Shown one piece after another: positions 1-64,000 of a DNA stretch of 64,000 nucleotides. Origin of the DNA: Nemertoderma westbladi (taxonomy: Eukaryota > Animalia > Xenacoelomorpha); assembly GCA_032718475.1 (NCBI GenBank), contig JAUCBJ010007053.1, positions 90,355-154,354 of the forward strand. Reading direction: 5' to 3'. Under the pieces are notes generated by a model that was not told the DNA's origin, did not search any database, and saw nothing but the letters and a program-made list of their open reading frames with translations. The position numbers and the translations under genes are program-made. How positions within the stretch are numbered: position 1 is the first letter of the stretch; each line of letters begins with the position of its first letter.

Positions 1-100
1 GTACCGCAAGCCTACAGATACTGGGCTCGTTCTCAATGTCACTGCGTGCGCCCCTTAGTCTTACAAACGCGGTGTAGTTTGTGTTATGTTCCATCGTATT
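1..100 (+). mobile_element. Degenerate Penelope-like element RT C-terminal fragment (runs off window start)
   Basis: Frame +2 reads YRKPTDTGLVLNVTACAP*SYKRGVVC, matching the Penelope-type YRKPTxT...P..YK motif; contains an internal stop. Confidence 0.6.
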
Positions 101-335
101 TTTAACGTCAGTAAGGGTGGGGACGGTTCCCAACTCCACACCGCTATTGGGGAAGCTAAATACAACCACTGCTGTTCAAGCCGCTAGGGGGCGTGCGAGC
201 AGTAGTCTTGGCGACGGGGTACCAGCGGTTGTTCCCCCAGAGGTCACTGACTCGGTGGATCCTGCACCATCGCTGCCCTCTCTGAAACACCTTGTCCCAG
301 ATATTATGGCTTCTAACTGAGAATGAAATATGTAT

Positions 336-587
336 TCATTCAGAACATGAGAAGTGGCAACGGATGATGCGGTTAGAGATTTGGTCTATTTTGTCTAATG
401 CTGCATGTGCAGTTGGATTCATCAATAGACCAATTCCACCATTGCCATTATCATCTGCTGAATCGAGGGCGAGTCGCCAACCGCCCCCCATGTCCTTAAT
501 CAGAACCTCATCAGTCTGTCCAGTCTGCATTCGGTGCTCTTGAACACCCACTGCGCTAAGAGAAAGTTCATCTGCCGTATGTTTAAC
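336..587 (-). mobile_element. Non-LTR retrotransposon AP-endonuclease fragment (RTE-like)
   Basis: Translation ...LSAVGVQEHRM...SADDNGNGGIGLLMN...ISNRII contains the APE motifs GxQEH, GGxGxL and SxRI. Confidence 0.7.
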
Positions 588-930
588 CTATGCTATATTT
601 TGCTTATGGTAATTACTAATTACTGTTTAAAAGAACAATAAAAGGAATTCAAATTTGACAAAATTTCACTGAAAAATTTCGCTCGCTTTGCTCGCGTTTT
701 TTTTACTTTTACATATTGTCAATTAAAATGCTTTTTAACGTAGCTGCATAGAGCAGTCGGGTCTATTGCAATATTAATTTGGGCAGCAGATTTTCACTGA
801 CGCACCCCAAACCTAAGTTTATAGAGTTTATAGTGTTGGTGCGGCGCTCTTTCAAATATTACCCGGCGCGGCGCAATTTTTATAAACTATCCTGCTATCC
901 AGCGCACTTTTAGTAAGGATTCTGAGTCCA

Positions 931-1202
931 CTAGGGCGCCAGGTATTCCACTGCCTGACGTTCTTCCTCGCTAACCTCAAAGTCGACGAGGTTATCGATA
1001 GCTGCGAGACATTCAGAGAGTGGCTCCAGTACAAGAGTCCTTTGGATGTTGCTGCGGCACTGTGTGGACAGTTGGTAGCTCATCCATCTTGCAGAATGCC
1101 ATAAGCCCCCAAGATCGGAAAGCACTATCGGTTTCTTTCACACCAATTGTCATATTTGTGCCACTCAATGCACGAAAACATGGCTCAGTTAGTAAATATG
1201 TA
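931..1202 (-). mobile_element. Possible decayed P-element/THAP9-like transposase C-terminal fragment
   Basis: Across two frames: YLLT..FRALSGTNMTIGVKE..SAFR and EEERQAVEYLA, resembling P-type R.LSG.N..I.V and YxAGY segments; frameshifted, with stops. Confidence 0.4.
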
Positions 1203-1230
1203 CTGAAATAAAAATAAGTCTGTAGGATAG

Positions 1231-1740
1231 AGGTACCACATCGGACCAAATCGGTACCACATCGGATCAAATCGGGATCAACTCGGACCTAATCACTACC
1301 ACATCAGACCCAATCGGTACCACATGGTCCAGCGTCCAGGGATCCCAGACGACTCCACAGTCCATTCAGATTGGTGGAAGAATATGTTGCATGAATCCTC
1401 GGATCGCATATCGTGTTACTACAATGTCTCTTTCGATTGACAGTTAGATGTTCGGTGATAAAACGCCATGGAATTCTTAAACCGTACCACATCAGACCAA
1501 ATCGGTACCACATCGGACCCAATCGGTACCACATCAGGCCCAAAAGGTATCACACCAGACTCAATTGGTACGACATCGGACCCCATGGGGACCACACCGG
1601 TCTCAACAAGGTTCCAAGCCAGACTCAAAGGGTAGTATCATGGGCCCAAAAGGTACCACCCTGGACTCAATTGGTACCACACACTGGTCTCCATAGGTTT
1701 CACACTAGACACAAAAGGAACCAGTCTGGACCAAAGGTAC
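1231..1740. repeat. Degenerate ~21-bp tandem repeat (ATCGGTACCACATCGGACCAA-like), two blocks
   Basis: GGTACCACATC recurs at about 21-bp spacing at 1231-1325 and 1485-1740; this accounts for the spurious ORFs there. Confidence 0.75.
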
Positions 1741-1937
1741 TGGTCGCAATCAGCACTACACTGCCACACAATAAATAAATAAATTTGAGAGATGTTTCAC
1801 TTTGAGATTGCTACTGTATATTGGCATACATAGGAGAACTGCAGAAGCATCAAAGGCTTCACTAACTCTCAGCCAAAGGTGTGGTACTACATATACATAC
1901 ATGTACATACATTGTTCAGCTCAAAATGATTCAGATA

Positions 1938-2191
1938 GGGGGGGGGGGGGGGGGGGGGGGACTGGACGCAATACAAATTAATCTCTCTCCAGGGGAAATT
2001 CGACGCAAATAACAGCTGATTACTCTCAAAAATAAAACTGTAACCTGTTCTATTGTGTTTAGTTTATTGTTTTGGTTAAAATATCGTTCCACTGCAACCT
2101 GCTCCTTTCCCTAAATTGATCATTTAACATTGAGGCGGGATATTAATTCGCCAAGGCGGGTTGTGCGTCCAGTCCCCCCCCCCCCCCCCCC
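1938..2191. mobile_element. Small MITE-like element with G-tract/C-tract inverted termini
   Basis: Left end (G)n-ACTGGACGCA and right end TGCGTCCAGT-(C)n are reverse complements. Confidence 0.55.
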
Positions 2192-2202
2192 GTCTCGATT
2201 TG

Positions 2203-2877
2203 TTGGTACCAATAGAAAGCTGCCATATAAGGATTCCAAATATGTAAAAACATTTGAATTTGGTTGGGAAACACCTGAGATATGGACATTCGAATTTTGC
2301 ATGTATTTACTTCCCCTGCAGGCCATTTATTCTATTTAATAAATAAACAATGTTCTAGAACATTTTGTTTATCCCATACGTAGCTGGGCAACAATGCAAT
2401 ACCTCTTTAATTATACTGTTACGTAGCTATCACCGCGAGGAACCAGAATGCATTTATAGACTATGTGGCGGGTCGGTAACCCCATACCACCTACTACACT
2501 GCCAGGAAAACATAAACTCTTTGACTCAATGGGCCACCGAAACCGGTTAACTACCCGGAGTTTCCCCTTTTTTACTTAAACATTTTAATTTATCATTTTA
2601 TTTCATTATTGTGTAATTTTGTATATAGATTACTCCTATATATTGGATTTTAATTGCCATAGCGTAATAATAAATAAAAATTACGTAGCTATTCATACAT
2701 AAATAAGATGTTCTAGAATAAGGTATTTTTATTTAATAGAATGATATATCCTCGCGCAGATGCAAAACCAAGCAACTTTTGAACGCTTATATCTCAGCTA
2801 ATTCCCCCCAACCAAATTCAAATGTTTTTACATATTTGGAATCCTTGCGTGGGCGGGCAGCTTTCTATTGGTACCAA
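2203..2877. mobile_element. Foldback/MITE-like element with long imperfect inverted arms
   Basis: TTGGTACCAATAGAAAGCTGCC..GGATTCCAAATATGTAAAAACATTTGAATTTGGTTGGG (2203-2269) is mirrored at about 2806-2877, and the arms continue inward (TTCTAGAA, ATTCTATT). Confidence 0.7.
2431..2680 (+). mobile_element. Severely 5'-truncated LINE related to the 11848-14937 element
   Basis: 12-bp TSD TTACGTAGCTAT (2419-2430 and 2681-2692) and an A-rich tail. It encodes CIYRLCGGSVTPYHLLHCQENINSLTQWA, similar to CVCLLCGDPAPLYHLLTCKENSRTLTSWA at the end of the 12-15 kb ORF2. Confidence 0.85.
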
Positions 2878-3099
2878 AAAAATCACTATAAGGTTGAGGA
2901 ATGACTGTGCGGTAACTGGTGCTATAACGCCGGAGACACATTTTTAAACACTTGTAGCTAAAGATTGAAAGCAAAAATAAAAATTCTGGCTATTTATACT
3001 GTAATTACGTTTTATAATAAATAATTCTGTACATTACATCTTTATCGTTGAGTCGGGCATTGTCACGCTCTCGGTAAAGTTGTACATGTACATAGTGTA

Positions 3100-3290
3100 A
3101 TTACGTTTTATATTGGTTTTAGGTTAGCGTATTGTAATATTGTATTTGTAACCAAGTAACATAAAGGACCCCCTTGGAAATAAGCTGCAAAGCTTTAGGG
3201 GTAATCCTATATGTTATGTTGGACAATACCTTTATACCGGTACATTGTTTGGTGTATTTGTTATTGTTTTTACATAATGTATAAATAAAT
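3100..3290 (+). mobile_element. Possible LINE 3'-UTR remnant
   Basis: Hairpin-like GGACCCC..AAATAAGC..GCTTTAGGGGT..TCC followed by an ATAAATAAAT tail, a pattern seen at CR1/L2-group 3' ends; no coding support. Confidence 0.3.
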
Positions 3291-3599
3291 CGATCTATCT
3301 ACACCGGGATACGAGTTTTCTGTATTCCATAATGTACATTGTGTGACGTAAGTAATGATTTCTACTAAATAAATTAAAATATTGCATCCTAAGTTTAAAA
3401 CCCATAACCAAATATACCTGTAATGGAAATCAATTATGATATTAAAACCAAATAGGGTAATGTGACACCTGTTGGGTTTCAATGAAAGTTTAAGGTTGGG
3501 GGGTTGAGGATCAAAATAAATAACATGTTTCTACTTCCCTGCATCACTCTGCAAACTAATAAGCAATTAATTAATTTAATATAATTATCTAACTACTAT

Positions 3600-4598
3600 T
3601 TACTCTGGGATTGCATTCTCTAGTTTCTGTCTGTAAACTTCGTGGTCATATAAAGTAGCTAGAAGTCCACCTTCGTTCTTTACATCCGTGTTAGAATCGT
3701 AAGTAATATAACCTCCCTTCAACGTTGTCATTTTACCACCCAACGCGTTTAGAATCGCGTTTCCCGAACAAATATCCCACTTCTTTATTAGAGTTACGTG
3801 TACGTAAGCGTCGGATGTTCCATCGAATAACGACAGAGTTTTATATCCAGCTCCACCGGCCGGTATCACGGTAACAGAATCTCCGAACGATTTGGTCGCA
3901 ACCTCCCGAACGGCCCCGGAGTGCGACCGAGACACTATAATCCTGGGAGGGGTGGATCCGTCTGGTTGCTCCGGGAGGTGCAGGTTGTTACTGTAACCCT
4001 GGTCGACCCAGGCCCAGTAGGTCTGCTCCGTAAACGGTTTGTAAATGACCCCGGCTATAGGGGCCCCGTCCACCACTATGCACACCATCACCGTCACGTA
4101 TTGCACCAGATTCTCTGTGTACTCCTGAGTAGCATCGAGGGGGTCTATCCATAACGTTACCCTGGAGACATCCACGGGAGCCGCCGGAAAGTTCTGGAAT
4201 TCCGGGAGAAATAAATTCGGCGCGCTCCTAGAAGATTTATCCTCGTCTTCCGAATGTTCCTCTGATATAAGTTTTACAGAAGGGAAGGATGTCTCGAACC
4301 CTTTAGTTATTATTTTGTGAGACTCTAGGTCCCCTCCAGTTAGAGGGTCGTTAGCCCCCTCTCTAGTCTTCCCTTTGCTCTGTTGCTGTAAATCATCTCC
4401 AACTCGAATCTCTCGAACTCTTTTTCCCGCTTGTTGCGCTAAATCAACGCTCGCTGATAATAGTTCCCTAATGCTCACTGATGTTTCTGTGCTGATGGCA
4501 GACTTTCTCCCTTTTAGTAGGTATATGATCCCGAAACCCAGACATATAACGATAATAAATACCCCCAATGGAGACGGCCGAACACTGTATGTGGCCAT
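3600..4598 (-). CDS. IMPAD1: Golgi-resident 3'-phosphoadenosine 5'-phosphate phosphatase (gPAPP; inositol monophosphatase family), intronless
   Basis: Intact 332-aa ORF with an N-terminal signal anchor (LGVFIIVICLGFGIIYLL) and the motifs SKGKTREGANDPLT, SEE, WIDPLDATQEYTE, VSRSHSG, AGGAGYK and KKWDICSGNAIL typical of IMPAD1/BPNT2. Confidence 0.93.
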   Translation of the reverse strand: MATYSVRPSPLGVFIIVICLGFGIIYLLKGRKSAISTETSVSIRELLSASVDLAQQAGKRVREIRVGDDLQQQSKGKTREGANDPLTGGDLESHKIITKGFETSFPSVKLISEEHSEDEDKSSRSAPNLFLPEFQNFPAAPVDVSRVTLWIDPLDATQEYTENLVQYVTVMVCIVVDGAPIAGVIYKPFTEQTYWAWVDQGYSNNLHLPEQPDGSTPPRIIVSRSHSGAVREVATKSFGDSVTVIPAGGAGYKTLSLFDGTSDAYVHVTLIKKWDICSGNAILNALGGKMTTLKGGYITYDSNTDVKNEGGLLATLYDHEVYRQKLENAIPE

Positions 4599-4768
4599 CG
4601 TGGTCGATGAATGAAGGCTATTTGAATGCTATTTCGTAAACATAGTTTATTTTTCAGTTGAGTTTACGTACAAAGTTTACAAAACGAAGTTGGAAAGTGT
4701 TCAGACTACTTCATACTACAGTCTGACAGTATACATACAGTAGGGTAGGCCTAATCTGCTAATGGGTA

Positions 4769-5692
4769 CCGGTGTAACAGGAAAATATGCCCCCCCGGGA
4801 AATGTGCCCGGGGGGGGCATATTTTCCTAGGAAAAAATGCCCCCCGGGCAAATTTCCCTAGGAAAAAATGCCCCCCCCCCCTTAGGAAATTATGCCCCCC
4901 CCTGAATTATACAATAAACAAAACTTATTACTACTAAAACTTACAAAAATTATACAAAACAATAAACAGTCACTTTACCAAATGAAGGAAAGGAGCAGGT
5001 TACAGAGGCAGGCCTTTCTAACCAAAACAATAAACGATCATTTAACTAATTGAGGGAAAGGAGCAGGTTACAGAGGCGGGATTTTCTAACCAAAACAATA
5101 AACAGTCACTTTAGCAAATCAGGGAAAGGAGCAGGTTACAGAGACGGGATTTTCTAACCAAAACAATAAACGATAACATTACCAATTGAGAGAAAGGAGC
5201 AGGTTACAGAGGCGGGATTTTCTAACCAAAACAATAAACAATCACTTTACCAAATCAGGGAAAGGAGCAGGTTACAGACTTAAAAAAGCTTGGAGCTGCT
5301 CGGCGCCCACACAACACCACACACTCGCACTGCTGTTATACCAGTACTTACTACAGTAGCCTATACTGACTTAGATACTTCAGTATGCTGTTCTACATCC
5401 CTTACTGCCTTACCTGCTTACCTACCGGCAGACCGGTACCGTACTATTCTTCCAACTATTACAAGTTCTGCAGTTGGTAGATTAAAAGTGGCTACCAGCA
5501 GACCGGTATCGTACCAGTTTTCAGACTTTTGAGGGGGGCTAATTTTCCTGAGGGGAGGCATTATTTCCTAAGGAGAAAATGCCCCCCCGGGCTAAATTTC
5601 CTAGGAAAAATTGCCCGGGGGGACATAATATCCTAGGAAATAATGCCCCGGGGGGCATATTCTAGGGGGGGCTGATTTCCTTGTGACACCGG
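4769..5692. mobile_element. Non-autonomous DNA transposon (MITE) with TA flanks
   Basis: Termini CCGGTGT...ACACCGG with TA at 4767-4768 and 5693-5694; mirrored subterminal CTAGGAAAAAATGCCCCCC/GGGGGCAT..TTTCCTAG motifs. Confidence 0.75.
4955..5278 (+). repeat. 68-bp tandem repeat inside the MITE (about 4.7 copies)
   Basis: AGGAGCAGGTTACAGA recurs at 4991, 5059, 5127 and onward (period 68). Confidence 0.85.
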
Positions 5693-6511
5693 TACTGTTT
5701 GCTGTAATAATATTTGTGTTATGAAGCTATTGTGCGGGTATATTATTTATTATTTTTAAATCAATATTTTTATATAAAATATACCGCCTCCGTTTCTGTA
5801 GGCCTACAAAACAGTTATCAAACCAATAACTAGGGTGTAGTTATTACTACAGTACATTACATACCGCACCAGCAATGTTATCCCGTAGCCGTATCCTATG
5901 CCCTATGGCTGTATAGTTAAATCTTGTGTGATTGCAGTGTCGGCAGGATGCCTAGATTTCCCACTGATCGCGATGGCAAGACAATTATGATTTGCCTAAG
6001 CCTAAAGACTGGCGTTATTATGGTTAATTACCCATCGACATGTAACAAGGGAAATAAAGCTATTTTATTTCACGTGATGCGTAATATTATTCTTAAAATT
6101 GCCATTCCTCATTGCATCTCCTTTGAAGCGGCCGTGTGGTCGCCAGCGTGTTAAAACTGTAGCATTTCTATCGGCTGGGGTTACCTGCAATATGTATGTG
6201 CATGCGGTGCTGTCCGCTGACTACTGTAAGTACATCAAAAGCTACATCAACGACAATATTGTTTCAGTTTTCATTACCTGCTATACATGTTGTAGTTAAG
6301 TACTTCATTTTACGATTCGTGTAAGAAAATTTATCAGAAGCATAATATGTAGAGTAGGTCTACGCTGATTCTTTTTGTAAGTGATTTGTTGTAGAATCAG
6401 ATTTATGTATGCGCTGCATAAGTGAACACATATTGTAATGATAGTACATATTATGTACAGTGGTTTACTGAAATTTTGTGAATACGGTTATTTATTAACT
6501 AAATGATATTG

Positions 6512-6889
6512 GGGGCCGTCCAAGTATGACGTCTGCACTTTTCTCCAAAATGTTGACCCCCTCCCTCCCCTAAATCAGATGTCATCAGATAGGCGTTGAC
6601 CCACCCCCCTCCCCTAAATCAGATTTAAAAAAAATGTTCGCGTGCTAATCACTGAAACATGGTGACTGGTAACTGAAACAGAAGGTTGTGCTACGGGCCT
6701 TCTGGGGCTTCGAACAATTAAAATAGGCAAGCTAATTACTCTTCTGCTATATCTCTTCTAGCACCTATAAATGAACATGCTGACGTCAGATTTTGGCTGA
6801 CCCCCTCCCCTCCCCTCATCAGCACGTCATCAGATTTTCCCAACCCCCCTCCCCACCCGAAAGTGCTGACGTCATACTTGGATGGCCCC
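6512..6889. mobile_element. PIF/Harbinger-type (Tourist-like) MITE
   Basis: TIRs GGGGCCGTCCAAGTATGACGTC / GACGTCATACTTGGATGGCCCC and a 3-bp TSD TTG (6509-6511, 6890-6892). Confidence 0.8.
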
Positions 6890-7357
6890 TTGGCAATAAC
6901 TATTGAAGATTCCAATAATCTAACCCCAATGTTGTAATACGTTTTACTCTGACTCACCAGTACTCAATCGGACCAGCTGTCGTCACTGTTACTTAATATG
7001 CATTACAGGCAGTGTTACTAACCATATCCGTCGCACCAACGTTGTGAACCATCCGCCCACTTTATAATATTATCCAGCATTGTGGGGCGGGTCAGAACTG
7101 CGATCCATCAACGATAACTGTTATAATTATACTACATGTACTACACTACTATATGGCTGTTTTACAAAAGTATGTCGGTTTGTGTGTCGGAAGCCAATAT
7201 CAGAATATTAGAATATATAACTAGCCATAATATAATTGTAGTTTTTCGCTAAGATGGCTTCCAGATTCTGCTGCACGAAGTCCCCACTTCGTTTTTATTA
7301 CACATAGACTAATATTTAAATTAACTTATCTTAGCAATCATCTATTAAACAGAGGTT

Positions 7358-7441
7358 GGTCGGTCGGTCGCTCGGTCGGTCGGCGGTCGGTCGGTCGGTC
7401 GGTCGGTCGGTCGGTCGGTCGGTCGGTCGGTCGGACGGTCG
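7358..7441. repeat. (GGTC)n microsatellite
   Basis: Directly visible. Confidence 0.95.
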
Positions 7442-7554
7442 TATTGTAATCCTACTTTTTTTTTACAAATGTGGTCTCATTGATTAACCAAAAAAATCAA
7501 TTAAAACTTTCAATATACATGATGCTATCACCAGCTAATATTACCAAGGCAACC

Positions 7555-8113
7555 CTATCAAACTGACCAACCATATCAAACTAACCCACCGTATCAAATT
7601 TACTGACCGTATCAAACTAACCCACCATATCAAATTGACCCACCGTATCAAACTAACCCACCGTATCAAATTGTCCCACAATATCAAACTGACCCACCGT
7701 ATCAAATTGACCCACGGTATCAAACTTACCCACCGTATCAAACTGACCCACCGTATCAAACTGACCCACCGTATCAAACTGACACATCGTATCAAATTCA
7801 CCAACCTTATCAAACTAACCCACATTATCAAACTGATCCACCGTATCAGATTGACCCACCGTATCAAACTGACCCACCGTATCAAACTGAGCCACCGTAT
7901 CAAATTGACACACCGTATCAAATTGACCCACCGTATCAAACTGACCCACCGTATCAAACTGACCCACCGTATCAAATTGACCCACCGTATCAAATTGACC
8001 CAACGTATTAAACTGACCCACCGTATCAAACTGATCCACCGTATCCAATTGACCCACCGTATCAAACTGACCCACTGTATCAAACTGATCCACCGTATCC
8101 AATTGACCCACCG
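7555..8113. repeat. 18-bp minisatellite (ACCGTATCAAACTGACCC), about 31 copies
   Basis: Period 18; ends about 33 bp before the exon at 8147. Confidence 0.95.
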
Positions 8114-8146
8114 TTGCTCTGTATAATAATAACGGTTGTCTTTCAG

Positions 8147-8262
8147 GTGAAGTACACTGGTTTTAGTTGCGACCGGGCAAACAACCTCTACTTTGTAACG
8201 ATGGCCGTCACATTCTACGCCACGGGAATTCTTTCTCTTGTTCAACTAATACTTTGCATGAG
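8147..8262 (+). CDS. Exon A of a THH1/TOM1/GPR137-like multi-pass membrane protein gene (end of a putative EGF-like motif plus first TM)
   Basis: tttcag|...|gtacgt; VKYTGFSCDRANNLYFVTMAVTFYATGILSLVQLILCM; ends in phase 2, matching exon B. Confidence 0.8.
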
Positions 8263-8398
8263 GTACGTCAATAGTCCTAAACAAACCCGGCATATGCGTT
8301 CTCGATTTTTGACAGTGTGGAAGCGAGGGTAAAGGATGGTGTTCCCATAGTTACCAATAGCTCTGATACCTTGAGGATTATTATTGATTATTTACCAG

Positions 8399-8519
8399 GT
8401 CTGAAATGAACAAATGTGACAGGAAACTTAAAGTGGCTTTCACGGTAACCAATCAGAAGCTATTATATGTTCTCATTATGTTCGCTACTTTCTCCAGAGG
8501 TCTATATTTTATGCTTCAG
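8399..8519 (+). CDS. Exon B of the membrane protein gene
   Basis: taccag|...|gtgagc; (R)SEMNKCDRKLKVAFTVTNQKLLYVLIMFATFSRGLYFMLQ, with TOM1-like TxQKL and RxxYF motifs; ends in phase 0. Confidence 0.85.
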
Positions 8520-8657
8520 GTGAGCCACTTATTTACCTAACCTCTATGATTAAAGTGAAACTATCTCCTTAAAACCTTAAGTGCGTTTCGTAGTAACTAT
8601 CCGCTCCTTATTTATTTAACAAGCCCAGCATCACCCTGACAGATATGCTTTCTTTAG

Positions 8658-8868
8658 GGCGATGTATCCTACCAATGGACCAATAACCTGCTGAATGCAT
8701 TCTACCCCCTCCTTATCACCAGCATCACTCTCCTAGTTTGCTTCTGGGCCGAGCTCTTCCATCTCAAGGACTTACCTTGCGATCGCCCCGTCTTCCTTAC
8801 CAAATCCTCAATCGCTTTCATTGTATTTAATTTATCTATTTACTTGCTGCTGATCGCTCAGTTTATAG
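8658..8868 (+). CDS. Exon C of the membrane protein gene
   Basis: ctttag|...|gtaagc; GDVSYQWTNNLLNAFYPLLITSITLLVCFWAELFHLKDLPCDRPVFLTKSSIAFIVFNLSIYLLLIAQFI. LLVxFWAExFH is the THH1/TOM1/GPR137-type motif; ends in phase 1. Confidence 0.88.
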
Positions 8869-8966
8869 GTAAGCTATTAATGTTACGGTTACAGGATGGA
8901 CTTTCCAATAAATCGTTTGATTTGCAATCCTAAAATAACTAGTGCGTAAAATTAAACGTTAATGGT

Positions 8967-10342
8967 CAAACCAAAGCCAACAAACCAAACACCAAAGCCA
9001 ACAAACCAAACACCAAAGCCAACAAACCAAACACCAAAGCCAACAAACCCAAACACCAAAGCCAACAAACCAAACACCAAAGCCAACAAACCAAACACCA
9101 AAGCCAACAAACCAAAGCCAACAAACCAAACACCAAAGCCAACAAACCAAACACCAAAGCCAACAAACCAAAGCCAACAAACCAAACACCAAACCCAACA
9201 AACCAAACACCAAAGCCAACAAACCAAACACCAAAGCCAACAAACCAAACACCAAAGCCAACAAACCAAACACCAAAGCCAACAAACCAAACACCAAAGC
9301 CAACAAACCAAAGCCAACAAACCAAACACCAAAGCCAACAAACCAAACACCAAAGCCAACAAACCAAACACCAAAGCCAACAAACCAAACACCAAAGCCA
9401 ACAAACCAAAGCCAACAAACCAAACACCAAACCCAACAAACCAAACACCAAAGCCAACAAACCAAACACCAAAGCCAACAAACCAAACACCAAAGCCAAC
9501 AAACCAAACACCAAAGCCAACAAACCAAACACCAAAGCCAACAAACCAAAGCCAACAAACCAAACACCAAACCCAACAAACCAAACACCAAAGCCAACAA
9601 ACCAAACACCAAAGCCAACAAACCAAACACCAAAGCCAACAAACCAAACACCAAAGCCAACAAACCAAACACCAAAGCCAACAAACCAAACACCAAAGCC
9701 AACAAACCAAACACCAAAGCCAACAAACCAAACACCAAAGCCAACAAACCAAACACCAAAGCCAACAAACCAAACACCAAAGCCAACAAACCAAACACCA
9801 AAGCCAACAAACCAAACACCAAAGCCAACAAACCAAACACCAAAGCCAACAAACCAAACACCAAAGCCAACAAACCAAACACCAAAGCCAACAAACCAAA
9901 CACCAAAGCCAACAAACCAAACACCAAACCCAACAAACCAAACACCAAAGCCAACAAACCAAACACCAAAGCCAACAAACCAAACACCAAAGCCAACAAC
10001 CAAACACCAAAGCCAACAAACCAAAGCCAACAAACCAAACACCAAACCCAACAAACCAAACACCAAGCCAACAAACCAAACACCAAAGCCAACAAACCAA
10101 ACACCAAAGCCAACAAACCAAACACCAAAGCCAACAAACCAAACACCAAAGCCAACAAACCAAACACCAAAGCCAACAAACCAAACACCAAAGCCAACAA
10201 ACCAAACACCAAAGCCAACAAACCAAACACCAAAGCCAACAAACCAAACACCAAAGCCAACAAACCAAACACCAAAGCCAACAAACCAAACACCAAAGCC
10301 AACAAACCAAACACCAAAGCCAACAAACCAAACACCAAAGCC
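8967..10342. repeat. Intronic 21-bp A/C-rich minisatellite (AAACCAAACACCAAAGCCAAC), about 65 copies
   Basis: Period 21 with occasional 13-bp deletion variants; no T on the + strand, which explains the stop-free ORFs. Confidence 0.95.
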
Positions 10343-10801
10343 AGACAACTGATACCTAATTACAGAGTTCACTCGGACAGACACACCTATTACAAATTCT
10401 TAACAAAATTATAAATGATTACCATTTATTTGTTAATGGATCCGATACCGGAAGAGTCATATTTTGGGGTGTAGAGCGCTTCTTAAAAACTTATTTACAT
10501 GTGGCTGGTGTATTAATATTATAGTCAGTGGTAAAAGTGAGTCTAGAGGTGCTAAAGACAACCTAAACCGCTACCGCTCTCTGTGGTTGGGTACTTTAGT
10601 CGATATTTTTCACTTCTAAATCTCATATTGATCTTTGGTTTCTTTAGAACGCATTTGGTGTTTTAGTGAGAGTAGACCTCTTCAAAACATGTAGAAATTG
10701 TTTCCCAAGATATTCCACAGGCCGACTCAAATATCTATCTTTGTTTTATAGGAGTAAAAATTAAAATTTATTAGTTATGTATAATTATTTATGTATCTTA
10801 G

Positions 10802-10926
10802 CAACTGAAGTCACAGACACAGACACGAAATCCTACCTGTCTGGAATATTTAAAGGATCCCTTGGCGTTCTTATGTTAATTGTTCTCGTATTCTTCCTGT
10901 ATTACGGCATAGAGGTCTATTTTAAG
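10802..10926 (+). CDS. Exon D of the membrane protein gene
   Basis: tcttag|...|gttaga; (A)TEVTDTDTKSYLSGIFKGSLGVLMLIVLVFFLYYGIEVYFK; phase 1 in, phase 0 out. Confidence 0.85.
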
Positions 10927-11051
10927 GTTAGAACTTATCTATTATGATTCAACTACACCGAACACCCCTAACCGGTCGGTACAACTTAATGATTATATAT
11001 TCCTAACAAACAACTGGTTGTATCATTTGCTTATTAATCTCTACATTTTAG

Positions 11052-11203
11052 GTTAGAGGCGCATTCGTTAACTTGGCCTACACCTGTTTAGACTCGGTTC
11101 AGCTACATCTTTCCCGTATCGGTTTGATTTCCCAGGCTGGATTTATTTTCCTCATCTCTATTTTTCTGTGTTCTGATGTTCTTGGAATTCCCTGGAGGAA
11201 AAA
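11052..11203 (+). CDS. Exon E of the membrane protein gene
   Basis: ttttag|...|gttagt; VRGAFVNLAYTCLDSVQLHLSRIGLISQAGFIFLISIFLCSDVLGIPWRK plus AA (phase 2 out). Confidence 0.83.
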
Positions 11204-11847
11204 GTTAGTAAAAATGTAATAAATAATAATTTAATCCGATGTGATCGGGGATATTTGAAGAGCGCAGCGAGTGACATGAGAGGAAAGTACCACCGAGGTA
11301 TTATAGATGGATAGACAATTAATGTCGTTGTTTTAAAAATATAGTAACAATGTATGGAATTTATTCGTGCCGTACAGTAGTTTATGGCAGGGTTTTTTTT
11401 TTCAAAATGTCCGCTGTGAAAAGTTTCTAAACGGCGAGGAAAAATTTAGAAAATCTCTAATTTAATTAGAAAACCAAAATAATTTGCCCAATGACGAATT
11501 TGAAAAATTTGAATTTTGAAAAGTAGGCCATGTATTACTTCCTGTATTGCTTTGTTTACTAATTTATTCAACCATACGGTATTAATTGTACTGGTAAGTC
11601 GTATGTCGTAGGTCAAAATAAATTATGGAACACATTGGTTTCAATTAAATGGGAGCGCTTCCACTGGTATGTCATAAGTCGTTTGTTACGACTCATGAGT
11701 CGAAAGTGATTATGTACCATGTTCCATCTTTTGACATACGACTCATATGAGTTATATCCGGCAAGAGGCCTGTGATTGGTTACTTTGGGTAGCAGTAAGC
11801 CAGAAAATATTGTAAAGCAATTTATGGTGTTCCATTAAATCTTCGGC

Positions 11848-12009
11848 CCTAAATCCCTGATGGACCCGGATATCTGGGGAGACGGAATCACCATAATGAA
11901 CTACAAGATGTCAAACGACGAACGCGAGCGCTTTGGGCTAAAGCGCCGTGACCAGCCGTCCGCAAACAACGCGCCCGTCGCTGGGTCGCAACCAACTGTT
12001 GGTACGTGA
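11848..12009 (+). CDS. C-terminal remnant of LINE A ORF1
   Basis: PKSLMDPDIWGDGITIMNYKMSNDERERFGLKRRDQPSANNAPVAGSQPTVGT*; W.xGI resembles the ORF1 C-terminal motif also seen in LINE B (FWPRGIT). Confidence 0.65.
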   Translation, partial: PKSLMDPDIWGDGITIMNYKMSNDERERFGLKRRDQPSANNAPVAGSQPTVGT

Positions 12010-14826
12010 CAAAATAGCCACTCCACACCGTTAACCGTTTCAACCCTGCTGTGGAACATAGAAGGACTGAAATCTGTACTTGAGTTATCCTCTGACGATT
12101 TATTGTCCGGGCCTGATATCCTACTATTAACAGAGACTTTTGCAACTAAGGAACCCGATCTACCGGGGTACTATACTTGGAGCACGGAGGCGACTAAACC
12201 CGCAGGAAGGGGAAGACCAATGGAGGGAATAACAGTTGCAGCTAAACCTCACCTGAACCCGGAATTAGTTAGTAAATCAGGATCATTTGTAACAATTAAT
12301 TCAGATGTTGGAGTTTTTATCTGCTGTTATTTCGACCCCGACACTAGTAGCGATGAGCTAGTGGACGGCGTTTATAAGGCGATCGAATCAGTTCCCGCTG
12401 GTTACAACGGACCAATTATATTAGGCGGTGATTTTAACGCCAGAATGGACAAACAGAATTGCAAAGCGGATTGTCTCCAATATCTCATGGAAGAAAGTCA
12501 CTATGGACTGGAACTGCAGAATGATTTAACTCAACCAACTTATTACTGCCATAATGGTTCTAGTCTTATAGATTTAATATTTGCAAATGTTAAGGTTTCC
12601 TCAATAGACTACCCGATAAATGGATTAAGGAAACACATACCACTTAGAATGGAATGGGAGCTAAACGACCTTAGCAACCAACAATCTACGACCAAGGAAG
12701 ATTCTCAAAGAAAAACTAAGAGAGAACTCAACTTAAACAATCTGGAAGCGGACCCTAGGTTATACAACGCATTCAACTTCTTGGAATTTGAGCAGGATAT
12801 TGACGCAGCCTACTTAAATATTGCAGAGGCAATTAAAGATTCAGCCGTACCAATCATATTTTCTAAGGAATCAAACCCCTGGTTTGATGAGAAATGTTAC
12901 AAACGACGTCAAGAAGTAATAACGCTTCACCATAGGGCCAAAGTTGATCCAGCTGAACGCGAACTACTTTGTAGCACGAAACGATTATACAAAAACCTAC
13001 TGAAGGGAAAACACGCAGCCTACCTAAAACTCCAAGAAGAAAAACTGATAGCTCGAGCCGAATCCGAGCCTTATAAATGGTGGCAGCAACGCAGAGCGGA
13101 ACCACCTTGCCCAGTCCCACTGGCAGCATGGGAAAAACACTTCAGTGACCTACTATCAACAGCCACCCCACCTACCGAACCTCCATCGCAATCAGTCCCA
13201 TACACTACCGTCGGTGAAGGAGAGGATCTTCCATATAATGCTCCTTTTACTCCCGAGGAAGTGGAGGAAGAGTTTATGAAGAAACCAAGTCGGAAGTCCG
13301 GGGGACCCGACCGCCTCCCATACGAATTACTGAAAGCCGCACTCCCGCTAACTCTCTACTTTTGGGTAACGTTATTCAACATATGCTTCATTTCTATGCG
13401 CATTGTATCTACGTGGAAATCTTGTATATGTAAGGTGTTGTACAAAGGTAAAGGACCTCGTAACGAACCAGATAACTACCGAGGCATTGCGTTGTTGTGC
13501 AATGCGTACAAGGTCTTAACTGATCTCGTAGCTCGCCGCTTACGTGCCGCCTTCAGCCACCTGATACCCAGAGAACAATTTGGTTTCCTACCGGGAAGAT
13601 CTACGGCTCAACCCATTGTACAATTGCTCCATGATATAAACTGTAACCTCGACCAACCAAGGAGACCCCTGTACGCATGCTTTGTGGATTTCAAGAAAGC
13701 ATTCGATTCCGTTCCAAGACCTAAACTCATCGAGAAACTGCGCCGTTTATTTGGGCTCAAAGGAAGAATGCTGCGATTTATAGAAATACTACTATCGACC
13801 AATTACATACAAGTCTTCGATGGGTTGCGTAAAACCAAACCAATAAGCCAGCTGATCGGCCTATTACAGGGTGATACACTCAGTCCTTATTTATTTATAC
13901 TATACATTGCGGATCTGGTAGATGCGCTCAAGCGGGCTGCCATTTTAGTAATATTACTGTTTGCCGACGATCTACTGTTTTACTCACACACCAGGGAAGG
14001 TCTACAAGCCGGCCTCAATGCTCTATCAGAGTGGGCGGCTCTGAATGGTCTCACAGTCAATTTAAAGAAAACTGCCGTGATCAAGTTTCGACGGGGAGGT
14101 AAACTTTGTAAAGCAGATGAGTTTTATTACAACAACCAGCAACCTGTTATAATCCGAAACGCTTACACATATTTGGGTGTTACTTTCCAGCCAACGTTAT
14201 CCTTTTCGACACACATTACAAATATCTGTTGTAAATCTATAATGTCTATCCACAACATTACAAACCCGCGTTATCTTTCTCTGGCGACCGCTATAAAAGT
14301 ATTCAACATAAAGACACGACCCATAATAACGTACAACCTACATCTAATCTGGCCTCATCTGACTACCGCGAACCTCCATACAATTGACAGAGTAAAGACT
14401 AATTACCTAAAGAAAACCTTGGGCGTACACAAAAGCACATTGAATCGCCTTGTGATAGCTTTGTGCGGGGAGAACACTCTAGTCGAGGACATCATTTGTA
14501 ATCTGCACCTAAACGATACGGCTGCCTTGATGGAATATAGAGCAGATATCGTAACCAAGAAGTCGGAAATTCCGGTCGAGTTCTGGAGCAGCCCGGCATT
14601 CCAGAACCGAAAATGGACAGAACCTAACCAATCTGGTCGGCACGTAACAACACGGGTATCGGTCCACGGATTTCATCATAAGATCTGTGCGACAGATAAA
14701 TTTCATGCCCCCAACCTGGAGAGCTGTGTATGTCTGCTGTGCGGAGACCCGGCCCCACTATACCACCTACTAACATGCAAGGAAAACTCGCGAACGCTAA
14801 CCTCCTGGGCCTCTAATGATACGTAA
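12010..14826 (+). CDS. LINE A ORF2: AP endonuclease + reverse transcriptase + C-terminal CCHC finger
   Basis: The frame opens at 12010 (LLWNIEGL, LLLTETF, GGDFNA, SLIDLIF). RT motifs NYRGIALL, QFGF, FVDFKKAFDSV, GLLQGDTLSP, LFADD, YLG; C-terminal CLLC-x7-H-x3-C. Confidence 0.95.
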   Translation, partial: QNSHSTPLTVSTLLWNIEGLKSVLELSSDDLLSGPDILLLTETFATKEPDLPGYYTWSTEATKPAGRGRPMEGITVAAKPHLNPELVSKSGSFVTINSDVGVFICCYFDPDTSSDELVDGVYKAIESVPAGYNGPIILGGDFNARMDKQNCKADCLQYLMEESHYGLELQNDLTQPTYYCHNGSSLIDLIFANVKVSSIDYPINGLRKHIPLRMEWELNDLSNQQSTTKEDSQRKTKRELNLNNLEADPRLYNAFNFLEFEQDIDAAYLNIAEAIKDSAVPIIFSKESNPWFDEKCYKRRQEVITLHHRAKVDPAERELLCSTKRLYKNLLKGKHAAYLKLQEEKLIARAESEPYKWWQQRRAEPPCPVPLAAWEKHFSDLLSTATPPTEPPSQSVPYTTVGEGEDLPYNAPFTPEEVEEEFMKKPSRKSGGPDRLPYELLKAALPLTLYFWVTLFNICFISMRIVSTWKSCICKVLYKGKGPRNEPDNYRGIALLCNAYKVLTDLVARRLRAAFSHLIPREQFGFLPGRSTAQPIVQLLHDINCNLDQPRRPLYACFVDFKKAFDSVPRPKLIEKLRRLFGLKGRMLRFIEILLSTNYIQVFDGLRKTKPISQLIGLLQGDTLSPYLFILYIADLVDALKRAAILVILLFADDLLFYSHTREGLQAGLNALSEWAALNGLTVNLKKTAVIKFRRGGKLCKADEFYYNNQQPVIIRNAYTYLGVTFQPTLSFSTHITNICCKSIMSIHNITNPRYLSLATAIKVFNIKTRPIITYNLHLIWPHLTTANLHTIDRVKTNYLKKTLGVHKSTLNRLVIALCGENTLVEDIICNLHLNDTAALMEYRADIVTKKSEIPVEFWSSPAFQNRKWTEPNQSGRHVTTRVSVHGFHHKICATDKFHAPNLESCVCLLCGDPAPLYHLLTCKENSRTLTSWASNDT

Positions 14827-15014
14827 TTTACCGAACTCTTTTAACTCTTTAACGTTTTTACTTATTTATTTGATTTAATTAAATACCGTTTTTATCTACC
14901 ATAATGCCAGTACCATGGCGCAATTAAATTAATATATATTAAATCTTCGGCGTATCTTCTTTTTACATCGACGGACTCAGACAATATCTGAAAGCGATTT
15001 ATAACATTCGACTC

Positions 15015-17038
15015 ATGAGTTACCAGTGGGGCGCTGGCCTACGTAATGAGTTACCAGTGGGGCGCGGGCCTACGTAATGAGTTACCAATGAGGCGCGGGC
15101 CTACGTAATGAGTTACCAATGGAGCGCGGGCCTACGTAATGAGTTACCAGTGGGGCGCGGGCCTACGTAATGAGTTACCAGTGGGGCGCGGGCCTACGTA
15201 ATGAGTTACCAGTGGGGCGCGGGCCTACGTAATGAGTTACCAGTGGGGCGCGGGCCTACGTAATGAGTTACCAGTGGGGCGCGGGCCTACGTAATGAGTT
15301 ACCAGTGGGGCGCGGGCCTACGTAATGAGTTACCAGTGGGGCGCGGGCCTACGTAATGAGTTACCAATGAGGCGCGGGCCTACGTAATGAGTTACCAGTG
15401 GGGCTCGGGCCTACGTAATGAGTTACCAGTGGGGCGCGGGCCTACGTAATGAGTTACCAGTGGGGCGCGGGCCCACGTAATGAGTTACCAATGAGGCGCG
15501 GGCCTACGTAATGAGTTACCAATGGAGCGCGGGCCTACGTAATGAGTTACCAGTGGGGCTCGGGCCTACGTAATGAGTTACCAGTGGGGCGCGGGCCTAC
15601 GTAATGAGTTACCAGTGGGGCGCGGGCCTACGTAATGAGTTACCAATGAGGCGCGGGCCTACGTAATGAGTTACCAATGAGGCGCGGGCCTACGTAATGA
15701 GTTACCAATGGAGCGCGGGCCTACGTAATGAGTTACCAGTGGGGCTCGGGCCTACGTAATGAGTTACCAGTGGGGCGCGGGCCTACGTAATGAGTTACCA
15801 GTGGGGCGCGGGCCTACGTAATGAGTTACCAATGAGGCGCGGGCCTACGTAATGAGTTACCAGTGGGACGCGGGCCTACGTAATGAGTTACCAGTGGGGT
15901 TCGGGCCTACGTAATGAGTTACCAGTGGGGCGCGGGCCTACGTAATGAGTTACCAGTGGGGCGCGGGCCTACGTAATGAGTTACCAGTGGGGCGCGGGCC
16001 TACGTAATGAGTTACCAGTGGGGCGCGGGCCTACGTAATGAGTTACCAGTGGGGCGCGGGCCTACGTAATGAGTTACCAGTGGGGCGCGGGCCTACGTAA
16101 TGAGTTACCAGTGGGGCGCGGGCCTACGTAATGAGTTACCAGTGTGGCGCGGGCCTAAGTAATGAGTTACCAGTGGGGCGCGGGCCTACGTAATGAGTTA
16201 CCAGTGGGGCGCGGGCCTACGTAATGAGTTACCAGTGGGGCGCGGGCCTACGTAATGAGTTACCAGTGGGGCGCGGGCCTACGTAATGAGTTACCAGTGG
16301 GGCGCGGGCCTACGTAATGAGTTACCAATGGGGCTCGGGCCTACGTAATGAGTTACCAGTGGGGCGCGGGCCTACGTAATGAGTTACCAGTGGGGCGCGG
16401 GCCTACGTAATGAGTTACCAGTGGGGCGCGGGCCTACGTAATGAGTTACCAATGGGGCTCGGGCCTACGTAATGAGTTACCAGTGGGGCGCGGGCCTACG
16501 TAATGAGTTACCAGTGGGGCGCGGGCCTACGTAATGAGTTACCAATGGGGCTCGGGCCTACGTAATGAGTTACCAGTGGGGCGCGGGCCTACGTAATGAG
16601 TTACCAGTGGGGCGCGGGCCTACGTAATGAGTTACCAGTGGGGCGCGGACCTACGTAATGAGTTACCAGTGGGGCGCGGGCCTACGTAATGAGTTACCAG
16701 TGGGGCGCGGGCCTACGTAATGAGTTACCAGTGGGGCGCGGGCCTACGTAATGAGTTACCAGTGGGGCGCGGGCCTACGTAATGAGTTACCAATGAGGCG
16801 CGGGCCTACGTAATGAGTTACCAATGGAGCGCGGGCCTACGTAATGAGTTACCAGTGGGGCGCGGGCCTACGTAATGAGTTACCAGTGGGGCGCGGGCCT
16901 ACGTAATGAGTTACCAGTGGGGCGCGGGCCTACGTAATGAGTTACCAATGAGGCGCGGGCCTACGTAATGAGTTACCAATGGGGCTCGGGCCTACGTAAT
17001 GAGTTACCAGTGGGGCGCGGGCCTACGTAATGAGTTAC
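15015..17038. repeat. 31-bp GC-rich satellite (GAGTTACCAGTGGGGCGCGGGCCTACGTAAT), left arm, about 65 copies
   Basis: Period 31, near-identical units. Confidence 0.97.
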
Positions 17039-17306
17039 TATTATTAATTCATTTAATTCGGACCCAGCCGACAACAGTAAAAGTTCGCTGCACGTTAATA
17101 AGAAATAAAAAGCGAACAAAGTTTCACACACTGCACCAGTGATACAAAATAAAGGATACAATATATTCAAATTAAAAGGAAGAACAAAGCATTTAAAATA
17201 GCCATGGATGGATGCAAATGAAAAAAAAAAAAGAATTATGACCTCGGGGTTTGCTCTGCTTCCAAACGATGCAGAGTCATTAATACTGCACAGGGAACAC
17301 AGTGTA

Positions 17307-20300
17307 TTACACAATACCGAAGTAGTCCCTAATTCTGGTTCTTTTTTCTCCGAGACTCAATGTTCTAAGATTAAATGTTTCTTCGATAAAGCTGGCCTTG
17401 GCCTTATCCCCAGTCAATGCTGCTCCGTGCGAGATACGATTCATCAGGGACTTCTTGTCATAGCGGTACATCAATAGGGACTCAAGCTGTGGAAGGGGAA
17501 AGATAGATAGCGCTTTTATAAAAGAGTTTAGCACTCCCCGATACCGTGACCCAGAGGTTCCATCGAGACTAGCAACAGAGCAGTTAATAAACGATCCCTG
17601 TAAAGCCTTGCTGGGACAATCTATAATTCGCACCATGGTTCCCACCGCTTGTCGCATTGCTTCCACTGATAGGGCATTGATGCTCGTAAGGTGCTCCAGT
17701 GTGGGGTTGCTAACATAGCGCCCAATGTAGAGTAAGCTGCGCAGAGCATTTCTGTGGGCAGCATCGAGTCTATCCATGTCGTTCTGGGAGAGGTAACCAA
17801 TGTGTAATCTCAGGTCGTATAAAATTACAGGCAGTGCAACTGTTCTCCAGAGGTGAGATACGGTTTCAACAGGCAGCCATTCAGAGGTCCATCCCTTGTT
17901 CTTAAGGGTCTGGCTTAGTGCCGCTATCGTCTGCAGGGTCTTGCTTAAGGGGTTAGTCATAACAGTAGCCAAATCGTACCCTAAGAAGCTTAACTTTTCG
18001 CATCTTGGAACCACTTTGCCGTTCAGATAAAGAAATGTTGGCCTATGACAGCCTTGGTGATTGTTGAACACAGTCCAGTTTACTTTGGATTTTTCTACTG
18101 TAAGTTTCATTTCTGCTGCGCTATTATGGAACATGGTAAACATTTTCTCCATTCCCTCCTGCGTGTTAGAGACTAACAAGAAATCATCAGCATAAGAGAT
18201 TGTTCCCAACCAGTGTGTGTCTATCCAGCATCCGAGGTTGGAACTTTTCAAATCATCAAGAATGGATTTAGTATACAAATTGAAGAGGACTGGTGAGAGG
18301 AGTGATCCCTGTTTCAGGCCTCTACAAACATGGATGCCTATAGCATCAACATCACTGCCGAACTTGAGAAAATAGAGGCTTCTGGTGTAATAGTTAAGGA
18401 CAGTAGCAACAATGTGAGGGTTTATTCCACACTCCAGCATTTTGCAGCCCAGAACGTTATAGTCAACAGTGTCGAATGCTGACTCTATATCAAGCTGACA
18501 GAGATATACTGACTTGTTCTTCATCCGCAGATGCTCAATGCACTCTAACATCGTTGCAATGACTACATCAGACCCAATGTGACTACGGTAGGCTGTCTGG
18601 TTCTCATGGAGATCTATGCTGCTAAGGAAGCTCTTCAGCACAACATGTTCAAACAATTTGGCCCAAATGCTGATTGATGATATTGGGCGATACGATTTAG
18701 GAGAGTAAACATCCCGATGCTTGCCCTTATAGAGGCTTGTCAGAACCGAATGTCCAAATATATTAGGAACTTTCTTCAGCATGAATGAGAGGTTGAACAC
18801 AATTGCTAAGATTTCACATATTGGCTCTGGGTTCAAATGTAGCAAATGCTCAATAGTGAGCGAAGAGTTATCAGGGGCTTTCCCTGTAGATAGTGCTGCA
18901 ATTGCTCTCTTCACTGTCAGTGAGGATATTTGTGGCACCACTGAGTTTGCACACGCCAAGTCCATGTCAGTCAGTAGTTCATCACTCAACTTGGAGGCAT
19001 TGTTGGAAAATTTTCTAACATAACTATCGCGCAACTTATCTTCCATCGAGGGGGGTATACCATTTCCGTTTGATTTATTTACCTTTGCCCAAAAGTATTT
19101 CGGATTTGAGTTGAATTTGTTGGCCCATTTATGTATTGATTGTGCGACTGAGTTTTTAGAGAGAAAATTTTTGATACGCCTTGTGCGTCGTTTGGACTCC
19201 TTGAACACTGTAGCAAGGGGGTGTTCATTGCCTTTTCCTTCTTCACTCCATAGTTGGTACAATTGTTGTGTTGTTTTCGAACTCTGGTGTAGAATTTTGG
19301 ACCGAATTCTTATGTTTTTTATACCAGTCTTTCGCTTTGCTACTGGAATATTCTGAATTGCAGCATCATGAATTGCAGACTGTATGTTCTCCATCACACC
19401 ATCGAGAGTTGCAGTAGAAGGTTTTCCACCTAGTTCAGATTTTATTTTATGGATATTCTCCAATAGAAGTGTGTCAACAGCAACTTTATATCTTTCCTTT
19501 TGGGCTTCAGTTGCTTTAGCCCAGTTAAATTTCATGATTTTCCTCCTTGTGGTTGGCTTCACTTTCTGCCCTGAATGGTCATTGTTGAACATAACCGAAA
19601 ATGTCGCAATTACTGGTACGTGATCTGAGTAGTTACTACCAGGATCTTCTTCATATACGCAGCCATCTTTTATCAAAACCATGTTTAACATTGGAGTCAA
19701 TATATGGTCAATATATGACTGACCACCGTTGTGCCCATAAAACGTTATAACTGGCCCAGTGAACTGCTTGTGAGTATCGATGGCCCTTAAATTATTATCG
19801 TTTAGAAAAGAGTTAAGAATCCGGCCTCTGTAAGATGGTTTCTCAGTGAGGAATCTGTTTCCCTGCAGACTACCAAGATCAGCATTGGCATCAGTGAGGA
19901 TGATGGGGATGCATGCTGAATACTGCTCCAGTAACCCATAGAGGCGGCCCAGGAACTCATCGTAGACTTCTTGAGGTTTCCCCGAATCTGGGGCATAGGC
20001 TGAAAGAATCAGAAATGGCTCGTTTGAGGAGTGAAGATGAGCAATTACGCCAACAATATTATCTCCAGATTTCACTTCACTGAAACTATTCACTTTATCC
20101 TTCCTCATGTAAAGGGCTACACCACCTGCACCACGTATACGGTTAGGATTGCTCATTAAGTGGCTTACTGAATATATACAGTTGAAGTTGGCATCCAGTA
20201 GACACATTGATTCTTTGCACTCCATGTCATCGAGCCAGTGTTCCTGGAGGCCTAGAAAATCACAGCTGGTTAAGAGCTCAGCAATGTATTTAGAGTTTGC

Positions 20301-20426
20301 CGCAAATCCATGGGTATTAAAAGTGCACAACCTCAGCTGTTCCTCCAAACCACATTCAGCGGTGTTAGTCTTGATGAAAGGGCTGGTGAGCCCACGGTCT
20401 ATCTCTATACCCTGAATTGACTGCAT
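17307..20426 (-). CDS. LINE B ORF2: AP endonuclease + reverse transcriptase
   Basis: Motifs CTFNTHGF, GLQEHWL, GGVAL, TDANA, SYIDHIL, SDHVP, SYRPIS, LDIESAFDTV, GLKQGSLLSP, SYADD, FLG. The first ATG is at 20426 and overlaps the end of ORF1 by 62 nt. Confidence 0.95.
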   Translation of the reverse strand: MQSIQGIEIDRGLTSPFIKTNTAECGLEEQLRLCTFNTHGFAANSKYIAELLTSCDFLGLQEHWLDDMECKESMCLLDANFNCIYSVSHLMSNPNRIRGAGGVALYMRKDKVNSFSEVKSGDNIVGVIAHLHSSNEPFLILSAYAPDSGKPQEVYDEFLGRLYGLLEQYSACIPIILTDANADLGSLQGNRFLTEKPSYRGRILNSFLNDNNLRAIDTHKQFTGPVITFYGHNGGQSYIDHILTPMLNMVLIKDGCVYEEDPGSNYSDHVPVIATFSVMFNNDHSGQKVKPTTRRKIMKFNWAKATEAQKERYKVAVDTLLLENIHKIKSELGGKPSTATLDGVMENIQSAIHDAAIQNIPVAKRKTGIKNIRIRSKILHQSSKTTQQLYQLWSEEGKGNEHPLATVFKESKRRTRRIKNFLSKNSVAQSIHKWANKFNSNPKYFWAKVNKSNGNGIPPSMEDKLRDSYVRKFSNNASKLSDELLTDMDLACANSVVPQISSLTVKRAIAALSTGKAPDNSSLTIEHLLHLNPEPICEILAIVFNLSFMLKKVPNIFGHSVLTSLYKGKHRDVYSPKSYRPISSISIWAKLFEHVVLKSFLSSIDLHENQTAYRSHIGSDVVIATMLECIEHLRMKNKSVYLCQLDIESAFDTVDYNVLGCKMLECGINPHIVATVLNYYTRSLYFLKFGSDVDAIGIHVCRGLKQGSLLSPVLFNLYTKSILDDLKSSNLGCWIDTHWLGTISYADDFLLVSNTQEGMEKMFTMFHNSAAEMKLTVEKSKVNWTVFNNHQGCHRPTFLYLNGKVVPRCEKLSFLGYDLATVMTNPLSKTLQTIAALSQTLKNKGWTSEWLPVETVSHLWRTVALPVILYDLRLHIGYLSQNDMDRLDAAHRNALRSLLYIGRYVSNPTLEHLTSINALSVEAMRQAVGTMVRIIDCPSKALQGSFINCSVASLDGTSGSRYRGVLNSFIKALSIFPLPQLESLLMYRYDKKSLMNRISHGAALTGDKAKASFIEETFNLRTLSLGEKRTRIRDYFGIV

Positions 20427-21687
20427 TGTGGTACCGATCACGTTGCTCCATGTGGTGGTTAACTTGGTGGATGTGTCGAGGATGGTAGATCCAGTCCCGA
20501 CACGTTATTCCTCTTGGCCAGAAACCAGGTACTTTTAGATTATCACCGATCCCTGAATCCACTGATATCTTCATATTCCTAGAGTCTCTGGAGTTACGTG
20601 TTGTTATACGGTGGATAGTTATACGATGATAATTTAAGTAATCAACTATATCATCCTCAGAGTACTCAAATGGCACACCGCTGATAAAGACAGTTGTTTG
20701 TTTTGATAATTGTTCGGACCAGCTCTGTTTGCTTGAGCCCTGTTTTAATTCATTAGGTTCGTGTTGCTTGTTGAGTGTTTTCCCTCGTCTATGATGCCTG
20801 ATACTTCTGGCAGGACTGGAGTGTCTATGTGTACCCAGTTCAGCCCTTGTTGATTTACGATTATTTGTTCTAGAGCTTGAGCTCTCAATCCTTGAACCAG
20901 TATCTTGCTTTGTATGAAGCTGATTTGAAATTGCCTTTAAGTACTGTGAATTTGAAATTGTAGCTGCATTGTCTGCTTCATCTGAGAGTAGAGGGGCAAA
21001 TCTGTTGTTTGTTTGTCCCACCAATTTGGGAGGGCAACCAGCAGAAAAATCCTTTCTTTGATAACTTCTCCGCCTGGAAATGATGGACCAGTCCAAATCG
21101 TTTGGCTTGGCATCATGATTGCCGTGGTGAGGTTGATCTCTTGGATTGGTTGGTGTGCTTTCCCCTGCTGATATAGAATCAATGATAAGGTACTCGTCTT
21201 GGGAGCCTACTTGAGTCTTCTTTCGTTTGTCAGTCATTTCCTCACTGCTTCGACCTGAAGGTTCACATGCTTGCAGTTGTCCTTCTAGCCTAGTAATTTT
21301 TTGTTCCAAGATCATTCGTTGGTGGCGTTCTATACTAAGTTCATCTTGGATATATCCATATTTCTCTTTTAAGGAACAATTCTCCGTTTCGATGAGACCA
21401 AGACGTGCCTGCAATGTGGACACAGCTGTAATGAGGTCATTCCTAATGCCCTCTAAAGTGATCCCCGTTGTATTCAAGTCAACCTTCCTTAGGCGTCTAC
21501 GGCAGGCCTCTGAGATAGCCCCTGCTGAGAGACAGCGTAGAAGCTCAAATATGTCTGTTGCTAGAGGAGTGGCAGCTGAGCGGTGTTGTAGTTTTAGGGT
21601 TACTGACTGTAGTGGGGACATAATTTTCTGCAGAGAGTCGAATAATTGTTGGCGAATTATCATAAGACCCAATGGTGGTTGGTGCAT
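20365..21687 (-). CDS. LINE B ORF1 3' part (coiled coil + RRM-like C-terminal domain)
   Basis: Heptad-like LQARLGLIETENCSLKE..LEQKITRLEGQL; VFISGVPFEYSEDDIVDYL...MKISV...FWPRGITCRDW. Confidence 0.85.
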   Translation of the reverse strand: MHQPPLGLMIIRQQLFDSLQKIMSPLQSVTLKLQHRSAATPLATDIFELLRCLSAGAISEACRRRLRKVDLNTTGITLEGIRNDLITAVSTLQARLGLIETENCSLKEKYGYIQDELSIERHQRMILEQKITRLEGQLQACEPSGRSSEEMTDKRKKTQVGSQDEYLIIDSISAGESTPTNPRDQPHHGNHDAKPNDLDWSIISRRRSYQRKDFSAGCPPKLVGQTNNRFAPLLSDEADNAATISNSQYLKAISNQLHTKQDTGSRIESSSSRTNNRKSTRAELGTHRHSSPARSIRHHRRGKTLNKQHEPNELKQGSSKQSWSEQLSKQTTVFISGVPFEYSEDDIVDYLNYHRITIHRITTRNSRDSRNMKISVDSGIGDNLKVPGFWPRGITCRDWIYHPRHIHQVNHHMEQRDRYHNAVNSGYRDRPWAHQPFHQD

Positions 21688-21902
21688 TCTGGGAAAAACA
21701 TCAGCTGTGTTTCTGTTTTTTTGCAGGAACTCAAGTAATGACGTGCAACATACTTTATGGCACTCAGCTTGTCATAGTTAGGATTTTGCAGCTTAGTTGT
21801 GAGGACAGCCATAATCGAAGCGGTGTGTGGTAAAGCAATACTAATTATAGACAGAAAACTGTCAATAACATTGTCATCAATCCATGACTTCCCATTTAAT
21901 GT
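21660..21902 (-). pseudogene. Frameshift-isolated Ulp1/SENP (peptidase C48)-like segment in LINE B
   Basis: Manual translation: TLNGKSWIDDNVIDSFLSII...QLMFFPECTNHHWVL*, continuing as MIIRQQLFDSL in the ORF1 frame. This matches Ulp1-type WLxDxVI, FxP...HWxL and DSL motifs; no catalytic Q..DCG is visible. Confidence 0.65.
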
Positions 21903-23185
21903 TTACTGGAGCTATCGTGCTGATCCACCGGTTGAGTCGAGGTATCTAGCTGATCCACAGGTTTACTGGAGGTATCAAGCTGATCCGCGGGTTTACTGGA
22001 GGTATCGAGTTGACCCACATGTTTATTAGAGGTAACCAGCTGATCTTCATGTTTACAGGAGGTATCTAGCTGATCCACAGGTTTACTAAAGGTAACCAGC
22101 TGATCTGCATGTTTACTGGAGGTATCTAGCTGATCCACAGGTTTACTGGATGTATCAAGCTGATCCACAGGTTTACTGGTGGTATCAGACAGATCCACAG
22201 GTTTACAGGAGGTATGGAGCTGAACCACAGGTTCCATATCAAGTTGATCCGCTGGTTTACTACAGGTATCGACCAGATCCACAGGTTTACTAGAGGTATC
22301 GACCAGATCCACAGGTTTACTGGAGCTATCGTGCTGATCCACCGGTTTAGTCGAGGTATCTAGCTGATCCACAGGTTTACTGGAGGTATCAAGCTGATCC
22401 GCGGGTTTACTGGAGGTATCGAGTTGACCCACATGTTTATTAGAGGTAACCAGCTGATCTTCATGTTTACAGGAGGAATCTAGCTGATCCACAGGTTTAC
22501 TAGAGGTAACCAGCTGATCTGCATGTTTACTGGAGGTATCAAGCTGATCCACTGGTTTACTTGAGGTTTCGAGCTGATCCACAGGTTTACTAGAGGTAAC
22601 CAGCTGATCTGCATGTTTACTGGAGGTATCTAGCTGATCCACAGTTTTACTGGAGGTATCTAGCTGTTCCACAGGTTTACTGGAGGTATCAAGCTGATCC
22701 ACAGGTTTACTGGGGGTATCAAGCTGATCCGCGGGTTTACTTAAGGTTTCGAGCTGATCTGCGGGTTTACTTAAGGTTTCGAGCTGATCCGCGGGTTTAC
22801 TTAAGGTTTCGAGCTGATCCGCAGGTTTACTTAAGATTTCGAGTTGATCCGCGGGTTTACTAGAGGAACCCGGCTGATCCGTGAGTTTACTGGAGGCATG
22901 GAGCTGGTCCACAGGTATACTGGAGGTATCCAGCCGATCCTCGGGTTTACTGGTGGAGATATTGGACTGATCCAAAGGTTTACTGGAGATGTTGGCCGTC
23001 CGATCCACGGGTCTACTGGAAATATCGAGCGACTCGTCCGTTAATTTAGGATCTTCGGGCTCAGAACAAAGGTTTGCTGTTTCAGCTCGAAGAAGCAGTT
23101 CTCCTCGCGATCCAGAGGTGGAAAGATTCCGATTGCTCAACAAAAGTTTTAGTCGCTTGGTGTTCATCTTTTTAAGTTTATCCAT
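21896..23185 (-). CDS. LINE B 5' ORF: SAP-like domain + about 38 x 10-aa repeats (SSKPVDQLDT)
   Basis: ATG at 23185: MDKLKKMNTKRLKLLLSNRNLSTSGSRGELLLRA fits the SAP consensus; the 30-bp tandem repeat at about 21900-23030 stays in frame. Confidence 0.75.
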   Translation of the reverse strand: MDKLKKMNTKRLKLLLSNRNLSTSGSRGELLLRAETANLCSEPEDPKLTDESLDISSRPVDRTANISSKPLDQSNISTSKPEDRLDTSSIPVDQLHASSKLTDQPGSSSKPADQLEILSKPADQLETLSKPADQLETLSKPADQLETLSKPADQLDTPSKPVDQLDTSSKPVEQLDTSSKTVDQLDTSSKHADQLVTSSKPVDQLETSSKPVDQLDTSSKHADQLVTSSKPVDQLDSSCKHEDQLVTSNKHVGQLDTSSKPADQLDTSSKPVDQLDTSTKPVDQHDSSSKPVDLVDTSSKPVDLVDTCSKPADQLDMEPVVQLHTSCKPVDLSDTTSKPVDQLDTSSKPVDQLDTSSKHADQLVTFSKPVDQLDTSCKHEDQLVTSNKHVGQLDTSSKPADQLDTSSKPVDQLDTSTQPVDQHDSSSKH

Positions 23186-23527
23186 TTTATTGAATCCCAA
23201 ACCCGGTACGACGAGTCTTGTGTACGACGATATGGTAAGTAAAATGACAGTACAGTACCGGTAGACCGTTATTAAAACTGCAGCTACCGTATAGCACCAA
23301 TGTGCCGGCGCTGCAGGGTACAGTACCACTAAAATCAATGAAGGTAGTTAAAATAAATAAAAGGTAAAACTACAAAAAGCTACGACCGGTTCCTGGACCG
23401 CGAACGGGTACAGGCTCGTACGGTAAAATGAGTCAGTCTGACTGCGTCGGTTTCAGCATTTAAACATTTTAACTGCCTTGTCAGTTGGTATCTCCAAAGG
23501 TGAAAAAAAGGTGACTATTCAAAGTGG

Positions 23528-24581
23528 GTTACCAGTGGGGCGCGGGCCTACGTAATGAGTTACCAATGGGGCTCGGGCCTACGTAATGAGTTACCAGTGG
23601 GGCGCGGGCCTACGTAATGAGTTACCAGTGGGGCGCGGGCCTACGTAATGAGTTACCAGTGGGGCGCGGGCCTACGTAATGAGTTACCAGTGGGGCGCGG
23701 GCCTACGTAATGAGTTACCAGTGGGGCGCGGGCCTACGTAATGAGTTACCAGTGGGGCGCGGGCCTACGTAATGAGTTACCAGTGGGGCGCGGGCCTACG
23801 TAATGAGTTACCAGTGTGGCGCGGGCCTAAGTAATGAGTTACCAGTGGGGCGCGGGCCTACGTAATGAGTTACCAGTGGGGCGCGGGCCTACGTAATGAG
23901 TTACCAGTGGGGCGCGGGCCTACGTAATGAGTTACCAGTGGGGCGCGGGCCTACGTAATGAGTTACCAGTGGGGCGCGGGCCTACGTAATGAGTTACCAA
24001 TGGGGCTCGGGCCTACGTAATGAGTTACCAGTGGGGCGCGGGCCTACGTAATGAGTTACCAGTGGGGCGCGGGCCTACGTAATGAGTTACCAGTGGGGCG
24101 CGGGCCTACGTAATGAGTTACCAATGGGGCTCGGGCCTACGTAATGAGTTACCAGTGGGGCGCGGGCCTACGTAATGAGTTACCAGTGGGGCGCGGGCCT
24201 ACGTAATGAGTTACCAATGGGGCTCGGGCCTACGTAATGAGTTACCAGTGGGGCGCGGGCCTACGTAATGAGTTACCAGTGGGGCGCGGGCCTACGTAAT
24301 GAGTTACCAGTGGGGCGCGGACCTACGTAATGAGTTACCAGTGGGGCGCGGGCCTACGTAATGAGTTACCAGTGGGGCGCGGGCCTACGTAATGAGTTTC
24401 CAGTGGGGCGCGGGCCTACGTAATGAGTTACCAGTGGGGCGCGGGCCTACGTAATGAGTTACCAGTGGGGCGCGGGCCTACGTAATGAGTTACCAGTGGG
24501 GCGCGGGCCTACGTAATGAGTTACCAGTGGGGCGCGGGCCTACGTAATGAGTTACCAGTGGGGCGCGGGCCTATACGTAAT
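23528..24581. repeat. 31-bp satellite, right arm, about 34 copies
   Basis: Same monomer as 15015-17038. Confidence 0.97.
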
Positions 24582-25155
24582 CTTAAATATCATCGAAACA
24601 TTAAACTAATAAAGACCTACTACTACTACCCTATGTAATGCAGCTTTGGTAACTTAATGCCATTTTTATTGGGAAGGAATATTCCACATGATTGGAGTGT
24701 TAGGACAGTAAAATAAGTATCAAATTTATAAGACTGTAAATTATGGGAATGTCAGTGAAACTCTCTTAGACTGTAACACAGTCGATGTCGATCTACTTAG
24801 AAATAAACAATAAGCAAGAGAAATGAGTGAGTTTATTTAATATTATAGAAGTTGGTAGAAATGAAGCTGATGGAGATGAATCAGATTTAGAGGATCAAAT
24901 ATTCGATTCTGGTGAACGAACAAGGAACAAACAACATTATTAACTAATAATAAATTAAATATGGTTAATCTTAAATTTTGATTTACAGGTGTTTTTATTT
25001 CAAACGCTGTAGTAAAGTTTATATGTTTATATTTTTCAATTCGTTGTTTTCAATATTTAATTTTAGAAATATTTCTAAACAAGTTTAAAAAATTTATAAA
25101 TCACTATTTTTATTTATAAATTTCACTAACATATTTAGAAAAAAAAACCCCTGGC

Positions 25156-28100
25156 TTATGGGTAAGTCGATGTCACGTGCGGTGATCACGGGGGTTCACC
25201 TGCGTACAGTAGTTTATGGGTAAGTCGATGTCACGTGCGGTGATCACGTGCGTACAGTAGTTTATGGGTAAGTCGGTGCCACGTGGGTTCACGTGCGTAC
25301 AGTAGTTTATGGGTAAGTCGGTGTCACGTGCGGTGATCACGGGGGTTCACCTGCGTACAGTAGTTTATGGGTAAGTCGGTGTCACGTGCGGTGATCACGT
25401 GGGTTCACGTGCGTACAGTAGTTTATGGGTAAGTCGGTGTCACGTGCGGTGATCACGTGGGTTCACGTGCGTACAGTAGTTTATGGGTAAGTCGGTGTCA
25501 CGTGCGGTGATCACGGGGGTTCACCTGCGTACAGTAGTTTATGGGTAAGTCGGTGTCACGTGCGGTGATCACGGGGGTTCACCTGCGTACAGTAGTTTAT
25601 GGGTAAGTCGGTGTCACGTGCGGTGATCACGTGGGTTCACGTGCGTACAGTAGTTTATGGGTAAGTCGGTGTCACGTGCGGTGATCACGTGGGTTCACGT
25701 GCGTACAGTAGTTTATGGGTAAGTCGATGTCACGTGCGGTGATCACGGGGGTTCACCTGCGTACAGTAGTTTATGGGTAAGTCGATGTCACGTGCGGTGA
25801 TCACGGGGGTTCACCTGCGTACAGTAGTTTATGGGTAAGTCGGTGTCACGTGCGGTGATCACGTGGGTTCACGTGCGTACAGTAGTTTATGGGTAAGTCG
25901 ATGTCACGTGCGGTGATCACGGGGGTTCACCTGCGTACAGTAGTTTATGGGTAAGTCGGTGTCACGTGCGGTGATCACGTGGGTTCACGTGCGTACAGTA
26001 GTTTATGGGTAAGTCGGTGTCACGTGCGGTGATCACGTGGGTTCACGTGCGTACAGTAGTTTATGGGTAAGTCGGTGTCACGTGCGGTGATCACGGGGGT
26101 TCACGTGCGTACAGTAGTTTATGGGTAAGTCGGTGTCACGTGCGGTGATCACGTGGGTTCACGTGCGTACAGTAGTTTATGGGTAAGTCGGTGTCACGTG
26201 CGGTGATCACGTGGGTTCACGTGCGTACAGTAGTTTATGGGTAAGTCGGTGTCACGTGCGGTGATCACGGGGGTTCACGTGCGTACAGTAGTTTATGGGT
26301 AAGTCGGTGTCACGTGCGGTGATCACGTGGGTTCACGTGCGTACAGTAGTTTATGGGTAAGTCGGTGTCACGTGCGGTGATCACGGGGGTTCACCTGCGT
26401 ACAGTAGTTTATGGGTAAGTCGGTGTCACGTGCGGTGATCACGTGGGTTCACGTGCGTACAGTAGTTTATGGGTAAGTCGGTGTCACGTGCGGTGATCAC
26501 GTGGGTTCACGTGCGTACAGTAGTTTATGGGTAAGTCGGTGTCACGTGCGGTGATCACGGGGGTTCACGTGCGTACAGTAGTTTATGGGTAAGTCGGTGT
26601 CACGTGCGGTGATCACGTGGGTTCACGTGCGTACAGTAGTTTATGGGTAAGTCGGTGCCACGTGCGGTGATCACGTGGGTTCACGTGCGTACAGTAGTTT
26701 ATGGGTAAGTCGGTGCCACGTGGGTTCACGTGCGTACAGTAGTTTATGGGTAAGTCGGTGTCACGTGCGGTGATCACGTGGGTTCACGTGCGTACAGTAG
26801 TTTATGGGTAAGTCGGTGTCACGTGCGGTGATCACGGGGGTTCACCTGCGTACAGTAGTTTATGGGTAAGTCGGTGTCACGTGCGGTGATCACGTGGGTT
26901 CACGTGCGGTGATCACGTGGGTTCACGTGCGTACAGTAGTTTATGGGTAAGTCGGTGTCACGTGCGGTGATAACGGGGGTTCACCTGCGTACAGTAGTTT
27001 ATGGGTAAGTCGGTGCCACGTGCGGTGATCACGTGGGTTCACGTGCGTACAGTAGTTTATGGGTAAGTCGGTGCCACGTGGGTTCACGTGCGTACAGTAG
27101 TTTATGGGTAAGTCGGTGTCACGTGCGGTGATCACGTGGGTTCACGTGCGTACAGTAGTTTATGGGTAAGTCGGTGTCACGTGCGGTGATAACGGGGGTT
27201 CACCTGCGTACAGTAGTTTATGGGTAAGTCGGTGCCACGTGCGGTGATCACGTGGGTTCACGTGCGTACAGTAGTTTATGGGTAAGTCGGTGTCACGTGC
27301 GGTGATCACGTGGGTTCACGTGCGTACAGTAGTTTATGGGTAAGTCGGTGCCACGTGCGGTGATCACGTGGGTTCACGTGCGTACAGTAGTTTATGGGTA
27401 AGTCGGTGCCACGTGGGTTCACGTGCGTACAGTAGTTTATGGGTAAGTCGGTGTCACGTGCGGTGATCACGTGGGTTCACGTGCGTACAGTAGTTTATGG
27501 GTAAGTCGGTGTCACGTGCGGTGATCACGGGGGTTCACCTGCGTACAGTAGTTTATGGGTAAGTCGGTGTCACGTGCGGTGATCACGTGGGTTCACGTGC
27601 GTACAGTAGTTTATGGGTAAGTCGGTGTCACGTGCGGTGATCACGGGGGTTCACCTGCGTACAGTAGTTTATGGGTAAGTCGGTGTCACGTGCGGTGATC
27701 ACGGGGGTTCACCTGCGTACAGTAGTTTATGGGTAAGTCGGTGTCACGTGCGGTGATCACGTGGGTTCACGTGCGTACAGTAGTTTATGGGTAAGTCGGT
27801 GTCACGTGCGGTGATCACGTGGGTTCACGTGCGTACAGTAGTTTATGGGTAAGTCGGTGTCACGTGCGGTGATCACGTGGGTTCACGTGCGTACAGTAGT
27901 TTATGGGTAAGTCGGTGTCACGTGCGGTGATCACGGGGGTTCACGTGCGTACAGTAGTTTATGGGTAAGTCGGTGTCACGTGCGGTGATCACGGGGGTTC
28001 ACCTGCGTACAGTAGTTTATGGGTAAGTCGGTGCCACGTGCGGTGATCACGTGGGTTCACGTGCGTACAGTAGTTTATGGGTAAGTCGGTGTCACGTGCG

Positions 28101-30203
28101 GTGATCACGGGGGTTCACGTGCGTACAGTAGTTTATGGGTAAGTCGGTGTCACGTGCGGTGATCACGGGGGTTCACCTGCGTACAGTAGTTTATGGGTAA
28201 GTCGGTGTCACGTGCGGTGATCACGTGGGTTCACGTGCGTACAGTAGTTTATGGGTAAGTCGGTGTCACGTGCGGTGATCACGGGGGTTCACGTGCGTAC
28301 AGTAGTTTATGGGTAAGTCGGTGTCACGTGCGGTGATCACGTGGGTTCACGTGCGTACAGTAGTTTATGGGTAAGTCGGTGTCACGTGCGGTGATCACGG
28401 GGGTTCACCTGCGTACAGTAGTTTATGGGTAAGTCGGTGTCACGTGCGGTGATCACGTGGGTTCACGTGCGTACAGTAGTTTATGGGTAAGTCGGTGTCA
28501 CGTGCGGTGATCACGGGGGTTCACGTGCGTACAGTAGTTTATGGGTAAGTCGGTGTCACGTGCGGTGATCACGGGGGTTCACCTGCGTACAGTAGTTTAT
28601 GGGTAAGTCGGTGTCACGTGCGGTGATCACGTGGGTTCACGTGCGTACAGTAGTTTATGGGTAAGTCGGTGTCACGTGCGGTGATCACGGGGGTTCACCT
28701 GCGTACAGTAGTTTATGGGTAAGTCGGTGTCACGTGCGGTGATCACGTGGGTTCACGTGCGTACAGTAGTTTATGGGTAAGTCGGTGTCACGTGCGGTGA
28801 TCACGGGGGTTCACGTGCGTACAGTAGTTTATGGGTAAGTCGGTGTCACGTGCGGTGATCACGTGGGTTCACGTGCGTACAGTAGTTTATGGGTAAGTCG
28901 GTGTCACGTGCGGTGATCACGTGGGTTCACGTGCGTACAGTAGTTTATGGGTAAGTAGGTGTCACGTGCGGTGATCACGTGGGTTCACGTGCGGTGATCA
29001 CGGGGGTTCACGTGCGTACAGTAGTTTATGGGTAAGTCGGTGTCACGTGCGGTGATCACGTGCGTACAGTAGTTTATGGGTAAGTCGGTGTCACGTGCGG
29101 TGATCACGTGCGTACAGTAGTTTATGGGTAAGTCGGTGTCACGTGCGGTGATCACGTGGGTTCACGTGCGTACAGTAGTTTATGGGTAAGTCGGTGTCAC
29201 GTGCGGTGATCACGGGGGTTCACGTGCGTACAGTAGTTTATGGGTAAGTCGGTGTCACGTGCGGTGATCACGGGGGTTCACGTGCGTACAGTAGTTTATG
29301 GGTAAGTCGGTGTCACGTGCGGTGATCACGGGGGTTCACGTGCGTACAGTAGTTTATGGGTAAGTCGGTGTCACGTGCGGTGATCACGGGGGTTCACCTG
29401 CGTACAGTAGTTTATGGGTAAGTCGGTGTCACGTGCGGTGCTCACGTGGGTTCACGTGCGTACAGTAGTTTATGGGTAAGTCGGTGTCACGTGCGGTGAT
29501 CACGTGGGTTCACGTGCGTACAGTAGTTTATGGGTAAGTCGGTGTCACGTGCGGTGATCACGTGGGTTCACGTGCGTACAGTAGTTTATGGGTAAGTCGG
29601 TGTCACGTGCGGTGATCACGGGGGTTCACCTGCGTACAGTAGTTTATGGGTAAGTCGGTGTCACGTGCGGTGATCACGGGGGTTCACCTGCGTACAGTAG
29701 TTTATGGGTAAGTCGGTGTCACGTGCGGTGATCACGGGGGTTCACGTGCGTACAGTAGTTTATGGGTAAGTCGGTGTCACGTGCGGTGATCACGGGGGTT
29801 CACGTGCGTACAGTAGTTTATGGGTAAGTCGGTGTCACGTGCGGTGATCACGTGGGTTCACGTGCGTACAGTAGTTTATGGGTAAGTCGGTGTCACGTGC
29901 GGTGATCACGTGGGTTCACGTGCGTACAGTAGTTTATGGGTAAGTCGGTGTCACGTGCGGTGATCACGGGGGTTCACCTGCGTACAGTAGTTTATGGGTA
30001 AGTCGGTGTCACGTGCGGTGATCACGGGGGTTCACGTGCGTACAGTAGTTTATGGGTAAGTCGGTGTCACGTGCGGTGATCACGGGGGTTCACGTGCGTA
30101 CAGTAGTTTATGGGTAAGTCGGTGTCACGTGCGGTGCCACGTGGGTTCACGTGCGGTGATCACGTGGGTTCACGTGCGGTGATCACGTGGGTTCACGTGC
30201 GTA
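25156..30203. repeat. 58-bp satellite (TTATGGGTAAGTCGGTGTCACGTGCGGTGATCACGTGGGTTCACGTGCGTACAGTAGT), about 87 copies
   Basis: Period 58; two main variants (CACGTGGG..CACGTG versus CACGGGGG..CACCTG). Confidence 0.97.
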
Positions 30204-30917
30204 CTGCAAACTGTCTCATCTACTCAATATACTGCAATTTGGGAATATATCTGTTAAATATGGAATATCTTACTGCCGAATGCGGAAAACCAAAATGTCT
30301 ACCGGCTCCGCAAAAAGTCCAAATGCTAATTAAATGGCATTGAATATCTGTTACAACGACGTCACCAATCATAGCTGTTTCTTTGTAAAATTTTGTCTAG
30401 GAGACTTTCAATTTAAATGAAAATAAATAATTTTTTCCATACGTTACCATAGGAACCACGCACAAATATTCTAAGAATGTTTCATTATATGATATTAGTG
30501 AATTCTGTGATGGAGTCCTTAAGGGGGGGGGGGGGGGGGAGGAGGAGGGGGAGTTATATTTCTCGAAAGTATTTTTTACTCCTCTAAAGAGGTCAGGGTA
30601 GATAGCTATTTTGAGGTTTGGATGAGTATGGGCGCAATAAAGTTAAAAATACCGACATGTGTGAATTGGTATAATAAGTATAATACTAAAAATAATTTAC
30701 ATCTTGGTTGCGGTGTAAACACACATTATCCCCATAAGCCTAAAGTGCATTATTTACACCTTGTTGCTATGGAAACGTGCATCAGGTCTAATATAACTAC
30801 TAACAATCTTTTATTGCTTCAAGTGTTGTTTATCTCCAGTTTGCATCCTAATAACACAAATTCCCAACTGTTAGTTACTTTGGAAAGGTCATCTTGTTGT
30901 TACCAATAAGTAAGGCC

Positions 30918-31310
30918 TAGGTTGATGCCATTAACAATGCTGATGATAGCAGGCACTCAGCTCAGGCATAGCAATCAGTAAACCTGCTGACTGGGAGGAA
31001 AAGCCAACCAACCACCAAGGTTACTGCTGAATGTCCTAAACTCCTCAATAATGGTTGGAAGGCCTACTTTGAGAAGCAGCTTCCAAACATAAGAGAGTGA
31101 GGTACATCGTGTATCTGATTCTGTGCTCACAGATATCCACATCTCATTTGCTGAAATTAAGACTGCAGTAATGGGCTTGAAGACCAATCATACCATTGGA
31201 GTAGATGGCATGCCCCCTGAGGTCTTTAAAATTCATGAGTACTTAGAGCTCATTCACCCCATTATTCTTGGACATGTATAGGACAAAGATAGTCCCTCAA
31301 GAAATGAAAA
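30918..31310 (+). mobile_element. Degenerate RTE-like LINE RT N-terminal fragment
   Basis: VNLLTGRK..WKAYFEK..ISFAEIKTAVMGLKTNHTIGVDGMPPEVFK..VPQE, with stops and frameshifts. Confidence 0.7.
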
Positions 31311-31351
31311 TATATAAGTTGGTCCCGGCCCCAAAGAAGGCAACCTAACAA

Positions 31352-31630
31352 CGGTGTCCGGACAATTACGACCCGGTCAATTTCGACCCATGTTTTTAAA
31401 TAAAAATTATGGGTCGCAATTGTCAATGATATACAGTGATATTTATCAATGATATACATTACATATTTTTATCTGGATCCGGACAATTGCGACCCGGACA
31501 ATTGCGACCCGGACAATTGCGACCCGGACAATTGCGACCCGGACAATTGCGACCCGGACAATTGCGACCCGGTCAATTTTTTCTAAAATCATGGGTCGCA
31601 ATTGACCGGGTCGCAATATGACAGGTAATA
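31352..31630. repeat. Small MITE-like element with a 15-bp internal tandem repeat (CCGGACAATTGCGAC)
   Basis: About 6 tandem copies at 31479-31572, plus inverted GGGTCGCAATTG copies. Confidence 0.65.
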
Positions 31631-31637
31631 TCCCCAA

Positions 31638-32424
31638 GTAGCACCCCCAAATTGAACCTCACATTTTTGTGTCTCTGGACCATAAAATTGGGTGAAAATT
31701 ATTTTTTGTGCTACTAAACATCGTCTGGACTGTTTGTTAATAACCAAACCAAATATTTTTAAAATTGGCCCCAAAATGGCTCCGTAATGGCCAAAAGTGC
31801 GTTTTTGCACCAAGGGCTATTTCTCCACCAATATTTGTTGAAATTTGTCGAAATTTGGAATATGGGTTCAGAAGAACCATGCATCCAATTCTTCTGAACA
31901 AATGTTGCCACAAATGCTCTGGAGCCTTTTTAGAACAAAAAGGCCCCAAAAAAGGAGAAGTATTGAGAAGGGTAATCTTAACAAGTGTACCAAATTTCAA
32001 CTCATTTCAGTTAAAATTGGCGCATATATGTTTCATGAAAAAACGTCGTTCTGAGATATGGGTGTTTAAAGTTTAAGGAACAATTCAAACCTTCCCGCTA
32101 TTTTAGATAATACCATTTTTCTATGTTCAACAATAACTTTGTCAAAAATGAATGAAATTCAACGAAATTTTTCATGATTGCTAAACATATAACTAGTAAA
32201 ACAACTTTCTGTACAATTGTAAAATATAGTGCTGCTCGAAGGCTTTTCAAAAATCAGACTAGCTCTTACGTTTTGGGTAATAACTTGAGTTTGAGAAAAG
32301 ATATGAGAAAACTGCTTGCAGATTTGAAATCTCCATTAAATTTGGCACATGATAGAATAAAAAAACTTTTTTGTCAATTTGCAAAATAGGGGGTGCTACC
32401 ACCCCACCCCCCCCCCCCCCCCCC
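31638..32424. mobile_element. Kolobok-like non-autonomous DNA transposon remnant
   Basis: Inverted GTAGCACCCCC (31638) / GGGGGTGCTAC (32389), and the right end is followed by TTAA (32425-32428). The left terminus is incomplete. Confidence 0.5.
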
Positions 32425-32426
32425 TT

Positions 32427-35400
32427 AATTCATTTCTTCCTGTCCCGTAAGTTTATCGCCTATTTAATTCTTCCTATCCCGTAGTTTATCGCCTATTTAA
32501 TTCTTCCTGTCCCGTAGTTTATCGCCTATTTAATTCTTCCTATCCCGTAGTTTATCACCTATTTAATTCTTCCTATCCCGTAGTTTATCGCCTATTTAAT
32601 TCTTCCTATCCCGTAAGTTTATCGCGTATTTAATTCTTCCTATCCCGTAGTTTATCGCCTATTTAATTCTTCCTATCCCGTAGTTTATCACCTATTTAAT
32701 TCTTCCTATCCCGTAGTTTATCACCTATTTAATTCTTCCTGTCCCGTAGTTTATCGCCTATTTAATTCTTCCTATCCTGTAGTTTATCACCTATTTAATT
32801 CTTCCTGTCCCGTAGTTTATCGCCTATTTAATTCTTCCTATCCCGTAGTTTATCACCTATTTAATTCTTCCTATCCCGTAGTTTATCGCCTATTTAATTC
32901 TTCCTATCCCGTAAGTTTATCGCGTATTTAATTCTTCCTATCCCGTAGTTTATCGCCTATTAATTCTTCCTATCCCGTAGTTTATCACCTATTAATTCTT
33001 TCTGTCCTGTAGTTTATCGCCTATTTAATTCTTCCTATCCCGTAGTTTATCGCCTATTTAATTCTTCCTATCCCGTAGTTTATCACCTATTTAATTCTTC
33101 CTGTCCCGTAGTTTATCGCCTATTTAATTCTTCCTATCCTGTAGTTTATCGCCTATTTAATTCTTCCTGTCCCGTAAGTTTATCACCTATTTAATTCTTT
33201 CTATCCCGTTGTTTATCACCTATTTAATTATTCCTGTCCCGTAAGTTTATCACCTATTTAATTCTTCCTATCCCGTAGTTTATCACCTATTAATTCTTTC
33301 TGTCCTGTAGTTTATCGCTTATTTAATTCTTCCTATCCCGTAGTTTATCGCCTATTTAATTCTTCCTATCCCGTAGTTTATCGCCTATTTAATTCTTCCT
33401 ATCCCGTAGTTTATCACCTATTTAATTCTTCGTATCCCGTAGTTTATCACCTATTTAATTCTTCCTGTCCCGTAGTTTATCACCTATTTAATTCTTCCTA
33501 TCCCGTAGTTTATCGCCTATTTAATTTTTCCTATCCCGTAGTTTATCGCCTATTTAATTCTTCCTGTCCCGTAGTTTATCGCCTATTTAATTCTTCCTAT
33601 CCCGTAGTTTATCGCCTATTTAATTCTTCCTATCCCGTAGTTTATCACCTATTAATTCTTTCTGTCCCGTAAGTTTATCGCCTATTTAATTCTTCCTGTC
33701 CCGTAAGTTTATCGCCTATTTAATTCTTCCTATCCCGTAGTTTATCGCCTATTTAATTCTTCCTATCCCGTAGTTTATCGCCTATTTAATTCTTCCTATC
33801 CCGTAAGTTTATCGCGTATTTAATTCTTCGTATCCCGTAGTTTATCGCCTATTTAATTCTTCCTATCCCGTAGTTTATCGCCTATTTAATTCTTCCTATC
33901 CCGTAGTTTATCACCTATTTAATTCTTCCTATCCCGTAGTTTATCGCCTATTTAATTCTTCCTGTCCCGTAAGTTTATCACCTATTTAATTCTTCCTATC
34001 CCGTAGTTTATCACCTATTAATTCTTCCTGTCCCGTAGTTTATCGCCTATTTAATTCTTCCTATCCCGTAGTTTATCACCTATTTAATTCTTCCTATCCC
34101 GTAGTTTATCACCTATTTAATTCTTCCTATCCCGTAGTTTATCACCTATTAATTCTTCCTATCCCGTAGTTTATCGCCTATTTAATTCTTCCTGTCCCGT
34201 AAGTTTATCGCCTATTTAATTCTTCCTATCCCGTAGTTTATCGCCTATTTAATTCTTCCTGTCCCGTAAGTTTATCGCCTATTTAATTCTTCCTATCCCG
34301 TAGTTTATCGCCTATTTAATTCTTCCTATCCCGTAGTTTATCACCTATTAATTCTTCCTATCCCGTAGTTTATCGCCTATTTAATTCTTCCTGTCCCGTA
34401 AGTTTATCGCCTATTTAATTCTTCCTATCCCGTAGTTTATCACCTATTTAATTCTTCCTATCCCGTAGTTTATCACCTATTTAATTCTTCCTATCCCGTA
34501 GTTTATCACCTATTTAATTCTTCCTGTCCCGTAAGTTTATCACCTATTTAATTCTTCCTATCCCGTTGTTTATCGCCTATTTAATTCTTCCTATCCCGTA
34601 AGTTTATCACCTATTTAATTCTTCCTATCCCGTAGTTTATCGCGTATTTAATTCTTCCTGTCCCGTAAGTTTATCGCCTATTTAATTCTTCCTATCCCGT
34701 AGTTTATCACCTATTTAATTCTTCCTGTCCCGTAAGTTTATCACCTATTTAATTCTTCCTATCCCGTAGTTTATCACCTATTTAATTCTTCCTGTCCCGT
34801 AAGTTTATCACCTATTTAATTCTTCCTATCCCGTTGTTTATCGCCTATTTAATTCTTCCTGTCCCGTAAGTTTATCGCCTATTTAATTCTTCCTATCCCG
34901 TAGTTTATCACCTATTTAATTCTTCCTATCCCGTAGTTTATCGCCTATTTAATTCTTCCTATCCCGTAGTTTATCACCTATTTAATTCTTCCTGTCCCGT
35001 AAGTTTATCACCTATTTAATTCTTCCTATCCCGTTGTTTATCGCCTATTTAATTCTTCCTGTCCCGTAAGTTTATCGCCTATTTAATTCTTCCTATCCCG
35101 TAGTTTATCACCTATTTAATTCTTCCTATCCCGTAGTTTATCGCCTATTTAATTCTTCCTGTCCCGTAAGTTTATCGCCTATTTAATTCTTCCTATCCCG
35201 TAGTTTATCACCTATTTAATTCTTCCTGTCCCGTAAGTTTATCACCTATTAAATTCTTCCTATCCCGTTGTTTATCACCTATTTAATTCTTCCTGTCCCG
35301 TAAGTTTATCGCCTATTTAATTCTTCCTATCCCGTAGTTTATCGCCTATTTAATTCTTCCTATCCCGTAGTTTATCACCTATTAATTCTTCCTGTCCCGT

Positions 35401-38400
35401 AAGTTTATCGCCTATTTAATTCTTCCTATCCCGTAAGTTTATCGCCTATTTAATTCTTCCTATCCCGTAGTTTATCACCTATTTAATTATTCCTGTCCCG
35501 TAAGTTTATCACCTATTTAATTCTTCCTATCCCGTAGTTTATCACCTATTAATTCTTCCTGTCCCGTAAGTTTATCGCCTATTTAATTCTTCCTATCCCG
35601 TAGTTTATCGCCTATTTAATTCTTCCTGTCCCGTAGTTTATCGCCTATTTAATTCTTCCTATCCCGTAGTTTATCACCTATTTAATTCTTCCTGTCCCGT
35701 AAGTTTATCACCTATTTAATTCTTCCTGTCCCGTAGTTTATCGCCTATTTAATTCTTCCTATCCCGTTGTTTATCACCTATTTAATTCTTTCTATCCCGT
35801 AGTTTATCACCTATTTAATTCTTCCTGTCCCGTAAGTTTATCGCCTATTTAATTCTTCGTATCCCGTAGTTTATCGCCTATTTAATTCTTCCTATCCCGT
35901 AGTTTATCGCCTATTTAATTCTTCCTATCCCGTAGTTTATCACCTATTTAATTCTTCCTATCCCGTAGTTTATCGCCTATTTAATTCTTCCTATCCCGTA
36001 GTTTATCACCTATTTAATTCTTCCTGTCCCGTAGTTTATCGCCTATTTAATTCTTCCTATCCCGTAAGTTTATCACCTATTAATTCTTCCTATCCCGTAG
36101 TTTATCGCCTATTTAATTCTTCCTGTCCCGTAAGTTTATCGCCTATTTAATTCTTCCTATCCCGTAGTTTATCGCCTATTTAATTCTTCCTGTCCCGTAA
36201 GTTTATCGCCTATTTAATTCTTCCTATCCCGTAAGTTTATCGCCTATTTAATTCTTCCTATCCCGTAGTTTATCACCTATTAATTCTTTCTGTCCTGTAG
36301 TTTATCGCCTATTTAATTCTTCCTGTCCCGTAGTTTATCGCCTATTTAATTCTTCCTATCCCGTAGTTTATCACCTATTAATTCTTTCTGTCCCGTAGTT
36401 TATCGCCTATTTAATTCTTCCTATCCCGTAGTTTATCGCCTATTTAATTCTTCCTATCCCGTAAGTTTATCGCGTATTTAATTCTTCCTATCCCGTAGTT
36501 TATCGCCTATTTAATTCTTCCTATCCCGTAGTTTATCGCCTATTTAATTCTTCCTATCCCGTAGTTTATCACCTATTTAATTCTTCCTATCCCGTAGTTT
36601 ATCGCCTATTTAATTCTTCCTGTCCCGTAAGTTTATCACCTATTTAATTCTTCCTATCCCGTAGTTTATCACCTATTTAATTCTTCCTGTCCCGTAGTTT
36701 ATCGCCTATTTAATTCTTCCTATCCCGTAGTTTATCACCTATTTAATTCTTCCTATCCCGTAGTTTATCGCTTATTAATTCTTCCTATCCCGTAGTTTAT
36801 CGCCTATTTAATTCTTCCTATCCCGTAAGTTTATCGCCTATTTAATTCTTCCTATCCCGTAGTTTATCGCTTATTAATTCTTCCTATCCCGTAGTTTATC
36901 GCCTATTTAATTCTTCCTATCCCGTAGTTTATCGCCTATTTAATTCTTCCTATCCCGTAGTTTATCGCCTATTTTTAATTCTTCGTATCCCGTAGTTTAT
37001 CACCTATTTAATTCTTCCTATCCCGTAGTTTATCACCTATTTAATTCTTCCTGTCCCGTAGTTTATCGCCTATTTAATTCTTCCTATCCCGTAGTTTATC
37101 GCCTATTTAATTCTTCCTATCCCGTAGTTTATCGCCTATTTTTAATTCTTCGTATCCCGTAGTTTATCACCTATTTAATTCTTCCTATCCCGTAGTTTAT
37201 CACCTATTTAATTCTTCCTGTCCCGTAGTTTATCGCCTATTTAATTCTTCCTATCCCGTAGTTTATCACCTATTTAATTCTTCCTATCCCGTAGTTTATC
37301 GCTTATTAATTCTTCCTATCCCGTAGTTTATCGCCTATTTAATTCTTCCTATCCCGTAGTTTATCACCTATTAATTCTTCCTGTCCCGTAAGTTTATCAC
37401 CTATTTAATTCTTCCTATCCCGTAGTTTATCACCTATTTAATTCTTCCTATCCCGTAAGTTTATCGCCTATTTAATTCTTCCTATCCCGTAGTTTATCGC
37501 TTATTAATTCTTCCTATCCCGTAGTTTATCGCCTATTTAATTCTTCCTATCCCGTAAGTTTATCGCCTATTTAATTCTTCCTATCCCGTAAGTTTATCGC
37601 CTATTTAATTCTTCCTATCCCGTAGTTTATCGCTTATTAATTCTTCCTATCCCGTAGTTTATCGCCTATTTAATTCTTCCTATCCCGTAAGTTTATCGCC
37701 TATTTAATTCTTCCTATCCCGTAGTTTATCGCTTATTAATTCTTCCTATCCCGTAGTTTATCGCCTATTTAATTCTTCCTATCCCGTAAGTTTATCGCCT
37801 ATTTAATTCTTCCTATCCCGTAGTTTATCGCTTATTAATTCTTCCTATCCCGTAGTTTATCGCCTATTTAATTCTTCCTATCCCGTAAGTTTATCGCCTA
37901 TTTAATTCTTCCTATCCCGTAGTTTATCGCCTATTTAATTCTTCCTATCCCGTAGTTTATCGCTTATTAATTCTTCCTATCCCGTAGTTTATCGCCTATT
38001 TAATTCTTCCTATCCCGTAAGTTTATCGCCTATTTAATTCTTCCTATCCCGTAAGTTTATCACCTATTTAATTCTTCCTATCCCGTAGTTTATCGCTTAT
38101 TAATTCTTCCTATCCCGTAGTTTATCGCCTATTTAATTCTTCCTATCCCGTAAGTTTATCGCCTATTTAATTCTTCCTATCCCGTAGTTTATCGCGTATT
38201 TAATTCTTCCTATCCCGTAGTTTATCGCGTATTTAATTCTTCCTATCCCGTAGTTTATCACCTATTTAATTCTTCCTATCCCGTAGTTTATCACCTATTT
38301 AATTCTTCCTATCCCGTAGTTTATCGCCTATTAATTCTTCCTATCCCGTAGTTTATCGCCTATTTAATTCTTCCTGTCCCGTAGTTTATCGCCTATTTAA

Positions 38401-41400
38401 TTCTTCCTATCCCGTAGTTTATCGCCTATTTAATTCTTCCTATCCCGTAGTTTATCGCCTATTTAATTCTTCCTGTCCCGTAGTTTATCGCCTATTTAAT
38501 TCTTCCTATCCCGTAGTTTATCGCCTATTTAATTCTTCCTATCCCGTAGTTTATCACCTATTTAATTCTTCCTATCCCGTAGTTTATCACCTATTAATTC
38601 TTCCTATCCCGTAGTTTATCGCCTATTAATTCTTCCTATCCCGTAGTTTATCACCTATTTAATTCTTCCTATCCCGTAGTTTATCGCCTATTTAATTCTT
38701 CCTATCCCGTAGTTTATCGCCTATTTAATTCTTCCTATCCCGTAGTTTATCGCCTATTTAATTCTTCCTATCCCGTAGTTTATCACCTATTTAATTCTTC
38801 CTATCCCGTAGTTTATCACCTATTTAATTCTTCCTGTCCCGTAAGTTTATCACCTATTTAATTCTTCCTATCCCGTAAGTTTATCGCCTATTTAATTCTT
38901 CCTATCCCGTAGTTTATCACCTATTTAATTCTTCCTATCCCGTAGTTTATCACCTATTAATTCTTCCTGTCCCGTAGTTTATCGCCTATTTAATTCTTCC
39001 TATCCCGTAGTTTATCGCCTATTTAATTCTTCCTGTCCCGTAAGTTTATCGCCTATTTAATTCTTCCTGTCCCGTAAGTTTATCGCCTATTTAATTCTTC
39101 CTATCCCGTAAGTTTATCACCTATTTAATTATTCGTATTCCGTAGTTTATCACCTATTTAATTCTTCCTGTCCCGTAAGTTTATCGCCTATTTAATTCTT
39201 CCTATCCCGTAGTTTATCGCCTATTTTTAATTCTTCGTATCCCGTAGTTTATCGCCTATTTAATTCTTCCTGTCCCGTAGTTTATCGCCTATTTAATTCT
39301 TCCTATCCCGTAGTTTATCGCGTATTTAATTCTTCCTGTCCCGTAAGTATATCGCCTATTTAATTCTTCCTATCCCGTAGTTTATCACCTATTTAATTCT
39401 TCCTATCCCGTAGTTTATCGCCTATTTAATTCTTCCTATCCCGTAGTTTATCGCCTATTTAATTCTTCCTATCCCGTAGTTTATCGCCTATTTAATTCTT
39501 CCTATCCCGTAGTTTATCGCCTATTTAATTCTTCCTGTCCCGTAGTTTATCGCCTATTTAATTCTTCCTATCCCGTAGTTTATCGCCTATTTAATTCTTC
39601 CTGTCCCGTAAGTTTATCACCTATTTAATTCTTCCTATCCCGTAGTTTATCGCCTATTTAATTCTTCCTATCCCGTAGTTTATCGCCTATTTAATTCTTC
39701 CTATCCCGTAGTTTATCGCCTATTTAATTCTTCCTGTCCCGTAGTTTATCGCCTATTTAATTCTTCCTATCCCGTAGTTTATCGCCTATTTAATTCTTCC
39801 TGTCCCGTAAGTTTATCACCTATTTAATTCTTCCTATCCCGTAGTTTATCACCTATTTAATTCTTCCTAACCCGTAGTTTATCACCTATTTAATTCTTCC
39901 TATCCCGTAGTTTATCGCCTATTTAATTCTTCCTATCCCGTAGTTTATCGCCTATTTAATTCTTCCTGTCCCGTAAGTTTATCACCTATTTAATTCTTCC
40001 TATCCCGTAGTTTATCACCTATTTAATTCTTCCTATCCCGTAGTTTATCGCCTATTTAATTCTTCCTATCCCGTAGTTTATCTCCTATTTAATTCTTCCT
40101 GTCCCGTAAGTTTATCGCCTATTTAATTCTTCCTATCCCGTAGTTTATCGCCTATTTAATTCTTCCTATCCCGTAGTTTATCACCTATTTAATTCTTCCT
40201 GTCCCATAAGTTTATCGCCTATTTAATTCTTCCTATCCCGTAAGTTTATCGCCTATTTAATTCTTCCTATCCCGTAGTTTATCGCCTATTTAATTCTTCC
40301 TATCCCGTAGTTTATCGCCTATTTAATTCTTCCTGTCCCGTAGTTTATCGCCTATTTAATTCTTCCTATCCCGTAGTTTATCACCTATTTAATTCTTCCT
40401 GTCCCGTAAGTTTATCGCCTATTTAATTCTTCCTATCCCGTAAGTTTATCGCCTATTTAATTCTTCCTATCCCGTAAGTTTATCGCCTATTTAATTCTTC
40501 CTATCCCGTAGTTTATCACCTATTAATTCTTCCTGTCCCGTAGTTTATCGCCTATTTAATTCTTCCTATCCCGTAGTTTATCGCCTATTTAATTCTTCCT
40601 ATCCCGTAGTTTATCGCCTATTTAATTCTTCCTATCCCGTAGTTTATCGCCTATTTAATTCTTCCTATCCCGTAGTTTATCGCCTATTTAATTCTTCCTA
40701 TCCCGTAGTTTATCGCCTATTTAATTCTTCCTATCCCGTAGTTTATCGCCTATTTAATTCTTCCTATCCCGTAAGTTTATCGCCTATTTAATTCTTCGTA
40801 TCCCGTAGTTTATCTCCTATTTAATTCTTCCTATCCCGTAGTTTATCGCGTATTTAATTCTTCCTGTCCCGTAAGTTTATCGCCTATTTAATTCTTCCTA
40901 TCCCGTAGTTTATCACCTATTAATTCTTCCTGTCCCGTAGTTTATCGCCTATTTAATTCTTCCTATCCCGTAAGTTTATCGCCTATTTAATTCTTCGTAT
41001 CCCGTAGTTTATCTCCTATTTAATTCTTCCTATCCCGTAGTTTATCGCGTATTTAATTCTTCCTGTCCCGTAAGTTTATCGCCTATTTAATTCTTCCTAT
41101 CCCGTAGTTTATCACCTATTAATTCTTCCTGTCCCGTAGTTTATCGCCTATTTAATTCTTCCTATCCCGTAAGTTTATCGCCTATTTAATTCTTCGTATC
41201 CCGTAGTTTATCTCCTATTTAATTCTTCCTATCCCGTAGTTTATCGCCTATTTAATTCTTCCTATCCCGTAGTTTATCGCCTATTTAATTCTTCCTATCC
41301 CGTAGTTTATCGCCTATTTAATTCTTCCTATCCCGTAGTTTATCGCCTATTTAATTCTTCCTATCCCGTAAGTTTATCGCCTATTTAATTCTTCGTATCC

Positions 41401-41677
41401 CGTAGTTTATCTCCTATTTAATTCTTCCTATCCCGTAGTTTATCGCCTATTTAATTCTTCGTATCCCGTAGTTTATCTCCTATTTAATTCTTCCTATCCC
41501 GTAGTTTATCGCCTATTTAATTCTTCCTATCCCGTAGTTTATCGCCTATTTAATTCTTCCTATCCCGTAGTTTATCGCCTATTTAATTCTTCCTGTCCCG
41601 TAAGTTTATCGCCTATTTAATTCTTCCTATCCCGTAAGTTTATCGCCTATTCATTTCTTCCTATCCCGTAGTTTATC
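32427..41677 (+). repeat. 33-bp satellite derived from the splice acceptor of exon F (TATTTAATTCTTCCTATCCCGTAG|TTTATCGCC), about 280 copies
   Basis: Period 33 (32-35 variants); the final monomer is the actual acceptor and continues as TTTATC into the exon. Confidence 0.95.
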
Positions 41678-41828
41678 CATTCTCGACGTCGCCTACATAG
41701 ATGTCGCTTTCCGTTGCGTCGATTTTCTACTCGCGCTTTGGTTTCCCCTCGCCCTCTGGAACTGGGCGCATCCGGAACAGAATTGGTGTCTCAACCCACA
41801 GAAACTAATAAAACTAACGGACATTCAG
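41672..41828 (+). CDS. Exon F of the membrane protein gene (further TM helix)
   Basis: cccgtag|...|gtaata; phase 2 in, matching exon E (AA+T = Asn). Reads LSILDVAYIDVAFRCVDFLLALWFPLALWNWAHPEQNWCLNPQKLIKLTDIQ, stop-free and hydrophobic, and is the only unique sequence between two satellites. Confidence 0.85.
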
Positions 41829-44800
41829 GTAATAACAACTGTTCCACCCACAGAAACTCCTAAAACTAACGGACATTCAGGTAATAACTGTTCCACCCAC
41901 AGAAAGTCATGAAACTAACGAACATTCAGGTAATAACTGTTCCACCCACAGAAACTCCTAAAACTAACGGACATTCAGGTAATAACTGTTCCACCCACAG
42001 AAAGTCATGAAACTAACGAACATTCAGGTAATAACTGTTCCACCCACAGAAAGTCATGAAACTAACGAACATTCAGGTAATAACTGTTCCACCCACAGAA
42101 ACTCCTAAAACTAACGGACATTCAGGTAATAACAACTGTTCCACCCACAGAAACTCATAAAAATAACGGACATTCAGGTAATAACTGTTCCACCCACAGA
42201 AACTCCTAAAACTAACGGACATTCAGGTAATAACTGTTCCACCCACAGTAACTCATAAAACTAACGGACATTCAGGTAATAACAACTGTTCCACCCACAG
42301 AAACTCATAAAAATAACGGACATTCAGGTAATAACTGTTCCACCCACAGAAACTCATAAAACTAACGGACATTCAGGTAATAACTGTTCCACCCACAGAA
42401 ACTCATAATACTAACGGACATTCAGGTAATAACAACTGTTCCACCCACAGAAACTCATAATACTAACGGATATACAGGTAATAACAACTGTTCCACCCAC
42501 AGTAACTCATAAAACTAACGGACATTCAGGTAATAACTGTTCCACCCACAGAAACTCATAAAACTAACGGACATTCAGGTAATAACTGTTCCACCCTCAG
42601 AAACTCATAATACTAACGGACATTCAGGTAATAACAACTGTTCCACCCACAGAAACTCATAATACTAACGGATATACAGGTAATAACAACTGTTCCACCC
42701 ACAGTAACTCATAAAACTAACGGACATTCAGGTAATAACTGTTCCACCCACAGAAACTCATAAAACTAACGGACATTCAGGTAATAACTGTTCCACCCTC
42801 AGAAACTCATAATACTAACGGACATTCAGGTAATAACTGTTCCACCCACAGTAACTCATAAAGCTAACGGACATTCAGGTAATAACTGTTCCACCCACAG
42901 AAACTCATAAAACTAACGGACATTCAGGTAATAACTGTTCCACCCACAGAAACTCATAAAACTAACGGACATTCAGGTAATAACTGTTCCTCCCACAGAA
43001 ACTCATAAAACTAACGAACATTCAGGTAATAACTGTTCCACCCACAGAAACTCATAAAACTAACGGACATTCAGGTAATAACTGTTCCACCCACAGAAAC
43101 TCATAAAACTAACGGACATTCAGGTAATAACTGTTCCACCCACAGAAACTCATAAAACTAACGGACATTCAGGTAATAACTGTTCCACCCACAGAAACTC
43201 ATAAAACTAACGGACATTCAGGTAATAACTGTTCCACCCACAGAAACTCATAAAACTAACGGACATTCAGGTAATAACTGTTCCTCCCACAGAAACTCAT
43301 AAAACTAACGGACATTCAGGTAATAACAACTGTTCCACCCACAGTAACTCATAAAACTAACGGACATTCAGGTAATAACTGTTCCACCCACAGAAACTCA
43401 TAAAACTAACGGACATTCAGGTAATAACTGTTCCACCCACAGAAACTCATAAAACTAACGGACATTCAGGTAATAACTGTTCCACCCACAGTAACTCATA
43501 AAACTAACTGACATTCAGGTAATAACAACTGTTCCACCCACAGTAACTCATAAAACTAACGGACATTCAGGTAATAACTGTTCCACCCACAGTAACTCAT
43601 AAAACTAACTGACATTCAGGTAATAACAACTGTTCCACCCACAGAAACTCATAAAAATAACGGACATTCAGGTAATAACTGTTCCACCCACAGAAACTCA
43701 TAAAACTAACGGACATTCAGGTAATAACTGTTCCACCCACAGAAACTCATAAAACTAACGGACATTCAGGTAATAACTGTTCCACCCACAGAAAGTCATG
43801 AAACTAACGAACATTCAGGTAATAACTGTTCCACCCACAGAAACTCATAGAACTAACGGACATTCAGGTAATAATAACTGTTCCACCCACAGAAACTCTT
43901 AAAAATAACGGACATTCAGGTAATAACTGTTCCACCCACAGAAACTCATAAAAATAACGGACATTCAGGTAATAACTGTTCCACCCACAGAAACTCATAA
44001 AACTAACGGACATTCAGGTAATAACTGTTCCACCCTCAGAAACACATAATACTAACGGACATTCAGGTAATAACTGTTCCACCCACAGTAACTCATAAAG
44101 CTAACGGACATTCAGGTAATAACTGTTCCACCCACAGAAACTCATAATACTAACGGACATTCAGGTAATAACTGTTCCACCCACAGAAACTCATAAAACT
44201 AACGGACATTCAGGTAATAACTGTTCCACCCACAGAAACTCATAAAACTAACGGACATTCAGGTAATAACTGTTCCACCCACAGAAACTCATAAAACTAA
44301 CGGACATTCAGGTAATAACTGTTCCACCCACAGAAACTCATAAAACTAACGGACATTCAGGTAATAACTGTTCCTCCCACAGAAACTCATAAAACTAACG
44401 GACATTCAGGTAATAACAACTGTTCCACCCACAGTAACTCATAAAACTAACGGACATTCAGGTAATAACTGTTCCACCCACAGAAACTCATAAAACTAAC
44501 GGACATTCAGGTAATAACTGTTCCACCCACAGAAACTCATAAAACTAACGGACATTCAGGTAATAACTGTTCCTCCCACAGAAACTCATAAAACTAACGG
44601 ACATTCAGGTAATAACAACTGTTCCACCCACAGAAACTCATAAAACTAACGGACATTCAGGTAATAACTGTTCCACCCACAGAAACTCATAAAACTAACG
44701 GACATTCAGGTAATAACTGTTCCACCCACAGTAACTCATAAAACTAACGGACATTCAGGTAATAACAACTGTTCCACCCACAGTAACTCATAAAACTAAC

Positions 44801-47800
44801 GGACATTCAGGTAATAACTGTTCCACCCACAGAAACTCATAAAACTAACGGACATTCAGGTAATAACTGTTCCACCCACAGAAACTCATAAAACTAACGG
44901 ACATTCAGGTAATAACTGTTCCACCCACAGAAACTCATAAAAATAACGGACATTCAGGTAATAACTGTTCCACCCACAGAAACTCATAAAACTAACGGAC
45001 ATTCAGGTAATAACTGTTCCACCCACAGAAACTCATAAAACTAACGGACATTCAGGTAATAACTGTTCCACCCACAGAAAGTCATGAAACTAACGAATAT
45101 TCAGGTAATAACTGTTCCACCCACAGTAACTCATAAAACTAACTGACATTCAGGTAATAATAACTGTTCCACCCACAGAAACTCTTAAAAATAACGGACA
45201 TTCAGGTAATAACTGTTCCACCCACAGAAACTCATAAAAATAACGGACATTCAGGTAATAACTGTTCCACCCACAGAAACTCATAAAACTAACGGACATT
45301 CAGGTAATAACTGTTCCACCCACAGAAACTCATAATACTAACGGACATTCAGGTAATAACAACTGTTCCACCCACAGAAACTCATAATACTAACGGACAT
45401 TCAGGTAATAACTGTTCCACCCACAGAAACTCATAAAACTAACGGACATTCAGGTAATAACTGTTCCACCCACAGAAACTCATAAAACTAACGGACATTC
45501 AGGTAATAACTGTACCAACCACAGAAACTCATAAAACTAACGGACATTCAGGTAATAACTGTTCCACCCACAGAAACTCATAATACTAACGGACATTCAG
45601 GTAATAACTATTCCACCCACAGAAACTCATAATACTAACGGACATTCAGGTAATAACTGTTCCACCCACAGAAACTCATAAAACTAACGGACATTCAGGT
45701 AATAACTGTTCCACCCACAGAAACTCATAAAACTAACGGACATTCAGGTAATAACTGTTCCACCCACAGAAACTCATAAAACTAACGGACATTCAGGTAA
45801 TAACTGTTCCACCAACAGAAAGTCATAAAACTAACGGACATTCAGGTAATAACTGTTCCACCCACAGAAACTCATAAAACTAACGGACATTCAGGTAATA
45901 ACTGTTCCACCCACAGAAACTCATAAAACTAACGGACATTCAGGTAATAACTGTTCCTCCCACAGAAACTCATAAAACTAACGGACATTCAGGTAATAAC
46001 AACTGTTCCACCCACAGTAACTCATAAAACTAACGGACATTCAGGTAATAACTGTTCCACCCACAGAAACTCATAAAACTAACGGACATTCAGGTAATAA
46101 CTGTTCCACCCACAGAAACTCATAAAACTAACGGACATTCAGGTAATAACTGTTCCACCCACAGTAACTCATAAAACTAACTGACATTCAGGTAATAACA
46201 ACTGTTCCACCCACAGTAACTCATAAAACTAACGGACATTCAGGTAATAACTGTTCCACCCACAGTAACTCATAAAACTAACTGACATTCAGGTAATAAC
46301 AACTGTTCCACCCACAGAAACTCATAAAAATAACGGACATTCAGGTAATAACTGTTCCACCCACAGAAACTCATAAAACTAACGGACATTCAGGTAATAA
46401 CTGTTCCACCCACAGAAACTCATAAAACTAACGGACATTCAGGTAATAACTGTTCCACCCACAGAAACTCATAAAACTAACGGACATTCAGGTAATAACT
46501 GTTCCACCCACAGAAACTCATAATACTAACGGACATTCAGGTAATAACAACTGTTCCACCCACAGAAACTCATAAAAATAACGGACATTCAGGTAATAAC
46601 TGTTCCACCCACAGAAACTCATAAAACTAACGGACATTCAGGTAATAACTGTTCCACCCACAGAAACTCATAAAACTAACGGACATTCAGGTAATAACTG
46701 TTCCACCCACAGAAACTCATAAAACTAACGGACATTCAGGTAATAACTGTTCCACCCACAGAAACTCATAATACTAACGGACATTCAGGTAATAACAACT
46801 GTTCCACCCACAGAAACTCATAAAACTAACGGACATTCAGGTAATAACTGTTCCACCCACAGAAACTCATAAAACTAACGGACATTCAGGTAATAACTGT
46901 TCCACCCACAGAAAGTCATGAAACTAACGAACATTCAGGTAATAACTGTTCCACCCACAGTAACTCATAAAACTAACTGACATTCAGGTAATAATAACTG
47001 TTCCACCCACAGAAACTCTTAAAAATAACGGACATTCAGGTAATAACTGTTCCACCCACAGAAACTCATAAAAATAACGGACATTCAGGTAATAACTGTT
47101 CCACCCACAGAAACTCATAAAACTAACGGACATTCAGGTAATAACTGTTCCACCCTCAGAAACTCATAATACTAACGGACATTCAGGTAATAACTGTTCC
47201 ACCCACAGTAACTCATAAAGCTAACGGACATTCAGGTAATAACTGTTCCACCCACAGAAACTCATAAAACTAACGGACATTCAGGTAATAACTGTTCCAC
47301 CCACAGAAACTCATAAAACTAACGGACATTCAGGTAATAACTGTTCCACCCACAGAAACTCATAAAACTAACGGACATTCAGGTAATAACTGTTCCACCC
47401 ACAGAAACTCATAAAACTAACGGACATTCAGGTAATAACTGTTCCACCCACAGAAACTCATAAAACTAACGGACATTCAGGTAATAACTGTTCCTCCCAC
47501 AGAAACTCATAAAACTAACGGACATTCAGGTAATAACAACTGTTCCACCCACAGTAACTCAAAAAACTAACGGACATTCAGGTAATAACTGTTCCACCCA
47601 CAGAAACTCATAAAACTAACGGACATTCAGGTAATAACTGTTCCACCCACAGAAACTCATAAAACTAACGGACATTCAGGTAATAACTGTTCCTCCCACA
47701 GAAACTCATAAAACTAACGGACATTCAGGTAATAACAACTGTTCCACCCACAGAAACTCATAAAACTAACGGACATTCAGGTAATAACTGTTCCACCCAC

Positions 47801-50800
47801 AGAAACTCATAAAACTAACGGACATTCAGGTAATAACTGTTCCACCCACAGTAACTCATAAAACTAACGGACATTCAGGTAATAACAACTGTTCCACCCA
47901 CAGTAACTCATAAAACTAACGGACATTCAGGTAATAACTGTTCCACCCACAGAAACTCATAAAACTAACGGACATTCAGGTAATAACTGTTCCACCCACA
48001 GAAACTCATAAAACTAACGGACATTCAGGTAATAACTGTTCCACCCACAGAAACTCATAAAAATAACGGACATTCAGGTAATAACTGTTCCACCCACAGA
48101 AACTCATAAAACTAACGGACATTCAGGTAATAACTGTTCCACCCACAGAAACTCATAAAACTAACGGACATTCAGGTAATAACTGTTCCACCCACAGAAA
48201 GTCATGAAACTAACGAACATTCAGGTAATAACTGTTCCACCCACAGTAACTCATAAAACTAACTGACATTCAGGTAATAATAACTGTTCCACCCACAGAA
48301 ACTCTTAAAAATAACGGACATTCAGGTAATAACTGTTCCACCCACAGAAACTCATAAAAATAACGGACATTCAGGTAATAACTGTTCCACCCACAGAAAC
48401 TCATAAAACTAACGGACATTCAGGTAATAACTGTTCCACCCACAGAAACTCATAATACTAACGGACATTCAGGTAATAACAACTGTTCCACCCACAGAAA
48501 CTCATAATACTAACGGACATTCAGGTAATAACTGTTCCACCCACAGAAACTCATAAAACTAACGGACATTCAGGTAATAACTGTTCCACCCACAGAAACT
48601 CATAAAACTAACGGACATTCAGGTAATAACTGTACCAACCACAGAAACTCATAAAACTAACGGACATTCAGGTAATAACTGTTCCACCCACAGAAACTCA
48701 TAATACTAACGGACATTCAGGTAATAACTATTCCACCCACAGAAACTCATAATACTAACGGACATTCAGGTAATAACTGTTCCACCCACAGAAACTCATA
48801 AAACTAACTGACATTCAGGTAATAACAACTGTTCCACCCATAGAAACTCATAAAAATAACGGACATTCAGGTAATAACTGTTCCACCCACAGAAACTCAT
48901 AAAAATAACGGACATTCAGGTAATAACTGTTCCACCCACAGAAACTCATAGAACTAACGGACATTTAGGTAATAACTGTTCCACCCACAGAAACTCATAA
49001 TACTAACGGACATTCAGGTAATAACAACTGTTCCACCCACAGAAACTCATAAAACTAACGGACATTCGGGTAATAACTGTTCCTCCCACAGTAACTCATA
49101 AAACTAACGGACATTCAGGTAATAACTGTTCCACCCACAGAAACTCATAAAACTAACGGACATTCAGGTAATAACTGTTCCACCCACAGAAAGTCATAAA
49201 ACTAACGGACATTCAAGTAATAACTGTTCCACCCACAGAAACTCATAAAACTAACGGACATTCAGGTAATAACTGTTCCACCCACAGAAACTCATAATAC
49301 TAACGGATATACAGGTAATAACAACTGTTCCACCCACAGTAACTCATAAAACTAACGGACATTCAGGTAATAACTGTTCCACCCACAGTAACTCATAAAG
49401 CTAACGGACATTCAGGTAATAACTGTTCCACCCACAGAAACTCATAAAACTAACGGACATTCAGGTAATAACTGTTCCACCCACAGAAACTCATAAAACT
49501 AACGGACATTCAGGTAATAACTGTTCCACCCACAGAAACTCATAAAACTAACGGACATTCAGGTAATAACTGTTCCACCCACAGAAACTCATAAAAATAA
49601 CGGACATTCAGGTAATAACTGTTCCACCCACAGAAACTCATAGAACTAACGGACATTTAGGTAATAACTGTTCCACCCACAGAAACTCATAAAACTAACG
49701 GACATTCAGGTAATAACTGTTCCATCCACAGAAACTCATACAACTAACGAACATTCAGGTAATAACTGTTCCTCCCACAGAAACTCATAAAACTAACGGA
49801 CATTCAGGTAATAACAACTGTTCCACCCACAGTAACTCATAAAAATAACGGACATTCAGGTAATAACTGTTCCACCCACAGAAACTCATAGAACTAACGG
49901 ACATTTAGGTAATAACTGTTCCACCCACAGAAACTCATAAAACTAACGGACATTCAGGTAATAACTGTTCCATCCACAGAAACTCATACAACTAACGAAC
50001 ATTCAGGTAATAACTGTTCCTCCCACAGAAACTCATAAAACTAACGGACATTCAGGTAATAACAACTGTTCCACCCACAGTAACTCATAAAACTAACGGA
50101 CATTCAGGTAATAACTGTTCCACCCACAGAAACTCATAAAAATAACGGACATTCAGGTAATAACTGTTCCACCCACAGAAACTCATAAAACTAACGGACA
50201 TTCAGGTAATAACTGTTCCACCCACAGAAACTCATAAAAATAACGGACATTCAGGTAATAACTGTTCCACCCACAGAAACTCATAAAACTAACGGACATT
50301 CAGGTAATAACTGTTCCACCCACAGAAACTCATAAAACTAACGGACATTCAGGTAATAACTGTTCCACCCACAGAAACTCATAAAAATAACGGACATTCA
50401 GGTAATAACTGTTCCACCCACAGAAACTCATAGAACTAACGGACATTTAGGTAATAACTGTTCCACCCACAGAAACTCATAAAACTAACGGACATTCAGG
50501 TAATAACTGTTCCATCCACAGAAACTCATACAACTAACGAACATTCAGGTAATAACTGTTCCTCCCACAGAAACTCATAAAACTAACGGACATTCAGGTA
50601 ATAACAACTGTTCCACCCACAGTAACTCATAAAACTAACGGACATTCAGGTAATAACTGTTCCACCCACAGAAACTCATAAAACTAACGGACATTCAGGT
50701 AATAACTGTTCCACCCACAGAAACTCATAAAAATAACGGACATTCAGGTAATAACTGTTCCACCCACAGAAACTCATAAAACTAACGGACATTCAGGTAA

Positions 50801-53800
50801 TAACTGTTCCACCCACAGAAACTCATAAAAATAACGGACATTCAGGTAATAACTGTTCCACCCACAGAAACTCATAAAACTAACGGACATTCAGGTAATA
50901 ACTGTTCCACCCACAGAAACTCATAAAACTAACGGACATTCAGGTAATAACTGTTCCACCCACAGAAAGTCATGAAACTAACGAACATTCAGGTAATAAC
51001 TGTTCCACCCACAGTAACTCATAAAACTAACTGACATTCAGGTAATAATAACTGTTCCACCCACAGAAACTCATAAAACTAACGGACATTCAGGTAATAA
51101 CTGTTCCACCCACAGAAACTCATAAAACTAACGGACATTCAGGTAATAACTGTTCCACCCACAGAAACTCATAAAACTAACGGACATTCAGGTAATAACT
51201 GTTCCACCCACAGAAACTCATAAAAATAACGGACATTCAGGTAATAACTGTTCCACCCACAGAAACTCATAAAACTAACGGACATTCAGGTAATAACTGT
51301 TCCACCCACAGAAACTCATAAAACTAACGGAGATTCAGGTAATAACTGTTCCTCCCACAGAAACTCATAAAACTAACGGACATTCAGGTAATGACAACTG
51401 TTCCACCCACAGTAACTCATAATACTAACGGACATTCAGGTAATAACTGTTCCACCCACAGAAACTCATAAAACTAACGGACATTCAGGTAATAACTGTT
51501 CCACCCACAGAAACTCATAAAACTAACGGACATTCAGGTAATAACTGTTCCACCCACAGTAACTCATAAAACTAACTGACATTCAGGTAATAATAACTGT
51601 TCCACCCACAGAAACTCATAAAACTAACGGACATTCAGGTAATAACTGTTCCTCCCACAGAAACTCATAAAACTAACGGACATTCAGGTAATAACTGTTC
51701 CACCCACAGAAACTCATAAAACTAACGGACATTCAGGTAATAACTGTTCCACCCACAGAAACTCATAAAACTAACGGACATTCAGGTAATAACTGTTCCA
51801 CCCACAGAAACTCATAAAACTAACGGACATTCAGGTAATAATAACTGTTCCACCCACAGTAACTCATAAAACTAACGGACATTCAGGTAATAACTGTTCC
51901 ACCCACAGAAACTCATAAAACTAACGGACATTCAGGTAATAACTGTTCCACCCACAGAAACTCATAAAACTAACGGACATTCAGGTAATAACTGTTCCAC
52001 CCACAGAAACTCATAAAACTAACGGACATTCAGGTAATAACTGTTCCACCCACAGAAACTCATAAAACTAACGGACATTCAGGTAATAACTGTTCCTCCC
52101 ACAGAAACTCATAAAACTAACGGACATTCAGGTAATAACTGTTCCACCCACAGAAACTCATAAAACTAACGGACATTCAGGTAATAACTGTACCAACCAC
52201 AGAAACTCATAAAACTAACGGACATTCAGGTAATAACTGTTCCACCCACAGAAACTCATAATACTAACGGACATTCAGGTAATAACTATTCCACCCACAG
52301 AAACTCATAAAACTAACGGACATTCAGGTAATAACTGTTCCACCCACAGAAACTCATAAAACTAACGGACATTCAGGTAATAACTGTTCCACCCACAGAA
52401 ACTCATAATACTAACGGACATTCAGGTAATAACTGTTCCACCCACAGAAACTCATAAAACTAACGGACATTCAGGTAATAACTGTTCCACCCACAGAAAC
52501 TCATAAAACTAACGGACATTCAGGTAATAACTGTACCAACCACAGAAACTCATAAAACTAACGGACATTCAGGTAATAACTGTTCCACCCACAGAAACTC
52601 ATAATACTAACGGACATTCAGGTAATAACTATTCCACCCACAGAAACTCATAATACTAACGGACATTCAGGTAATAACTGTTCCACCCACAGAAACTCAT
52701 AAAACTAACGGACATTCAGGTAATAACTGTTCCACCCACAGAAAGTCATGAAACTAACGAACATTCAGGTAATAACTGTTCCACCCACAGTAACTCATAA
52801 AACTAACTGACATTCAGGTAATAATAACTGTTCCACCCACAGAAACTCTTAAAAATAACGGACATTCAGGTAATAACTGTTCCACCCACAGAAACTCATA
52901 AAACTAACGGACATTCAGGTAATAACTGTTCCACCCACAGTAACTCATAAAACTAACTGACATTCAGGTAATAATAACTGTTCCACCCACAGAAACTCAT
53001 AAAACTAACGGACATTCAGGTAATAACTGTTCCTCCCACAGAAACTCATAAAACTAACGGACATTCAGGTAATAACTGTTCCACCCACAGAAACTCATAA
53101 AACTAACGGACATTCAGGTAATAACTGTTCCACCCACAGAAACTCATAAAACTAACGGACATTCAGGTAATAACTGTTCCACCCACAGAAACTCATAAAA
53201 CTAACGGACATTCAGGTAATAATAACTGTTCCACCCACAGAAACTCATAAAACTAACGGACATTCAGGTAATAACTGTTCCACCCACAGAAACTCATAAA
53301 ACTAACGGACATTCAGGTAATAACTGTTCCACCCACAGAAACTCATAAAACTAACGGACATTCAGGTAATAACTGTTCCACCCACAGAAACTCATAAAAC
53401 TAACGGACATTCAGGTAATAACTGTTCCACCCACAGAAACTCATAAAACTAACGGACATTCAGGTAATAACTGTTCCTCCCACAGAAACTCATAAAACTA
53501 ACGGACATTCAGGTAATAACTGTTCCACCCACAGAAACTCATAAAACTAACGGACATTCAGGTAATAACTGTTCCACCCACAGAAACTCATAAAACTAAC
53601 GGACATTCAGGTAATAACTGTTCCACCCACAGAAACTCATAATACTAACGGACATTCAGGTAATAACTATTCCACCCACAGAAACTCATAAAACTAACGG
53701 ACATTCAGGTAATAACTGTTCCACCCACAGAAACTCATAAAACTAACGGACATTCAGGTAATAACTGTTCCACCCACAGAAACTCATAATACTAACGGAC

Positions 53801-56800
53801 ATTCAGGTAATAACTGTTCCACCCACAGAAACTCATAAAACTAACGGACATTCAGGTAATAACTGTTCCACCCACAGAAACTCATAAAACTAACGGACAT
53901 TCAGGTAATAACTGTACCAACCACAGAAACTCATAAAACTAACGGACATTCAGGTAATAACTGTTCCACCCACAGAAACTCATAATACTAACGGACATTC
54001 AGGTAATAACTATTCCACCCACAGAAACTCATAATACTAACGGACATTCAGGTAATAACTGTTCCACCCACAGAAACTCATAAAACTAACGGACATTCAG
54101 GTAATAACTGTTCCACCCACAGAAAGTCATGAAACTAACGAACATTCAGGTAATAACTGTTCCACCCACAGTAACTCATAAAACTAACTGACATTCAGGT
54201 AATAATAACTGTTCCACCCACAGAAACTCTTAAAAATAACGGACATTCAGGTAATAACTGTTCCACCCACAGAAACTCATAAAAATAACGGACATTCAGG
54301 TAATAACTGTTCCACCCACAGAAACTCATAAAACTAACGGACATTCAGGTAATAACTGTTCCACCCACAGAAACTCATAAAACTAACGGACATTCAGGTA
54401 ATAACTGTTCCACCCACAGAAAGTCATGAAACTAACGAACATTCAGGTAATAACTGTTCCACCCACAGTAACTCATAAAACTAACTGACATTCAGGTAAT
54501 AATAACTGTTCCACCCACAGAAACTCATAAAAATAACGGACATTCAGGTAATAACTGTTCCACCCACAGAAACTCATAAAACTAACGGACATTCAGGTAA
54601 TAACTGTTCCACCCACAGAAAGTCATGAAACTAACGAACATTCAGGTAATAACTGTTCCACCCACAGTAACTCATAAAACTAACGGACATTCAGGTAATA
54701 ACAACTGTTCCACCCACAGTAACTCATAAAACTAACTGACATTCAGGTAATAATAACTGTTCCACCCACAGAAACTCATAAAAATAACGGACATTCAGGT
54801 AACAACTGTTCCACCCACAGAAACTCATAAAACTAACGGACATTCAGGTAATAACTGTTCCACCCACAGAAAGTCATGAAACTAACGAACATTCAGGTAA
54901 TAACTGTTCCACCCACAGAAACTCATAAAACTAACGGACATTCAGGTAATAACAACTGTTCCACCCACAGAAACTCATAATACTAACGGACATTCAGGTA
55001 ATAACAACTGTTCCACCCACAGTAACTCATAAAACTAACTGACATTCAGGTAATAATAACTGTTCCACCCACAGAAACTCATAAAAATAACGGACATTCA
55101 GGTAACAACTGTTCCACCCACAGAAACTCATAAAACTAACGGACATTCAGGTAATAACAACTGTTCCACCCACAGTAACTCATAAAACTAACTGACATTC
55201 AGGTAATAATAACTGTTCCACCCACAGAAACTCATAAAAATAACGGACATTCAGGTAACAACTGTTCCACCCACAGAAACTCATAAAACTAACGGACATT
55301 CAGGTAATAACTGTTCCACCCACAGAAAGTCATGAAACTAACGAACATTCAGGTAATAACTGTTCCACCCTCAGAAACTCATAATACTAACGGACATTCA
55401 GGTAATAACTGTTCCACCCACAGAAACTCATAAAACTAACGGACATTCAGGTAATAATTGTTCCAACCACAGAAACTCATAAAACTAACGGACATTCAGG
55501 TAATAACAACTGTTCCACCCACAGAAACTCATAAAACTAACGGACATTCAGGTAATAATTGTTCCAACCACAGAAACTCATAAAACTAACGAACATTCAG
55601 GTAATAACTGTACCAACCACAGAAACTCATAAAACTAACGGACATTCAGGTAATAACTATTCCACCCACAGAAACTCATAATACTAACGGACATTCAGGT
55701 AATAACTGTTCCACCCACAGAAACTCATAAAACTAACGGACATTCAGGTAATAACTATTCCACCCACAGAAACTCATAATACTAACGGACATTCAGGTAA
55801 TAACTGTTCCACCCACAGAAACTCATAAAACTAACGGACATTCAGGTAATAACTGTTCCACCCACAGAAACTCATAAAACTAACGGACATTCAGGTAATA
55901 ACTATTCCACCCACAGAAACTCATAATACTAACGGACATCCAGGTAATAACAACTGTTCCACCCACAGAAACTCATAAAAATAACGGACATTCAGGTAAT
56001 AACTGTTCCACCCACAGAAACTCATAAAACTAACGAACATTCAGGTAATAACTGTTCCACCCACAGAAACTCATAAAACTAACGGACATTCAGGTAATAA
56101 CTGTACCACCCACAGAAACTCATAAAACTAACAGACATTCAGGTTATAACTTTTCCACCAACAGAAACTCATAAAACTAACGGACATTCAGGTAATAACT
56201 GTTCCACCCACAGAAACTCATAAAACTAACGGACATTCAGGTAATAACTGTTCCACCCACAGAAACTCATAAAACTAACGGACATTCAGGTAATAACTGT
56301 TCCAACCACAGAAACTCATAATACTAACGGACATTCAGGTAATAACAACTGTTCCACCCACAGAAACTCATAAAACTAACGAACATTCAGGTAATAACTG
56401 TACCAACCACAGAAACTCATAAAACTAACGGACATTCAGGTAATAACAACTGTTCCACCCACAGAAACTCATAAAACTAACGGACATTCAGGTAATAACT
56501 GTACCACCCACAGAAACTCATAAAACTAACAGACATTCAGGTTATAACTTTTCCACCAACAGAAACTCATAAAACTAACGGACATTCAGGTAATAACTGT
56601 TCCACCCACAGAAACTCATAAAACTAACGGACATTCAGGTAATAACTGTTCCACCCACAGAAACTCATAAAACTAACGGACATTCAGGTAATAACTGTTC
56701 CAACCACAGAAACTCATAATACTAACGGACATTCAGGTAATAACAACTGTTCCACCCACAGAAACTCATAAAACTAACGAACATTCAGGTAATAACTGTT

Positions 56801-59800
56801 CCAACCACAGAAACTCATAAAACTAACGGACATTCAGGTAATAACTGTTCCAACCACAGAAACTCATAATACTAACGGACATTCAGGTAATAACAACTGT
56901 TCCACCCACAGAAACTCATAAAACTAACGAACATTCAGGTAATAACTGTACCACCCACAGAAACTCATAATACTAACGGACATTCAGGTAATAACTGTTC
57001 CACCCACAGAAACTCATAATACTAACGGACATTCAGGTAATAACTATTCCACCCACAGAAACTCATAATACTAACGGACATTCAGGTAATAACTGTTCCA
57101 CCCACAGAAACTCATAAAACTAACGGACATTCAGGTAATAACTGTTCCACCCACAGAAACTCATAATACTAACGGACATCCAGGTAATAACTGTTCCACC
57201 CACAGAAACTCATAATACTAACGGACATTCAGGTAATAACTATTCCACCCACAGAAACTCATAATACTAACGGACATTCAGGTAATAACTGTTCCACCCA
57301 CAGAAACTCATAATACTAACGGACATTCAGGTAATAACTATTCCACCCACAGAAACTCATAATACTAACGGACATTCAGGTAATAACTGTTCCACCCACA
57401 GAAACTCATAATACTAACGGACATTCAGGTAATAACTATTCCACCCACAGAAACTCATAATACTAACGGACATTCAGGTAATAACTGTTCCACCCACAGA
57501 AACTCATAAAACTAACGGACATTCAGGTAATAACTGTTCCACCCACAGAAAGTCATGAAACTAACGAACATTCAGGTAATAACTGTTCCACCCACAGTAA
57601 CTCATAAAACTAACTGACATTCAGGTAATAATAACTGTTCCACCCACAGAAACTCTTAAAAATAACGGACATTCAGGTAATAACTGTTCCACCCACAGAA
57701 ACTCATAAAAATAACGGACATTCAGGTAATAACTGTTCCACCCACAGAAACTCATAAAACTAACGGACATTCAGGTAATAACTGTTCCACCCACAGAAAC
57801 TCATAAAACTAACGGACATTCAGGTAATAACTGTTCCACCCACAGAAAGTCATGAAACTAACGAACATTCAGGTAATAACTGTTCCACCCACAGTAACTC
57901 ATAAAACTAACTGACATTCAGGTAATAATAACTGTTCCACCCACAGAAACTCATAAAAATAACGGACATTCAGGTAATAACTGTTCCACCCACAGAAACT
58001 CATAAAACTAACGGACATTCAGGTAATAACTGTTCCACCCACAGAAAGTCATGAAACTAACGAACATTCAGGTAATAACTGTTCCACCCACAGTAACTCA
58101 TAAAACTAACGGACATTCAGGTAATAACAACTGTTCCACCCACAGTAACTCATAAAACTAACTGACATTCAGGTAATAATAACTGTTCCACCCACAGAAA
58201 CTCATAAAAATAACGGACATTCAGGTAACAACTGTTCCACCCACAGAAACTCATAAAACTAACGGACATTCAGGTAATAACTGTTCCACCCACAGAAAGT
58301 CATGAAACTAACGAACATTCAGGTAATAACTGTTCCACCCACAGAAACTCATAAAACTAACGGACATTCAGGTAATAACAACTGTTCCACCCACAGAAAC
58401 TCATAATACTAACGGACATTCAGGTAATAACAACTGTTCCACCCACAGTAACTCATAAAACTAACTGACATTCAGGTAATAATAACTGTTCCACCCACAG
58501 AAACTCATAAAAATAACGGACATTCAGGTAACAACTGTTCCACCCACAGAAACTCATAAAACTAACAGACATTCAGGTAATAACAACTGTTCCACCCACA
58601 GTAACTCATAAAACTAACTGACATTCAGGTAATAATAACTGTTCCACCCACAGAAACTCATAAAAATAACGGACATTCAGGTAACAACTGTTCCACCCAC
58701 AGAAACTCATAAAACTAACGGACATTCAGGTAATAACTGTTCCACCCACAGAAAGTCATGAAACTAACGAACATTCAGGTAATAACTGTTCCACCCTCAG
58801 AAACTCATAATACTAACGGACATTCAGGTAATAACTGTTCCACCCACAGAAACTCATAAAACTAACGGACATTCAGGTAATAATTGTTCCAACCACAGAA
58901 ACTCATAAAACTAACGGACATTCAGGTAATAACAACTGTTCCACCCACAGAAACTCATAAAACTAACGGACATTCAGGTAATAATTGTTCCAACCACAGA
59001 AACTCATAAAACTAACGAACATTCAGGTAATAACTGTACCACCCACAGAAACTCATAAAACTAACGGACATTCAGGTAATAACTGTTCCACCCACAGAAA
59101 CTCATAAAACTAACGGACATTCAGGTAATAATTGTTCCAACCACAGAAACTCATAAAACTAACGAACATTCAGGTAATAACTGTACCACCCACAGAAACT
59201 CATAAAACTAACGGACATTCAGGTAATAATTGTTCCAACCACAGAAACTCATAAAACTAACGGACATTCAGGTAATAACTATTCCACCCACAGAAACTCA
59301 TAAAACTAACGGACATTCAGGTAATAACTGTTCCACCCACAGAAACTCATAAAACTAACGGACATTCAGGTAATAACTATTCCACCCACAGAAACTCATA
59401 ATACTAACGGACATTCAGGTAATAACTATTCCACCCACAGAAACTCATAAAACTAACGGACATTCAGGTAATAACTGTTCCACCCACAGAAACTCATAAA
59501 ACTAACGGACATTCAGGTAATAACTATTCCACCCACAGAAACTCATAATACTAACGGACATTCAGGTAATAACTGTTCCACCCACAGAAACTCATAAAAC
59601 TAACGGACATTCAGGTAATAACTGTTCCACCCACAGAAACTCATAAAACTAACGGACATTCAGGTAATAACTATTCCACCCACAGAAACTCATAATACTA
59701 ACGGACATCCAGGTAATAACAACTGTTCCACCCACAGAAACTCATAAAAATAACGGACATTCAGGTAATAACTGTTCCACCCACAGAAACTCATAAAACT

Positions 59801-62800
59801 AACGAACATTCAGGTAATAACTGTTCCACCCACAGAAACTCATAAAACTAACGGACATTCAGGTAATAACTGTACCACCCACAGAAACTCATAAAACTAA
59901 CAGACATTCAGGTTATAACTGTTCCACCAACAGAAACTCATAAAACTAACGGACATTCAGGTAATAACTGTTCCACCCACAGAAACTCATAAAACTAACG
60001 GACATTCAGGTAATAACTAACTGTTCCACCCACAGAAACTCATAAAACTAACGGACATTCAGGTAATAACTGTTCCAACCACAGAAACTCATAATACTAA
60101 CGGACATTCAGGTAATAACAACTGTTCCACCCACAGAAACTCATAAAACTAACGAACATTCAGGTAATAACTGTACCAACCACAGAAACTCATAAAACTA
60201 ACGGACATTCAGGTAATAACTATTCCACCCACAGAAAATCATAATACTAACGGACATCCAGGTAATAACAACTGTTCCACCCACAGAAACTCATAAAAAT
60301 AACGGACATTCAGGTAATAACTGTTCCACCCACAGAAACTCATAATACTAACGGACATTCAGGTAATAACAACTGTTCCACCCACAGAAACTCATAAAAA
60401 TAACGGACATTCAGGTAATAACTGTTCCACCCACAGAAACTCATAATACTAACGGACATTCAGGTAATAACAACTGTTCCACCCACAGAAACTCATAAAA
60501 CTAACGAACATTCAGGTAATAACTGTTCCAACCACAGAAACTCATAAAACTAACGAACATTCAGGTAATAACTGTACCAACCACAGAAACTCATAAAACT
60601 AACGGACATTCAGGTAATAACTATTCCACCCACAGAAACTCATAATACTAACGGACATCCAGGTAATAACAACTGTTCCACCCACAGAAACTCATAAAAA
60701 TAACGGACATTCAGGTAATAACTGTTCCACCCACAGAAACTCATAATACTAACGGACATTCAGGTAATAACAACTGTTCCACCCACAGAAACTCATAAAA
60801 CTAACGAACATTCAGGTAATAACTGTTCCACCCACAGAAACTCATAAAACTAACGGACATTCAGGTAATAACTGTACCACCCACAGAAACTCATAAAACT
60901 AACAGACATTCAGGTTATAACTGTTCCACCAACAGAAACTCATAAAACTAACGGACATTCAGGTAATAACTGTTCCACCCACAGAAACTCATAAAACTAA
61001 CGGACATTCAGGTAATAACTGTTCCACCCACAGAAACTCATAAAACTAACGGACATTCAGGTAATAACTGTTCCAACCACAGAAACTCATAATACTAACG
61101 GACATTCAGGTAATAACTGTTCCACCCACAGAAACTCATAATACTAACGGACATCCAGGTAATAACAACTGTTCCACCCACAGAAACTCATAAAAATAAC
61201 GGACATTCAGGTAATAACTGTTCCACCCACAGAAACTCATAATACTAACGGACATTCAGGTAATAACAACTGTTCCACCCACAGAAACTCATAAAAATAA
61301 CGGACATTCAGGTAATAACTGTTCCACCCACAGAAACTCATAATACTAACGGACATTCAGGTAATAACAACTGTTCCACCCACAGAAACTCATAAAACTA
61401 ACGAACATTCAGGTAATAACTGTTCCAACCACAGAAACTCATAAAACTAACGAACATTCAGGTAATAACTGTACCAACCACAGAAACTCATAAAACTAAC
61501 GGACATTCAGGTAATAACTATTCCACCCACAGAAACTCATAATACTAACGGACATCCAGGTAATAACAACTGTTCCACCCACAGAAACTCATAAAAATAA
61601 CGGACATTCAGGTAATAACTGTTCCACCCACAGAAACTCATAATACTAACGGACATTCAGGTAATAACAACTGTTCCACCCACAGAAACTCATAAAACTA
61701 ACGAACATTCAGGTAATAACTGTTCCACCCACAGAAACTCATAAAACTAACGGACATTCAGGTAATAACTGTACCACCCACAGAAACTCATAAAACTAAC
61801 AGACATTCAGGTTATAACTGTTCCACCAACAGAAACTCATAAAACTAACGGACATTCAGGTAATAACTGTTCCACCCACAGAAACTCATAAAACTAACGG
61901 ACATTCAGGTAATAACTGTTCCACCCACAGAAACTCATAAAACTAGCGGACATTCAGGTAATAACTGTTCCAACCACAGAAACTCATAATACTAACGGAC
62001 ATTCAGGTAATAACTGTTCCACCCACAGAAACTCATAATACTAACGGACATCCAGGTAATAACAACTGTTCCACCCACAGAAACTCATAAAAATAACGGA
62101 CATTCAGGTAATAACTGTTCCACCCACAGAAACTCATAATACTAACGGACATTCAGGTAATAACAACTGTTCCACCCACAGAAACTCATAAAAATAACGG
62201 ACATTCAGGTAATAACTGTTCCACCCACAGAAACTCATAATACTAACGGACATTCAGGTAATAACAACTGTTCCACCCACAGAAACTCATAAAACTAACG
62301 GACATTCAGGTAATAACTGTTCCAACCACAGAAACTCATAAAACTAACGGACATTCAGGTAATAACAACTGTTCCACCCACAGAAACTCATAAAAATAAC
62401 GGACATTCAGGTAATAACTGTTCCACCCACAGAAACTCATAAAACTAACGGACATCCAGGTAATAACAACTGTTCCACCCACAGAAACTCATAAAAATAA
62501 CGGACATTCAGGTAATAACTGTTCCACCCACAGAAACTCATAATACTAACGGACATTCAGGTAATAACAACTGTTCCACCCACAGAAACTCATAAAAATA
62601 ACGGACATTCAGGTAATAACTGTTCCACCCACAGAAACTCATAATACTAACGGACATTCAGGTAATAACAACTGTTCCACCCACAGAAACTCATAAAACT
62701 AACGGACATTCAGGTAATAACAACTGTTCCACCCACAGAAACTCATAAAACTAACGGACATTCAGGTAATAACTGTACCAACCACAGAAACTCATAAAAC

Positions 62801-64000
62801 TAACGGACATTCAGGTAATAACTGTTCCACCCACAGAAAGTCATGAAACTAACGAACATTCAGGTAATAACTGTTCCACCCACAGAAACTCATAAAACTA
62901 ACGGACATTCAGGTAATAACTGTTCCACCCACAGAAAGTCATGAAACTAACGAACATTCAGGTAATAACTGTTCCACCCACAGAAACTCATAAAACTAAC
63001 GGACATTCAGGTAATAACTGTTCCAACCACAGAAACTCATAAAACTAACGGACATTCAGGTAATAACTGTTCCACCCACAGAAAGTCATGAAACTAACGA
63101 ACATTCAGGTAATAACTGTTCCACCCACAGAAACTCATAAAACTAACGGACATTCAGGTAATAACTGTTCCACCCACAGAAAGTCATGAAACTAACGAAC
63201 ATTCAGGTAATAACTGTTCCACCCACAGAAAGTCATGAAACTAACGAACATTCAGGTAATAACTGTTCCACCCACAGAAACTCATAAAACTAACGGACAT
63301 TCAGGTAATAACTGTTCCAACCACAGAAACTCATAAAACTAACGGACATTCAGGTAATAACTGTTCCACCCACAGAAACTCATAAAACTAACGGACATTC
63401 AGGTAATAACTGTTCCACCCACAGAAACTCATAAACCTAACGGACATTCAGGTAATAACTGTTCCAACCACAGAAACTCATAAAACTAACGGACATTCAG
63501 GTAATAACTGTTCCAACCACAGAAACTCATAAAACTAACGGACATTCAGGTAATAACTGTTCCACCCACAGAAAGTCATGAAACTAACGAACATTCAGGT
63601 AATAACTGTTCCACCCACAGAAACTCATAAAACTAACGGACATTCAGGTAATAACTGTTCCACCCACAGAAACTCATAAAAATAACGGACATTCAGGTAA
63701 TAACTGTTCCAACCACAGAAACTCATAAAACTAACGGACATTCAGGTAATAACTGTTCCACCCACAGAAAGTCATAAAACTAACGGACATTCAAGTAATA
63801 ACTGTTCCACCCACAGAAACTCATAAAACTAACGGACATTCAGGTAATAATAACTGTTCCACCCACAGAAACTCATAAAAATAACGGACATTCAGGTAAT
63901 AACTGTTCCACCCACAGAAACTCATAATACTAACGGACATTCAGGTAATAACTATTCCACCCACAGAAACTCATAATACTAACGGACATCCAGGTAATAA
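41794..64000 (+). repeat. 49-bp satellite derived from the 3' end and donor of exon F (ACCCACAGAAACTCATAAAACTAACGGACATTCAG|GTAATAACTGTTCC), about 450 copies, continuing past the window
   Basis: Period 49 (52 with a 3-nt insertion); the first monomer comprises the last 35 nt of exon F plus its donor. Confidence 0.96.

Follow-up and report, generated by a model that had tools for sequence, protein, structure and literature searches.

A Nemertoderma westbladi exon lying between two large minisatellite arrays that straddle its own splice sites

How a single exon is spliced correctly when both of its edges are repeated hundreds of times beside it, and how such an arrangement came about, are the questions raised by this locus of the xenacoelomorph Nemertoderma westbladi. 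We have analyzed a window of 64,000 nt (the whole stretch taken from contig JAUCBJ010007053.1) in which a 157-nt exon, here called exon F, lies between one array that straddles its acceptor and another that straddles its donor. The account that we prefer, and hold to be probable on balance, is that two independent boundary duplications were followed by neutral minisatellite growth, that the innermost pair of sites is the one spliced and that the two-sidedness is due to chance.

Exon F (41672–41828, plus strand) is flanked by AG and GT, is entered in phase 2 and left in phase 0, and is joined to exon E (11052–11203) over an intron of 30,468 nt. The initial annotation had described it as open and phase-compatible with exon E, and this holds within a larger gene model: together with exons A (8147–8262), B (8399–8519), C (8658–8868) and D (10802–10926), all on the plus strand like E and F, they form a single open frame that encodes 294 aa, every exon edge having AG/GT. 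The product of exon F contains a hydrophobic (predicted membrane) segment and a W-x-L-N-P motif. Judging from sequence similarity, the host gene is a predicted multi-pass membrane protein of the invertebrate EGF/TOM1-like/RING-CH type. Among the six exons scanned singly against Pfam, one gave a weak match to THH1/TOM1/TOM3 (E 0.0097, below the cut-off), a family that was also the Atlas lead for the host (as a lead only), and exon F alone had no Pfam match. Word-indexed protein searches gave nothing at E ≤ 0.001 for exon F (3 candidates) or exon C (42 candidates), and HMMER with exon C as query found 66 relatives. The 20 of these that were looked up came from a priapulid, nemertean, insect, mite, mollusc, cnidarian, echinoderm, brachiopod and sponge, with no lancelet name among the 20. 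All five relatives scanned had a RINGv domain together with a weak EGF-like match (and one of them a weak THH1/TOM1/TOM3 match), the full-length proteins having the EGF-like part at the N-terminus and RINGv at the C-terminus.

When compared with the window by tblastn, 25 of the 66 relatives matched exon F. The alignment was built with the 25 relatives covering most of the query, leaving out the 41 partial ones, so that the tree has 26 rows. W280, N283 and P284 are identical in all 25 aligned relatives and position 287 is L or I in 24 of them; the protein homology of exon F is thereby established. N283 and P284 lie at and inside the start of the donor repeat, and L287 also belongs to the repeated part. 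The closest relative over the six exons (Lineus) has ca. 45% identity, and the tree places the host in an open fork. Upstream of exon A and in opposite orientation to the host gene, the minus strand carries an intronless open frame of 342 aa (3600–4628) that matches inositol monophosphatase (PF00459, E 3e-43). Since the expected EGF-coding start of the host had no tblastn match before 8120, this frame may be a nested gene or a retrocopy within a host intron.

The tandem repeats of the window, whose GC content by kilobase ranges from ca. 35 to 59%, were detected with TRF, and its 77 rows were merged into 15 arrays. The acceptor array (32427–41677, plus strand) consists of ca. 279 copies of a 33-nt unit with variants of 32–35 nt (TRF: 32434–41677, period 33, 278.7 copies, 94% matches). 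Its unit corresponds to 22 nt of the intron end followed by exon nucleotides 1–6 and 20–24, and aligns to 41650–41695 with two substitutions and a single 13-nt gap. The donor array (41787–64000, plus strand) has at least 448 copies of a 49-nt unit with 52-nt variants (TRF: 41794–64000, period 49, 447.9 copies, 94% matches, cut by the window end). Here the unit, 41% A on the sense strand, comprises 41 nt matching the last 42 exon nucleotides (one base lost) plus the first 8 intron nucleotides, and aligns to 41787–41836 with two substitutions and one gap. The ca. 450 donor copies initially reported are thus upheld, but not the composition given for them, 35 coding nucleotides plus the donor. Both arrays are made of head-to-tail, minisatellite-sized units, each across a real exon-intron boundary including the splice site, and both reach from their exon edge into the adjoining intron, the exon being the source. 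The unit alignments agree with the earlier description of two unrelated monomers that each straddle one boundary of exon F. Neither unit includes the other boundary, and no match to either was found in window positions 1–32426. The copy of the donor unit within exon F carries the canonical poly(A) hexamer AATAAA at 41807–41812, 16 nt 5' of the donor, where most array copies have CATAAA.

There are 272 AG/TTTAT sites including the true acceptor, 203 of them with TAG and 69 with AAG, and in 6 of the 278 acceptor units an A-to-T change has destroyed the AG. The true acceptor, TTCATTTCTTCC, occurs twice in the window, once at each end of the acceptor array, whereas the interior copies read TTTAATTCTTCC (n = 230); the acceptor used in the spliced contig described below, its tract being TTCATTTC, occupies 41650–41671 on the plus strand with its TAG at 41669–41671. 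Therefore, the initial claim of about 280 copies of the complete 3' splice site stands in number but not letter for letter, and that of a repeated TAG applies to the 203 sites, not to the AAG sites or the six units without AG. Within the 17-nt stretch scored, the true acceptor has 14 pyrimidines and the interior decoys scored 13. On the donor side we counted 440 NAG/GTAA sites, 429 of them CAG/GTAATA. Units differ from their consensus by an average of ca. 1.4 (acceptor) and 1.6 (donor) letters, with indels counted per letter and an A insertion counted twice, a low divergence indicating that the arrays are young or actively homogenized. The number of distinct variants is 38 and 60, respectively, with higher-order runs. 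The acceptor array is homogenized in its interior and divergent at its edge units; as for the donor array, its far end lies outside the window.

Evidence of splicing came from public sequencing runs. Four (X1–X4) of the six listed were compared, as assembled contigs, with 41605–41932 (328 nt); X1 and X3 derive from one sample and X2 from another study. A contig of X4 (1593 nt, depth 461) matched exon F with 0 mismatches and 0 gaps. The 30 nt at its end before 41672 are, by eye, window positions 11174–11203, and beyond 41828 it enters sequence absent from the window, so that the junction 11203/41672 and the donor at 41828, the two points at which the initial annotation could be checked, are both spanned without mismatch. 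X4 is recorded as 'DNA?', a tool's guess, and none of the six listed runs is recorded as RNA; whether X4 is RNA or contains a retrocopy, its junctions derive from a spliced message. We found this spliced contig in one of the four runs, and no decoy junction was listed among the contig ends in 41605–41932, where contigs drop rare forms and nonsense-mediated decay (NMD) would hide products. Exon F is a real exon whose splicing is well supported, and the innermost splice pair is the only one used in the one spliced transcript seen. Both monomers were present in X1, X2 and X3, where the same indel variants recur and the units again join head to tail. No contig listed in X1–X4 connects either array with the unique core of the exon (contigs collapse arrays), X1–X3 did not cover the core and X4 did not cover the 33-nt unit, gaps that prove nothing. 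X4 also has short contigs of the 49-nt unit (window 41808–41910) at depths of 16–96, which may stem from internal priming on pre-mRNA or from stray DNA.

Arrays of this kind belong to a known class. Tandem repeats spanning exon-intron boundaries have been called mirages in lancelets, where the hosts include Adh3, the globins BflGb6 and BflGb9, troponin C and PGBD5 (PMC3087553, PMC3902484). The unit lies on the acceptor side in BflGb6 and on the donor side in BflGb9, and the way in which mirages arise was called unclear (PMC3087553). Their interior is homogenized, their edge units are divergent and splicing is apparently undisturbed (PMC3087553, PMC3902484); the boundary-spanning unit, homogenized interior and divergent edges are common to them and to the arrays of exon F. 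The BflGb6 mirages even have edge copies with a variant absent inside, the same pattern as in our acceptor array (PMC3087553). However, the counts given in the available text of these papers are of 2–7 units, whereas the arrays of exon F have ca. 279 and at least 448. They also straddle its acceptor and its donor alike, a two-sidedness that this text does not describe for the amphioxus mirages (Adh3 being known through citing papers). In humans, the first unit of the 37-bp VNTR in intron 7 of F7 (IVS7) spans the donor and is followed by identical pseudo-sites, of which the most upstream is used, also in minigenes (PMC1557585). Donor-spanning minisatellites listed with it are those of 6-16, CBS IVS13, LMNB2 and PDGF intron 4, with 5 to ca. 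26 units (PMC1557585). As far as that source describes them, these are confined to the donor side, whereas exon F has a facing acceptor array too; the exon makes up 41 of 49 nt of our donor unit, as against 4 of 37 nt in F7. Splicing in 6-16 and CBS makes use of two pseudo-sites as well, while the contig of exon F shows the innermost pair in use. Human segmental duplications likewise contain internal tandem repeats at exon-intron boundaries, with units of ca. 30 nt that expand into the intron or the exon (PMC2812944); they differ in having ca. 4 copies on average and, in the part of that paper available, in being reported for paralogues in segmental duplications only. In the literature searched we found no two-sided or hundred-copy case, which is weak evidence of absence as many searches were unproductive. 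What stands out here is the scale, ca. 10–20 times the largest published count found in these partly available sources, plus the straddling of both exon edges. The initial annotation, which presented the locus as a test of exon definition, had overlooked that the class is published and that the F7 VNTR has already been treated as a natural test of splice-site choice (PMC1557585).

The decoys are mostly destructive if used. An in-frame stop follows 270 of the 271 decoy acceptors, 237 of these stops being five codons past the junction. The exception is the nearest decoy, 41638 (41637–41638, plus strand), which is of AAG type, is overlapped by GTAAGT and keeps the frame, adding 33 open nucleotides in a poorly conserved stretch; the two decoy acceptors nearest the true site are both AAG. 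Among the decoy donors 438 of 439 lead to an in-frame stop, at codon +27, and the remaining one, the second donor, adds 52 nt and shifts the frame. Hence the spliced contig, the decoy stops and the homology agree with the initial view that only the innermost pair yields the conserved exon. The AAG variant creates GTAAGT, so that 69 such donors form acceptor-donor pairs inside the upstream array, where 1 of 587 pseudo-exons of 20–300 nt is stop-free and in frame. Four decoy acceptors (41638, 41604, 41570 and 41537) lie less than 300 nt from the true donor and would give exons of 190–291 nt, so exon definition by distance alone is insufficient; together with the 69 GTAAGT, this means that the exon definition initially invoked does not by itself explain the locus. 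GT is unchanged in all 447 donor units, as are 21 of the 49 unit positions (P = 0.18), and there is no sign that decoy splice dinucleotides have been purged or specially retained. A purging of decoy signals was considered and rejected, none being seen.

The sequence of the units restricts the possible histories. Both are wholly local sequence, indicating that the arrays arose in place, and since neither contains the other boundary two separate events are required and a single duplication of the whole exon can be rejected as the common origin of the arrays. An exonized satellite is likewise rejected, with the conserved codons of N283 and P284 at or inside the repeat start: the donor unit includes the invariant P284 codon, so the direction was from exon to repeat and the coding sequence is older. 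Ratchet points of recursive splicing have the form AG/GT. They resemble the donor unit in its CAG/GTAATA with an upstream CTAAC and differ from it in acceptor strength; CTAAC ends 11 nt before the unit end and pyrimidines account for only 7 of the 17 nucleotides before CAG, making a poor acceptor, and this reading was rejected too.

The process that we favor would have begun with independent short tandem duplications across each boundary of exon F; on the acceptor side the duplicated piece would have been the last 22 intron and first 24 exon nucleotides with a 13-nt deletion. Unequal exchange and slippage would then have expanded and homogenized the arrays, with the older state persisting in the edge copies. 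The mRNA is spliced at 41672 and 41828, as seen in one contig. The donor would be chosen as the first, exon-proximal copy, as in human F7. A first-come rule fails on the acceptor side, where transcription passes ca. 270 decoys on its way to the true site; this acceptor would probably be picked by pairing with the true donor across the unique 116-nt exon core, perhaps with some help from its pyrimidine tract, which is slightly richer, and from the AAG type of the two nearest decoys. Mis-spliced products would nearly always contain a stop codon and would likely be cleared by NMD, in which case the arrays cost little; they are likely harmless passengers. The two-sidedness would be a product of chance, the gene being very rich in repeats and selection removing duplications confined to the exon.

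Tandem repeats make up 42,228 of the 55,854 nt from 8147 to the window end (ca. 76% of the gene). In the same intron, an array of an unrelated 58-nt unit (25193–30201, plus strand), taken as a control, contains 86 GTAAGT at 11 kb from any host exon found, so decoy-rich satellites are ordinary in this gene. Two other arrays, 7552–8114 and 8970–10348, lie 33 nt 5' of the exon A acceptor and 102 nt 3' of the exon C donor without containing the splice sites. The 30.5-kb intron also harbors non-LTR retroelements at 12010–14826 (plus strand) and 17307–21771 (minus strand), with unbroken endonuclease/reverse-transcriptase frames of 938 and 1065 aa, the 468-aa upstream frame of the latter having no Pfam match. 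One 31-nt unit forms two arrays of the same orientation (15015–17038 and 23528–24573) that flank the minus-strand element; they are possibly one split array or two seedings, and their ends show no clean phase continuity. A 483-aa open frame on the minus strand (21896–23347), whose 10-residue repeat corresponds to a 30-nt array (21901–22988), possibly belongs to a mobile element.

To estimate how often chance would place arrays in this way, each was collapsed to one unit, giving 20.7 kb with 15 seeds. At this seed density a given boundary is straddled with p ca. 0.02, at least two of the 12 boundaries of the six exons with 0.02–0.03, and a two-sided exon appears among six with 0.002–0.003, a low value that speaks against chance. 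Extrapolated to an assumed 150,000 exons, 50–75 two-sided exons would be expected, and the earlier claim that the symmetry is hard to obtain randomly and points to amplification tied to boundaries is not established. The null rests on one repeat-rich window chosen for this feature and on an assumed exon number; its seed density is probably too high for the whole genome, and thus the chance test cuts both ways. The rival reading that birth is biased to exon edges, or that one array destabilizes its neighborhood, with the arrays neutral afterwards, is possible though doubtful. Linker DNA beside an exon-positioned nucleosome and splicing-coupled R-loops are candidate causes of such a bias. It would account for the fact that the two boundaries straddled, out of 12, both belong to exon F, and the recurrence of mirages across several lancelet genes hints at a real bias (PMC3087553, PMC3902484), but published cases were found because they are located at exons, 13 of the 15 arrays of the window straddle none of these 12 boundaries, and the other 10 boundaries have no copy nearby (0 of 10 within 3 kb). 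The combined proposal, that minisatellites are seeded in this genome preferentially at exon edges and that the spliceosome still finds one 157-nt exon among ca. 270 decoy acceptors and more than 440 identical decoy donors, seems to us unlikely.

That the units are real but the assembly has inflated the arrays or misjoined them to the exon is very unlikely. Copy numbers are assembly-derived, one DNA run may be the assembly's own source and no listed contig bridges an array and at least 31 letters of unique exon core; yet the units derive from the edges of exon F itself and are deep in runs of two studies, and 38 and 60 variants with higher-order runs are unexpected from a collapse or loop artefact. 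We also consider highly improbable a regulatory role, either through copy-number-dependent NMD by decoy splicing or through an isoform with an 11-residue insertion from the +33-nt acceptor. The splice dinucleotides are intact in most units and the +33-nt form is open and falls where conservation is poor, two extra pseudo-sites are used in human 6-16 and CBS (PMC1557585), and X4 has the low-depth contigs of the 49-nt unit. However, an A-rich unit of this kind may be caught by internal oligo-dT priming, the X4 contig ends listed include no decoy junction, signals are retained no better than other unit positions, and stops are expected in random intron-derived sequence without selection. Independent duplication at each boundary with neutral growth afterwards remains our preferred account.

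The locus is a record-size, two-sided example indicating that hundreds of exact splice-site copies can be tolerated beside an exon, and it calls for caution when genes are annotated and reads mapped in genomes rich in repeats. Its acceptor side is the more informative half, the F7 work, as far as available, having covered donors only. If boundaries proved to be enriched for arrays genome-wide, this would bear on the origin of mirages and on intron gain by tandem duplication. And if seeding at exon edges were the true reading, exon F would be the most extreme case found in which nature puts exon recognition to the test, and would suggest a mutation process linked to exon-intron structure.
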